A DNA stretch of 64,000 nt, taken from Octopus vulgaris (lineage: Eukaryota). The notes beneath the pieces are model-generated. The model did no database searches and was not told where the DNA came from. It worked only from the letters and a program-made list of their open reading frames with translations. Both the position numbers and the translations under genes were made by a program. Shown one piece after another: positions 1-64,000 of this stretch (within the stretch, counting starts at the first letter, position 1; the number at the start of each line of letters is the position of its first letter). The stretch is taken from assembly GCA_951406725.2 (NCBI GenBank), contig OX597838.1, forward strand, positions 43,834,001-43,898,000. Direction: 5' to 3'.

Positions 1-590
1 TCGCTGATTAGCTCCATGAGGCCATCGCCTTAAGCTAGCTATTTGACACACAAACTGCGTCCATTATAACCGTCGAACAAGGGAGGTCAGCCGCTTCATC
101 CTGCCAGTCAGACAGCTACAGACGACGTTTCAGGGTTGTTGCCCCTTATCAATGCAGCGTAGACAGACTTGCAGGTGTCGCTACTGATCGTCTCAGTTCG
201 AAGGCTTTATTTACCTAGTTTGGGTGGAATACATCCACTTGTTTTCAATAATAGAAATATTAAAATTACTAAGTCTCTCTAAAAGAGATTACGGCAGCGT
301 TACTGGAAATTAATAGTTATCGCCATATTAATATGGCAGTCTTATAAATATAAGACTAAAGCTGTCGCTCATTAGCTCCATGAGTAGCGACACCTGCAAG
401 TCTGACTACGCTGCATTGATAAGGGGCAACAACCCTGAAACGTCGTCTGTGGCTGTCTGACTGGCAGGATGAAGCGGCTGACCTCCCTTGTTCGAAGGTT
501 ATAATGGACGCAGTTTGTGTGTCAAATAGCTAGCTTAAGGCGATGGCCTCATGGAGCTAATCAGCGACAGCTTTAGTCTTATATTTATAA
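1..590. mobile_element. Non-coding Penelope-like/retrozyme-type element, family H1 (~364 bp unit, tandem plus inverted copy; truncated by the window start)
   Basis: Position 1 recurs at 365 (period 364). 383-570 is the reverse complement of 1-186. An HHR motif is present in both orientations. The same family occurs at 15101-15690 and 62598-63015. Confidence 0.8.
410..453 (+). ncRNA. Type I hammerhead ribozyme, U3-A8 core variant (mirror copy on the minus strand at 115-158)
   Basis: gctgca-TTGATAA-gggg caacaa ccct-GAAA-cgtcg-TC-tgtggc: stems I, II and III are formable and the cleavage triplet is GUC. Confidence 0.7.
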
Positions 591-599
591 GAAAAAACA

Positions 600-804
600 G
601 ACACACAAGCACACACACACACACATATATATATATACGACGGGCTTCTTTCAGTTTACGTCTACCAAATCCACTCACAAGGCTTTGGTCGGCCCGAGGC
701 TATAGTAGAAGACACTTGCCCAAGGTGCCACGCAGTGGGACTGAACCTGAACCCGGAACTGTGTGGTTGGTAAGCAAGCTACTTACCACACAGCCACTCC
801 TGCG

Positions 805-808
<4 letters not shown>
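600..808 (-). mobile_element. tRNA-derived SINE family A, 5' part
   Basis: Reverse complement reads ggcgcaggagtggctgtgtggtaagtagcttgcttaccaaccac...gggttcagtcccactgcgtggcacc with A/B-box-like motifs. More than 15 related pieces are in the window. Confidence 0.85.
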
Positions 809-849
<41 letters not shown>

Positions 850-877
850 AATATATGCATACATATATGTACCTACC

Positions 878-920
<43 letters not shown>

Positions 921-926
<6 letters not shown>

Positions 927-1230
927 ATCACGTGACCGACCAGTCCATCAGATGTAGTTACACATCGCTGGTCACAATGCGTTCGCATTGTTTTAGCCTT
1001 CGAATGACGCCACCCCGCTGGCTAAGCGAGCAGGCCAACAGAAGAAAGAGTGAGAGAAAGAGTGGTGAAAGAGTACAGCAGGGATCACCACCCCCAGCCG
1101 GAGCGTCGTGGAGCTTTTAGGTGTTTTCGCTCAATAAACACACACAACGCCCGGTCTGGGAATCGAAACAGCGATCCTATGACCGCGAGTCCGCTGCCCT
1201 AACCACTGGGCCATTGGGCCATTGCGCCTC
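921..1230 (-). mobile_element. tRNA-derived SINE family C
   Basis: Minus-strand head ggaggcgcaatggcccagtggttagggcagcggactcgcggtc...gtttcgattccc. The 3' end is the palindrome CACGTGATCACGTG abutting (TA)n. A second copy is at 43121-43372. Confidence 0.8.
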
Positions 1231-1369
1231 CACACACACACACACACACACAGACATATATATATATATATATAATATATGCATATATATAAATATATGC
1301 ATATATACATGCATATATGTACATACCTACACACACACACGCACGCACACACACACACACATACACACG

Positions 1370-1400
<31 letters not shown>

Positions 1401-1679
1401 GAGTGCACATATTTATATATGCACTTATATATATATATATATATACGTATACATACATGCCTATATATACATATACATAAACATACAGGCACATACACAC
1501 ACACAACGCTCGCGCACGCACACACACACGCACGCACACACACGTACGCACATACACGCACACACATATAATTCTAGGGTCTCCGCTTCGTGCAGCTCTG
1601 ATCTGTTTTCAGTTAATTCTAGCGGAGTGAAAATTAACGCGCACCAGCACTATTTGGTGTTTTTGCAAATAATAGTGAA

Positions 1680-1876
1680 GGCACATGGCTCAGTGGTTAG
1701 AATGTAGGACACATAATCATGAGGTAGTGAGATCAATTCCTGGACCTGACTATGTGTTGTGTTCTTGAGCAAGACACTTTATTTCACGTTGCTCTAGTCC
1801 ACTCAGCTGTAGAAAAGAGTTGCCACGTCACTGGAGCAACGAGAAATAAAGTGTCTTGCTCAAGAACACAACACAC
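1680..1876 (+). mobile_element. tRNA-derived SINE family D with internal inverted duplication
   Basis: Head ggcacatggctcagtggttag...; the core gtgttgtgttcttgagcaagacactttatttc is repeated in inverted form at ~1830-1876. Related pieces lie at 42915-43080 and 60790-60890. Confidence 0.65.
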
Positions 1877-3818
1877 AGCCCATATATATGCATATTTGCA
1901 TGCATATTTATGTATATATATGTATATATGCATGTATATGTATGTATGTATGTATATGTATGTATGTATGTATATATATATATATATATACATATGTACG
2001 TATACATACACATACCTGTATATATAGGGCAGGAGACAAGAAACAACCCGTCTTGCCAAGTTGCCTGTGTTTCGTTCCTCCATATGTGTATCGTTGTATG
2101 TCGGTTTACTTTGTTCTTTCTTCGAGAACTTCTGCATTTCTGTGCTCTCATGCAACTCTCTCATCACAGACGCCAGTGATTCTATGACAATATTACGAAC
2201 GTAAAATTAGCGCTGGAACGGAAAAGCAGTCAATTCCTCGTTGCATCAACATAGATGTACGTATGCTGTGTATATGAATGGATATATGCATGTATGTTGA
2301 TATGTACGAAATTTAATACGTCAATTCATTGCTATTTTTAATCATGGGAAGTTAACATAAGCCTAAAGGTGAAATTTCTCAAATTAAAATTACGCAACTG
2401 CAGGTTTTTCGTAATATATTTAGAGAAGTTTTATCAGAAATATAATTAGTTTTGAATTAAAGCAAATTAGCTTTTACAGTTTGAAATACTACATTTGTGA
2501 AAAAATAAGATAATCGATATTATAAAATGCTATTCACCAGCGGATATATAGGAAACGATATGATATATTTCAACAAGCGTTTTGATGTTATCTCACCTAC
2601 AACCAGCATCTCGAATAACTTCAAGAAATAGTTGATAGATACACATGTATGTGTGTATGTGGGTGCGCCCGTGTGAGTGTGTGTGTATAAATATACATGT
2701 ATATCTATCTATCTATACATACATAATATTATGTATATATATATATTTATATGCCTACACACACACATACACAAATATACTGCATTAAGTGTTCAATTTA
2801 GAAATTAATGCTGTATATTCTCTTGGGAATCTTAACGGTTGATCTACAAGACTTGCTTTGCGATGCGCAGTGAACGGATGGCGAGCAAATCGTAGACTTA
2901 ACAGATCGAAGATATTTTTGTAGCAGCATTTGCTGGTGCTTTGATATTTGTTTGTTAAAATAGTTGGGCAGTAATCATAGGGGTGGCGGTTCGAGTAGTG
3001 TAGTCATGGTCCACAAATCACGGTTTCGATTTCAGTCATGGCACAATGAGTTGTGTTCCAGATGAGTTGTGTTCAGGATAAACAAGAGTGCATTTGCACC
3101 AAAAGCGCGTAGAAGGGTGTCTCTCATGTTATCTGCCTCGGTATAGCTTGTTCTAACAGAACATTCTCGTTTCAGAGGGGATAAATATTAACTCTCGGGG
3201 TTAATACTACCTGTCACTAATAAATATTTCATTTCTCTTTTCTACAGTCCACTCAGCTGTAAAAGATTACCCTATCCCCGCCAGGCGACGGACCGGAGGA
3301 ATGTTGCACCATAGAAACGGAGTAGCTGGTCCTATAAATCAATAATGTCGAAGTGATGAGGCGGCGAGATGGCAGAAACGTCTGTCTTTACATTCTGAGT
3401 TCAATTTCTGTCATGGTCAACTTTGCTTTTCATCATTTAGGGGTCGATAAAGTAAGTACCAGCTACGTACTGGGGTCGATGCAGTCGACTGGCGCCTCCC
3501 CCAAAATTTCGGGCCTTTTGCCTAGAGTAGAAAAGAATAATATCTAAGTGATGATGATGATGGAAGCAGCCACATCACCCTTAAATATCCTACGCTTATT
3601 AATATCGCGAAGCATTTTTTTTAAAGAGAGGAAAGACATATTATTATGTACTCTACGCTGTACGAAGTTTAAACATAGTACAAAGAGTGGAATACTTTTG
3701 ATCGTATATTTGATAGTTCAGAAGATACCACCGTGAGTTCTACAGCGGACAAAATGTCGCTAAATATTTTAACCGGCGTACTAATGATTCTGTCAGCTCG
3801 CTGCCTTAAAATTATATT

Positions 3819-4389
3819 CAGTAATCCCTCGCCGTATCGTAGTTCACCTGTTGCAGTTTATTATTTAAGCTTACGTGCATTTATAATAAAATAAATAAAT
3901 ACAAATAATAAAAAGAATATATACTAAGTGATTCCGGGTTCAGTCCCACTGCGTGGCACCTTGGGCATGTGTCTTCTACTATAGCCTCGGTCCAACCAAA
4001 GCCTTGTGAGTGGATTTGGTAGACGGAAACTGAAAGAAGCCCGTCGTATATATGTGTATATATATATATATGCGTGTGTGTGTTTGTGTCTGTGTTTGTC
4101 CCCCTAGCATTGCTTGACAACCGATGCTGGTGTGTTTATGTCCCCGTTACTTAGCGGTTCGGCAAAAGAGACAGATAGAATAAGTACTGGGCTTACAAAA
4201 GAATAAGTCCCGGGGTGGAGTTGCTCGATTAAAGGCGGTGCTCCAGCATGGCCGCAGTCAAATGACTGAAACAAGTAAAAGAGTAAAAGAGTAAAAGAGA
4301 ATACTGTACAGTACTGCTTGTACTTCGCGGATTTTCGCCTATCGCGGGGTTTTGGGAGCGTAACACCCGCGATAGTCGAGGGATTATTG
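3819..4389. mobile_element. Tigger/pogo-like MITE relic with a nested SINE A
   Basis: Terminal inverted repeats cagtaatccctcg and cgagggattattg, with TA after the right end. Confidence 0.6.
3925..4299 (+). mobile_element. SINE A, 5'-truncated, with complete 3' tail
   Basis: ttccgggttcagtcccactgcgtggcacc...gcatggccgcagtcaaatgactgaaacaagtaaaagagtaaaagag, ending in a (gtaaaaga)n tail. Confidence 0.85.
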
Positions 4390-4429
4390 TATCATATCAT
4401 TTTATCATACGTCTCAAAATAATACTTCT

Positions 4430-5260
4430 TTCGAATTTTGGCAGAAATACCAGAAAGTTTGAGGGAGGTGGAAGTGGTTTACATGGACCCCAGTGCCCTA
4501 CTGGTACTTACTTTATCGACCCCGAAGGTATCAAAAGCAAAATCGACCTTATGGGAATTTGAACTCTATACATAAAAAAAACCGGAAGAAATTCCGCTAA
4601 TTATTGTGTCCGGCGCGGTAATAATTCTTTCCGTTCGCCGCCTCTTTGAATACCTGCATATGAACTTTGATGCCATTATTACTTTAGGATATAAAGGCGG
4701 CGAGCTGGGAGAATGGTTAGCACGCCGGGCGGAATGCGTAGCGGTGTTTCGTCAGCCTTCTTGATCTGAGTTCAAGTTCCGCCGAGGTCGACTTTGCCTT
4801 CCATCCTTTCGGGGTCGATAAATTAAGTACCAGTTACGCACTTGGGTCGATGTAACCGACTAGTCCCCCCCCCATATTTCAGGCCTTGTCTCTTTAGTAG
4901 AAAGGATTATTAATTAAAGAATAAAAAGTTGGCGAGCTAGCAGAATGGTTAGCGGTATTTCATCTGTCTTTGCGTTCTGCGTTCAAATTCCGTCGAGGTC
5001 GACTTTGCCTTTCACCCTTTCGGGGTAAATAAATTAAAGTACCAGTCAAGTACTGGGGTCAATATGATCAATTTACCTCCTCCTCCAAAATTTCGGGCCT
5101 TGTGCCTACAGTAGAAAGGATTATTAAGGATATGCTGGCATGCCGGACAAAATGCTAAGTGGCATTTTTTCCGGATTTAAGTTCTGAGTTCATATTCCAT
5201 CAAGCCGGGGTCGGTGAAATAAGTGCCAGTCGAGGTATTGTGCTTTTCAGTAGAAAAGAT
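4430..5260. mobile_element. Cluster of SINE family B copies (one minus strand, about three plus strand)
   Basis: Head ggcggcgagctggcagaa..gttagcacgccgggcgaaatgc, B-box gagttcaa.ttcc, core ccatcctttcggggtcgataaattaagtaccag, tail ...gtagaaaggattatta. Other copies at 3360-3545, 10190-10360, 29703-29862, 36803-36925, 42029-42240 and 51137-51300. Confidence 0.8.
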
Positions 5261-5620
5261 TAATTTTGGATCTGATCTGATGCTTAAGGAAGTCTTTAGT
5301 CTCGATATTTTTTAATATATACACCCAAAATGTGCGTACATATTCAAAATACATATTAGATTAGAACAATGTTAATTGCAATCATTATCTTTGCAGGTGT
5401 GTATGTTTAATTTCTTGCCACTATTATCGCGTTTCTTGCTGTTACAATACATTAAAGGTGTATATGAATGTGCGATTAGCATAACCACAGCAATAACTGT
5501 ATGTTTAATATTGAGTTGTTTTAAATTTCATTTTATATAATCTAATTTAGTTAATTACAGTAAACATTAACGCAACTTTTAAGCTCTCCTAACAAAAGAA
5601 CATAAAAGTAGCAGGTGCAC

Positions 5621-5666
<46 letters not shown>

Positions 5667-6861
5667 GAATTAAGAAAATAAAATTCAACAAAACTTGATG
5701 TGAGTGATTTTGTGGTTTCGTTTGTGGACGTGATGGTGGTATAGGAGCTAAATAACTCTGTAGAATGATGATATTCCTGAAATACGATTGTGTTTGAGTG
5801 AATCCTACGAAATGGAATTTCAAATAATACAGAATGTTAATTTCCTTCCATCATGTTAAACAATTTGCAACGAGTATTAAATAAGAAAGCGGTCGATGCG
5901 TTCGCAGGTAGAAGTAATTTAAATCAATTTACACTTAACAGTGGGTGGAACGCAGTACCTTGACATGATAGGCTGAGAAAAATCAATTAACTCTAGAAAA
6001 AGCCGTATCATATACAATATGTATACATGTTGGTAGTGTTGGTAGTGTGCCTGCTTATATTGTTAGAAGATAGAAGGTGATATTGTCTAAGGTACTTTCT
6101 TGGGTGTTAGATACTAGAGATAGGTATTAATAACAAAATATATGTGGGTATCAAAGCTGAGTAGGTATTATTGAAGCTTATTTTTTCTTTTTACTCGCAA
6201 TTAAGAGTACATTTTCGGAGAGATTTTCAATATAAGCAACTTCACTAAATACGATACTCCCTGTAGCAATTAAAACATCAGTGATACGATTTGAAGAATA
6301 TAAATTTTGTAGATAGATTCCGAAACATCCTAAGATTAACATAATACTTTCTAACTTAGAATGGACAAGGCCAGCTGTGGAGAAGGATTAGTCGATTTAA
6401 CTGATTCCAGTTCTTGAGTGAAACATTATTTTACAAATACCGAAAGGAAAGGCTGATCTTGATTGGTTGTGAATCGAGAATAAATACGGTCAGAGATTTT
6501 CTGTCGCTGCTCTAACAACACAACTAATCTGCAATTACTTTAATATTTTTCCTCAATACATTTACAGTCAGCACGAAGTCCAGCGCGAAGAAAATTTCTG
6601 ATTGAAGAAATATATTTGCTTCAACGCAGGCGTGTTTGTGTGGTAAGAGGTTCGCTTCCCAACCACATGGTTCAGAGTTCAGTCACACAGCGTGGCAGCT
6701 TGGCCAAGTGACTTCTACAATAGTCACGGACCGAACAAAGCCTTGTGAGTGAATTTGGTAGACGGAAACTGAAAGAAGCCCGTCGCATATATGCATATAT
6801 ATCAGCGATTATTCCCACACAAATAAGGAGAGGCACATAAATAAGAAAGAAGAATGCAAAG

Positions 6862-6905
6862 GACCACTGATGAGGTCACAGAAGTGTGACGAAAGAACTC
6901 TGGTC
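6862..6905 (+). ncRNA. Minimal type I hammerhead ribozyme
   Basis: gacca-CTGATGA-g gtcaca gaag tgtgac-GAAA-gaac-TC-tggtc: 5 bp stem I, 6 bp stem II, CUC triplet. Confidence 0.7.
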
Positions 6906-7559
6906 GAAATAAGATTATTGTAAAAAATAAATAACGCAGAAGCAAATTAACACCAAATATATAGTGCGTGTGTTTTTATTGGCTAAACTGGCAAAATGAC
7001 CATTCCTAAATACAACAATGCCTGTTTCAACACACGATTTCACATCAAGAATCTTGCAGAACAAATATATAAACGTAAGAAAACAAATCATTTCTGAATA
7101 TTGAAGGATGAGAATGTAAAATCTGAGTATGGAATGGATTGATACTGGAATTTAAGAATGAAACTCAGCATTATCGTGTAATATGATAAAAAGCCAAGAA
7201 TGTCTAATGTCGGTCACGTTGTAAGGAAGTAAGGGAACGGAAACAGACGGCGTGGAAGAGAGTGGCAGTGAGAGAGAGACGCTGAGAAACTCTGAATTTT
7301 TATAGTAAATTGTATTTACTTTAGCAGTAACTCTCTCTCTCGCTCTCTCTCTCTCCCTCGCTTTGTCTCTCTCTCTCTTTCACACACACACACACACACA
7401 CCTACGCATGCACGCACGCACACACACACACAAGGGCACATACACTCATACACACAATTACGTATATATGAAATTAAATATTAAACACTTTTGTTTTCAA
7501 AATATTTCCGTCCACATAACGCATATATAAATGCTACGTGAACGATAATATAATATATA

Positions 7560-7643
<84 letters not shown>

Positions 7644-7789
7644 ATATAATGAGTGAAAGAGAGAAAGGGAGAAAGAAATAGTGAGGGAAAGAGAGAAGGA
7701 AAAAGACGGTGATTGCCGTACGCTGAAGACAGGCAAATACCTCGAAACTGCAGTGGTTAGCCATATTGAGATGGCTAGTATACTTTACG

Positions 7790-7827
<38 letters not shown>

Positions 7828-8092
7828 ATCTCTCTCTATATGTAAATGTACATATATATGTATATATATATTTATTAAGGTATGTAGAAAAATACAACAT
7901 GGACAAGAACGTATAACTCTTAGAAGACGACACAATAAACACGGACAGGACATTCGAAACCCTCAGTCTTCAGTCAAGAACCGGATCATCGTAGTAATTT
8001 CGGCTGATTAATCTTGAGATTACTAGATCACGGCCAGCCCTCCAAGAAAAACCAAGCAACGAGCATTAGAAAAACTAAGCTTATATATATAT

Positions 8093-8570
<478 letters not shown>

Positions 8571-8665
8571 ATCGCTTATATAACGGTCGACCAAAGTCAT
8601 GTGAGTAGATTTGGTGGACGGAAACTGGAAGAAGACCCTCATATATATGTATATATGTATGCTTA

Positions 8666-8730
<65 letters not shown>

Positions 8731-8733
8731 ATG

Positions 8734-8764
<31 letters not shown>

Positions 8765-9459
8765 TTATGTATGTTTGTGTGTGTGTGTCTGTGCGTATAC
8801 ACAAAGATACATTATATGGGTGATATTTTCAACCGGGACGTTATATTCGTATCTGATTCTTCGACTGCTTCAATTCTGTGTATCAACATAGACTTACTAG
8901 ATTACTGACATTTATAAATGGTTACCCCATTCTGTTGATGTGCTATTTTTTTTATCATGAATAATTCGGTCGGCATTTTTGACGACACGGGTATGCTAGT
9001 TCATGAATAATAGATAAGCGAATCACACAAGTTAGTCTTTGAATAAGATCATGAATGACCATAGAAAAAAAAAAAAAAAAACGCGGAAACGACTCGACTT
9101 TACAGATTAAACAGAAAGAAGGAATTATACAGATAAAATCTATTCGTATTAAAAGAGGAATATTCTAACAGGATTCTATCTTTCCATCACGTTTCTGTCT
9201 GGTATTAACACCTTTAACCAAACATGCTGAATTTTTATGAATAATGATACAAATGCTACTGAATGACAATAAAGTGTTTACATGTTAGATAAAGAAACTT
9301 ATTTAAGCGAATTAGGCTAAACAGACATTTTGGAATTAATCACAGAATACAACATATACTAGCAAAAGAAGAAAAAAAACGCTTTGGAAGATATATTATA
9401 GACGCATTAGATTAATACTTAAAACTGAGCCATTACAACAACAACAACAACAGCCACAC

Positions 9460-9490
<31 letters not shown>

Positions 9491-9491
<1 letters not shown>

Positions 9492-10130
9492 TTAATCAGG
9501 TAACATATATCCATAATCTAGCTACTGCAGTAATAAATTATTGTTAGAATATTCTCAACTGGTCGCAAGTGAATTAACAAGACTAGACAGGAAAACAAGA
9601 AAAGAATGGCTGGACTTAGAATACACTTCGAAAGAATATATTTACATGAATACTGCAACTATAAGTCTATAATAAAGTATCAACAGGAGGACTACAAAAT
9701 GTTTTGTAAGGAATAATAGAAAACTAATACAAATGGCTACAAAACATGAAGGGGAAAAAAACAAATCTTTTCTGACTTCAAGGAAGCGAACAGATAAAGA
9801 CGGAGTCTAAACATATAGACACGAGAAAAAATGAGAAAACAAAATAAATTATAAAGATAAGAACAGAAAATAAAAAAAACAAAATCTTGAAAATAGAGAA
9901 AGATGATTCCACAATGACATGTTAAACAGCGAGAGAAAAAAAGTCGCCCTTATTTGGTTAAAGTCTGCAAAAAAAAAAAGAAAAAAAAGATAAAATCACA
10001 GAGAGTTGGAAAAATAAGAGCAAAAACCTATGGCACCGTCTTAGAAGTGAAGAACTCAAGGCTGTGACTGAAGGTTTCTTTACTGAGGTAAAGGATCAAA
10101 GCTTTTGCTGTAGAAGAAGCTGCCAAATGC
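9491..10130 (+). pseudogene. Degraded R4/Dong-clade non-LTR retrotransposon fragment
   Basis: Frameshifted peptides NQVTYIHNLATAV..NILNW, ELTRLDRKTRK and ELKAVTEGFF..KDQS match the copies at 30-32.6 kb. The fragment follows (TAA)n. Confidence 0.6.
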
Positions 10131-12383
10131 ATACAAACAGGTAAAATTCAAGCAAAACTACCAGATATTGATCTCAAATTTTGGTACAAGGCCAGCAATT
10201 TCTGCTTCAAAACTAGTACTCAACTTGTACTTAATTTATCAACCTCGGAAGGATAAAATGCAACGTGAACCTTGGCTGAATTTGAACTCAGAACTTTAAA
10301 ATGGAAGAAATGCCGTCAAGCATTTCGCCCGACGTCCTAACGATTCTGCTAGCAGCTCGTCAACTTCAGAATCTGCGTGGAAGAAAATGCCCAGCAGAAT
10401 TAAGTTCAGAGCCGAGTTTCGTGACAAGAAAAACTCTCCAAAAACGTCGCCCGTCGAAAAGCTGTCGATGTCGCGCTTCTAATCTTCACACCCTTCTTCT
10501 AGGACAACAATGTGCGACATTCAACCCTGAACTAACCTCGGTCCACTGCGGTTCCATCGAAGAAATGAATTGTTGGGGAGAATACTTCGCTAGCGCTGAC
10601 AATCACCTGTTCACCTTCTGGGAACAACTACAGATGCTGCAAGTTCCAGTCTGTTCCTACCCTTCATTATCTCCTGCATGCTGGATCACTCGGTGTAGAT
10701 GAAAATTTGTTTAGAGCGAAAGAGCAGACTGGTCTACCGACTGGTCTGGTTAAATAAAAGAAATTGGGACAATGCCCATAGAGTTCAGTTAATTAGAAAC
10801 TGACCAGGCGATGTTGAAATCCTGCCAGACATTTCACAGATTGTTACGTCTCGATCTAATTCTTACAGAAACTAGCGACTCGGATCGTAAACTCATCCCA
10901 GTTCCTGGCTACTTTGTAATGTATTTAAAACCTAAAACTCGGTGAATGTGATTATCTTTTATTTCTTTATCTTGTTTCAGTCAGTAGACTGCGGCCGTAC
11001 TGAAGCACGACCTTGAAGTATATCTAAGCGAATCAACGGGCTACAGTACTTATTTCATTTTTGAAAAACCTCATAATCATACTAACGGTGTTTTTGGCCG
11101 AACCACTAAGTTACGGGGACGTACATATACCAACACCGGTTGTCAAGCAATGGTGGGGGACAAACACAGATACCCATAGATATAAATATACACGACGAGC
11201 TGCTTTCAGTTTCCGTCTACCAAATCCACTCACAAGACCCGAGCGTATTGTAGGAGACAATTGACCATGGCGTCACGCAGTGACACAGAACTTCAAAGCA
11301 AGTAGAGAAGCAAGCTTCTTAACACAAGACCATGCCTCACCTTGTGTGCACACAGCCCACGCCTACGCTTATATTATCAACAATTTTGATCTTTTACAAT
11401 TTTGATCTGGGTTCAAAGCACACCGAGTTTTCATGCTTCCGAGGTCGATAAAATAAACTCTCTATCAAGTACTAAGGTCAATAATGTAATCGAGAGTACT
11501 CTCCCCTAACATGTTTGATTTTGTGTCAATGGTGAACATTAAAAGTGCATTTATAACAAGTTTATTTCTTAACCAGAATGTCGTTTCTCAGCTGTTTCTA
11601 CTACAGAAAAAAACATTTTAGAAACAAGGCGATCAATATTTATTATCTAAATGGATAGGGTTTGAACATTCTTCCAAAGGATTCCAAATAGAAATTGTTT
11701 AAGCTGATATTGGAAACTGTTTAAAGTTATAACTTCATAAAATAAAATAAAAATAAAAATTCGTTCGACTATTAAGAATTTCTATTGGAGAAACTTTTTT
11801 TAAAATTTAAATTTTTAAAGTGTTTGAAATGTGGACACATTTAAAAAAAAAAAAAAGAAAAAGTCGTCCATGCAAATTTGTTGAAATGTTTCCTGTTTTC
11901 ATTAGTACATCTTCGAAAACTCAAATAAAACAGTTTAATTATTATCTCAAATGGAAAATATATGTAATTTCAATCGGAAAAGAAGAATACAATATCTATA
12001 TTTTCCAACAGATAAATTCAAACAATTCACACATTTATTCACTTATATACAGCCCTTTCAATACACATGAAAGCTTCTTCGGGTGTCGTAATTTTGATAT
12101 TTAGAAATTTAGATCTTCAAAAGAAATATAAGTTTTCTCTTCAACGCTGTCCTCCTTTTAATCATATTTGTAAAGTGTATTCTTTCTTTTATCTTACATA
12201 GACTTAAACTTGATATTTCCTTTATCAGTGTTATATTATAGTATATCTTTTATCATTTTTCTCTGTTTTCAAGTCATCATATTCAGCAACAATTATTTAA
12301 TCGACAATATAATTATCTATAACTACGCCGTTTTGGGAGAAAACAAACAATGGTAACAATAACGATCAATTCAAACTATTGTT

Positions 12384-14245
<1,862 letters not shown>

Positions 14246-14339
14246 CATACATATATACATACATATATACATACATATATATAAATATATACATACATAC
14301 ATATATATATGTATGTATTTATATATGTACATATAAGCA

Positions 14340-15010
14340 AATCAAATGCAAAAATTAAAATAAGAACAAGAACAACAAAAGTCAAAAGGACGCACCTGGT
14401 ATATTAGGTTGACGCTCAGTTTAAGATGGGAAAAAGAGAGGATTTGACGTCTCGAGCGTGAGTTTTCGTCAGAAACAGGAAAGACAAAAGTGGAAAGGTC
14501 CGGACAGAAGTAAAGGAATAGTTTGAGAAAAGCACGTGTGTTGATACATGGCTGAATGCACACACAAACAGACACACATATATATTAGACAGAATGAGAT
14601 ACCAAAGCCGAGGATGTGAGGAGTTTTCAGGACGTTTATAATGAAATACTTATACAGCTGTTTCTGGGATATTATGGATACCCCTTCATCAGAGACGTTG
14701 TGAGAATTTGAGTTCGAATTATTATGGAAAAGGAGGAGATAGGGAATATAGAGGGAAATAAGTGAATGAAAGTAGAAATAAGATATATAAAGATATTGTA
14801 GTTGCAGTTCCATTATTCGAGGAAAACGGTGTATAGAAGTGGTTAAAAAGTTTCCTGTATATGGTAAGTTCCAATAGCAGTTCCTGTTTAGTCATTTCAA
14901 AGTATGGAGCCATAGAATCAGTGTTGCTTGTTCGAAAGGGTTTTGTGGTGTGAGTGAAAATTTGAGAATGTTTTGGTAGTATTTATGGATAAAGGAGGGT
15001 GAGGAGCGAT
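14340..15010 (-). mobile_element. Degenerate PLE-type fragments with two HHR-like motifs
   Basis: Minus strand CTGATGA-aggggtat..atccca-GAAA-cagctg-TA at 14649-14700 (poor stem I) and CTGACGA..gctc-GAGA-cgtc at 14441-14476 (mutated). Confidence 0.5.
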
Positions 15011-15032
15011 GTATATATATACATACATGTAT

Positions 15033-15094
<62 letters not shown>

Positions 15095-15100
15095 CTATAT

Positions 15101-15690
15101 ATAATAGAAATATTAAAATTACTAAGTCTCTCTAAAGGAGATTACGGCAGCGTTACTGGATATTAATAGTTATCGCCATACTAATATGGCAGTCTATAAA
15201 TATAAGACTAAAGCTGTCGCTGATTAGCTCCAAGAAGCCATCGCCTCTAGCTAGCTATATGACACACGAACCTGCGTCCATTACAACCTTCAAGCAGGGG
15301 AGGTCAGCCGCTTCACCTTGCTAGTCAGACATCTGCAGACGACGTTTCAGGGTTGTTGCCCTCTATCAATGCAGCGTAGTCAGACCCAGCAGGTGTCGCT
15401 ACTGACCGTCTGTTCGAAGATTTTATTTACCTAGTTACAGTGGAATACATCCACTTGTCTTCAATAATAGAAATATTAAAATTACTAGTTTCTCTAAAGG
15501 AGATTACGGCAGCGTTACTGGATATTAATAGTTATCGCCATACTAATATGGCAGTCTATAAATATAAGACTAAAGCAGGTTCGTGTGTCATATAGCTAGC
15601 TAGAGGCGATGGTCTCTTGGAGCTAATCAGCGACAGCTTTAGTGTTATATTTATAGACTGCCATATTAGTATGGCGATTACTATTAATAT
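15101..15690. mobile_element. Family H1 copy: partial tandem (363 bp period) plus inverted segment, within (TA)n
   Basis: 15101 recurs at 15464. The inverted piece spans ~15575-15690. An HHR-like motif lies on the minus strand at 15333-15374. Confidence 0.8.
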
Positions 15691-15699
15691 ATATATATA

Positions 15700-15915
15700 T
15701 ATAGTTAATCCAAACAAGAAAACACAGAAAAAACCAAAGCAACGCGAGGATGTGGAACAATTAAAGAATTATTTGACGCTCAGGAAAGAAGGGAAGGAGG
15801 GTTTAACGTTTCGAGCGGAGCTCTTCGTCGGAAAGAAAGGAGAAGGAAAGATTCCGAGAAGGGAAGACAGAGGAAAAAAAATTTTTTGCTGGTGGTGCTC
15901 AAGAGATCACATGTT
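15700..15915 (-). mobile_element. Short HHR-bearing element, family H3 (second copy at ~45000-45185)
   Basis: Minus strand ttt-CCGACGA-a gagc tcc gctc-GAAA-cg-TT-aaac at 15801-15835. The copy at 45101-45138 has CTGACGA. Both are flanked by (TA)n. Confidence 0.65.
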
Positions 15916-16115
15916 GAATATATATATATATATATATATATAAATTAGAGATAAAACCACTATTAGGCAAATCAAACAGTGAAAAACATAAACCAAAACA
16001 TAGAAATAAAATTAATGAATATAATATACAAAAAATATAAAATATAAAATTCAAAATTTAAATTATTTAAATTTAAAGTTAAAAATTTAAAATTATTAAT
16101 TTATATTTATAAATT

Positions 16116-16146
<31 letters not shown>

Positions 16147-16468
16147 TTATATATATATGTATATTTTATTGTAATTTATTTTTTTATTTATTTATTCTTA
16201 TCTTATAATACTTTTTATCTTATATTAAACTTTTAAATACTTTTTGATAGTTATATATACTCTTTCACTCTTTTACTTGTTTCAGTCATTTGACTGCGGC
16301 CATGCTGGAGCATCGCCCTTAGTCGAGCAAATCGACCCCGGGAAATATTCTTTGTAAGCCCAGTACTTATTCTATCGGTCTCTTTTGCCGAACCGCTAAG
16401 TGACCGGGACGTAAACACACCAACATCGGTTGTCAAGCAATGCTAGGGTGACAACCACAGACACACAA

Positions 16469-16521
<53 letters not shown>

Positions 16522-16671
16522 CATATATACGACAGGCTTCTTTTCAGTTTCTGTGTACCAAATACACTCACAAGACATTGGTCGGCCCGGGGCTATAGCA
16601 GAAGAATCTTGCCCAAGATGCCACGCAGTGGGACTGAACCCAGAACCACGTGGTTGGTTAGCAAGCTACTT

Positions 16672-18841
16672 TATTTCAAAACATTTGCCATAAAGGCAGT
16701 ACACAGATTAAGTTAGCTTTGCGGGCTGGACAAGGACATTAATGAAGTGAATGATAATGAAAGAAAGATGATAAGGATGGGAGAAGACAAAAAGCGCCCG
16801 CCGACTTTCGCTTCTCTAAAACATTGTTCTTTTTAAAGATAAACACAAAACGAGGTATTAAACCTCTTACAATTTTTCCAATTTTTGGACTTAGCAGTCC
16901 ATTATTACAAAACGAGGTATTAAACCTCTTACAATTTTTCAATTTTTGGACTTAGCAGTCCATTACTAATAATAACAGTTCAATAATTACATATCGTCCT
17001 CGAAATAGCTTGTGCCCGCGCCCTCCACCATCAACCACGCCTCCCTCAGAACGTAATCAAGTTCCGAGTTTGCGTTGCCCGGGACCAAGTTATAATCTTC
17101 ATTGAGCTCCTTTAGCCCAAGCGTCACGTCGAACGCCACGGCCTCCACAGCTACCTGCGGAGGCCATTCGGGGTCCTGTGTGAAGGCTAAAGGTGCTCCC
17201 TTGTGGTGCTCTTCCATCACCTTTTCAATTTCACCTCCTCTATAGAAGAGGACCAATACGTTCAGTTCTTTCGTTGGCGGCACAGTTCCCGCCAACGGTA
17301 TTCCTTCTCTTGTCGGTGGCACAACCCCAACCGACGTAGTTCCGGGACATTCCGGTTCTATGTCACTGACAGCCGGCAATGTCCCGTTTTTCTTCCTCTT
17401 TTTCTTTTTTTTTCCCATTTCAACTGAGGGAGGGTGCGTCTCCTCCGTGGCCGGAAGATTCGCCTTCCTCTCCTCATCCCTATTATCCTTTGGTGAGCAC
17501 CCATTGTTGCTCACCTTCCTCTTTCGGCCTCTGTTTGAGGAGTCCTCTGCTTTCTCGGCCGTTATCATTCCCTCTTCTAGAGGGGTTTTACTTAACTGTT
17601 CCGGGATCCTATTTTGTTCCCGGGGACAGTTCTTCTTTATGTGGCCGGACTCCAAGCACCGATGACACTTAGGGGGGCGACCCTCAAGCATCACCGGGTA
17701 CCTGCACCCAGCCATTTTCAAAAAATCTGGAAGAACCAGATTGGCTGATTGGGTCCACAAGGTCAAAATTGCTTTTGACCCAACCCAAGCAGCCGCAGGA
17801 AGAACTTTTACATTAAGGAGCTTAGTTTCGCTGCCACCCAGACCCCGGCGGATAGTCTCCTCTATCCACTCGGGTTCTATGTCGGGTGGCAGCCCGCAAA
17901 TCCAAGTTTTCATCAATTTCTTTTTTTTGTACGTGGGTAGGAATAAGATTTCCTTACCCTCCAGGGGTTTGCTAGCAAATTTGCAAGCCTCTTCAGGGGT
18001 GTCAAATAGCAACCACACCGTTGCATATTTGACACCCCTGGAAATGAATTTAATTGTTGGCAAATACTCTTCCAACTCCTTTTCAATTGCCGTCTTTTCG
18101 AATAGGGCGATGGTGTCGAGTGCCTTGGAGTAGGTTCTCAACACCACCGTCCTATCTTCACGGTCTTTTAACCACTTTTTAGGCGGTATGATCTCCCATT
18201 CCAAAAGTTTGTTATTTTTCATTGCCATGTTTTTTTGTTTTTTTTTAAATGTATTCAAAATAAAATTAAAAAAGGAGAAGAAAAGGAAATCAGAAGAAAG
18301 TCACGGTGAAAAAGGGAGAAAGTCAAATAAAGTTAAAAAGAAAGTCAATAACACAGCAAAAACCGTCTGGCCATTCGGTACTCCCGGCCTACATTGAACC
18401 CAGAACGCCGCAACTGGAACACAACTTCCGCAAAAATTGGTGTAAAATTGGTAAAAATTGTTCAAACTTCGGAGGCAAAACACTCTCCTATATAGCAGTT
18501 TTCACAATTCTTAAAGTTCGTCACAGCACAATACAATTCTCATAATTAGGCGAGAAAAATATTCACTCAATTTATCGAAGACGGATACGCCCCCCAAAAA
18601 TTTTCACAATTCAGCGAGAAAAATATATTTGCCACATGTCGGCAGAATCAGAATTCTGAATCCAGTAGGACTTCCTGCCTGTAAAAAACAATCCTCAACA
18701 AAAACTCCCACTGGAACCAGAAAACAGAATCTTACCTTACATGGGGCTTCCAAGATTTTCAATTCAAGACGGCTTCAAAAGCACGTCTTCACCGCTTCAG
18801 TGCCAAACACACCACTGACTCGCACATGCGCAGAAGCAACT
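16672..18841 (-). mobile_element. ORF1-only non-autonomous L1/Tx1-type element, copy 1 (2170 bp, 15 bp TSD)
   Basis: TSD gttagcaagctactt at 16657-16671 and 18842-18856. Structure: ~600 bp 5' UTR, single ORF, ~310 bp 3' UTR ending in AATAAA. No RT or endonuclease. Confidence 0.85.
16987..18222 (-). CDS. Tx1/L1-type ORF1p (gag-like nucleic-acid-binding protein with one CCHC zinc knuckle), ~411 aa, intact
   Basis: CHRCLESGHIKKNC (CX2CX4HX4C) preceded by EGRPPK, an RRM-like N-terminus and a Lys-rich NLS-like tract. The start ATG chosen is the one conserved in copies 2 and 3 (MKxxxxLEWEIIPPK). Confidence 0.85.
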   Translation of the reverse strand: MKNNKLLEWEIIPPKKWLKDREDRTVVLRTYSKALDTIALFEKTAIEKELEEYLPTIKFISRGVKYATVWLLFDTPEEACKFASKPLEGKEILFLPTYKKKKLMKTWICGLPPDIEPEWIEETIRRGLGGSETKLLNVKVLPAAAWVGSKAILTLWTQSANLVLPDFLKMAGCRYPVMLEGRPPKCHRCLESGHIKKNCPREQNRIPEQLSKTPLEEGMITAEKAEDSSNRGRKRKVSNNGCSPKDNRDEERKANLPATEETHPPSVEMGKKKKKRKKNGTLPAVSDIEPECPGTTSVGVVPPTREGIPLAGTVPPTKELNVLVLFYRGGEIEKVMEEHHKGAPLAFTQDPEWPPQVAVEAVAFDVTLGLKELNEDYNLVPGNANSELDYVLREAWLMVEGAGTSYFEDDM

Positions 18842-19178
18842 GTTAGCAAGCTACTTACCACACAGCCACTCCTGCGCCTATATATCTAATAAAAATGAAT
18901 AAATAAATAAATAACAACAAAAAAAATATATATAAATTAATAATTTTTAATTTTTAACTTTAAATTTAGAATTTTATATTTTATATTTTTTGTATATTAT
19001 ATTAATTTTATTTCTATGTTTTGGTTCATGATTTTCACTGTTTGATTTGCCTAATAGTGGTTTTATCTCTAATTTATATATATATTTATACTGTAAAATT
19101 AGATTTAATCCTAAATCTAATTTTTCCCTGTAAGTTTGGATTTACTCCATAATATTACTATTATATATATATATGGAT

Positions 19179-19221
<43 letters not shown>

Positions 19222-19537
19222 TCTTTTACTCTTTTACTTGTTTCAGTCATTTGACTGCGGCCATGGTGGAGCACCGCCTTTAATCGAGCAACTCGACCCC
19301 GGGACTTATTCTTTTGTAAGCCCAGCACTTATTCTATCTGTCTCTTTTGCCGAACCGCTAAGTAACGGGGACATAAACACACCAGCATCGGTTGTCAAGC
19401 AATGCCAGGGGCACAAACACAGACACACAAACACACACACGCATACATATACATACATATATATGGATATTATATGTATATATGTCTATTGATCTCACGC
19501 ACACATACACACGCACCCACATGTAACTATATATTCA

Positions 19538-19597
<60 letters not shown>

Positions 19598-19828
19598 TCG
19601 AACACTTTGAAATATACTTCAAACTATATATCAACTATACATGAACTCTAAGATGTCTGACTCCGTTGTGTATTATAAATGAATTTCTTGTGTTTGACGG
19701 CATGAGCTGTCTCTTTTTATATATAACTTTTTTTGATAAGGTTCATTTCAGGAACTGAAACATGTTATAATGTATATATAAAAATTAAAAATTGTATAAT
19801 ACAGCAGCATTTTCGAACTTCATTTTTT

Positions 19829-19894
<66 letters not shown>

Positions 19895-20076
19895 AATTAC
19901 GATAAAGACAAGTTTATATTATTTGTTTCCACATACTTTTCGCCATTCAAACTGTTTGGAAATCTGCAATGGATGGTCCAAATGCAGATAGATGTTTACT
20001 CAGAACGGATCTTCGGGGAACATCTTATGGCATTATAACATTGTCATTGGTTTTCTGTAGCATAATGAAATGACGT

Positions 20077-20173
20077 GGTCTCTGATGACCCGTCGTGGTT
20101 AAGCATGCAATCGCACTTGAAACATCGAATGCAGATTTGCAAACAACCACGACGGTGAAACGTGCGCAGGGTC
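20077..20173 (+). ncRNA. Degenerate type I HHR with long stem II
   Basis: CTGATGA-c ccgtcgtggtt...aaccacgacgg t-GAAA-cgtgcg-CA. The 11 bp helix is perfect but the cleavage triplet is mutated to GCA. Confidence 0.55.
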
Positions 20174-20357
20174 AAATGATATAAACTTAAATTTTTGTCA
20201 TTTCTTTCACCTTTGCTCTGTATATCATAACTGGTAATAACTACAAAGTATAATAGTTATTCAACCACTACACAGAAGCAGAGTAGAAGGCGATAATATA
20301 GGGGGAGCTCTAAACGTAAATGTAGCAGCCATGTATTTGTATATACAAACTGCACTT

Positions 20358-20477
20358 TCCGCAGACGGAAAGTTCAAAATCTTTCCCTTTTACAAATGTA
20401 CACAGGACGAACCACAATACCGAAAGGCAATGGAACTACACTTCATAAAAAGATTCTCTCCGAAATTAAATGTTTAA
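20358..20477 (+). pseudogene. Penelope-like element GIY-YIG endonuclease C-terminal remnant
   Basis: Translates SADGKFKIFPFYKCTQDEPQYRKAMELHFIKRFSPKLNV*, matching the PLE F.IFPFY...R...E..FI....P.LN terminus. Confidence 0.65.
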
Positions 20478-20944
20478 TAGAGAAAAAAAAGAAAAGCAAA
20501 GAGTTTGTTTTGTATGTATATATATATATGTATATATGTATGGGTATGATATACATAATTATTTTATTTTGCTAATGTATTTTCATACAGAACTACACCT
20601 TACCAAAAATAAATAAATAAATGTAGGACATGAATATATTCTAAATATAACTCAAAGAATATAAAAAGAAACTACGAACACAGAAAGGACAGGAAAACAT
20701 TTTTTTACTAATTCTTATTCTTTATTTTTTCTTTTTCTTTTCTTTCTTTTCTTATCATCCCTAAAAACCATTTCAAAACAATGGTGCAAGAATTAAACAA
20801 GTTTTTACTTTACTTTATTTATTTATTTGTTTATTTGACAATCCTTAAAAAGACAATTTCAATACAATGAAAAGTGGTGGAAAAGAAAATGAATAGACCT
20901 TCTCTCCCTCTTTTACCCAACCCATCTTTCTCTCTGTCTGTCTA

Positions 20945-21042
<98 letters not shown>

Positions 21043-22406
21043 GAACTAGGCATGCCGTGGTTGATGATGCGCAGACACGCGCTGAGACTGCGACATCTCA
21101 TGCTCTTCGTAGACGACGGTGAACAGGTGTGGTCGCCGTTTGTGGGGCACGCTTTCCCGCAGCTCGTCTCTATGACCGAACTGCAGTCGTGGATCAAAAA
21201 GAGGCCGAGGAAGGGCGAATGGCACCGCGAGTGTCGCGTTGCTCTCATGCAACTCTGCTGTCCTGGGTCGACCTTGAGTGACTCCATCACAACCAAAGCA
21301 TTCTATAGGGGATTAGTGGAGGGGAGGTACGACGACGAGCTCGGGGCGAACCTGGACGTCGACGAGGAATACCTGACCCGCCTGTTCGGGACGACTTTCG
21401 GGCCATGGCCCATGGATAACCTCCAGAGATCCTTGGCCTGGCAGTGCTACCGAGAAGCGTTACCCGTTCGGGATAAGCTCTACAGACACGGCTCGAGAAA
21501 CACGGGGCCGACCTGCCCAAGATGCGGTCAGAGCGACGAAACCGTTCTGCACGCACTAGTGCAGTGTCCAACAATTTCCGACCTGTGGGCTTATGTCGAA
21601 CAACTGCTGTCACGTGTGGGACGAGTCGGTTTATGAGCTGAGTCTATCGTTAATATTGTCACGCCTCCTTCCTTCAAACGGGAAGGAAGAGCTATTTTCA
21701 TCATCCTTGTGGCTATGGCGAAAGAATGTGTCTGGTGGACACGTCTGAAAGGATTGGAGACAAACACTTTCCTCTCTGGTCAATCTCTCATCAACTTCTT
21801 CAAGTACCACTTGAAAAGGAAAGTGAGAGTAGAGAGGCAAGTTTTGTCTAGCGAATGTTTTAAAAAAAGATGGTTGAATGTAGCAAGAATGGCACGTATG
21901 AATGACGAGGCCACCTTGAGCATAATCCTATGAACCCAGAAATTGAAAACAGAGGGTTACCCACTTGCAAACAAATGTGGTAACATATAACAATATTGAC
22001 CAAGGTTACCGTGGTCTTTTTCGTAGGCTTTTCTTCCCACGGATAAACCTTACTTGCTTTCCCCTTTACACCATATATCATGACACTGTGATACACGATC
22101 CCTATTGATCGTTTTTTTCCCTCTTCCCCATTTTTCCTCTTTTTTCTTCTTTTTTCCTTTTACTTTTCTTTTGTTTCTTTTCCTTTTTCCTCTTTTTTCT
22201 TCTTTTTTCCTATTTCTTTTCTTTTGTTTCTTTTCCTTTTCTTTTCCTTTTTTCTCCCTTTTACGATCCCTTTTGATCGAAAACCTACGCCACATTTTTT
22301 TTATTCTTTTGTTTTTTGTTTTTTGTTTTTTCATCCCCCAAAAGAAAAACTCTACCTTGTAATTTGTCCCATCTGTGTGCAGCCCTGTGTGGCCAATAAA
22401 GAAACT
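21043..22406 (+). mobile_element. 5'-truncated Tx1-clade LINE (ORF2 C-terminus plus 3' UTR) inside a (TATC)n tract
   Basis: Highly similar to ORF2 from 53018 onward, including the CPRC..ETVLHALVQC zinc motif. Premature TGA at 21634. AATAAA at 22395. (TATC)n lies on both sides (20947-21042 and 22407-22566). Confidence 0.9.
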
Positions 22407-22413
22407 TATCTAC

Positions 22414-22566
<153 letters not shown>

Positions 22567-22857
22567 CATCTTCCATTGTCTTCAAAGCTTCACCCCAACA
22601 ACAAAACAAAAACAATGTTCTCTTATAAACAAAATCGCCCCAAAACATCTGTTTTATATAAATAAGCAAGATATCTTTAAGTTCACAAATATATTTGATA
22701 ATTTCGAAAGACGAACGAAAGCGCTGATATGACAATGAAGATATAAAATAACAAAAAGTTCTTTCCAAAATTCTGACGACTTTTTCTCAATATTCAGTTC
22801 TGTACATCACACCTAACACTACACACACACACACACACACACACGTGCGCGCGCGCA

Positions 22858-22941
<84 letters not shown>

Positions 22942-23450
22942 CATAAGTTGAAGACGGGAAGGATGACTTCCCTTTGCAAATACTGACAGGACACAGAAAG
23001 TGTGTCTATGGCCAGCTGGAGGAGTGTGTCCTCCTGGGGCTAAAAACTACAGTAGCATCCACCCTTAGGGGTAGCCATATTGAGATGGCAAATATACGTC
23101 ACGATGTGTTACCGCTACTGTATATAACTCACTTTGATATTTATCATTGTTTGATTTCACTTTTTCAATATCAGCGACAGTGGACGCTGGAAAAAGTATA
23201 AGTATTTGTGAAGGAAATCTAATTCTCGCCGACAACTATGATTGTCACACGCTGACGAGAGGTCAATACCTCGAAACTCGAGTCCGTGTGTATCATAAGT
23301 TGAAGACGGGAAGGATGACTTCCCTTTGCAAATACTGACAGGACACAGAAAGTGTGTCTATGGCCAGCTGGAGGAGTGTGTCCTCCTGGGGCTAAAAACT
23401 ACTGTAGCATCCACCCTTAGGGGTAGCCATATTGAGATGGCAAATATACG

Positions 23451-23453
<3 letters not shown>
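22942..23453 (+). mobile_element. Partial-tandem HHR element (352 bp unit plus 160 bp repeat) within (TA)n
   Basis: 22942 recurs at 23294. Related fragments lie at 7690-7790 and 41340-41450. Confidence 0.85.
23246..23290 (+). ncRNA. Canonical minimal type I hammerhead ribozyme
   Basis: cacacg-CTGACGA-gagg tcaata cctc-GAAA-ctcgag-TC-cgtgtg: all core nucleotides intact, palindromic stem III, GUC triplet. Confidence 0.9.
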
Positions 23454-23522
<69 letters not shown>

Positions 23523-23669
23523 CACACACACATACATATCTATATATATATACGACAGGCTCCTTTTAGATTCCGCCTACCAGATGCATTAACAAGGATT
23601 TGGTTGTCTCGAGTCTATAGAGGAAGAGGGTGACTGAACTTGATCAATATCGTTGGGAAGCAAGCTTCT

Positions 23670-26015
23670 TTATTTCCTCAGATTTGCCATAAAGACATTA
23701 TAAAGATGGAAACAAGTGTGGCGGGCTGGACAATAACACAAATGAGATGAAACGATGAACGACATAATGATATTAATGTGAGAGGCAAATCGACGCCCGC
23801 CGGTCAACCCCCGCCCTCGGTAACAACGTACTTCTTTCTTTTTTTCTTTTTTTGAAACAAAAAAACAAACAGCAACACAAAGGAAATAATGAACCTCTAA
23901 CATTAACATCAATCGAGGCACTAAGCCTCTTATCAATCTATATTGTTCATGAGGTAACAAACCTCTACACTGTTCACAATATTCAATAAAAATTCAAAAA
24001 CAAAATGAGGCGCTAAGCTTCTTTCCTTTCTTTCCAAGCTCGGAACTTTCAATAACACTGAAGCTTTTCAACCTCTTATCATTATTCCTCCTCAACATCG
24101 CTTGTGCCCGCATACTCCGCCATCACCCACGCCTCATTCAAGATTAAAACGGGTGCCGTATCGGCGTCGCCCGCCCACAAGTGATATTCCTCATTGAGTC
24201 CCTGCAGCCTACACATCACGGGCAACGTTATGACCTTCATAGCTATTTGCGGACGCCATTCGGAATCCTGTGTGAAGGCTAAAGGTACTCCATTATGGTG
24301 CTTTTCAACCACATTTTCTACCTCTCCGCCTCTATAGAAGAAGACCAATAATTCGTCTTCTTCCGGGGGCAGGATATCCAATTCTACTGTTGGTGGCAAA
24401 GTTCCCGCCAACGGTGTCTCTTCTTCTGCCGGTGGCACAACCCATACCGACGTGGTTCCGGGACATTCCGGTACTATGTCACCGACTGCCAGAAATGTCC
24501 CGTTTCTCTTCTTCTTCCTCTTTTTTTCTTTTCAAATGAGGGGGGTGTGCGTCTCCTGCGTGACCGGAAGATTTGCCTCCCCTTCCTCATCCCTAGGATC
24601 CTTCGGTGAGCATCTATAACTGTTCCTTCTTTGAGGAGTCCTAAGCCACCTGGGCTGCCTTCATTCCCTCTTCTACAGAGGACTCAATCAACTGCTCAAA
24701 GAGCTTACTTTGTTCTGGGGACAGTTTTTATTTATATGGCCAGGCTCCAGGCACTGATGACACCTGGGGGGGGGGGGTGACCCTCAAGAATCACCGGGTA
24801 CCTGCACCCGGCCATTTTCAAAAAATCTGGAAAAGCCAGATTGGCTGATTGGGTCCAAAGCGTCAAAACAGCTTTTGACCCAACCAAATCAGCCGCAGGA
24901 AAAACTTTCATATTAAGGAGCTTGGCTCTGCTGCCACCCAGACCCCGGCGGATACTCTCTTCTATCCACTCGGGTTTTATTCCGGATAGCAACCCGCAGA
25001 CCAAACCGCTTGTCAACCTCTTCCCACAATACGTGGGAAGAAACAAAATTTTTGCCCTCTAAGGGCTGGGTCGCAAATTTGCGCGCTTCTTCAAGGGTGT
25101 CAAATAGCAACCACACCGTTGCGTATATTACTCCCTCCCTGGAAATGAATTTCATAGTTGGTAGATACTCTGCCAACTCCTTTTCAATTACAGTCTTTTC
25201 AAATAGGGCGATGGTATCCAGCGACTTAGAGTAAGTCCTCAACACCACCGTCCTCTTCACGGTCTTTCAACCACTGTTTGGGTGGTATAATTTCCCACTC
25301 CAAAGCATTGTCTTTTTTCATTGCAATGTTTTTATTTAACAGTTCGAAAATAGTTCAAAATAAAACTTAAGAAGAGAGAAGAAAAAGAAAGAAATCAAAA
25401 GAAGGTCACAATAAAATGGAAGGAAGAAAAGGAAAACAAATCACGAATAATGAAAGTCAAAAAAGGTTTAGAAGAAAGAAAGTCAATAGTTCAAAAACAC
25501 AGAAAAAAATTTCCCCTTCCACTAGGTACTCCCGGCCAAGGCCGAATCCGGAATCCCACAACTGGAACACAACTTCCACAAAAACTGGTATACATGTCGT
25601 TCAATCTACCGCGGCAAAGACACTCCCCCAAAACAGCAATTCTCACAATTATTTCAAAAATTCACAAAAAGTGAACAAATTTTTAGGACTCCCCCAAGTA
25701 ACAATTCTCACAATTGAGAAAAATATTCACTTAACATGAATCACTATTTTGGACCGGGATACGCCCCCAAACAATAATTCTCACAATTAAGTGAGAAAAA
25801 ATATTCACTCCTCTGCAGGCAGACTAGAGTTTAGAATCCTGTGAGGACATCTTTCTTGTCCAAAAAATAACAAACTTCCACTGGACCCCCCCAAAACAAG
25901 AGTCTTACCTTACAGCAGAGCTTCGAAATTCTTCAATTCAGGACGGCTTCAAAAGCACGTCTTGACAGCTTCAGTGCTTCAGTGCCAAATACTACACTGA
26001 CTCGCACATGCCCAG
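23670..26015 (-). mobile_element. ORF1-only element, copy 2 (frameshifted ORF1), in a degraded SINE A head
   Basis: TSD tgggaagcaagcttct (23654-23669) and tgggatgcaagcttct (26016-26031). ORF1 pieces at 24082-25320 are homologous to copy 1. Confidence 0.85.
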
Positions 26016-26228
26016 TGGGATGCAAGCTTCTACCACACAACCATACCTGTAAATATGCATGTAGATATATGTATATATAGGCACAGGAGTGGCTGTGTGG
26101 TAAGCACCTTGCTTACCACACAGCTTGCTTCGTGGCTCGTTGGGAGAGTGTCTCCTCCTATAGCCTCGGGCCGACCAAACCCTTGTGAGAGGATTTAGTA
26201 GACAGAAAATGAAAGAAGCTCGTCGTAC

Positions 26229-26329
<101 letters not shown>

Positions 26330-26359
26330 CATGTATGTAAATAGATGTATGTATTTTTC

Positions 26360-27160
26360 CCTTGTTGAAAATTAGCACGGAAGAAATAGATAAATAGTTA
26401 CCAGGGTAGCAAAAAATCACACAAGTAGAGAGGTTGTAACTCCTTATTTTTAAAGGTAGAAACTTCGGGTTTACGTGAAATTTTTTTTGTATAATATATA
26501 TATAGATAAATAAATGGAGTTAAACAAAGGTGTTATTCAAATTCTTTTACTTCCGACACATGTTTCGAAGATTTCACTGATACTATTCCAAAGGAATAAA
26601 ATGGTGTAAAACAATGTAATCTTCTCTACAGGGAAGTGAAGAAATGAAACTCGTCAATAAGATATTTTAACAGAAAATGATGGATATGTATAGTGATTAA
26701 GTGAACGCTATTAATATTGTTTAAAAAAAACGTTATAGGATAAAACGTCAGAGGTAGCCTATAGAAAGAGGAAGGATAAAGTAAAGAAAAACTAAATAAA
26801 TGATAAGTATATGACTATATATATATATTAAATAAAACCATATAGACTAGGAAAAATATATATCTAGTGAATGTGAAATGTAAGAAGAAAATTAATGTTT
26901 AAATTATATATAATGATAAAAATCACTTATATGAACAAAAGTTGTGTTTCTGCCAATGCTTACGTCGGTATGCACGCTGTATAACCATGTTTATAAGGGG
27001 ATTTTTAGAAAAAAGAATAAAAATTAGTTCAGAATTACAGAGAAGACAGAATTTTTTTGCCTTTGTCATAAGGTATCGAGATTGAGAGAATCAACCAATC
27101 TAAATTAAATTTTTCATTGTGGTCTTTTAGATCCCAAATTAATTTACTAAGCCCTGTACT
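26360..27160 (-). mobile_element. Penelope-like element 3' remnant: GIY-YIG C-terminus plus terminal repeat with HHR
   Basis: Minus strand ~27160-26950 encodes TGLSKLIWDLKDHNEKFNLDWLIL...PYDKGKK/CLLCNSEL. HHR-like acttcc-CTGTAGA-gaagat..atcttc-GAAA-catgtg-TC-ggaagt at 26549-26637 has one core substitution. Confidence 0.7.
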
Positions 27161-27189
27161 GTTACGTTTATTCCTATCCCTAAATGTAG

Positions 27190-27810
27190 AGTAATGATCA
27201 GAAATATTAGAAAGGAATATTGGGTGAATGTACCAGTGAAGACCTCAATATAATATAAGCACAATGGGCCTGATATAAGGATTTGGCATAAAGAGAAACT
27301 GTGCAGAGGTGTGGAAATTAGCTGTCCAGTGGATTTCAACATAAAGCTGAAAATCAGTGAAAAAAAGAACACCTATGCTGAACCCTTGAGAAATCTGCAT
27401 TTACTCTATCCAGATTACAAGTTCAGGTTCATACCTGTAATTACTGGAGCCCTGGGATATGTAACACACTACCTAAATACCAATCTTGAGAAATTTGGCT
27501 TCTCAAAACCAGAAAGGAGAAAGCTAATTCGAAGACTACAGATCCAATCTATCACTGGAACTATAAGAATCTGTAAAACTTCCCTGAAGATTATCTTTTA
27601 AAAATGTTTAGATATGTAACTATATGCATGAGAATACATACATAAAACATGCAAATCTGCACATACATGCAGGTATCCATACATAAATACATACAAACAT
27701 ACATGCATACACAAATACCTGTCGTTTGTGTTGAAATTCGAACGGAGCCTTGTGTCTAGATTAGAAACCGGTTCACTCTTTATTGGCATTGAAATAAAAC
27801 TGAATAATGG
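27190..27810 (+). pseudogene. RLE-type LINE endonuclease C-terminus and 3' UTR fragment
   Basis: PDI...VEISCP...EKKNTY...FIPVITGALG, a PD-(D/E)xK-type RLE tail. Confidence 0.7.
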
Positions 27811-27880
27811 CATACATACATACACGCATATAAATCCATATACATATGCATACTAATACATACACATATGCTTATATGTA

Positions 27881-27942
<62 letters not shown>

Positions 27943-28614
27943 AAATAAAGGAAGAAACAAATACTTGTACGACGTTAGTGCATTAATTAGCAATTTGAAG
28001 CGACATTCTTCATAGACTCTGGTGGCACATATCGGAATTATAGTGTAATATAACTATCAAAGACATGTCTATAAACGATACAAAATAAACATATGAGAAA
28101 CTTCCCATCCAAATATCATAAATTTACGGAGAAGATAGAAGCATGTAATAAGTTTAGTATATTAATTACAAAACAGAGACGGTGTTTATTACATCCTGAA
28201 TATATATTTGGGCAAACACAACTGAATTATATTCCAGTGTCTCTGCTGATGTGTCTGGTGACGTGAAAACAAAAGCGACAAATTTACATTTACAGCATTT
28301 ATATTGGTTCATGAGTGGCTACGAGGTTAAAAACCCACTTTGGAACCATGTCGCTTCGGGTTCAGTATTACTGCGTGGCATTTGGCAAATGAAGTAGACT
28401 GACATGTAATTTTTGAACTTGTGGAAGGCGCGCTAGTTGCCGAAATATCGTCCAACCAATTTCTCATGATAAGTATGGCACTCTTTTATTTATTTCTCCA
28501 TCATCATTATCATCATCATCATCATCATCGATGATGATGATGATGACGATCGAGTCATTGCGTTTCCTTTTCCTCTTTTGCAAACAGTCAAATTTATCTC
28601 GATCACACTGCATA

Positions 28615-29030
28615 TAGTCTTTTACTCTTTTACTTGTTTCAGTCATTCGACTGTGGCCATACTGGAGCACCGTCTTTAGTCGACCAAAACGAATCCAAGA
28701 CTTATCCTTTGTAAGCCTAGTACTTATTCTATCGGTATCTTTTGTCGAACCGCTAAGTTACGGGAACGTAAACACACCAGCATCGGTTGTCAAGCGATGT
28801 TGGGGTGGGGAGGGACAAACAGACACACAAACATATACACACATACATATATATATATACATATATATGACGGACTTCTTTCAGTTTCCGTCTACCAAAT
28901 CCACTCACAAGGCTTTGGTCGGCCCGAGGCTATAGGAGAAGACAATCTCCCAATGTGTCACGCAGTGGGAATGAACACGAACCATGTGGTTGGTAAGCAA
29001 GCTGCTTGCCACACAACCACTCCTACGCCA
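28615..29030 (-). mobile_element. SINE A, near full length
   Basis: Head-to-tail similarity to the other SINE A copies. Confidence 0.8.
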
Positions 29031-29429
29031 ATGTTTATTAATAGTTCATTTAGGCAACACGATGCTAATAACATGGTGTTAGAACTCGGTATACATATAT
29101 TTCAGGAAAAAGGCCGTCAGTCGAGTACTGAGCGTAATAAGAGATTATGTATAGGACAAAGGAAAAAGATATTATATAAGGAACTTCAATAAATTACGGC
29201 TGTTTCTGCAATAAGATCCAATGCACTCATAATTGTGTGCTTGTGCACCAGCTTATAGCCTCATCGGAGCTTCTGAAATGTATGTGTCTATGTCTTTCTT
29301 TGAGTTAACGAAAAAAACGTACATACATAAATTTCAGTAGCTCCGACGAAGCTATAGGATAATGCACAAACACTCAATTATTAGTGCAGAAGCAGTATGT
29401 ATGTATGTTTGTCTGTTTGTTTGTCTGTC

Positions 29430-29502
<73 letters not shown>

Positions 29503-29904
29503 ATATGTATGTATGTATATATGTATGTATGTATGTGTGTATGTATGTATGTATGAAAGTATATACACATATACACAAGTATCTGTGTGCATGTGTGTTT
29601 TTGTGGTTTGTGCCCGTGTTTGTCTTTCGCAATAGCTAAAAACTGTTTTTAGTTTGTTTACGTGACTATAGCTAAGCTGTTCGGTAAAAGCGACCAATAG
29701 AAAGGCGGCGAGCTGGCAGAAGCGTTAGCACGCCGGACGAAATGCTTAGTGGTATTTCGTCTGTCTTTACGATCTGAGTTCAAATTCCGCCAAGGTCGAC
29801 TTTGCCTTTCATTCTTCCGGGGTTGTCGACAAATTAAGTGCGAGTTGTGTACTGGGGTCGATTTATTATTATTATTATTATTATTATTATCATTATTATC
29901 ATTT

Positions 29905-31223
29905 ATTTTCCTTCTTTCTTCAAAATTTCCCCCGTTTCTCGCCGAGTGTTTTCCGTACACCTAAGGCAGAGAAGCTCATTGTATGCATTCCCAGATTACA
30001 CACGAAAATTCACAGGTAAAATATGTATTTAAAAAAAATTAATTAATAAATAAATTCATGAATGGATGTTGTTTTCACAGCAATAATGCTCTTCTCAGTA
30101 CATGAGCCGTTCCAGTTAACACGATTTTTTGCACTTCCTGTAGGGATGGTAAGCCTGGTATCATTTTCAAATTGGTTTCAGTACCTTTTTTAATCATTCC
30201 TAGAGATCCTATAATCACTGGTCCTGTAGTCGCCTTGAGATGCCACATTTTTTCAATATCTATTAACAAGTCTTTATATTTACTGATCTTGTCAAATTCT
30301 TTCGCCGCTATATTGTGATCGCAAGGAATACTCATGTCAATTAATAAACACATCTTTTTTGTCCGATCTTTTATAATAATATCCGGTTTATTATCTTTTA
30401 TAGTTTTGTCGGTATGTGCGGGGAAGTCCCATAGAATCGACACATTATCTTCCTCAGTCACAACTTCAGGATGGTGTTTATACCATTTGTCAGCGGATTT
30501 GATTTTATAATGCCGACATATTGTCCAGTGTAAATACTGGCCGACTCTGTCATGTCTTGTTTTATATTCTACAGGTTCTAAGACTCTACACCCTGAGATT
30601 AGGTGGTGTATAGTTTCAATCTCATCGTTACAGAATCGGCATTTTGGGTCAGCTCCATTTTTTATCACATTGGCTTGGTAGTTCCGGGTTAATAAGCTTT
30701 GGTCTTGAGCAGCTAATATGAAACCTTCACTCTCTGCTTTTAGCCCTGAGCTTCGTAAACATTGGTGCGTGTGTTTCTGGTCGACATCAGCTTGTTTGCA
30801 ATTAATTTAACTTTCTTGGCAGCTGCAGTTGGTGCATTTCCTTCAACCTGCTCAATCTGGTGGTATCTAAAAGATCAATAGCGAATGTTTTGCTCACTTT
30901 CAGAATAGAGTGAAGTTTTTTCAGTCTTTTATGTTTTTCAACAAGTTTTAGCATTCAATCGTTGGTTGCTTCCAGGTATTTGGCCAGTCCGATTGTGGTG
31001 GTTTTGTATGTAAATTCAAGCTGGATCAAGCCTCGACCTCCCTGAGCTCTGGGAAGGTAAAGACGATCCACGTCTACCTTTGAATGGTGCATCTTATTAC
31101 AAGTTAGTAGCTTGCGGATTTTTCTGTCAATTTTCATTATTTCACTGGTATTCCAGTTAAGCACATTGAAATTATAAAGAACAACTGGGACTGCTAAGGA
31201 ATTTATGGCTAACACCTTATTAT
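29905..31223 (-). mobile_element. 5'-truncated R4/Dong-clade LINE (thumb, CCHC, RLE)
   Basis: CRFC...ETIHHLISGC, RHD, ILWDF, KPDIII, IDMSIP, KISKY and PVIIGSLG motifs. The 3' end runs into (TAA)n at 29864-29905. Confidence 0.85.
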
Positions 31224-32583
31224 TCTATGTTTGACTTTTGCTTTACATTTGCACAAGTTGGTTCCAAGTCTCTCCCAGAGACCTCAAGAGACAACAAGTT
31301 GGAAGTTCATGTTGGTGTTATGCCTAGGGTGCCATATATTTGGTTCTGTACATAGTTTTGTACTAGTAAATGTCTAAAAAACCATATGAAAATTATGTGT
31401 TTGTTTTAAAGCTTGAGATTACATAGAAAGTATTTTGCGTAGGATATGAGCAGTTCCCATGAGCACTATCTTTTGAATTTCTGCCATTTTGGAGTTTCCT
31501 GACATCTGAGTTAGGCAGCAATCAGCCCCTTTTGCTATCATTCCCAGGGCACCTATGACAACTGGTATTGTTTTAGTCTTCAGGTTCCACATTTTGCTGA
31601 TTTCTATTTCAAGATCATTATATTTGCTCAGTTTTTGGTAGGTCTTGACAGATACGTTTATATCGATTGGGACAGTCATATCAATGAGGAGGCATGTTTT
31701 TTGTCTGAAGTCTTTTACTATGATGTTTGGCCTATTCACGTCTATCTTTCTGTCAGTTTGAATGGTGAAGTTCCAGAGGTGTGAGATGTGATCATTTTCA
31801 AGCACTAGAGTTGGTTTGTGTTCCCACCAGTTTTTATCATGGGACAAGTCCAGTGAATATATAGTGCAGCTCTATCATGCCTGTTGAGATACTCTGTAGG
31901 TGCAAGAAGACTGCACTCGGAGACAACAAAATGGTTTCATTTTGTTGTTGACATACTCGACATGTTGGGCTACTGCCGTTCTTCTATATGTTGGCCTGGT
32001 AGTTCCTTGTAGGTAGGCATTGATCTTGAGCTGCTATGATAAACCCTTCTGTTTCAGATTTTAAGCCAGAGGCCATTAGCCATTAATGGGTCAGGGCTTT
32101 GTCAACATCTGCAGTATTCGCTCTCTTTGGGTATTTGCCATTGAGAGGTTTTTCTTGCTATTTATCATTCAGAATATCTAAGGCAGCAGTTTTAGCACGG
32201 GTTTTCATGCGCTTAGCTTTTTCTGTGTTTGTTTCTTGTATGTCTAATTCCGAAATTTGTTGTATTCGGAATTCACTTAGATATTCCATTGCCTGTTTTG
32301 TTACTGAGTATGATGCTTTCTTGTTTTCATGTTTTGAGACAAGTTTTAACATCCAGTCCGCAGAGTTTCTCAGGTAGGTGTCTAGGCCAATTGTAGCAAC
32401 CTTCATTGTTATTGCCAGTTGTAAAAGCCCACGGCCTCCCTCTTTTCTTGGTATATAAAGTCGATCAGTATCTGCCTTAGGGTGGTGCATTCTATGCATT
32501 GTCAGCAGTTTTCGTATTTTTCTGTCAAGATTACATATTTCAGTAATTGGCCAGTTAACGATATTGAAACTGTAAGTCACGAC
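31222..32583 (-). mobile_element. Second, divergent 5'-truncated R4/Dong-clade LINE, head-to-tail with the first
   Basis: DRLYIPRKEGGRGL, IDMTVP, KLSKY and PVVIGALG motifs. (TAA)n lies at its 5' flank (32585-32619) and the tail reads aataataa. Confidence 0.85.
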
Positions 32584-32619
<36 letters not shown>

Positions 32620-32942
32620 GGTTTCCTGACTGGCACCAACTGAATAGATTTTCAGATCGATCCGGTACCAGACAAGGATTATGGATTAGTGTGCCTGTTT
32701 TTTGTACTTAATTTTTGAGAGCGGTTGGATTCATTTTTAGCATTCTCATTTATGAGAGCAAGAGTTTATTTCAGATATTCTCATTTTAAAAATCATCTCA
32801 GGCTAATCGTGGACAGGACTTTAATGTTGCCTTGGCGGAGGTTTGCGCTCTCTGAGTGCTCTTGTTACTATTATTATTATTATTGTTGTTGTTGTTATCA
32901 TAGGCGCAGGAGTGGCTGTGTGGTGAGAAGCTTGCTTCCCAA

Positions 32943-34293
32943 CTGCGCATGTGTGAGTCCGTGTTGTGTTTGGAACTGAAGCTGTAAAGACGTGCTTTTG
33001 AAGCCGTCTTCAATTGAAGAATTTTGAAGCGCAGCTGTAAGACTTGTTTTTTGGGTCCAGTGAGGGTTTGTTGTTTGCGGTAATTATTTTTGTACAAGCA
33101 AGACATCGTCACTGGATTGTAAACTCTAGTCTGTCTGCAGAGGAGTGAACATTTTTTTCTCACTTAATTGTGAGAATTATTGCTTGGGGACGTATCCCGC
33201 TTCCAAATTAGTGGTTCACGTTAAGTGAATATTTTTTCTTAATTGTGAGAATTGTTACTTGGGGGAGTCCTAGAAATTTGTTCACTTTTTGTGAATTTTT
33301 GAAATAATTGTGAGAATTGCTGTTTTGGGGAAGTGTCTTTGCCTCCGAAGAATGAACGACTTGTATACCAGTTTTTGTGGAAGTTGTGTTCCAGTTGTGG
33401 CATTCCGGGTTCGGCCTTGGCCGGGAGTACCTAGTGGAAGAGGAAATTTTTTTTCTGTGTTTTTGAACTATTGACTTTCATTATTCGTGATTTGTTTTCC
33501 TTTTCTTCCTTCCATTTTATTGTGACCTTCTTTTGATTTCTTTCTTTTTCTTCTCTCTTCTTAAGTTTTATTTTGAACTATTTTCGAACTGTTAAATAAA
33601 AACATTGCAATGAAAAAAGACAATGCTTTGGAGTGGGAAATTATACCACCCAAACAGTGGTTGAAAGACCGTGAAGAGGACGGTGGTGTTGAGGACTTAC
33701 TCTAAGTCGCTGGATACCATCGCCCTATTTGAAAAGACTGTAATTGAAAAGGAGTTGGCAGAGTATCTACCAACTATGAAATTCATTTCCAGGGAGGGAG
33801 TAATATACGCAACGGTGTGGTTGCTATTTGACACCCTTGAAGAAGCGCGCAAATTTGCGACCCAGCCCTTAGAGGGCAAAAATTTTGTTTCTTCCCACGT
33901 GGGAAGAGGTTGACAAGCGGTTTGGTCTGCGGGTTGTTATCCGGAATAAAACCCGAGTGGATAGAAGAGAGTATCCGCCGGGGTCTGGGTGGCAGCAGAG
34001 CCAAGCTCCTTAATATGAAAGTTTTTCCTGCGGCTGATTTGGTTGGGTCAAAAGCTGTTTTGACGCTTTGGACCCAATCAGTTAATCTGGCTTTTCCAGA
34101 TTTTTTGAAAATGGCCGGGTGCAGGTACCCGGTGATTTTTGAGGAGCCTGGCCATATAAAGAAAAACTGTCCCCAGGACCTTATGAAGGCGGCCGAAGAG
34201 GCGGAGGACTCCTCAAAGAAGGGCCGCAAAAGGATGAAGGTGAGCAGCAATGGGTGCTCACCGAAGGATCCTAGGGATGAGGAAGGGGAGGCT
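32943..34293 (+). mobile_element. ORF1-only family, copy 3 (3' part lost), directly after a SINE A head
   Basis: SINE A head ggcgcaggagtggctgtgtggtgagaagcttgcttcccaa (32903-32942) is joined to ctgcgcatgtgtgagtc... The copy is near-identical to copy 2 over ~33180-34140. Confidence 0.85.
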
Positions 34294-35489
34294 TTTCTGA
34301 TGCTATTGTAATAACACACAAGCACACAATACCTCAACGCAGACAATACACAAACACGCAACATGTATAAACATACGCAACACGCATAGACGAAGATAAC
34401 TTTCGCCCACATGCACTACATACATGCACACTATTTAGTCACAGACACACATACACAGATGCACGCACCACCTGAACAAGCACGCATTATCTCCTACACA
34501 CGTCCATACGTACACACACACACAAACACACAAACTCGCCCCCATTCACTCATGCACATAGCCTCTATGGCGGGAAGCCTAGAGTAACCATATAAACCGG
34601 TCTCGATCACTAATAAATATAGACTGCTCTACTTCTTAGAGTGTACTTCTCCGGATGTATGTTTTTCTAAAAAAAAAAAAAACGATTACACACACACACA
34701 CATTCATAAACCCCGCCCCACACCATATATATACGGGCTATTTCAGTTTTGGTATGAGAAATCCTCTCACATGACGTTTCGAAAAAATTGAATGTAAGCA
34801 AATTTCTGCGTAGGCGTGGGTGTGTGATTAAGAGGTTTCCTTCCTTACCGCATGGTCAGTCCCACAGAATAGCACCTTGGGCAAATATGCTTACTGAAGC
34901 CTCAACCCTAGTTATACTGTGGCAGAGAAAATTGAAGATAACTTTTGGATAAGCTTTAGTCGCAGATTTAGCATGCTAAAAGTGGAACTAAAAAACTACA
35001 TTCTTTTGAGAACTAACAAAGTCATTTATATATCATCTGTAGTTAAGACGCTCGCCTCGCAACTCCATGGCTTAGAGACCAATGGCTTTGTAGGAGAGTC
35101 ACGCAGCTTGTAAGTGAAATCTGACATGAAAGAAATTGTGTGCGGTGGGGCGTCGAGGGGAACAATTTTGTTGACTTAATATTTGCTCAGTTTAACTCAA
35201 CCTCTTGGTTTTTGGATTATTTTAGTGGAGTTCACGCTGAGATCTGAACAAAACCCCCTCCCCTCCCCCCATAATTCGTGGAGGCCCTAGAAACATTTCC
35301 TTTGCTGCATTTCCTTCATTTGCAAAATCATTAAATTTATACGAAAAAGGGTCCTGCTCGAATTTGGGTCTTTCCAATTCTTTTTAGTAAAATAGTTTAT
35401 CCTTCATTGCATACTTTTCTTAATTACTAACTGCAGACGCGCGCAATCACCATAGTCTCTTCCAGAATATTCTGTTTGCGTGTAAAATA

Positions 35490-35850
35490 GATTTACATAC
35501 GACGGATATTTGTCCTCATCTTGTTAACACATTTGCCCACGGGCATATGGCGTAGTGATTAAGAGTGCGGGCTACTAACCCCAAGATTCCGAGTTCGATT
35601 CCAGACAATGACCTGAACAACAACAACAACAATAATAATAATAATAACAACAACAACATCGAAAAATACCTTAGGAATGAGAACCCAGCTTAAAATTTCC
35701 CCAAGACACCTGAAGAAGGTTGGAAGGTATAACAGCCGAAATGTTGTGTCAACAACAAACAAGATGAAGACAAATATTCGTCGAATGTAAATAATGTAAA
35801 CAATGTAAATAATGTACATAATTCCTCATCTCTTAAATATAGAACTGTAA
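35490..35850 (+). mobile_element. Element with tRNA-like head, HHR and inverted terminal segment
   Basis: A box tggcgtagtgatt and B box gagttcgattcc (35548-35602). HHR gacac-CTGAAGA-a ggttg..cagcc-GAAA-tg-TT-gtgtc at 35705-35750. 35491-35525 is the reverse complement of 35758-35792. Confidence 0.7.
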
Positions 35851-36561
35851 AATAGATATTTCTAGACGGAGTGTCACAAGGTGTCAAATCTCCCAGTAAA
35901 ACGATAGTTATATAGAATACAATCGCTCTTCTCTTTCATGTTTGTCACCAAGATCTTAGCGCAAAGACTCATAAAACAGAAGTTAGATACGATAGAATAT
36001 AACCACTCATCTCTTTCGTGTTCAAGATCTCAGAGCAAGATTCCTGAAACTAAATCATATCGATCCAGGAATAAGAGGACGTTAAATTCAACCTTATCGA
36101 TATTTGATTCTGGCAGATAGCGCCGCGAAAATAAATGCTATGGTTCAGAGCTGGACTGCCTGACACTGTCGTATTTCTGCAGTGGTTCTGCAGAAACACT
36201 CCCCTCTAATATCGGGTATGAGATAATATTAAATATTCAAACTCGCAGCTTGCAGCTTTCCTAATATAAATACATTTAATTAATATCAACTCCTAAAGGA
36301 ATGTTATTTTATATCAAAACGTTCAATAAATTTCCCCAAAGGTTAATGAGCAATTTTTGTTTCAATTATAATTTGGATAATACAAAATAATATATCACAA
36401 TAGCATTTTATTCTTTCCCCTTCCCTTCCTCTTATTTTTTTACTCTTTTATTCTTCACACAAACTCTCATTCTTTTGCACACACACACACACACACATAT
36501 AATATATGTTTATACGTATATATGGGCGTGCGTATATATATATTATGGAATACACTCACGC

Positions 36562-36599
<38 letters not shown>

Positions 36600-36678
36600 A
36601 CGCGCATCCTTTTTCCTGCATATGCCTTTTTGTGCGTAGGTGGGAATTTATCGTTTGAACATTTGCTTTAATAGATAA

Positions 36679-36735
<57 letters not shown>

Positions 36736-39211
36736 TCGTAAACTTATCCATCGATAGTTCGAAAACTGCGAGGTTTTGTATCTGCAATATATTTTCATAG
36801 TAAGGCGGCGAGCTGCCAGAAACGTTAGCACGCCGGGCGAAATGCTTAGCAGTATTTTGTCTGTTTATACGTCTATACGTTCTGAGTTCAAATTCCGCCG
36901 AGTCGATAAATTAAGTACCAGTTGCGTAGAAGCACACACACACACACACATGCCCTTACACACATGAAAATCAGACTTTTATGCTGTTATCTGCTCGTGT
37001 TCCCTTCAACCCTTCAGAATCTCAACGGTTTGCAAAGCTAAAGGAATCAGAATCTTTTATCAAATTCTCTTACAGCAGCAATATATATTTTTTAATGTGT
37101 AACGAAACTTTTACAGAAAAAAATGAACATATTTAGAGGGTTCGTTGGACACAGGGTGAGGCGACTGTTGTTATCGTTAGGCCAAACTCATCGTAAAGTC
37201 AATACCACCATGACCGATATCCGAACAACAGTGGAGAAGGCTAGCCACTGGATTTGGTTAGAAAGAGACGTTGAGCGATGGCTAGAAGAATATTGAACTT
37301 TATTTGATAACCAGCATTCTCTCCTGATGACCCCATACACTTGCTGGCTTCCGGTATGCGGAATTTTTGACTGGTAGGACTTGCATGTGCAAGTTGTTTG
37401 CAAGACATCTATGGTGTAACGAAATAGATGCTGCAATTATACAATGCAAAAACAAATGAATTGGCAGAACCGTTAGTCTGAAACAATAACTTGCAAGATT
37501 TAATGAGAGCGTGGGTTCAAATCCTGCCCGAACCAACTTGACTATTATTTTTCCAGGCTCACTAAAATAAGTAACAACAACGTACGATTGTTGTTCAGAG
37601 TCGACTAAAGACCTTGTCCAACATGTGCGACCTTGTAACTATGTTACAAATCATCTGAGAAATACAGGTATGTTAAATAACATACAGCATAAATTTTAGA
37701 ATTTTTATAATGATCTTCGTCTGTAAAGGACGAACCATGAGCGTTCCAGATTGGTAGTGACACGGGAGTGGCTAGCTCCGAGAAGCAGAAGCTATTACAA
37801 TAACAGGAGAAAAGCAACAGAGAATGGAGAGTAAGCTTGCAAAGCAGAGGCTGAAACGCGTCCGTGAGAGACATTGTGGTAATCAAGTTGAATGACCCGG
37901 CGCGTTCTTTGTATGCAGCAGAGTTTTATGAGATGAGACAAATACAGAGAAACTACTATGAGGTTAGTTAAATGAATCTGAGAAAAGAAAATTTTACATA
38001 AACCCAGTAATAAGAGAATTAGTCTACTACATAGGAAAATACTTCGGTGGAGGAGAAACTGATGAGACTCAAGACACAGGAACGAGGAAGGGAATGAAAA
38101 ATAAATTGATTGTTACAGAAGAGAGTTTAATAACTAAACTTAATACTTGAAATAAGATAATACGTAAAAAATACGATAATACACCAGCCATCTTAGTTAT
38201 ATATTAAAGTTTCAAAACAATAAGTACGAAGTTAAGTGGATGGAAGAGCTTAGACAGAGAATCCAGGCAACAATTAACAGCATTGCGAAGCCATTACTAG
38301 AAAGCTGATAAAGACAGAGTTTACCTGCTGACAATGCACGAAAGACGAGGGCTGATACAAATAAAGTTTGAAGATAAATTAACAATGGCGTGGATACAAA
38401 AATAGTTAGAGGCAAGAAAATGGAAACTGATTAATGCTATAAGGAATAAACGAAGAATATAATAAAAGGAATTACTTTCTCTCTAAATAAGGAAATAATA
38501 ACGATGATATTGAAACTGAACTACACAGACGAAAATATTTAGATAAGGAGAAAAACTACCGGAAAAGTTTAAATAAGAAAAATATTTAGATAAGAATAAA
38601 AAAACGAAAACTCCAAACAAATGGAAAAATCAAAATGATTGTTCAGAATATTCTGATGAGAAAATGGAAAGAAAAGCAATCGCAAGACTCGAAGACTCGA
38701 AGACTGTGTGGAAGCAAGCCAGAATGAACAGAGAATTGTTCCAAAGCTCTGAGCTAAAACCAAAACCAGAAATGATTTTGTTAAAAATAATGACTAACTA
38801 CAAATACTGACATAAATGAATTAGTGAAGATGGCAGCATCACGTGCAGACTTTACAACCAATAGAATGAGAAAATTAAGCACAGTATTTTCGCTTGGCCG
38901 AATCCAAACCTTTTCATAAACACGTTCCAATAGAAAGCTATGTCTATTGGGCCAGTGTCTAAAATCTCCTATGTGAAAACAGACGAGAAGTTGTATTAAC
39001 ATGTACAAGAATATAGGGGAAAAGACACGTGATTGTGTGGTAAGGAGTTTGCCTCCCAGCCACATGGTTCCGTGCTCTATCCCATGCGTGGCATCTTGGG
39101 CACATGTCTTGACCCATAGCCTCCGCTCCACTAAAGCGTTATAAGTGGATTTGGTCGACCAAAAGCTTGAGAGTGGATTTGCTCGGCGGAAACTCAAAGA
39201 ACCCCGTTGTG

Positions 39212-39245
<34 letters not shown>

Positions 39246-39283
39246 CATATATCTATATAGATAGATAGATAAATATATATATG

Positions 39284-39397
<114 letters not shown>

Positions 39398-39411
39398 GAT
39401 AGATAGATATA

Positions 39412-40373
39412 TGAGGTCTGATCAATAAGTATCTGGACTAGTGTAAACTCACACACCAAACACACACTCACACACATACGTACCGTGCACACATATACAC
39501 ACATGCGTATATTAGTCTGATCAATAAGTATTCGAACTGTTGCCATAATTTTTTAAAGCGGCTTGGCAAAGATTGGCCTGAAACGCTGCTGTATATGCAT
39601 ACAAAGTTTTAAAATTCTAGATGACTTCCGCTGTTTACAGCAGTGCTTGGAAGGAAGGTGTGTATCGTCTGATCGTCGCATTGACTATGACAGAAAGTGT
39701 TGTCATGATGGTCCCTACTGAGAGGCCAACGCAAAGTTGTAGAAAGTGTATGGAGAGGGGTATATGAGCCGCACACAAGTGTATGAGGGGTTCAAACGTT
39801 TCCAAGATGGCCGAAAAATGTCGATATTTACGGACGTTCTGGGAGAACCGCAACCAGCAGAACTGAGAAAAACATCGCAGATGTGCGTGAAGCTGTGAGG
39901 GGAAATCGTCGAATCACTATCCGTGAGTTATCAGAGGATGTAGAGATTAGTTACGGTTCAGTTCATTATCACTGAAGATTTGGGTATGAGACGCATATCT
40001 GCTTAGTTTGTGCCAAAACTGCTTTCAGCTGACCAAAAAACACCCGGGTTTCAGTTGCGCAAGATCTTGAGTGTGTGGAGAATGTTGAAAACTTTTTGAA
40101 AACTGCGTAAGGCTCTGAGCAGGTATCACCAAGTTTTTGGTAAAATTTGATGCAGATTCTCTGTTCAACTTTCTGTTACGTTCAATGCGAGGATCACACG
40201 CTACAGACCTTCCTTCGAAACACTGCTGTAAATAGCGGAAGTGAGTTAGAACGTTAACATTTAGTAGGCCTGTACAGCAGAGTTCATGGTCAATCTGTGT
40301 CAAGTGGTTTTACCTTGCATGTCTTAGCTTCGTTATTATGGCAATAGTCCGGATACTTATTGATCAGACCACG
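39412..40373 (+). mobile_element. Mariner transposon relic
   Basis: TIRs tgaggtctgatcaataagtatctggacta and tagtccggatacttattgatcagaccacg with TA flanks, plus an extra TIR copy at ~39515. Degraded transposase N-terminus (VYE.FKRFQDGR, RRITIRELSE, FVPKLL). Confidence 0.8.
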
Positions 40374-43095
40374 TATACACTTGTGTGTATATGTGTGTAC
40401 GCGTGTGCACGTGTGTGTGTGCAAGTTTGGTGTCTTTGTGTTTGTGTTTGTACCCCCATCCACCACTTGACAAGCGGTTTTGGTGTGGTCACTTTCCTGT
40501 AACATAGTAGTTCGGCAAAAGAGATCGAATAAATACCAAGTTTTAAAAGAAATAAGTCCTGTGATCGATTCATTTGACTAAGAAATTATTCAAGGCGATG
40601 CTTCAGCATGGCCGCAGTCTAATGACTGAAACAAGTAAAAGATAAAACGATTTACGGTCGACTCACGGCAACGATTTCGTTACAGTCATAGACATTGACA
40701 GAGCAGAACACAAAATCACGTCGATTTTAGCTAATCAAATAGAATCGATTATGCTATCCACTACTTATTCGCCGATGTAATAAGTACTCTGTATCGATAC
40801 AATATAGATTATTCATTGTGGTTAATTTACCAAATTAGTAATTGCCAAACGGAATTTCCTTGTAGTGCTGTATTACCATTGAATGCTTCGAGGAATAGCG
40901 GAACGACATCCAGACAGATATTGAAGTTAAGCTGCGAAGAATCGAACTTGACGGTGAATCACAGACAACAGCGACAGTATTCACCCGGTTGCAGGGAGGC
41001 AACCGATAGCATTGCTGTATCTATAAAACTATGTATATAAAATAGGATTCAATCGTAACAATGCAAATAACGAGTTTTCAGATACACATCGCTTCCATCA
41101 ATGCGTTATGTGTAGCTCTTTCTGTACCTTGTTGTAATGTCTATGATGTCCACTGAGTCATTGCAAGGGTATTTTTGTCTACTTGTATCTATACGGGAAA
41201 CTAAAACAGAAGCGATAGCAAAAGAACAAATATGGCACCGAATATGACGATCAGGAATAAGGTGAGGTGACCAAAGGGGAATTGAAGAGATATGCATGGA
41301 TATAAGAAATCTCAGAGCGTGGTATAAACAGTAGCTGCACGATATCGTGAAGTATATTTGCCACTTAAATGTGGCTAACCCTTAAGAGTGGATTGTCCTC
41401 CTGGGGCTACAAGCTACAGTAGCATCCACATTTAAGTGGAAAATATACTGCATGGATATATGTTTACTCTAAAGTTAGCAGCAAAATTAACTGTTGTCAT
41501 TTCATGGAATATTGGTTTCCAATTTTTGAAATGGCAAAGTACATGAAAAACAAAGTAAATTTCTGCTCTAGAGTTATATTCGATAATAAGCAAAGAGGCA
41601 GTTGGAATTGTCCGATAAGTTTGCCATACTTTTACTTAGTATCGAATTCTAGCAAGATCTCAGTGTACGCCTAACATGCCATTCCAGTGGCACATTAATG
41701 CTAGATGCTTCTGAAATTGCTTCTAGAAGTCTGAAGATATTTATGTGTTTATTCTGTGCTCACACAATCTACTGCACGACTGAAAGGGAAGCCTTCAACA
41801 GTTTGCGAAAACATTACACAATTCCTACATTTCGGGCAACCATTTTGTTTTTCGTTTTTCTGTTAGTTTTGGAGTTGATGGTCTTGGTTACTTTAGTCAG
41901 TGTCTTAGTGGTTCTTCAGCATATTTTTTCCCGTCGAACAACTTCCAGAAAAGACGATCATATCATGTTACTTGTGGTTACTTGTAGTTATCGTTCTTGT
42001 TGCCTTTAATACAACAGTTAATGTTGAAGCGGCGTACTGGCAGACTCCTCAGCACGCCGGATGAAATGCATACCGGCATTCAATCCGTCTTCACGTTCTG
42101 ATTTCAAATTCCGCCGAGGTCGACTTCGCTTTTCATTTTTTCGGAGTCGATAAAATAATTACCCGTTGAATACTGGGGTTGATGTAATCGACTTACTCCC
42201 GCAAATTGCTGGCATTGTGCTAAAATTTGAAATCAATATTACATGGAATACCGGCAGCAGTTAGTTTTGCTGCTAACTTTAGACTAAACATATATCCTTC
42301 TGTGTAGAGGACATTGTTTGACAGGCCCTCATGTATCTCAGTTCAGTTTCCCTCCAAGTTTTTCTCCAAACATCATACCTTCATAGCAATAAGACTGGAA
42401 AAATACATTATTATTGCCGATTTTCATATTTTTTACTTCCTTTTAAAAAATGCCTATTTTGTGAACCAGTTTAACTAGATCCAAAGAATCTTTTACAGGT
42501 TTCAGTCACTGAACGGCGCCCGTGCTAGGGCACCGCTTTCAAATGCTTTAGCCAAACATTTTCGTCGTCAGTATTTATACTTCATGTCTAGTACTTGTTC
42601 TTTCCGGTATATTTTGTCGAAGCTAAAGTGATTAGGACGTAAACAAAACACCAGTTGTTAAGCGTGGTAGAGTACAAACATAGCACAATCACAAAGTCTT
42701 ACACACATGCACACACACACTCACACACACACATGCACACACACTCACACACATGCATACATATATAAATGAAGGGTTTTTCAATTTCCGTCTACTGAAT
42801 CTGCTCACAAGGCTTTGATCGACATTGTGGGAACTATGATAGTTGACTGTGGCACGAAGTGCCGCGCAGTGTCCTCAAGATTGGGAAGCAAACTTCTTAC
42901 TCACGCAGCCACGCGTTGTGTTCTTGAGCAAAACACTTCATTTCACGTTGCTCCAGTCCACTCAGCTGGCCAAAATGAGTAACGCTGCAATGGACTGGTG
43001 TTCTGTCCAGCTTGGGAACACATACGCCATAGAAACCGGGAAATCGGGCCCATGATCCTGGCTAGGCTTTAAAAAAGGGCGCATTTATTTTTTAT

Positions 43096-43120
<25 letters not shown>

Positions 43121-43126
<6 letters not shown>

Positions 43127-43372
43127 ATCACGTGACCGACCAGGCTATCAGATGTTGCTACACATCGCTGGTCACAATGCGCTTCGCATTGTTTTAGCCT
43201 TCAAATGACGCCACTCCGCTGGCTAAGCGAGCAGGCCAGCAGAAGAAAGAGTGAGAGAAAGTTGCCGGAGATTGGTGGAGCTTTAGGTATTTTCGCTCAA
43301 TAAACACTCACAACGAAACCTCGATCCTACAACCGCGAGTCCGCTGCCCTAACCACTGAGCCATTGCGACTC
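43121..43372 (-). mobile_element. SINE family C, second copy
   Basis: Homologous to 921-1230 with the same CACGTGATCACGTG/(TA)n junction. Confidence 0.8.
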
Positions 43373-43555
43373 CACACACACACACACACATATTTATAAT
43401 ATAATATAATACAATAAATGCCCAAACTAACTTCTTTGTGTCAGTGTCACACTTAGACTCCCTCTCTCACTATTCAATGACACTTCTATTATTCCTCGTG
43501 CTGGAATGAGAGTAATCCTAGGCGGTGGCGAAGACAATGAGAGAGAGAGGGAAGA

Positions 43556-43627
<72 letters not shown>

Positions 43628-44133
43628 CTGAACTTTGAACCAGCATGCTGAACTAACATACTGAACAATGATTATAAAGGGGTGATGGTAATAGTATGAG
43701 CTGTAGTTGTGACAGTGGTGGAGGCGGCGGTGATGATAGTGGTGGTTGTGGTAGCCGAGGCGGTCGGTCAGGGATGATGGTGAGATTAAGCAATGTGAGA
43801 GAGAGAGAGGTGGTGTTGGTGGAGGAGTAGGCGGCGAGGTCAAAGGTATTGATGGTGGGATGGGGGCGGGGTCAGAAAACTGAATGGCATATATGGCGGA
43901 TATGGTGGTGATGCGAGTGGTTCTGTACTTTACCATGCAGCTTTGCAATATGTTCGAAGTCGACAAATTACATCATTGTTGTGATGAAAATTGTTTTATA
44001 AAATGTAATATATACTCAATGCATGAAGTGTCATTGTTGGGCTCAAGGCCTAATGCAGAGCCGTCCACAGGAGCTAGCTTATAAGCCACCCCATAGGGTG
44101 GCTTTTAAACTAGTATGTGTGTGTGTGTATGTA

Positions 44134-44176
<43 letters not shown>

Positions 44177-44219
44177 GTATGTATGCATGTGTGAGTGTGG
44201 GGGGTGTGTGTGTGGGTGT

Positions 44220-44258
<39 letters not shown>

Positions 44259-44358
44259 CGTAATAGTTTATAAAAAATTTTGGTTTCATATCTAGCGTGA
44301 AGTAGATATTTCTTCAGTTTTTCTAAATGATAACTGTTCTCTGCAACGAATGTTGATA

Positions 44359-44425
<67 letters not shown>

Positions 44426-44564
44426 GACGGGCTTCTTTCAGTTTCCATCTACCAGATCTACTCACAAAACTGGTCGACCCGAGGCTATAATTGAAGACAC
44501 TTGCCCAAGGTGCCATGCAGTGGGACTGTACCCGGAACCATGTGGTTGGAAAGCAAGCTTCTTA

Positions 44565-44795
44565 TTTCTTTATTGCCCACATGGGGATAAACATAGAGAG
44601 GACAAACAAGGACAGACAAACGGATTAAGTCGATTACATCGACCCCAGTGCGTAAATGGTACTTAATTTATCGACCCCGAAAGGATGAAAGGCAAAATCA
44701 ACCTCGGCGGAATTTGAACACAGAACGTAACGACAGAAGAAATACCGCTAAGCATTTCGCCCGGCGTGCTAACGTTTCTGCCAGCTCGCCGCCTT
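44565..44795 (-). mobile_element. SINE B with Tx1-like 3' tail inserted in a SINE A head (10 bp TSD)
   Basis: TSD aagcttctta at 44555-44564 and 44796-44805. The host SINE A spans 44420-44828. Confidence 0.85.
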
Positions 44796-44956
44796 AAGCT
44801 TCTTAACACACAGCCACTCCTGCGCCTATACAACCACAAATACATACATACATACATACATACATACATACATACATACATACATACATACATACATACA
44901 CATACATGCATGCATATATATATATATGCTTGTGTGAGTGTGTGTATGTGTGTGTC

Positions 44957-44995
<39 letters not shown>

Positions 44996-45183
44996 GCAAA
45001 GTTCATCCAAACATGAAAACACAAAGAGAAAGCACAACAACGCGAGGACGTGGAACAAGTATAGTGTTATTGGATGCTCAGGAAAGGAAGGAAAGAAGGA
45101 GGGTTTAGCGTTTCGAGCGGAGCTCTTCGTCAGAAACATAGAAAAACCAAAGATCCAAGGAAGGGAAGACGGAGGAAAAAATA

Positions 45184-45236
<53 letters not shown>

Positions 45237-45644
45237 AGACACTTCCCCAATGTACTCAGCAGTGAGTGTGAATTCAGAATCAAGCGGTTGGGAAGGAAAC
45301 ATTTTACCACAGAGCCACACCTGCGTCAATGTGTGTGTGCGCTTGCACGAGAACGTATATGTATTTAAACCGCACACAGCACCGAAGCGAGCCTTCCTAT
45401 TTAATTAAATTTAGAATTCAAGGAAAACTGCAAACCAAATCCCGTAAGCTCTTAAAATGTTGCAGAGACTAGCGATGGCATCAATCATAATTTTGAGAAA
45501 ACAGCGTGACAACGCCAACACCTGAACAACACTGTTTGAAGCTATAGGAAATGTTTTGCAGAAATTTCGATTTGAAAAATTGTATAGTTTAATTCTAAGA
45601 TTAACCCAGATGGTACATGGTACTTGAACTGTTTCTTCTGCTTA

Positions 45645-45701
<57 letters not shown>

Positions 45702-45710
45702 TACATACAT

Positions 45711-45766
<56 letters not shown>

Positions 45767-45979
45767 TTGGGATTTGGTTTGCAAGATTCTTTATGTGAGT
45801 TCGTGTGTTGAAGCATATTCTGTTGTGGTCTGGGGCGAATCATTTTCATTTTGTGCTTTATAATTTAACACACTCACCGGTAAAATTTCCACTTATTCCT
45901 TATTTTTATTTTCTTAAAATTCTCGTTGCGTCTTGCAACCTTTTCAATTCTCTCTTATATATATATATATATATATGTA

Positions 45980-46829
45980 CAGGGTACGATGGGTAAATTG
46001 TCGCAATATTAAAATTTTAATTTTGCGCATGCGCATTGTTTGTTCTGAATTTCCTCAACTTCACTATACAGTAAGCTCAGTGAGGCACCGCCTGTGAGAA
46101 AAACAGCACCATGACGCAACTCACTCTGCCAGAAATTTGGAAATGACATACTGTACTGCTTAGCATTCGCGCCGGAAGCTCCCGTACGAATATTTCAGAG
46201 TGTTTGGGTGTCAATCTGAGTCCATGTACTGAGAGTGATAAAAATCAAGCATTCAATCAATATCATGGTGTTTGGAATGAACACTAATGATGACGACGTT
46301 ATACCCCCATTCATCTCCCCACACGGGCTCAAACTCAACACGGAGGCCTACATCAGGTGCCTGGAGGAGGTAGTGGCTGCTGGAAGACACTATGTCTGGT
46401 AACAGGACTCTGCACCATGCCACACAAGCAGGAGAACTCAGTTATGGCTGTCAAGCGATTTCTGCGATCACACCACTCCTAACATATGGCTACCTAACCC
46501 CTAGACTGCAGCTCTCTTAATTATTATGTGAACGAATCTTCTTGTAATACCAAAGGTGATCTGAAGGCAAGGATTATGGCATCATTCATCACCTTAAACA
46601 AGGAGACAGCCCAGATGAGTTGCAGAAGATTCCGAAGTCGTCTGGAGGTCGTGGTCAATGCGATGTTATTGAGTGAATATTGAATAGAAAGTATATTACT
46701 CTGCCTTTGATATTCGAGTACTATTTCACAATATTTTAATGTCATTTTGGTAAATACATCTGTTAAAATTAGATGTCAGTGTTATTTTCATTTTTTGCGT
46801 TGTTTAGACGATAGTTTCTTTACCGCAAC

Positions 46830-46832
<3 letters not shown>
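45980..46832 (+). mobile_element. Tc1/mariner-superfamily (DD37D/maT-like) transposon relic
   Basis: TA-cagggt...aacctg-TA ends. Degraded catalytic region YVW*QDSAPCHTSRRTQ.WLS...W.PN..DC. Confidence 0.7.
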
Positions 46833-46879
<47 letters not shown>

Positions 46880-46884
<5 letters not shown>

Positions 46885-47128
46885 TATATAGAGGGTACTA
46901 TTATTCATAGGTACCGCACGCTAGGAGGGACTTTTACAGTCAAAACTACTAAAATAAACAAATTGTACCGAATGCAAAACTTCAAAGCGAGTCATTTAAA
47001 AACAGTTTTTAAATGACTCGCTTTGAAGTTTTGCATTCGGTACAATTTGTTTATTTTAGTAGTTTTGACTGTAAAAGTCCCTCCTAGCATGCGGTACCTA
47101 TGAACAATAGTACCCTCTATATAATATA
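46880..47128. repeat. Near-perfect palindrome (124 bp arms, 1 nt spacer) within (TA)n
   Basis: Centre at 47004. Two mismatches between the arms by eye. Confidence 0.95.
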
Positions 47129-47129
47129 A

Positions 47130-47225
<96 letters not shown>

Positions 47226-47371
47226 GCATACACATAAACGTGAGCGCCTAAGTGCAAAACAAACTCAGTGACTGAGGTAGAGTAATATACTTTTTATTAA
47301 AGCTGCAAAATTATCACAGTACTGTGATAATATTTTAGCTTTGACAAAAAATATATATGTATATATACGTA

Positions 47372-47840
47372 TTTATATAAGCCTAAAGCTTATAGTGATC
47401 ACCGAGCAAGGACTAAGAAAAATAGTCTAATAATGGGGCATATAAGCCCTCGACTGAAAAAGAAGTAGGCTCTCCAATCCGCGTGAGACTTGAACCTACG
47501 TCTCTTTGTTAATGCTCCAAAGTGTGTTATCATTACGCCAGCGAATTAGACTCCCCGCTTCTGTCAAATTTAAGAACTATATTGGTTCGTAGTTGTCTTT
47601 GCAGACAAACTTTCTCTGTCCTTCGGCGCGACTGGTTTTGTTATACGCTGCCATGATTTACAATCCTGTACATAATAATAATGTTGTTTATATGGTAACA
47701 AACTTATTCGCGTTAACAAAGCGATGTAAGTTCGAGTCTCACGCGGATAGCAAAGCCTACCTTTTTCTGTCGAGGGCTTATATGCCCCATTATTAGACTA
47801 ATTTTCTTAGTAATTGCTGTAAGCTTTAGGCTTATATAAA
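47372..47840. repeat. Diverged inverted repeat containing tRNA-like boxes
   Basis: ~47372-47515 versus ~47708-47840. B-box-like gttcgagtctcacgcgg (plus strand) and tggcgtaatgat...ggttcaagtctcacgcgg (minus strand). Confidence 0.6.
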
Positions 47841-47908
47841 TACCATTAGGATTATTTATACCATTAGGATTATTTAAAACCTGGCGCCATATAACAAAAC
47901 CATTCGCA

Positions 47909-47946
<38 letters not shown>

Positions 47947-47950
<4 letters not shown>

Positions 47951-48608
47951 AAAATTAGAGAATGGAGAAACATACTTAAATCAGTAAAACATCAACTATC
48001 CGATGATACTCAATCCATACTTTAATACACCATTACATATGAGTAAAGGCAATATATAAAATGAAATGAGATATACAGTAATAGTAAAAAGATAAAGAGA
48101 TATAAGTAAAAAATTTCAAATATAATATGCAAATAAATCAAAACTGACAGCTGTTTCGGCAGTGAGGACAGTCATACCTCATTTAACCTATAAGCCATAA
48201 AGGCAGGTATAAATGAGGCATTAACAAGGATGCCCCACGGCCTCTTCAGAGAATTAAATTAAATTTGTTATAATAGTGAAAAATATTATATAATCATATA
48301 CATATAAATATAAAAATATAAAAATGTAAAATATAAAAACTTATACATCATAATGCTACACTTATATAATATAATACACATTTGTACAAAAAAGGAAGGT
48401 AAACAGAACAAAATAAAACAAAATATATAACAGTGTATATATTAATATTAATAAGTACCGATATTATACATATTTGGCTAATAGTTTTTTTTAAAAAAAA
48501 GGCTAACACATATGGAGATGAAAAATAATAATTAAATCCGTGGTACAGTTCATAAAGTTCTAAAGCTATAAAAGTTAATAAAAATTACTATTAATAATAA
48601 TAATAATA

Positions 48609-48652
<44 letters not shown>

Positions 48653-49328
48653 TAATAAAAATAGATACAGTTAAGTTAGCACCAAGTCCATCCTTTCAAG
48701 ATCGAAATAACTTCCTTTTGTACAAATGTGTATTATATTATATAAGTGTAGCATTATGATGTATAAGTTTTTATATTTTACATTTTTATATTTTTATATT
48801 TATATGTATATGATTATATAATATTTTTCACTATTATAACAAATTTAATTTAATTCTCTGAAGAGGCCGTGGGGCATCCTTGTTAATGCCTCATTTATAC
48901 CTGCCTTTATGGCTTATAGGTTAAATGAGGTATGACTGTCCTCACTGCCGAAACAGCTGTCAGTTTTGATTTATTTGCATATTATATTTGAAATTTTTTA
49001 CTTATATCTCTTTATCTTTTTACTATTACTGTATATCTCATTTCATTTTATATATTGCCTTTACTCATATGTAATGGTGTATTAAAGTATGGATTGAGTA
49101 TCATCGGATAGTTGATGTTTTACTGATTTAAGTATGTTTCTCCATTCTCTAATTTTGTAGTATTAATTTACGGTAATATTATTACCTTTACCCATATAAT
49201 ACAATAGATGAACTGATTGTTTGACAATTTTTAACATCTATGTATTAATTTTGTTGGGTACCTATCTAGCAGTATATTGGATATATATTATCCCATGGTG
49301 GGTTGAATTTTCAACCCCTTATCTCATT

Positions 49329-49330
<2 letters not shown>
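47947..49330. mobile_element. PLE-type element with ~450 bp inverted arms (47947-48398 and 48711-49159), each with a long-stem-II HHR
   Basis: Arms are near-identical. CTGAAGA (48858)-ggccgtgggg...ctcactgcc-GAAA-cagctg-TC (48961). Flanked by (TA)n. Confidence 0.8.
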
Positions 49331-49364
<34 letters not shown>

Positions 49365-50414
49365 GAAATGGAGCAATAATTAACAATGAGAAGTTGATTA
49401 TTGGTATTAAAAAGTTTTCCTTTTCTCCTCTTTATAATCATTCTGAACTACAATTAACCTCTGACTTTTTAATACCAATGATCAACTTCTCGTTGTTAAT
49501 TATTGCGCCATTTCTTTTCTTTTCTTTTCTATATATATTAAACCACGGTTTTACCTTTAAATTACCAACTACTCTATACATTATAGATTGGACTATACAT
49601 AGTGAGGTAATACACCAGTAGTGTCTAAGGATACATTTATCCCTTAGATGGTTGAATAACCTCTAACTCATATTTTGCTTACATATATACATACATACAC
49701 ATATACATATATATATATACATATATATATATATATGTATAGGTATATATATATATATATGTATATATATGTATATATATGTATGTGTGTATACATGTGT
49801 ATATATATATACTTGTGTATATATGTGGACTAGTCTTCTGTGTGTGTGCAGATGTATGTATGTGTATGCGTGTAGATATGAATTTGTAGGTACGTGTACG
49901 TATGCGTATATATGTGCATGTATGTATATGTTTGAGTGTAGGTAGATATATGTAGGTATGCTTTTATGTACACGTGTATGCGTGCATGTGTGCTAATATG
50001 TACTTAAAGGCGTATGGATGTGTATATATGCGTATGTATGTTTATATGCACAAATGTCTGTATATAGGCATATGAGTCTATATATGTGGGCAGATGTTCT
50101 TGTGTGTTTATGTGTACTGAAGTACATTTATATATGTGGTTTTGTGTGTACATAGCTATGTGTACGTTTATGTGAAATTCGGTACACTTATGTATGTATG
50201 AATATAACACGTGCGTCTGTGTATGTGTATGAGTGTGCGTGTGAGTGTGTGTGCGTGTGTAAGTGCTTGTGTTCGTATCAGTGGGTAGAAAGATAGAAAA
50301 GAAGGTAGAGGGGGCAATAAATGGTTTTTTTAAGCTCCCTCGGGAGAAACCTACCTCTGTGTCGGCTTCGTTGGTCGAGGTCAAATAAAAACAATATATA
50401 TATGTGTATGTATA

Positions 50415-50493
<79 letters not shown>

Positions 50494-50504
50494 AGTGTGT
50501 ATGA

Positions 50505-50552
<48 letters not shown>

Positions 50553-50892
50553 ATATGTGAGCGTGTGTGTATGGGGTGTATATCCTCTTTTATATTTATT
50601 TATTTTACACATATATATGTGTGTAGATATTTGTGTGTATGTATGAGTATGGGTATGGGTCAGTATGTAGATGTATGTAAATGGGTGCATATGTACATGT
50701 GTATATGGATGTATGTGGGTATGTGTATGTAAACTCTATTATTCTATTTATTCATTTATCTACTTTATCACTGATTCCTTTGACCACTCCCCTAAGAATG
50801 ATAGTTTGCGCCATGCCTACCCCAAAAAGTCCCACACCACCACCCCTTAAACCTGCCTAAGTGTATAAATGCCAAAACTATTCTTGTCACCT

Positions 50893-50943
50893 AGCTTCCT
50901 GATGATTTCTTTTGAATGAAACAGTTCTAGTCCTGTAGAAGCT
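50893..50943 (+). ncRNA. Type I hammerhead ribozyme
   Basis: agcttc-CTGATGA-tttc tttt gaat-GAAA-cag ttctagtc ctg-TA-gaagct: 6 bp stem I, 4 bp stem III, weak stem II. Confidence 0.7.
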
Positions 50944-50954
50944 CCTTCTATAAA

Positions 50955-51130
<176 letters not shown>

Positions 51131-51309
51131 TACATACGGCGGTGAGCTGGCAGAACCGTTAGCACGCCGGGCGAAATGCGTAGTCGTATTTCGTCTGCCG
51201 TTACGTTCTGAGTTCAAATTCATCTTTTCGGGGTCGATAAATTAAGTACCAACACTGGGGTCGATTTAATCTATGTTTAGCCCCTTGTGGGAAATGAAGC
51301 ATATATAGG

Positions 51310-51341
<32 letters not shown>

Positions 51342-51520
51342 CTCTTTTACTTGTTTCAGTCATTTGACTGCGGTCATGCTGGAGCACCGCCTTTAGTCGA
51401 GCAACTCGACCCCGGGACTTATTCTCTTTGTAAGCCCAGTACTTATTCCATCGCTCTCTTTTTGCCGAACGTAAGCACACCAGCGGGGACGTAAACACAC
51501 CAGCATCGGTTATCAAGCAA

Positions 51521-54369
<2,849 letters not shown>

Positions 54370-54374
54370 CATCC

Positions 54375-54439
<65 letters not shown>

Positions 54440-54995
54440 CATACATATATATATATATGTATATATAAACATAAATACATGCTAACACAAACAAATCCGT
54501 GCGCGCACACGCGCATATTCACACATTACCTCCATGCGTGTGTTTGCGATAAGTATATGCATGTATAGGTGTGTGCGTGTATTAGTGCGTTAATATTTGA
54601 AAAGCTCGTCTGAGATTAAATATCATATTGCTACTTTAATTAGTATCTGTGCATTGAAAAGAATCTTGTTGTTGTTCTTCCTCTTCTTTCTTCTTCTTCT
54701 CTCTCTTCTTCTTTCTTTCTTCTTTCTTCTTCTTAGGCTGATATATTTTCACCAGGTGTTTAACGTTTCCCATCGCTGCCAATAAAAGTTATTACCACCT
54801 CAGCTAATCAGGATATGCAATTAGAGAAGCTAAAATCAATCCAAACTAATTTAGCTCAGGTTGTAACAGTGTGCGATTATTCGTGAGGCTTTGCTCATCA
54901 CTGTTGCCATGTTGTTTGCTTTTCTTTATTATTTTCTCTTTTAGATTTTGCTTTTTTTCATATATATTTTGATTTACTATGTCATCGTTGGATTA

Positions 54996-55080
<85 letters not shown>

Positions 55081-58000
55081 GTATACACACACACACATAC
55101 ATATACGTATGTATACACACACACACGCACGCACGCACGCACATATATATATGTATACACACACACACACACGCACACATATATATCACTTGAACCGTCT
55201 ATTATCTCTCTATCATTATCAATCTATCTATCTGTCAGTCTATGTATTAATTTTTCATTCGTTCTACCTCACTCCCCATATCATATATATATATATATGT
55301 GTGTGTATATATATATATACATACATATATATATACACACACGTACATATATATATGTATATATATATATAGATATAGATAAATACACACATATACACAC
55401 ATATACATACATACATACATACATACACACATACATACATACATACATACATACATAAGTGGGTCAATTTAGCAGAAATCGAAAAAAATATTTTCCAGAC
55501 ATTTTTTTTCTCCTCCGTAATCGATTAAACACTTGAAGGCAGTCTGGTATCATGATACGCACACACACACACACGCACACACACACACACACACATACAC
55601 ACACACACGCAGAGGCACGCCCACACACATTCGTTCATTTATAGATGGATACTCCACATAGACCACATTTGTCATCCATAATATACGATCTGGGGAGACG
55701 TGATACAGCTGTCTATTAAACAATGGTTTGCAACCAAGATATATACAGTTCTATACACAGTTCTGTATTGGGTTGGGAGAACACATTCAATGATATCTAT
55801 GCATGGACTTGATTTCTATTTCTCTCCTTGATTTTGGTTGATCTGAGAGGGATTTGAACTCATAAGACTGAGAGGGATTTATTCCTTTTTCTTTTATTTG
55901 TTTCAGTCAGTTGACTGCAGCCATGCTGGAGCACAGCTTTTAGTCGAACAAATCGTACCCAGGACTTGTTCTTTCAAAGCCTAGTACTTATTCTATCGGT
56001 CTCTTTTGCCGAACCGCTAAGTTATGAGGACGTAAACACACAAACATCGGTTGTCAATAGGAGCTGCTAAGTTATGCGGACGTAAACACACAAACATCGG
56101 TTGTCAATAGGAGCTGCTTACCTATTGGTAAATATCCCAAATTTGTAATAATATAATAATAATGATAATAAAATATACTGTCGTATTGATTGTTCTCCCA
56201 TAGAATTTTTATCCTAATCCAGTTCCAATCTGCTTTAGAAATTTGATTAAATTTGTGCGTATTAGAGATAACCGTAAGGGAAATAGAATATATATATAAA
56301 ATATTAATTTCATGTGAGGAATTGTTGCGTTTGTGTTACAATTTTCTCTTTTGTTTAGATCTATTCTATCGGTTTGCATTTAATCATGGCATATATGATG
56401 AGGACCATTGTTATTGGTCCTACTTAACTCATTAATTACTAATGCTTCTAGATCCGGTGTGTTGATGATCAGCTTCAAATGGCTTCCTATAATCAAAACC
56501 AAAAGCCTTCAGTGTTTAAACCTTTATTTCCCTTTTTACAAACCCCTTTATTAATTATCATCAAATCCTATTAACTATTCATTATCTTAGCGATAGCAAT
56601 TCCGTTTGTCAGTAAGTATTTTGGTTTTTCGTGGTCAACATTGATTAATTTATCCTTTGAGAAAATCGGGGCTCTCCAATGAAATTTGGCAGGAAGAACA
56701 AGAATTATTTCGGAGGACGCGGAACGTAGAGAACTCTCAGAATTAAAGGTGTGTGGAAGTTTCAGACATGAGCCTCGGCGGATTGTAAAGGGCTGCCCTC
56801 TGTCTCTCTGGGCCCCAATCCGATCTAATGGCTAAAGCCTCACGTTCAGAAACATGCCACAAGATTGATTTTGTCGTTTCGTTTCTTGCAGGCTGAAAAT
56901 AGATTTATTGGATTCAGTTCTTTTCTATGGATGAGGATTATTTTCGTTTCCCTTAGCAACACATTCTAGGGTCTCTCTTTGCTTCCGTGTATTGTTGAAT
57001 AGTTGAATATCCTTGCAATTACTTTGTAGATTTCTTATAAGACTTTGCCAGAAGATCGAAGAGCGGCATTGTACCACTTCCTGTTACTTTCTATGTTTTC
57101 ATTTTGTAGCAACTCGGGTTTTTCTGGTGCTATTATTTCATCTGAGAAGTATTCTTCTACTGCTCTTTCACTTTTTCATATTTTTTGTATTATTGTCCAC
57201 CACAGTTCACCCTCACCCACCCCACGTCTCCTCAGATCTTCTAATTGTCTTATTGATGGCGTTACAGTGGTTTCTGTGTTTCATTTTTTTTATTTACGTG
57301 ATTTCTGAAAAAATCAGTTTCGATTGGAGTCGGCCTCTTTGATCTAAGAAGCGATGGCATGGATTTTCTTATGATTTAACAAAGATGTTTTATCTTGGAT
57401 GCAAATTTTTTTTTCTGTTTTTTACTTCTACCTCATCCAGTGTTTGTCTTTATTTTCTTCAGTTGTGTTTTTCATTTCGCTGTCCATAAATCATATTTTC
57501 TTTTATGCATATGTTTGATTTCCATGTTGTTTATTTCGCTGTAGATGTAGCTGTTCTTATATTAATTTCCAATTGAAAAGATATATAATAATGGGTTCCC
57601 TCCCTGCCTGCATGTCTGTCTGTCTGTCTGTCTCTCCCCTCTATTCACATGAAGCAGATAACAATGATGGCTGCGACAAAGAGAATGGCTGACGAAGAAT
57701 GCAAGGAGACACGTCTGCACCTGAGACGTCAACTGAACTTAAGTAATGCATTTTCCTGGCACTAATTATCGTGGGCCGTTTACAAAAGACTGATACAAAA
57801 ACATCAGGGGAAGCGGACAAATGCTGAAAAATACACAACATAAATACAGCAAAGAAATGAGTACGTAATAAAGGACAATCAACAATTAGAATACTAACGA
57901 AATACATTAACAATATCTTAAATAACAAAATAGTATTAAACGCAGACGACAAGCTCTGCTACATGAGAGACCACGGAGCAAAGAGCAAAGTAAAACAGCT

Positions 58001-58326
58001 CACGAAAGCTAGATTAGGCGATACACCTTGCGGGAGTTCGGATCCAGTGACAATAACATGAGGTGCTTGAGATCCTCAGGCAGAGAGAAGTATGAATGGT
58101 AACAACGAACGACCGGCTGTCAGAAGTGGGAGACTTAAATGCAAATTGTCAAACTGTTGTCAAACAGTGAACCCGGATCCCTATTTTTGGAATATTTTGA
58201 ATTTAGTTTTCTCATACCTTTTCCTCCGTTTGCATTTATTCCATATTTTGCATTGCTCAAAGTTTTTTTTAAATAATTACATCCTTTTAATGCAATAATT
58301 TGAGATTTTCTGATCTATTTGCTCAG

Positions 58327-58368
58327 AGAATCCAACAGCTGGGAAAAGCATTTCGTTCCGAAATGTAG
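58327..58368 (+). CDS. Possible small internal exon of an unidentified host gene
   Basis: tttgctcag|...GTAG|gtaaga: 42 bp, phase 1-1, open frame NPTAGKSISFRNV. Confidence 0.3.
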   Translation, partial: RIQQLGKAFRSEM

Positions 58369-59040
58369 GTAAGAGACAACTGTACAAAACACTGCAGGGC
58401 CTTTGGGTTTTGTGGAAAATTTGAGGGTTCGATGCGATTTATGTAATTTTTTTTTTACTTGTTTCAGTCATTGGACAACCGCCATGCCGTAGTAGCGCCT
58501 TAAAGGTTTTAGTCGAACAAACTGAGCCTAGTATTTGTTTCCAAATCTGGTATCTGTTGTGTCGGTTGCTTTTGCTGAACCTCTAACCTACACGAACATA
58601 AACAAACAAGCACAGGTTGTCAAGCGGGGGACAAACACCAACCTACACATATATGAACGATGCGTTTGTACACAGTGTCTCTTGATCTTATGCTTTCATA
58701 AAGCATTGGTCACCCGAGGGCTATAGGCAGAGAATATTTCCTTATGGTACCGTGAATTTGGACAGAAGTGAGACGGAACTGGAAACCATGTGATTGGGAA
58801 GCAAACTACTTACCCAACGACCAACGGTGTCTTTTAATGAATTTGCCAAAATTTATTGTATAAAGAATGATGTTCTCTACTTTCAAAAACTTAATTTATT
58901 ATGTGGTACGTATGAGAATGAATTCTCTCACAAAATAAATTTTTTTCATTTAATGTTTATTCAAAGTCAATGTGACGGTTGTTAACAAAATAAAAGCACG
59001 GATTCTTCAAATCTAAAACAAAATTACATTATGTTTTCAG

Positions 59041-59072
59041 GTGATAGTATAATCGAACCCCCACCAGTCTAG
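59041..59072 (+). CDS. Possible terminal coding exon (GDSIIEPPPV*)
   Basis: atgttttcag| acceptor. The phase is compatible with the exon at 58327-58368 and the sequence is followed by non-repetitive AT-rich DNA. Confidence 0.3.
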
Positions 59073-62000
59073 AATATTCGTGTCTTACGTATTAAACGAA
59101 CAAATTATTTGAAACAGAAGATTTCAACCTATATAATTTAGGACTGGTTAAAAATTCAAACACTGCCGGTTCATAACATACTTTAACGACACTTAGAAGA
59201 TTCCATAACACAAGCATAAATATAAACCAACATAAAACCGTTTAAAGGTCTCAAGATAAAATCATGTGATTTCGAATTAAGTGACATAGCACTCCTCCCA
59301 GACTAACTAAATAATTTTTAAAATGCAACAGTAAAATAAACAGTAGTTCCTTGTATAATATAACACTTACTCGCATATTTGTCTCAGTCTGATGGATAAC
59401 ACGCAGGGAGTAAATAATATCTACTGATTTTTGATAAAGAAACGAAAGATTTTCCAATTATCCCAGAGTTATCATTCTTAGGATCAGGTACTGAGGAGGG
59501 TTAAAGGGTAAAGATGTTGAAATGTATCTACCTGTTCATAGAGAACGTTTTTTTTTGTTCATAGCTAGGATTTTTCTCCACAACAAACAGGCCTGAAAAA
59601 CATTTACAATAAGTCCCAAATATATTTGAAATGAGATTAAGTTTCATTTTCTGTCATTGCTTCGTGCACACGACGCACGCACACACATGCACAAAGCACG
59701 CATGCACATACTCACACAAACATGCACGCACGCACTTGCATACCCACATACAGAATACGTACATACATGCATGAATATACACACACAAACACTCACACAT
59801 GAGCTGGCTTCAACAGTTTCTCTGTTTAACAAATTTCGCTAATAAAGTTATAAGTGAATCCTAGCGTTAAAGACTCTTATTAGATATGCTGCGCTGTGGG
59901 ATCGAACCCGAAAGCAGACAGTTGCGAAGTGAAGCTCTCAACTTCACAACCATTTCAGTCGGTAGCTTCGATAACGAGAAGAGGATATTACGACTTTTAG
60001 AGGGAACCACCATTATCACTTGTGTTGTAGAAGCAGCAGCAGCAGTAGTAGTAGTAGTAGTAGTAGTAGCAGCAGCAGCAGCAACAGCAGCGTTTTAATT
60101 TTCAGAGTAACAAAAATATTTAATGGTATATTAATGCTAAAAGCTAATTAGTATGTGTAATAAATGATTAATGCATCGTTATTCATATCTAAGTCTTTAC
60201 AAACTAATTTAGCCATTTTGTTAATGTTCTTTGCATTAAATGCGTTCACAGCAAATTACTTCAAAACATTATTGTTATTACAAAATTCACAATACAGAGA
60301 TATTTATTTTATCGACCCAAAAGGAAGGAAGGAGGAAATGTAATATATCCGGTTCACTCGTGATATGTTATGTCATCCGATCCCCACCGACTGTATACAA
60401 CTGTGACAATGGGGTTAATAATTTCGATTCACTGTCATATGGTTCCAAGATCGGTTCGATGCTCGAGCTCTCGTTTCGAAAACTTTGGGTAAATGTCCGA
60501 AGCCCGAAGCCGTGTCGGTGAAACGGGTAGACCTAAATTGTGCAGTAGCCTGTTTTCGGGTAGATTTAACCCGTCATCTCTTTTAACACCCCCACATGTC
60601 TGTCTGCCTTTCTCTTGGGTGTTCTTAATGAAGTGACTCGCAAACTATATGACTTCAAATGGGGGTCGAATTGGATAAATCTTTGTGTCATTTGTCAAAC
60701 TGAAGTAAGTACTGTCCCGAATCCTAGGAATTAGTAAGGTCGGTTCCTCCGTTTCTATGGAGTATAAATGATAAAGCTCATGACATTCCGGTCCTTTACG
60801 GTTATTAATTTTTACCGACTGAGTGGACTTGAGCAAATGGGAAATGAAGCGTTTTGCTCAAGAACACAATGCACAGCCCGGTCCAGGTTTAAATAATACA
60901 ATCAATGTTAGAGATAATCATTTTTAATCATTATTCTTTTATTCTTACACCTTATAGTATAAGTGGCTCGCAAGCAATTAAAAGCCAAAAACGAATTGAT
61001 AAACAAAGGGTGAAAAATAGCACCAGCGATTGCTACAAATGAGAATCAAAATTCACTTTAAAAGCCACAAAAAACACTAATCCCGTTACATTTACGGGAA
61101 GCGGACACAGCAAACTAAATGACCTTCCCCTTGTGAGATGAAATCACAAAAAGAAATAGTAGGACAAAGCTATATCACGTGATTTCGAAATTTAACCAGT
61201 AAGGTCTTGTTTCTCTTCAGAAGCATCTACCCAGGGTTATAGAGATAGCTTGCCTTGTTCATGAGAACAGAAATCCGTTGATAAGCAACGTATTTAATAT
61301 ATCTTAACATATTAATATATCATTATAGTATCTTTTTGTATTGATAATATACACTTTAATCGTTTAAATTTTGGCGCTTGCTTATCAACGGTTTTCTATT
61401 CTCATGAACTATTACGAGGCAATATTTATATGTGTGTGTACGACGGGCTTCTTTCAGTTTCCCTCAACCAAATCCACAAATCCGGCTTACGTCGGTCCGA
61501 GGCTATAGTAGAAGACACTGGTTCAATGAATGAGGATTGAACTCGGAACCATGAAGCAGGAAAGCAAGATTCTTACCACACAGCCACGCTGCAGCATTAT
61601 CTTCAATTAGTTTTTTTTTATATAATGTTCGGATACTGCCAGGAAAGATAAATGAAGTTGACTTTCGAACGCACGAAATTTTCCCTCGTATATTTGCTAA
61701 TATATTTGCCATTATATCGGTTTTATGCCACGTTATTATTGTATTTGAATTTCATTTGCTCTTTTAAAACAAATTAAAACGGGAAGGAAAATAAAACGAG
61801 ATTACTTATTGTATTATTCTGTCGTAAACTAAATTGAAATGAAATAGCTGCCGGAGTGGCTTAATTGATTAATATATGTAAACATTAGCTTCCGGTTTCA
61901 TTAGGAAATATAATTGATTGTGATCTGTGGAAAGATTTTGTTATTGTTTCTAGCAGCCCACTCTTTCTGGGCGATCATGTTGAGATAGGTTTACTGGTTG

Positions 62001-62562
62001 CTGCTGTGGTTGTTTTGGCTCCGAGTTATTATTGTTTGAGCAGATAGAGCCATGACCAAAGGTGCTTACGTCACGACCCTGTTCTCTTTGGACGGTGATT
62101 CTGGAATGAACTGAACGAACGAGTCATTCATTTTGTTTTTGTTTATTTGAAGATGTAGAGAGAAGAGGGAAGAGAAGAGAGAGGGAGAATAAATATATAT
62201 ACAGGTAGAGATAAAAAGAGTGAGAGAGAGAAAAAGAGAAAGTAAGAGAAAGAGTTACACAATTAGATGCAGAGGGAGAGAGAATTAGAAAGAGAGAATG
62301 GGAGAGATGGGTAAAAAAAGAGGAAATCAGAGCCAGTGTGCCAATGTGTAGAATGTGTGTGTGTGTGTAAGTGTGCGTATGTGTCTTTGTAAATGTTCTT
62401 AACTGTAAATCACGAAGAGGATTTATTGGATTGTAGAGAGGCTGGTTAATGTGTAGCGCTAAGGAATCTCTGACAGAGCAGACCATGGTCCAAAAGACAT
62501 TCCGGTCATGACAACCCTGTCTTCTGAGTGGATTTGGTAGACGGAAACTGAAAGAGGTCCGT

Positions 62563-62597
<35 letters not shown>

Positions 62598-62602
<5 letters not shown>

Positions 62603-63015
62603 TAGTTATCGCCATACTAATATGGCATTCTTAAAAATAAGAATAAAGCTGTCGCTGATTAGCTCCATGAAGCCATCGCCTCAAGCTAGCTACTTGACAC
62701 ACAAACTGCGTCCGTTATTAAACCTTCGAACAGGTCTGTCTACGCTGCATTGAGAAGGGGCAACAACCCTGAAACATGTCTGTAGCTGTCGGACTAGCAG
62801 GTTGAAGCGGCTGACCTCCCCTGTTCGAAGGTTTAATAACGGACGCAGTTTGTGTGTCAAGTAGCTAGCTTGAGGCGATGGCTTCATGGAGCTAATCAGC
62901 GACAGCTTTATTCTTATTTTTAAGAATGCCATATTAGTGTGGCGATAACTATTAATTTCCAGAAAGGCTGTTGTAATCTCTTTTAAAGAGACTTAGTAAT
63001 TTTAATATTTCTATT
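62598..63015. mobile_element. Family H1 copy with inverted head and U3-A8 HHR
   Basis: 62598-62733 is inverted relative to ~62820-62957. HHR gctgca-TTGAGAA-gggg..ccct-GAAA-catg-TC-tgtagc at 62744-62786. Confidence 0.8.
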
Positions 63016-63042
63016 ATATATATATACATATATATATATATA

Positions 63043-63270
63043 CTTTATTAAAAGCAGCAGAAAATTCAACAAAACCTGTTACTCTGAGTTTCACGTTCCC
63101 GTTCGGCGGACAGTTTTTTCGAGCAAAAACTGTCCGACGAACGGGAACGTGAAACTCAGAGTAACAGATTTTGTTGAATTTTCTGCTGCTTTTAAATAAA
63201 GCATATTACTCTACGACTGGTATTTGAGTACTCTTTTTTCCACCTTGTTTCACATTTATGTGTTTACTCC

Positions 63271-63273
<3 letters not shown>
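63043..63273 (+). mobile_element. Short fold-back element with HHR (CCGACGA core)
   Basis: Arms 63043-63118 and 63124-63201. ctgt-CCGACGA-acg ggaa cgt-GAAA-ctcagag-TA-acag at 63130-63167. A related fragment lies at 47225-47350. Confidence 0.75.
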
Positions 63274-63311
<38 letters not shown>

Positions 63312-63314
<3 letters not shown>

Positions 63315-63475
63315 GTAGGAGTGGCTGTTTGGTAAGTAGCTTGCTTGAACCACATGGTTCCAGATTCACTCCTACTGCATGGCACCTTGGGCAAGTGTCT
63401 TCTACTATAGCCTCGGGCCGACCAAAGCCTTGTTAGTGGATTTGGTAGACGGAAACTGAAAGAAGCCCGTCGTAT
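63312..63475 (+). mobile_element. SINE A, 5' half (uninterrupted target site)
   Basis: ggcgtaggagtggctgtttggtaagtagcttgcttgaaccacatgg... Confidence 0.85.
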
Positions 63476-64000
63476 ATATGTATATGTATATATATGTATG
63501 TATGTATATATATAGTCAGAAAATACAGTGTACATTTAAACAGACGAGGAATCCACTCATGGGATTCAACACGCTAGAAAGAACAGCTAGGTTCTATAAC
63601 CACAAAATTAGGGATACAATTCGACAGGAACGAAATGAAAAAATAAAAACATTTTACCATACGACAGAGTAAACAACTAAAAGAGTAAAAGAGTTTTTGT
63701 GTGTGTGTAATAATGAAGTCCAAGTAAATAATATTTGGTTTGACTTCATTATTTTGAGGCCTGAGCAACGATGCATTTGGTTTCGCTCTCTCTCTCTCTC
63801 TCTCTCTCTCTCCTCCTTTCTCAGAACAAGGACATTTCTCCAAATATCCAAAGAATTATAATTCCATTCATCTTGCTGAACCGTATTTTATTTCCGTGCT
63901 CATCAGCGATATCTTACCGATTAGCTTTAACCGACACAAACCACAAGTCTTGTCTTCCATATCACCAGTATTCTTGTCTTCCATATCTTTCAACCTTTAG

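Follow-up and report, generated by a model that had tools for sequence, protein, structure and literature searches.

Several LINEs that carry only ORF1 have been described, among them HeT-A, HAL1 and Ag-Sponge (PMC5786205, PMC5753468; these and the articles below are cited for the parts of their text that were available). In Drosophila, telomeric families of this kind are widespread, and new ORF1-only lineages can arise from them (PMC13534243). The persistence of such LINEs is an open question, and work on it has been confined almost entirely to the telomeres of Drosophila and to HAL1 fossils in mammals. No Tx1-clade example appears among the ORF1-only LINEs in the available parts of PMC5753468 and PMC5786205. 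Families of the Tx1 clade target piggyBac, Mariner, Harbinger and LTR elements, U2, 5S and microsatellites, and the non-autonomous SINEU-3 rides Tx1-Mar (PMC4494074); the introduction and section 15 of that survey hold no SINE target. Both SIDEs and the annealing of target RNA have been described (PMC3414825, PMC7265360). In Octopus vulgaris, 80 L1-Tx1 families have been counted (PMC13282606), and neither 'target' nor 'nested' is mentioned in the available part of that article. Term searches of the available texts of PMC8869645 and PMC3706591 found no mention of SINE targets, and likewise none of 'SINE' in two articles on Dada. We found no description in the literature of a SINE-head target with an ORF1-only rider; Repbase and Dfam entries and subscription journals lay outside this scope and could already note the target.

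Here we describe an element in a 64,000-nt stretch of O. vulgaris DNA (the window). It is very probably a copy of an ORF1-only non-LTR family that inserts at a single base of a SINE head, and that is likely copied in trans by a 5.4-kb L1/Tx1-type LINE inserting at the same base.

Structure of the window element

The element occupies 2,170 bp on the minus strand (16672-18841) and is bounded by a 15-bp duplication within the head of a SINE; the exact 15-mer occurs twice in the whole window (16657-16671 and 18842-18856). Its sole ORF (16987-18228, minus) is intact and encodes 413 aa. No RT, endonuclease or ORF2 was found in the 2,170 bp, and there is no poly(A) or A-tail, the 3' end (...GAAATA) running straight into the duplication. 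The host SINE head (18857-18878) and body (16262-16656) align to uninterrupted SINE copies in the window, such as 627-813 and 63304-63513 (85-86%, blastn). The initial annotation, which had reported an insert of this length with one intact ORF, no RT or endonuclease and no poly(A), whose removal restores a SINE, is borne out on each of these points. The parts of the locus and two older relatives are given below in window coordinates.

16262-16656, minus: host SINE body and tail with a B-box-like motif at its start, interrupted by the element (blastn against uninterrupted window copies)
16657-16671, minus: right (3') target-site duplication, 15 bp, which follows the host SINE subfamily (position 13 is linked to a SINE body marker)
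16672-18841, minus: ORF1-only non-LTR retrotransposon, 2,170 bp
16672-16707, minus: terminal ~36 nt common to the element and its candidate autonomous partner (78%)
16845-16968, minus: 62-bp tandem duplication in the 3' UTR, common to many copies
16987-18228, minus: ORF1, 413 aa, with predicted RRMs at residues ~14-103 and ~104-183 and a CCHC knuckle at 187-202
18229-18841, minus: 5' UTR, 613 bp, swapped for an unrelated one in a sister subfamily
18842-18856, minus: left (5') copy of the 15-bp target, its last bases family-typical in full-length copies
18857-18878, minus: host SINE head, with an A-box-like motif ending in TGTGTGGT
23671-26016, minus: copy 2, an older relative with a broken ORF1 and an imperfect 15/16-bp duplication, hosted by an older SINE variant
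32941 (about)-34295, plus: copy 3, an older relative with its 5' junction in a SINE head and its 3' part missing

The terminal ~36 nt of the element form a hairpin (4-bp stem, 5-nt loop) followed by AAATA, and an AATAAA at the 3' end needs the first two target bases for its completion. The 5' UTR may act as a promoter. Copies 2 and 3 share 73% and 74% DNA identity, respectively, with the window element, start directly after the TGTGTGGT head motif in the SINE's orientation, and both have a broken ORF1. They had been annotated initially as sitting at the same place and in the same orientation, copy 3 by its 5' junction only; this holds for both, but the duplication given for copy 2 proved to be imperfect (15 vs 16 nt, with one deletion and one mismatch).

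Elsewhere in the window, a repeat with inverted copies at 1-590 (1-188 vs 380-567, 98%), which is also present at 15100-15690 and 62600-63020 (window 62500-63020), is possibly a MITE-like element.

Target specificity across the genome

Counts were made across the 2.8-Gb genome, and those from exact patterns are lower bounds. Directly after 322 of the 350 exact element 3' ends lies the AAGWAG of the SINE target, while a reversed-pattern control gave 0 matches. The exact 6-mer is missing next to the other 28, two of which were inspected (L202 is one of them). When the 350 are taken by their order on the contigs, one of the first 30 is reversed and the other 29 lie at the target in the orientation of the SINE, some of them degenerate. 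At the other end, a search with the 5' 143 nt yielded 269 candidates, and of the best 40, which were scored, 38 lie in a SINE head with a target copy, two lie behind a sister-element 3' end and one target copy, and none lies elsewhere. All 30 loci from a 3'-end search run on into the SINE target; as these were best-scoring matches, exact patterns were counted as well. Across all families, the strict forward pattern detected 574 filled 3' junctions and the reverse-orientation pattern, which differs in length, detected one. With 58,747 exact empty target sites in the genome, site occupancy is roughly 1%. A young SINE variant is overrepresented among the filled sites, and this may reflect age instead of preference.

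The element family and the candidate helper LINE described below sit at one single base of the octopus SINE head. Preference for a target sequence, a trait of the Tx1 clade, is thus found at the SINE site. This agrees with the initial view of the SINE as a target-specific landing pad, and the opposite outcome considered there, with most copies outside SINE heads, did not occur at either end of the element.

It is unlikely that the true target is instead a multicopy host RNA gene (tRNA), with the SINE head struck only through resemblance. Tx1 families do target RNA genes such as U2 and 5S (PMC4494074), and the octopus site lies between A- and B-box-like motifs, identified by eye only. However, every inspected flank continues into the SINE or a sister element, variation in the target follows the SINE subfamilies, whether old or young, and the head is not recognised as a tRNA: ARAGORN predicted no tRNA genes in the window and none in 30/30 empty-SINE loci, and two SINE heads compared with Rfam returned no tRNA. 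The tRNA origin given for the head in the initial annotation is a visual resemblance.

ORF1 is maintained by purifying selection

The only Pfam match on ORF1 was a weak zf-CCHC at residues 187-202 (16.7 bits, below the 20.8 cut-off). All top structural matches to its predicted fold (mean pLDDT 88) were RRM proteins, covering residues ~14-103 and 104-183 (Foldseek E about 1e-4; VIA Z 9.3, rmsd 2.7 over 82 residues), and the C-terminal half is low-complexity and basic/acidic. With two RRMs and a knuckle, ORF1p is predicted to package its own element RNA.

Pairwise dN/dS was estimated with NG86 over the first 205 ORF1 codons. The ratio is 0.08 between the window element and two young subfamilies, 0.08-0.18 among young subfamilies and 0.10-0.12 against a second ORF1-only family, from which dS is saturated (about 1.8-2.1). 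It is higher against older single copies (0.3-0.57), and also in the C-terminal half. Purifying selection acts on ORF1 (dN/dS about 0.1), as determined by a comparison that the initial annotation had suggested. There are 24 distinct copies with a near-full open ORF1, of which the 23 besides the window element were selected for long frames; ORF1 is broken in all 39 other copies picked by the window element's 5' end.

A word-based homolog search with ORF1 returned two proteins, both from O. sinensis, and a HMMER search returned 53, of which ten were looked up and eight were named, all octopod. Octopod proteins annotated as uncharacterized or 'EPM2A-interacting 1-like' (P0001, P0003, P0005, P0006, P0007, P0009, P0011, P0015 and P0020) match the ORF1 family and are probably retrotransposon ORF1s, a warning for the reading of several 'uncharacterized' octopus proteins. 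Contigs from four sequencing runs (four organism labels) cover parts of the element interior; they are blind to RNA ends, strand and level, and SINE words inflate their shares.

An autonomous LINE at the same site

Of 74 elements parsed at both junctions, 12 are of the helper type. The other 62 are of the ORF1-only type; all of them lack an ORF2 match, and 60 are 2.1-2.6 kb long. Among 251 loci, 169 match ORF1 at 40% or more, and four of the 169 also match ORF2; three of these matches come from a tandem helper upstream (two of them at the same place) and one is a weak, unrelated match on the opposite strand. The copies are therefore not mostly ORF2-bearing, an outcome that the initial annotation had considered.

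The candidate helper was found upstream in one of the tandem cases (L140), where a SINE head and the same 15-bp duplication bound an element of 5,442 bp; its ORF1 encodes 466 aa, and its ORF2 has Exo_endo_phos, RVT_1 and zf-RVT domains (Pfam). An autonomous LINE with the rider's target and 3' terminus, proposed in the initial annotation as something to look for, is thus present in the genome. The pattern for the helper-type 3' junction has 117 matches genome-wide; of 30 loci cut from these, 19 have an RT upstream, and the remainder are the second ORF1-only family, truncated copies and other types. A search with the helper endonuclease gave 81 full-length matches at 94% or more (hand count) and 14 frames of at least 1,133 aa. 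All of 13 close copies retrieved end at the target; the SINE head was found at the 5' end in 12, and both ORFs are intact in three. Three more divergent elements (L185, L187 and L188) occupy the SINE site too and are further candidate helpers, so that the partner may differ between subfamilies. No SINE head was found within the fetched stretch near the distant relatives L189-L191 (61-65% endonuclease identity) or L186. On one contig, three helper endonuclease matches with a spacing of 5,455 bp (G000:C9:2667450, 2672905 and 2678360) probably mark helpers in a tandem of three.

The nearest solved protein to the helper ORF2 is human L1 ORF2p (E 4e-67, vs 1e-19 to R2), with which the endonuclease aligns along its whole length. 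Judged by its sequence, which has an APE endonuclease, an RT and a C-terminal zinc-binding motif, the helper is a LINE of the L1 group. No named Tx1 sequence was among the relatives returned for ORF2, and atlas and cluster look-ups gave no clade name; we regard the helper as a putative Tx1 element on the basis of its architecture and target specificity. The SINE is probably moved by something other than the helper, since its tail shows no similarity to the helper.

The window itself contains a 5'-truncated L1/Tx1-type LINE (51520-54200) with an open 752-aa RT frame, and a fragment of the same type near 21052-21636. The RT frame (51640-53898) was rejected as the helper, as it is 64% identical to the helper ORF2, ends at (TATC)n and has no SINE-head junction.

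At the DNA level, the last 36 nt (78%) are the only notable match between element and helper, and there is none at the 5' end. The 4-bp hairpin and AAATA are found at the 3' end of all families at the site except the degenerate L187. The ORF1 proteins of element and helper are 28% identical and fall on separate, fully supported branches in a tree, in which the clade of the element also holds the second ORF1-only family (48% identical) and O. sinensis P0001. The element is not a bipartite deletion derivative of the present helper, which is ruled out by the lack of 5' DNA similarity, the low ORF1 identity and the separate branch. Mobilisation in trans by the helper is likely, given the shared target and the shared 3' end.

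We consider it improbable that the ORF1-only copies are ordinary internal-deletion derivatives of some active or recently active autonomous LINE, with ORF1 intact only through youth. Such deletions do occur, as one family member (L196) is internally deleted to about 90 nt, the ORF1 of a third ORF1-only type (L141, a single copy seen) groups with that of the helper, and a two-ORF relative may exist beyond the 150 of 12,031 protein-search candidates that were scored. However, the branch that holds the ORF1 of the window family, another ORF1-only family and an O. sinensis protein is long, separate and fully supported, synonymous sites are saturated between the two ORF1-only families at a dN/dS of about 0.1, and the few ORF2 co-matches are all explained as neighbours.

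Several families share the site

The SINE site is also used by one or more other ORF1-only families, and mixed head-to-tail arrays form. L141 (G000:C10:101175300-101185200, minus) has at least six consecutive 3' junctions from three ORF1-only families with one target copy between each; an identical additional T in some of its spacers suggests that part of the array may have been duplicated locally. Mixed pairs of helper and rider are found at L140, L148 and L149. A young sister subfamily has an ORF1 about 95% identical to that of the window element and an unrelated 5' UTR. In another subfamily (L136, L137, L139 and L221), which is likely recombinant, the 5' part of ORF1 is only about 70% identical to the window element and the 3' 630 nt are 95% identical. 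The sharing of the site by several families goes beyond the initial annotation, as does the behaviour of the left duplication described next.

Independent insertions and the origin of the left duplication

For the two copies of the target we compared 54 young elements (of the 74 parsed, seven were dropped for duplicated loci or duplication indels, and nine of subfamily b and four old ones were counted apart). Twelve of them have T at position 13 of the right duplication, and 11 of these 12 have A on the left; the combination of right A and left T does not occur (sign test p=0.001). The right base tracks a SINE body marker and hence belongs to the host. Helper 5' junctions carry A in 60 cases and T in 4 genome-wide, against 15 and 5 on the right side in a sample (p=0.03), and subfamily b has its own left variant in 4/9. 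Since the left and right copies sometimes share rare variants at positions 7 and 11, the crossover point is variable. In full-length copies, the left duplication therefore ends in bases that follow the element family, not the host SINE, which is genomic evidence for element RNA overwriting part of the apparent target duplication. The perfect 15-bp duplication reported initially stands as an exact 15-mer present twice, but its left end is not simply a copy of the host target. The 15-nt stagger is nonetheless real, because one truncated copy (L207) has a perfect 15-bp duplication of a rare target variant.

The family was amplified by retrotransposition, as seen in its duplications, its 5' truncations and at least 350 3' ends; 5'-truncated copies of 36, 37 and 473 nt lie in intact SINE heads. 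Median distances for elements and their host SINE bodies are 0.6% and 9.5% (15 copies), 2.5% and 11.8% (27 copies) and 3.5% and 27% (9 copies), and those for helper copies and their host SINEs are 0.8% and 7.0% (n=12); duplicated loci (L038, L126, L127) and atypical ones (L043, L121, L122, L132) were excluded. Mantel tests of element against host-SINE distances revealed no correlation (p 0.11-0.84). Host SINEs that are far more divergent than their elements, and uncorrelated with them, indicate that the copies entered different SINEs independently. That SINE and insert are instead one composite unit, amplified by the SINE's partner LINE from a single ancestral insertion that fixed the position, is extremely improbable: most copies are full-length with SINE on both flanks, filled heads and bodies are less varied than empty ones (head mismatches 26/636 vs 58/360) and the left duplication is partly family-typical, but host SINE bodies are 5-16 times more divergent than the inserts, truncated copies and unrelated families occupy the same base, and tandem stacks have a single target copy between their members. 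The same divergence, and the truncated copies in intact heads, dispose of the concern in the initial annotation that the SINE head might be part of the element.

Three unusual arrangements were seen among the loci. L196:1430-1521 is a SIDE-like mini-element of about 90 nt with the family's 5' and 3' ends and a 15-bp duplication. L125-L127 (G000:C31), three filled SINE loci that are almost identical and lie on the same small contig, probably reflect a segmental duplication or a duplicate in the assembly. At L150/L151:1440-1590 (G000:C1:111116887-111116972), two short 3' ends meet in opposite directions within a single SINE head, as would be expected if reverse transcription had been primed from each strand of the near-palindromic site.

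A proposed model for insertion and comparison with known systems

For an ORF1-only family that is copied in trans by a LINE with the same SINE-head target, we propose the following course of events. The helper endonuclease would nick the two strands 15 nt apart in the SINE head, and ORF2p would recognise the 3' hairpin of the element RNA and prime on the nick. The element RNA probably reads through into downstream SINE sequence, as suggested by the tail-less exact junction and the completion of AATAAA by the target, and this would explain exact junctions without poly(A). At its other end, the RNA probably starts inside the upstream target copy, so that the cDNA end could anneal to the second nick and overwrite the last bases of the left duplication. 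Every insertion would regenerate the target, allowing elements of different families to stack head to tail.

A broader picture can be offered only tentatively. The octopus may harbour a long-lived partnership like that of HeT-A and TART, set away from telomeres, in which an L1/Tx1-type LINE and several ancient ORF1-only riders dock at a self-regenerating site in the promoter region of the most common SINE of the octopus. Target sequence on both RNA ends would give full-length, base-exact integration, and insertion would split the A and B boxes of the SINE. A guild of retrotransposons would then parasitise, and might limit, another retrotransposon, and the distinct ORF1p of the riders may serve the helper.

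In the octopus, a young helper and young riders, each with some intact copies, occupy a single defined 15-bp site, which makes the role of the rider ORF1p and the minimal 3' signal (about 36 nt) directly testable. The SINE head joins the safe landing sites of target-specific LINEs, and the helper offers a predicted sequence-specific endonuclease/RT with mostly full-length insertions. ORF1-only LINEs and Tx1 families that target other transposons were already known; the combination of a SINE-head target and an ORF1-only rider, which we did not find in the literature, is apparently new.

The target-specific riders of rDNA offer one comparison. R2 and the R2/R1 SIDEs likewise include target-specific non-autonomous riders, and their RNA is processed out of the target sequence that flanks it (PMC3414825). 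The octopus element, 2.2 kb long with a selected ORF, differs from the short, non-coding SIDEs; the R2/SIDE systems also have a ribozyme, and their target is rDNA, not a SINE head. HAL1 (L1 clade) and Ag-Sponge (CR1 clade) are also non-autonomous LINEs that keep ORF1 without ORF2 (PMC5753468, PMC5786205); unlike them, the octopus element has a strict single-base target, no poly(A) and only about 36 nt in common with its helper.

Tx1L (in Tx1D) and Tx1-Mar (in Mariner-N4_AMi) resemble the octopus helper in being L1-group LINEs that target another transposon, and SINEU-3, the rider of Tx1-Mar, resembles the octopus riders in being non-autonomous on the same target, with duplications of about 15-16 bp and tandem insertions around one duplication (PMC4494074). 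The octopus target differs in being a SINE head, not a DNA or LTR transposon, and unlike SINEU-3 the octopus rider encodes a selected protein and belongs to one of several rider families. HeT-A and the ORF1-only telomeric elements of Drosophila (Jockey clade, with TART/TAHRE) share with the octopus element the presence of ORF1 only, an ORF2 supplied by a co-targeted family (here presumed from the shared site and 3' end) and mixed head-to-tail arrays (PMC13534243). They differ in that the octopus elements target 15 bp inside a dispersed SINE, with duplication of the site on cutting, and not a chromosome end, and in that the octopus helper is L1/Tx1-type, with no host function indicated. By analogy, the octopus system would work like HeT-A with TART, set on a transposon target of the Tx1-Mar kind, which here is a SINE head.

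What the first reader, a model, noticed from the sequence alone, without database searches (positions are those of the whole stretch)
16672..54201. Three element types share a 3' recognition motif: LINE, half-element and SINE
Seen: the ORF1-only ends (atctgtgtactgcctttatggcaaatgttttgaaata and ccatctttataatgtctttatggcaaatctgaggaaata) resemble the ORF2 LINE end (ccatctgtgtgcagccctgtgtggccaataaagaaa) and the SINE B tail. None has a poly(A). Inference: Tx1-family RTs recognise these 3' ends stringently. A speculative alternative is a split LINE with ORF1 and ORF2 on separate elements. Both ORF2 copies are 5'-truncated, so the window cannot decide this.
Basis: inference. Interest (0 to 1): 0.75.

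Follow-up and report, generated by a model that had tools for sequence, protein, structure and literature searches.

The report
SINE-homing ORF1-only octopus retrotransposon
In octopus-type DNA, a retrotransposon that kept only its RNA-binding protein, and a short parasite RNA element, jump into exactly the same spot inside another common repeat and end in a tiny RNA hairpin shared with full LINEs, which suggests they borrow the enzyme of a site-specific LINE.

Summary
The quoted ends are real and lack poly(A). The LINE and SINE B tails are clearly related, but only 2 of 12 SINE B copies carry that tail. The link to the ORF1-only ends is weak in sequence: a 27-nt profile finds it, a covariance model does not. 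What all share is a 3-4 bp hairpin near the 3' end, mostly just before AATAAA. Its stem flips between lineages, including distant full-length relatives.

All three ORF1-only copies and one SINE B copy sit at the same site in the tRNA-like head of SINE A (4 of 18 heads), with 10-16 bp duplications in the three complete cases. Both ORF2 copies end in (TATC)n instead. ORF1 (two RRMs plus CCHC) is under purifying selection and has no ORF2 remnant. In 36 of 36 fetched loci, relatives of the ORF2 carry their own homologous ORF1, so the split-LINE idea is unsupported.

Best reading: a HAL1-like half element of the L1/Tx1 group, mobilised in trans by a SINE-targeting Tx1-type LINE not seen here. It is a new variant of known kinds. 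Repbase could not be checked.

The parts
16672..18841 (-). Half element A: about 610-nt 5' UTR, intact ORF1, 315-nt 3' UTR, no ORF2
16987..18228 (-). ORF1, 413 aa: two RRM-like domains, CCHC knuckle (187-202), low-confidence C-terminal half
16657..16671 (-). 15-bp target-site duplication of half A, 3' copy (5' copy 18842-18856, identical)
18842..18881 (-). 5' piece of the host SINE A head (A-box-like part); the rest of the SINE resumes at 16671 and runs to about 16255
16686..16698 (-). Terminal hairpin of half A (4 bp, 5-nt loop)
23671..26015 (-). Half element B, frameshifted ORF1, in a SINE A head; 16-bp duplication with one mismatch (23654-23669 and 26016-26031); terminal hairpin 23685-23697
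32943..34292 (+). Half element C, 3'-truncated, 5' end joined to a SINE A head (32900-32942) at the same site
21044..22404 (+). ORF2 LINE copy 1, 5'-truncated, (TATC)n on both sides (20948-21039, 22415-22566); terminal hairpin 22382-22393
51519..54199 (+). ORF2 LINE copy 2, 5'-truncated upstream of the RT (no endonuclease part), RT and zinc finger open; followed by (TATC)n; 5' end abuts an inverted SINE A body; terminal hairpin 54176-54187
44565..44795 (-). SINE B copy with the LINE-like tail, inserted at the same SINE A head site; 10-bp duplication (44555-44564 and 44796-44805); hairpin 44576-44586
51137..51300 (+). Second SINE B copy with the LINE-like tail (internally deleted), between (TA)n tracts
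4920..5130 (+). Example of the commoner SINE B tail (type 2), which resembles the 3' ends of the distant full-length relatives; other copies at about 3359, 4694, 42026 (+) and 4645, 10363 (-)

Best explanation
The ORF1-only elements are a HAL1-like non-autonomous lineage of the L1/Tx1 group. It arose once by loss of ORF2 from a two-ORF LINE and has kept a working ORF1. Shown: anatomy, selection on ORF1, no ORF2 remnant, duplications, one shared target site. Inferred: the half element is transcribed from its own 5' UTR and coats its RNA with its own ORF1p. It borrows ORF2p from an autonomous Tx1-type family, not present in this window, whose endonuclease nicks the bottom strand at a CTT/AC step just 3' of the A-box-like motif of SINE A. 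That RT is inferred to select templates by a small 3' stem-loop (3-4 bp stem, 5-6 nt pyrimidine-rich loop ending in U-purine-U) in front of AAUAAA and to prime without poly(A), possibly by pairing a terminal AAG of the RNA with the CTT primer end. The same machinery moved a SINE B subfamily with a LINE-derived tail. The ORF2 family in the window is a sister family with a related tail and a (TATC)n target.
For: Same site, same orientation, in 3 of 3 halves and 1 SINE B; 4 of 18 SINE A heads found at E <= 1e-3 are interrupted, all there. Duplication lengths differ (15, 16, 10 bp) and flanks differ, as expected of separate events. Post hoc chance about 2e-12, or 3e-9 if only TA steps count (computed with 17 heads; about 2e-8 if B and C are one event). 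A and B are co-linear through ORF1, 3' UTR and tail. ORF1 dN/dS is 0.24 over codons 1-205 (p 2e-10) and 0.40 overall. No ORF2 remnant: best tblastn E 0.97 with 120 ORF2 relatives. Relatives of the ORF2 (42-44%) carry a homologous ORF1 upstream in 36 of 36 loci (phmmer E 4e-15 to 5e-8 for 7 of 7 tested). Their ends also lack poly(A), carry the hairpin and are followed by short family-specific junction sequences. Over 18 tails the hairpin is 90.3% paired with 13 double-sided changes, 0 of 500 shuffles as high, and RNAalifold predicts it unprompted. Precedents: HAL1, HeT-A, Ag-Sponge (PMC5786205, passages); SINEU and Tx1-Mar share a target in a transposon (PMC4494074, parts 1-4 of 5).
Against: The partner LINE is not seen. 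The SINE B at the SINE A site has a tail closest to the window's (TATC)n-associated LINE, so that family itself may be the partner. The covariance model from LINE and SINE tails misses the halves and gives no significant hit in 5 relative loci (best E 3.5). The hairpin is thermodynamically marginal: 5 of 6 terminal 60-mers fold no better than shuffles. On the 6 window tails alone, 20 of 500 shuffles reach the score. In the LINE copies the MAFFT register gives a C-C mismatch unless the loop is 6 nt. The 18 rows were cut around hairpins I had picked, and fall into only 5 related groups, so the shuffle control overstates the support. A G/C 3-bp hairpin with any loop occurs in 16-41% of random 45-mers, and with this loop in 1.6-2.6%. 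The 36 loci come from one record and overlap.
Confidence: 0.6

Rival explanations
1. The window's own ORF2 family is the partner and has several preferred targets (the SINE A site, (TATC)n, (TA)n), all cut at TA steps.
For: The SINE B inserted at the SINE A site has a tail 78.6% identical to LINE 1 over 42 nt. Tx1-Mar families use two unrelated hot spots (PMC4494074).
Against: 0 of 2 LINE copies end at the SINE A site and 0 of 3 halves lie in (TATC)n. Relatives with near-identical 3' UTRs are followed by different junction sequences by family, so a shared tail does not imply a shared target.
Confidence: 0.2
2. The half-element tail resemblance is only inherited ancestry plus a polyadenylation signal; the RT does not read it stringently.
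For: Pairwise similarity is not significant for half B; the covariance model is negative; the hairpin is small.
Against: A and B differ by dS about 0.5 and their 3' UTRs are 54-73% identical, yet both keep the stem, one with a G-U change. The stem flips with pairing kept across groups. No poly(A) is present to serve relaxed recognition.
Confidence: 0.15
3. Split LINE: an ORF2-only element and an ORF1-only element depend on each other.
For: No full-length octopus copy is in the window or could be fetched; ORF1 of the halves is under selection.
Against: 36 of 36 loci of relatives have their own homologous ORF1, and 9 of 9 tail-to-tail units measured are 6.4-6.6 kb. Halves and ORF2 copies have different targets. 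ORF1-only derivatives of complete LINEs are known (PMC5786205).
Confidence: 0.04
4. The half elements did not insert separately; one SINE A plus half composite was copied as DNA.
For: B and C are 99.4% identical over 651 aligned columns and share frameshifts.
Against: A and B are 72.6% identical; duplication end points and outer flanks differ; an unrelated element (SINE B) uses the same site. The B-C identity is a central tract with 81-96% in the 5' part, which looks like gene conversion or an assembly effect.
Confidence: 0.03

Closest known systems
HAL1 (half-L1), HeT-A, Ag-Sponge: ORF1-present non-autonomous LINEs (PMC5786205 and PMC5753468, passages)
   Same: Encodes ORF1 only, between LINE-type 5' and 3' regions; moved in trans.
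   Different: Those derive from the L1, Jockey and CR1 clades. This one has an RRM-RRM-CCHC ORF1 of a Tx1-like lineage, no poly(A), and one sequence-specific target.
Crocodilian SINEU with Tx1-Mar (PMC4494074, parts 1-4 of 5)
   Same: Non-autonomous elements share a fixed site inside another transposable element, taken as evidence of a common target-specific Tx1 partner.
   Different: Target there is a Mariner DNA transposon; SINEU has poly(A) and no LINE-like tail; no ORF1-only member was described. Here the target is a SINE head.
Microsatellite-targeting Tx1 families Kibi, Koshi and crocodilian (TTCC)n/(TTTC)n families (as described in PMC4494074)
   Same: The ORF2 copies end in a microsatellite, and copy 1 has it on both sides.
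   Different: The repeat is (TATC)n; phylogenetic relation to those families was not testable.
Stringent LINE/SINE tail pairs with a 3' stem-loop, including the L1-clade maize/sorghum and Chlamydomonas pairs (PMC3747384, passages)
   Same: SINE tail copied from a LINE 3' end; hairpin with conserved loop and variable, compensating stem.
   Different: Animal L1/Tx1-group lineage; very short stem; extends to an ORF1-only element.
Octopus tRNA-CORE and tRNA-Deu SINEs, L1-Tx1 LINEs (PMC8967140, passages; PMC13282606, parts 1-2 of 3)
   Same: These are named as the main octopus SINE types, and 13 recently active L1-Tx1 families are counted in O. vulgaris.
   Different: In what I read neither paper describes tails, targets or ORF1-only families. 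Their libraries and supplements were not seen.

Membership tests
ORF1-present non-autonomous LINE (HAL1-like) | Encodes ORF1 only, no ORF2 remnant | tested here: met
ORF1-present non-autonomous LINE (HAL1-like) | Retrotransposed as a unit, with target-site duplications | tested here: met
   15 bp and 16 bp duplications for A and B; C lacks its 3' end
ORF1-present non-autonomous LINE (HAL1-like) | ORF1 and ends derived from an identified autonomous parent | tested here: inconclusive
   ORF1 homologous to ORF1 of full-length relatives at 20-30% identity; direct parent not found; tail similarity weak
HAL1 proper (mammalian L1 derivative) | Derived from mammalian-type L1, poly(A) tail (recalled feature) | tested here: not met
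   No poly(A); ORF1 is two RRMs plus CCHC
Tx1 clade | Two ORFs; ORF2 with APE endonuclease, RT and C-terminal zinc finger, in the L1 group | tested here: met
   Shown for relatives; relative P0008 matches L1 ORF2 at E 9e-69 against R2 at 5e-16. The window copies lack the endonuclease part through truncation.
Tx1 clade | RT groups with named Tx1 references in a tree | not testable with these tools
   No named Tx1 protein among the 120 hits listed; the quick tree has no reference, it only joins the window LINE to an Argonauta protein and three others (100) and then to the fetched relatives (97)
Tx1 clade | Target-sequence preference (common in the clade, PMC4494074) | tested here: met
Stringent LINE/SINE tail pair | SINE 3' tail homologous to the LINE 3' end | tested here: met
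   For 2 of 12 SINE B copies
Stringent LINE/SINE tail pair | Conserved 3' stem-loop with compensatory changes | tested here: inconclusive
   Positive on 18 hand-picked tails, weak on 6, covariance model negative for the halves
Stringent LINE/SINE tail pair | RT requires the 3' sequence for retrotransposition | not testable with these tools
   Needs a retrotransposition assay
tRNA-CORE SINE (SINE A) | tRNA-derived head | tested here: inconclusive
   A- and B-box-like motifs by eye (recalled consensus); ARAGORN 0 genes; no Rfam tRNA match
tRNA-CORE SINE (SINE A) | CORE-domain motif CCTTGGG after the head (PMC5786205) | tested here: met
   Present in SINE A copies by inspection; the whole domain was not aligned to references
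tRNA-Deu/Nin SINE (SINE B) | Deu/Nin central domain | not tested
   Label is recalled; no reference sequence on hand

The most novel reading that the evidence does not exclude
Octopus carries a Tx1-type system that homes to one phosphodiester in the tRNA-like head of an abundant SINE, splitting its promoter boxes. It has spawned an old ORF1-only lineage under selection and a tail-swapped SINE subfamily. All are recognised by a minimal 3' hairpin whose loop is kept and whose stem covaries between octopus and a distant eukaryote, the first such signal for the Tx1 group in the papers I could search. The bolder form, in which the partner LINE has lost its own ORF1 and depends on the half element, is not excluded but I put it near 0.04.
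Probability: 0.4. Interest if true: 0.7.

Novelty: new variant of a known kind. Interest (0 to 1): 0.52.

Why it matters
If true it adds the Tx1 group to the clades that produce ORF1-only elements, and a SINE head to the targets of site-specific LINEs. It gives a small, testable RNA signal for how an L1-group RT picks its template without poly(A), which bears on the proposal that stringent 3' recognition is ancestral in the L1 clade (PMC3747384). A natural site-specific endonuclease-RT with an abundant harmless target is also of interest for targeted integration. Each piece has a precedent in another clade, so this is a specialist result and not a new class of element.

Tried and rejected
Covariance model from the 2 LINE and 2 SINE tails: half ends not found; no significant hit in 5 of the 36 loci searched. 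Covariance model from 9 relatives' tails: top hit is a type 2 SINE B tail at E 0.026, others E 0.6-5, and no LINE or half terminal hairpin is found. Folding the last 60 nt: only the SINE B 44565 tail beats shuffles (z -2.2), 5 of 6 do not. No similarity between half and LINE 3' UTRs beyond the last 27 nt and low-complexity runs. Search for ORF1 fused to ORF2 in longer proteins: none, but only 1508-4305 aa was covered, so it is weak; 0 of 23 ORF1 relatives scanned had an RT or endonuclease domain. Scan of genome contigs with ORF1: nothing. Rfam on the window: microsatellite-driven miRNA noise; nothing for SINE heads or 8 loci. No tRNA in 10 loci. The profile hit at 58705 is an internal SINE A segment and is taken as chance. 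The SINE A piece at 34802 is a separate complete head, not the lost 3' half of C's host. I considered a dead-ORF1 subfamily from the frameshifts shared by B and C and left it open, because they lie in a near-identical tract. The R4-like elements at 29.9-32.6 kb have unrelated ends and are not the source of either SINE B tail by inspection. Names and sources of the unnamed ORF1 relatives stayed unknown, Bao and Jurka 2010 was not read, and metagenome and viral contigs stayed unchecked.

Full report
Setting. The window is repeat-rich animal DNA. The intact ORF1 has two hits in the protein search, both Octopus sinensis gene models, and the ORF2 is 65% identical to an Argonauta hians protein, so it is octopus-type. 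It holds three ORF1-only copies (A 16672-18841 minus, B 23671-26015 minus, C from 32943 plus and 3'-truncated), two 5'-truncated ORF2 copies (21044-22404, 51519-54199) and two SINE families, called A and B here.

The observation. The quoted ends are present and none has poly(A). The LINE ends and the SINE B tail at 44565 are clearly related. That tail is on only 2 of 12 SINE B copies examined; 6 have another tail and 4 are truncated or unclear. The half-element link is weaker. Half A against LINE 1 is reached by 7 of 3000 random 60-mers, and half B is not significant. A 27-nt profile trained without the halves puts half A first among non-training sites of 127,942 and half B at rank 30. A covariance model on the same four tails misses them. 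Similarity does not extend further into the 3' UTRs.

All three halves and the SINE B at 44565 interrupt a SINE A head at the same position and in the same orientation, just 3' of the A-box-like motif. The SINE resumes after the insert in the three complete cases, with duplications of 15 bp (A), 16 bp with one mismatch (B) and 10 bp (SINE B). Of 18 SINE A heads that cover the site at E <= 1e-3, 4 are interrupted, all there; one more carries about 28 extra bases at that point. Chance for three further hits on one site is about 2e-12, or 3e-9 counting only TA steps (post hoc, computed with 17 heads). Both ORF2 copies are instead followed by (TATC)n, and copy 1 has it on both sides; such arrays are 0.9% of the window. 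The second SINE B with the LINE-like tail lies in (TA)n. The target can fold as a DNA hairpin in 3 of 4 intact heads tested.

The half element. ORF1 of A is open for 413 aa. The model has two confident domains that match tandem-RRM proteins, a CCHC knuckle and a low-confidence C-terminal half; the Atlas neighbours of the O. sinensis homologue are eukaryotic CCHC, RRM and ZCCHC3-like clusters. A and B are co-linear through ORF1, 3' UTR and tail, and 120 ORF2 relatives find no remnant in any half (best E 0.97). One loss of ORF2 before A and B diverged is the simplest account. dN/dS between A and B is 0.24 over codons 1-205 (p 2e-10) and 0.40 overall; over the last 83 codons it is 0.63 and not significant. 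So ORF1 was probably maintained in the half lineage itself. B and C share frameshifts, but inside a 99.4% identical central tract, so conversion or assembly may explain them.

The split model. A scan with an ORF2 alignment returned 36 loci from one MAG record, CAXXMW01, that evidently contains eukaryotic DNA. They are tandem arrays of two-ORF LINEs with ORF2 42-44% identical to the window's. In 36 of 36 loci an ORF homologous to the half-element ORF1 lies upstream of an ORF2, 7 of 7 tested have the CCHC knuckle, and 9 of 9 tail-to-tail units are 6.4-6.6 kb. The loci overlap and represent a handful of families. A quick tree joins them to the window LINE's group with support 97, without named references. 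The lineage therefore normally has its own ORF1 of this family. No full-length octopus copy could be examined.

The shared 3' signal. The relatives also end without poly(A), in AATAAA followed by a short family-specific sequence; in L022 and L024 it also precedes 5'-truncated copies, so I read it as a target duplication. Their one consensus structure is a 5-bp hairpin with a 5-nt loop. A profile of their ends, built without window sequence, ranks three type 2 SINE B tails first in the window (E 7e-4, 0.016, 0.31; reversed-window best 1.7), and a covariance model agrees weakly. Aligning 18 tails (7 of 9 relative types, 5 of 6 type 2 SINE tails with the degenerate 4645 copy left out, both type 1 tails, both LINEs, both halves) puts the hairpins in register. 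The stem reads GGC/GCC in relatives and type 2 SINEs, GCC/GGC in LINEs and half A (one G-U change in half B), CCC/GGG in type 1 SINEs. Pairing is 90.3% with 13 double-sided changes, 0 of 500 shuffles as high, slid controls 32-56%, and RNAalifold predicts the same helix. The caveats are real: I cut the rows around hairpins already chosen, there are five related groups, the LINE copies need a 6-nt loop, and the six window tails alone give 20 of 500. A hairpin with this loop occurs in 1.6-2.6% of random 45-mers.

Mechanism. Shown: ORF1-only anatomy, selection, duplications, a shared site, a LINE-derived SINE tail. Inferred from established target-primed reverse transcription: the endonuclease of ORF2p sets the target, so elements at one site share a partner. 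I infer an unseen Tx1-type family that nicks SINE A, picks RNAs by the hairpin before AAUAAA and primes without poly(A). The window's LINE is most likely a sister with a (TATC)n target, although the SINE B copy that combines its tail with the SINE A site leaves open that it is the partner.

Comparison with print. ORF1-only LINE derivatives are known from L1, Jockey and CR1 (PMC5786205 and PMC5753468, passages). Shared targeting of a SINE and Tx1 families inside a Mariner element, and microsatellite-targeting Tx1 families, are described in PMC4494074 (parts 1-4 of 5). Stringent tails with covarying stems are known for plant and algal L1-clade LINEs (PMC3747384, passages). Octopus surveys name tRNA-CORE and tRNA-Deu SINEs and L1-Tx1 families without such detail (PMC8967140 passages; PMC13282606 parts 1-2 of 3). 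PMC4758252 and PMC4824008 were seen as passages. Ten searches showed no listing on an ORF1-only Tx1 element or a SINE-head target. The library lacks most subscription papers; Repbase, Dfam and all supplements were not seen, so an existing entry is possible.

Verdict. Observation partly confirmed, interpretation partly supported, split model unsupported. New variant of a known kind; interest 0.52.

Noticed in passing
window 11262-11374 (-): A SINE A copy has about 28 extra bases exactly at the shared target site, perhaps a repair footprint of a nick.
   Followed up: no
window 16852, 16914, 23915, 23951 (-): A 5-bp hairpin with a 5-nt loop occurs 4 times in the window, all in half-element 3' UTRs, with a C-G to U-A swap; in A it lies in a 62-bp tandem duplication.
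   Followed up: partly
window 24.7-25.5 kb (-) and 33.5-34.1 kb (+): Halves B and C are 99.4% identical over a central 651 columns but 81-96% in the 5' part: likely gene conversion between inverted copies, or an assembly effect.
   Followed up: partly
window 15927-16157 and 18879-19090: AT-rich inverted arms (82%) enclose SINE A and half A, a three-level nesting in a MITE-like element.
   Followed up: no
window 51340-51520: LINE copy 2 starts directly on an inverted SINE A body, with no (TATC)n or duplication on its 5' side; deletion or template switch unresolved.
   Followed up: no
window 29900-32600 (-): Two adjacent decayed elements with a restriction-like endonuclease motif (R4/Dong-like, label recalled) lie between (TAA)n tracts.
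   Followed up: no
L001-L036 (CAXXMW01 contigs): Contigs of a bacterial MAG record are tandem arrays of eukaryotic two-ORF LINEs, several families with near-identical 3' UTRs and different junction sequences: likely contamination of the record.
   Followed up: partly
window 12795-14198: 493-bp unit repeated 2.8 times at 99% identity between (AT)n tracts.
   Followed up: no
window 47951-48401 and 48708-49156: 450-bp inverted arms at 99% identity, a young MITE-like element.
   Followed up: no
window 23246-23290 (+): Hammerhead type I match just under the gathering score (32.2 against 34 bits), between two copies of a 164-bp direct repeat at 22942 and 23294.
   Followed up: no
window 1-589, 15076-15703, 62583-63042: A third repeat family with internal inversions, carrying a short stretch that weakly resembles the SINE A target site.
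   Followed up: no

What the first reader, a model, noticed from the sequence alone, without database searches (positions are those of the whole stretch)
44555..44805. A SINE B copy with a Tx1-derived tail hits the same SINE A target site
Seen: this SINE B is inserted at the same 3' junction (within 1 nt) and orientation as the ORF1-only elements, with a 10 bp TSD. Its tail ccttgtttgtcctctctatgtttatccccatgtgggcaataaagaaa aligns with the Tx1 LINE end ccttgtaatttgtcccatctgtgtgcagccctgtgtggccaataaagaaa (22356-22404, also ~54157-54199). Known: shared 3' tails mark SINE-LINE partnerships, mostly for L2, CR1 and RTE. Inference: a Tx1-mobilised SINE that inherits target preference.
Basis: partly seen in the sequence, partly recalled or inferred. 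Interest (0 to 1): 0.82.

Follow-up and report, generated by a model that had tools for sequence, protein, structure and literature searches.

The report
Octopus SINE with Tx1-like LINE tail
A short, common octopus jumping element carries the end of a Tx1-like retrotransposon, a pairing rarely seen in animals, and this copy sits at a spot inside another repeat that a second passenger element also uses, but most copies with this end sit elsewhere.

Summary
An octopus tRNA-type SINE (44565-44795, minus) with an exact 10-bp TSD sits in the head of SINE A, within 1 nt of the 3' junction used by the ORF1-only elements. Its last 42 nt match the ends of two L1/Tx1-group LINEs (33 of 42 identical; 0 of 5000 shuffles). 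The tail is high-copy in public runs. So a borrowed Tx1-like tail, and mobilisation by such an ORF2, are likely. Inherited target preference is only partly supported. The two LINEs with the matching tail end in (TATC)n, not SINE A. The second tail-type copy in the window lies in (TA)n. In one raw RNA run at most about 15% of tail reads can continue into the SINE A site, while 26% run into another SINE B head. The site is still a real hot spot: 4 of 16 SINE A heads are filled there. Best reading: a promiscuous passenger of several octopus Tx1-like families, one of which (not seen here) cuts SINE heads. Target inheritance has a precedent (crocodilian SINEU with Tx1-Mar). A shared Tx1 tail was not found in the papers searched.

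The parts
44565..44795 (-). SINE B copy, full length: tRNA-like head with A-box- and B-box-like motifs, shared body, LINE-like tail
   Evidence: box patterns recalled; ARAGORN and Rfam give no tRNA hit
44565..44627 (-). Tail that replaces the other SINE B tail type; the last 42-47 nt (44565-44611) are homologous to the LINE 3' ends and hold a 3-4 bp hairpin followed by AATAAA
   Evidence: other tail type branches off at 44628 (table 7)
44555..44564 (+). Target site duplication, copy at the element's 3' end
44796..44805 (+). Target site duplication, copy at the element's 5' end
44796..44826 (-). Host SINE A, 5' piece of the tRNA-like head (A-box region); the insertion is just behind the A-box-like motif
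44424..44564 (-). Host SINE A, remainder (B-box region and body)
21043..22404 (+). 5'-truncated L1/Tx1-group LINE with the matching 3' end, flanked by (TATC)n on both sides
51521..54199 (+). 5'-truncated L1/Tx1-group LINE (RT plus zf-RVT, open frame 51475-53898, no endonuclease part), matching 3' end, followed by (TATC)n; 5' boundary approximate
16672..18841 (-). ORF1-only element (ORF 16987-18228, 413 aa, CCHC-type knuckle, no RT) at the same SINE A site; 15-bp TSD 16657-16671 and 18842-18856
23671..26016 (-). Second ORF1-only element at the same site; exact 10-bp duplication, about 14-15 bp with one mismatch; 5' boundary approximate
32942..34310 (+). Third ORF1-only element, 5' junction at the same site, 3' end missing; boundaries approximate
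51137..51299 (+). Second SINE B copy with the LINE-like tail, internally deleted, lying in (TA)n and not at the SINE A site

Best explanation
A subfamily of octopus SINE B swapped its tail for the last 45-60 nt of an L1/Tx1-group LINE, probably by template switching (inferred). Its Pol III transcript is bound at this tail by ORF2p of one or more Tx1-like families and copied by target-primed reverse transcription (inferred from tail homology and the TSD). The site depends on which ORF2p picks the RNA up. One family, not present in the window, nicks the SINE A head just behind the A-box and also carries the ORF1-only elements. This copy used that site. Other copies went to microsatellites or to SINE B heads. 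The SINE therefore shows a partial, mixed preference, not a fixed target. Shown: tail homology, TSD, shared junction, hot spot, high copy number of the tail. Inferred: the enzyme, the direction of tail capture, the existence of a SINE A-targeting autonomous family.
For: Tail versus LINE ends z 8.4-9.8, 0 of 5000. Three majority alleles seen in public runs (44582, 44587, 44599) raise identity from 33 to 35 of 42. Three copies of the other SINE B tail score z at most 1.9 against the same LINE ends. ORF2 scores 224-269 bits against six fish proteins named TX1 or pol-like versus 165-167 bits against human L1 ORF2p and 76 or less against R2 over the same part. End-anchored, the ORF1-only tails also resemble the LINE ends (z 3.0-5.2, 0-34 of 5000), so the three element types share one kind of 3' end. 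4 of 16 SINE A heads covering the site are filled at the same point; chance per insertion about 3.8e-4, 0.005 over all 13 SINE B copies. One 109-nt contig in run X1 spans the same SINE A-tail junction with 16 differences, probably a second locus (table 8). O. vulgaris has 80 L1-Tx1 families, 13 recently active (PMC13282606).
Against: No autonomous LINE at the SINE A site was seen. The best-matching LINEs target (TATC)n. The SINE's tail is closer to those LINEs than to the ORF1-only tails (local z 1.7, 2.0; anchored z 1.5, 3.3). TSD is 10 bp versus about 15 bp. Tail type versus site is not significant in the window (p 0.15). SINE B 5' ends also join the same SINE A position in the opposite orientation in 10, 15 and 11 contigs of three runs, so the site may attract insertions in general. 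The shared hairpin is weak (3 pairs, -2.4 kcal/mol, 1 pair with a two-sided change). Tx1 clade membership rests on score comparison, not on a tree with L1 references.
Confidence: 0.55

Rival explanations
1. Strong inheritance: the tail-type SINE is carried by one target-specific Tx1 family and goes mostly to the SINE A site.
For: Same junction and orientation as the ORF1-only elements; low chance probability; a likely second junction contig; precedent SINEU-3 with 90% of copies beside one target (PMC4494074).
Against: At most 738 of 4987 tail reads (15%) in X23 can bridge into SINE A, and 1280 (26%) join a SINE B head. The second copy in the window is in (TA)n. X23 is RNA, about 6% of the run was read, and the species may differ from the window's.
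Confidence: 0.1
2. The tail is LINE-derived, but the site is a general hot spot: the SINE A head forms a hairpin and offers TA/AGAA microhomology to the tail end, so any element with this kind of end lands there more often, without a dedicated endonuclease.
For: The target folds as a DNA hairpin in 4 of 4 empty heads tested (-2.6 to -7.4 kcal/mol, no shuffle control). Opposite-orientation SINE B junctions at the same position. The tail end overlaps the target by 2 nt here and by 4 nt at the SINE B head junction. TSD lengths differ.
Against: 3 of 3 ORF1-only elements use the site with matching 5' junctions about 15-16 nt from the first cut, which looks like a sequence-specific enzyme. None of the 11 other SINE B copies or other repeats in the window was seen there.
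Confidence: 0.25
3. The (TATC)n-targeting family alone carries the SINE, loosely in trans, and this copy hit the SINE A site by chance.
For: Best tail match is to the (TATC)n LINEs.
Against: Chance 0.005 even over all 13 SINE B copies; a second junction contig in X1, though it could be the orthologous locus in another species; neither tail-type copy in the window is in (TATC)n.
Confidence: 0.07
4. The tail similarity is convergence of low-complexity sequence around a polyadenylation-like AATAAA, and the SINE has another partner.
For: The aligned stretch is short and T-rich.
Against: 0 of 5000 shuffles; top two non-self hits in the window; gap-free 33 of 42 at the exact 3' terminus; majority alleles move towards the LINE.
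Confidence: 0.03

Closest known systems
SINEU with Tx1-Mar in crocodilians (Kojima 2015, PMC4494074; read parts 1-4 of 5)
   Same: A SINE inferred to be moved by Tx1-clade ORF2, sharing a preferred site inside another transposon; preference ranges from 13% to 90% by family.
   Different: SINEU has U1/U2 heads, poly(A) ends and no detected LINE-derived tail; the target is a Mariner. Here the head is tRNA-like, the tail is shared with the LINE, and the target is the head of another SINE.
SINE/LINE pairs with a shared 3' tail in the L1 clade: ZmSINE2/3 with LINE1-1_ZM, SINEX-3_CR with L1-1_CR (Ohshima 2012 PMC3472496, part 1 of 3; 2013 PMC3747384, passages and Table 1)
   Same: About 45-50 nt shared 3' end with a hairpin, read as stringent recognition.
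   Different: Those are the only 3 of 58 listed pairs with L1 tails, all in plants or algae; the table lists no Tx1 partner and no mollusc.
Microsatellite-targeting Tx1 families Kibi (TC)n, Koshi (TTC)n, crocodilian (TTCC)n/(TTTC)n families (as described in PMC4494074)
   Same: The window's LINEs sit in a microsatellite, one with the repeat on both sides.
   Different: Repeat unit is TATC; ORF2 is only 33-36% identical to the fish Tx1-named proteins.
HAL1 (half-L1), ORF1-only non-autonomous L1 derivatives (cited in PMC4494074; details recalled)
   Same: ORF1 without ORF2, LINE-like 3' end, TSD.
   Different: The octopus ORF1-only elements use one site in a SINE head (3 of 3 in the window).
SINE superfamilies that swap tails (MetaSINEs, CORE-SINEs; Nishihara 2016 PMC4824008, passages) and octopus OR1/OR2/OK SINEs (Ohshima and Okada 1994, not read)
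   Same: One head and body with alternative tails; tRNA-derived octopus SINEs are known.
   Different: Partners named there are CR1 and L2. Whether SINE A or B equals OR1, OR2 or OK could not be tested.

Membership tests
tRNA-derived SINE | Short, high-copy, non-coding, with TSD | tested here: met
   231 bp, 13 copies or fragments in the window, 250,000-480,000 contigs laid per DNA run on the 412-bp stretch including SINE A, 10-bp TSD
tRNA-derived SINE | Pol III A and B boxes in a tRNA-like head | tested here: inconclusive
   Box-like motifs found with recalled patterns; no tRNA hit by ARAGORN or Rfam
SINE/LINE pair with shared 3' tail | Significant similarity at the exact 3' termini | tested here: met
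SINE/LINE pair with shared 3' tail | Conserved stem-loop with compensatory changes | tested here: inconclusive
   3-pair consensus hairpin, 1 pair with a two-sided change, 6 sequences
SINE/LINE pair with shared 3' tail | Tail needed for mobilisation in trans | not testable with these tools
   needs a retrotransposition assay
L1 group LINE (partner) | RT plus C-terminal zinc motif, closest solved relative L1 ORF2p; relatives carry an APE endonuclease | tested here: met
   the window copies are 5'-truncated and lack the endonuclease
Tx1 clade (partner) | RT groups with Tx1 families rather than other L1 lineages | tested here: inconclusive
   224-269 bits to TX1-named and pol-like fish proteins versus 165-167 to human L1; no tree with invertebrate L1 references; closer relatives (45-52%) are unnamed
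Tx1 clade (partner) | Target preference | tested here: met
   2 of 2 copies end in (TATC)n, one has it on both sides; small sample
Target-inheriting SINE (SINEU type) | More than 20% of copies flanked by the target (criterion in PMC4494074) | tested here: inconclusive
   1 of 2 in the window; upper bound about 15% of tail reads in one RNA run, which points to not met but is transcript-weighted
Target-inheriting SINE (SINEU type) | An autonomous Tx1 family with the same target | tested here: not met
   In the window only ORF1-only elements share the site; no genome held; collection scans empty

The most novel reading that the evidence does not exclude
Octopuses have a Tx1-like machinery that aims at the tRNA-like heads of their most abundant SINEs. 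It cuts after TGG plus 1-2 nt in both SINE A and SINE B heads, and it carries two kinds of passenger by a shared 3' hairpin: ORF1-only elements and a tRNA SINE with a captured Tx1 tail. This would be the first tail-sharing, stringent Tx1/SINE pair in an animal, and a case of a SINE that homes into SINE promoters, including its own. The frequent tail-to-SINE B head junction would then be repeated targeted insertion, not one amplified dimer.
Probability: 0.25. Interest if true: 0.75.

Novelty: new variant of a known kind. Interest (0 to 1): 0.5.

Why it matters
L1-group LINEs rarely share tails with SINEs: 3 of 58 listed pairs, none in animals (PMC3472496, PMC3747384). A high-copy octopus SINE with a Tx1-like tail suggests that this lineage recognises a 3' RNA signal, which bears on whether stringent recognition is ancestral in the L1 group. 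The window holds one tail family on three element types with at least two targets, (TATC)n and a SINE head. That makes it a natural system for separating RNA recognition from target choice. It also explains some nested repeats in a genome that is about 12% SINE (PMC13282606).

Tried and rejected
No whole genome was held, so the genome-wide count could not be run. Pattern scans for the tail found 0 stretches in viral, metagenome and prokaryote-genome collections; a SINE B body pattern found 0 in viral contigs; ORF2 scans gave no confirmed locus in three collections; blastn of SINE B found nothing in plasmids or phages. These collections hold no octopus DNA as far as seen, so the blanks say nothing about the biology. 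ARAGORN and Rfam found no tRNA or other RNA family. The ORF1-only protein has no Pfam or NCBIfam hit; its relatives with a species name are octopus proteins, and the Atlas gives CCHC and ZCCHC3-type look-alikes at 0.89-0.93, a lead only. Whether it is the ORF1 of the LINE partner is untested, since both LINE copies lack their 5' half. The 3' UTRs of ORF1-only elements and LINEs do not align outside the last 40 nt. The other SINE B tail matched no LINE end in the window (z at most 1.9). Earlier findings of the scan: three look-ups, nothing. Literature searches for Tx1 with SINE, octopus or cephalopod, partner, tail and target found no report of this pair; Repbase, Dfam, SINEBase and subscription papers were not searchable, so an existing annotation cannot be excluded.

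Full report
Setting. The window is octopus DNA: the ORF1-only protein is 64% identical to an Octopus sinensis protein and the best named ORF2 hit is from Argonauta hians. No whole genome was held. Whether they equal the published OR1, OR2 or OK families was not testable.

The observation. SINE B occupies 44565-44795 on the minus strand, with an exact 10-bp duplication at 44555-44564 and 44796-44805. It interrupts a SINE A copy in the same orientation, just behind an A-box-like motif in the head (box patterns recalled). Two ORF1-only elements (16672-18841 and 23671-about 26016) have their 3' junction 1 nt away, and a third (from about 32942) has its 5' junction at the matching place. Their duplication is longer: 15 bp exact for the first, 10 bp exact and about 14-15 with one mismatch for the second. 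By my reading SINE A heads in the window cover the site; 4 are filled there and 12 are empty. A random insertion would hit such a site, within 1 nt and in this orientation, with probability 3.8e-4, or 0.005 over all 13 SINE B copies. The test is after the fact, but the site is clearly a hot spot.

The tail. The last 70 nt score 52 and 47 against the two LINE ends (z 9.8 and 8.4; 0 of 5000 dinucleotide shuffles each), and these are the two best non-self matches in the window. Over the last 42 nt, 33 are identical to each LINE. Public runs show that the tail is not private to this copy: it is covered in all four runs laid, and in raw RNA run X23 its depth is about 17% of the body's. Three majority alleles from those runs raise the identity to 35 of 42. 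SINE B has a second tail type that branches off at 44628; three copies of it do not match the LINE ends (z at most 1.9). The ORF1-only tails resemble the LINE ends more weakly (end-anchored z 3.0-5.2; local z 0.2-2.1). All six ends can form a small hairpin ahead of AAT, but the consensus has only 3 pairs, -2.4 kcal/mol, with one two-sided change. That is suggestive only.

The partner. The LINE ORF2 fragment has RT and zf-RVT domains; longer relatives add an APE endonuclease. It scores 165-167 bits against human L1 ORF2p and at most 76 against R2, and 224-269 bits, 33-36% identity, against six fish proteins named TX1 or pol-like. It is L1 group and Tx1-like; strict clade membership was not settled by a tree. 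The two copies are 82% identical over 1081 nt. Both end in (TATC)n, and the copy at 21043-22404 has the repeat on both sides, so this family aims at a microsatellite, like Kibi and Koshi (PMC4494074).

Evidence against inherited targeting. First, the LINEs with the matching tail use another target, and no ORF2-bearing element sits at the SINE A site in the window. Second, the other tail-type copy (51137-51299) lies in (TA)n. Counts are 1 of 2 tail-type copies versus 0 of 11 other copies and fragments at the site, p 0.15; versus the 6 with a clear other tail, p 0.25. Third, in X23 the depth at 44560 is 10958 reads; 8940 continue as empty SINE A and 1280 are tail reads that jump to SINE B position 44775. 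At most 738 remain, which is 15% of the 4987 tail reads at 44582, and the true share is probably lower. This run is RNA, about 6 in 100 of it was read, and it may be another species, so the bound is rough. The three contig runs were saturated and cannot be counted this way. Fourth, SINE B 5' ends join the same SINE A position in the opposite orientation in 10, 15 and 11 contigs; their tail type is unknown. Fifth, the TSD lengths differ.

Evidence for some preference. A 15% bound leaves room for strong enrichment: 1% would already be about 27 times chance. One 109-nt contig in X1 spans the SINE A-tail junction with 16 differences (table 8, where 24 of over 600,000 pieces are shown). It is probably a second locus, though an orthologous copy in another species is not excluded. 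The commonest named neighbour of the tail in X23 is a SINE B head clipped at 44775 (26% of tail reads, 195 start points; also 10, 15 and 24 contigs in the DNA runs). The contexts are alike: TGG plus 1-2 nt, then AGAA, in both heads. This may be a second target, or a single dimer that was amplified; the data here do not tell.

Mechanism. Most likely (0.55) the SINE captured the 3' end of a Tx1-like LINE and is copied in trans by ORF2p of several related families with different endonucleases. O. vulgaris has 80 L1-Tx1 families, 13 recently active (PMC13282606, passages and supplement search). One family would cut SINE heads and also carry the ORF1-only elements. The main rival (0.25) is a general hot spot made by a hairpin in the SINE A head and microhomology with the tail end. 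Strict inheritance (0.1), chance (0.07) and convergence (0.03) are less likely.

Comparison with the known. Kojima 2015 (PMC4494074, parts 1-4 of 5 read) inferred that Tx1-Mar moves SINEU from shared targets in a Mariner, with 13-90% of copies at the target and no shared tail found. So a SINE that takes on a Tx1 target is not new. Ohshima (PMC3472496 part 1 of 3; PMC3747384 passages and Table 1) lists 58 tail-sharing pairs, 3 with L1-clade tails, all in plants or algae, none Tx1. Tail swapping on a common SINE body is described for MetaSINEs with CR1 and L2 partners (PMC4824008, passages). Nine searches found no report of an octopus SINE with a Tx1 tail; PMC4758252 and PMC8967140 were seen as passages only. 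Repeat libraries and subscription papers were out of reach, and supplements other than that of PMC13282606 were not seen.

Verdict. Real, with a sound tail homology and a real hot spot. The link between tail and site is open and looks partial at best. New variant of a known kind; interest 0.5.

Noticed in passing
window 16672-18841, 23671-26016, 32942-34310: Three ORF1-only (HAL1-like) elements, 73-91% identical to each other, all at one site in the SINE A head. They are the stronger case of target specificity here; their autonomous partner is missing from the window.
   Followed up: partly
window 44559 to 44775 (joint): Tail end joined to a 5'-clipped SINE B in 1280 RNA reads and in contigs of all three DNA runs: second target or amplified dimer.
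   Followed up: partly
window 44564 to 44795 and 44796 to 44830 (joints): SINE B 5' ends joined to SINE A in the opposite orientation, at the hot spot and at the SINE A 5' end.
   Followed up: no
window 4694-5250: Head-to-tail array of three SINE B units with the other tail type; such joints (44795 to 44626-44628) are also in all three DNA runs.
   Followed up: no
window 16227-16671 with 18842-18878; 19188-19464; 28584-29029: SINE A appears to continue through a (TA)n(TG)n tract into a further repeat of about 250 nt on the same strand, so the two may be one long SINE; seen by eye and in repeat families.
   Followed up: no
window 29863-30806: A LINE fragment of another kind, ending in (ATA)n, is inserted in opposite orientation into the SINE B copy at 29702-29862 and cuts off its tail; related fragments at 31419-32685.
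   Followed up: no
window 51343-51520: The 5' end of the longer Tx1-like LINE joins directly to the 3' part of a SINE A-associated repeat, not to (TATC)n: template switch or deletion.
   Followed up: no
window 12650-14080; 47909-49198; 1-567: A 493-bp tandem repeat of near-identical copies, and long inverted repeats (483 nt at 96%, 188 nt at 98%), perhaps DNA transposons or assembly artefacts.
   Followed up: no
P0017 and P0005-P0120: A 63% identical ORF2 fragment is filed under a Herbaspirillum MAG, probably host contamination; many 40-50% relatives are unnamed proteins from metagenome assemblies.
   Followed up: no
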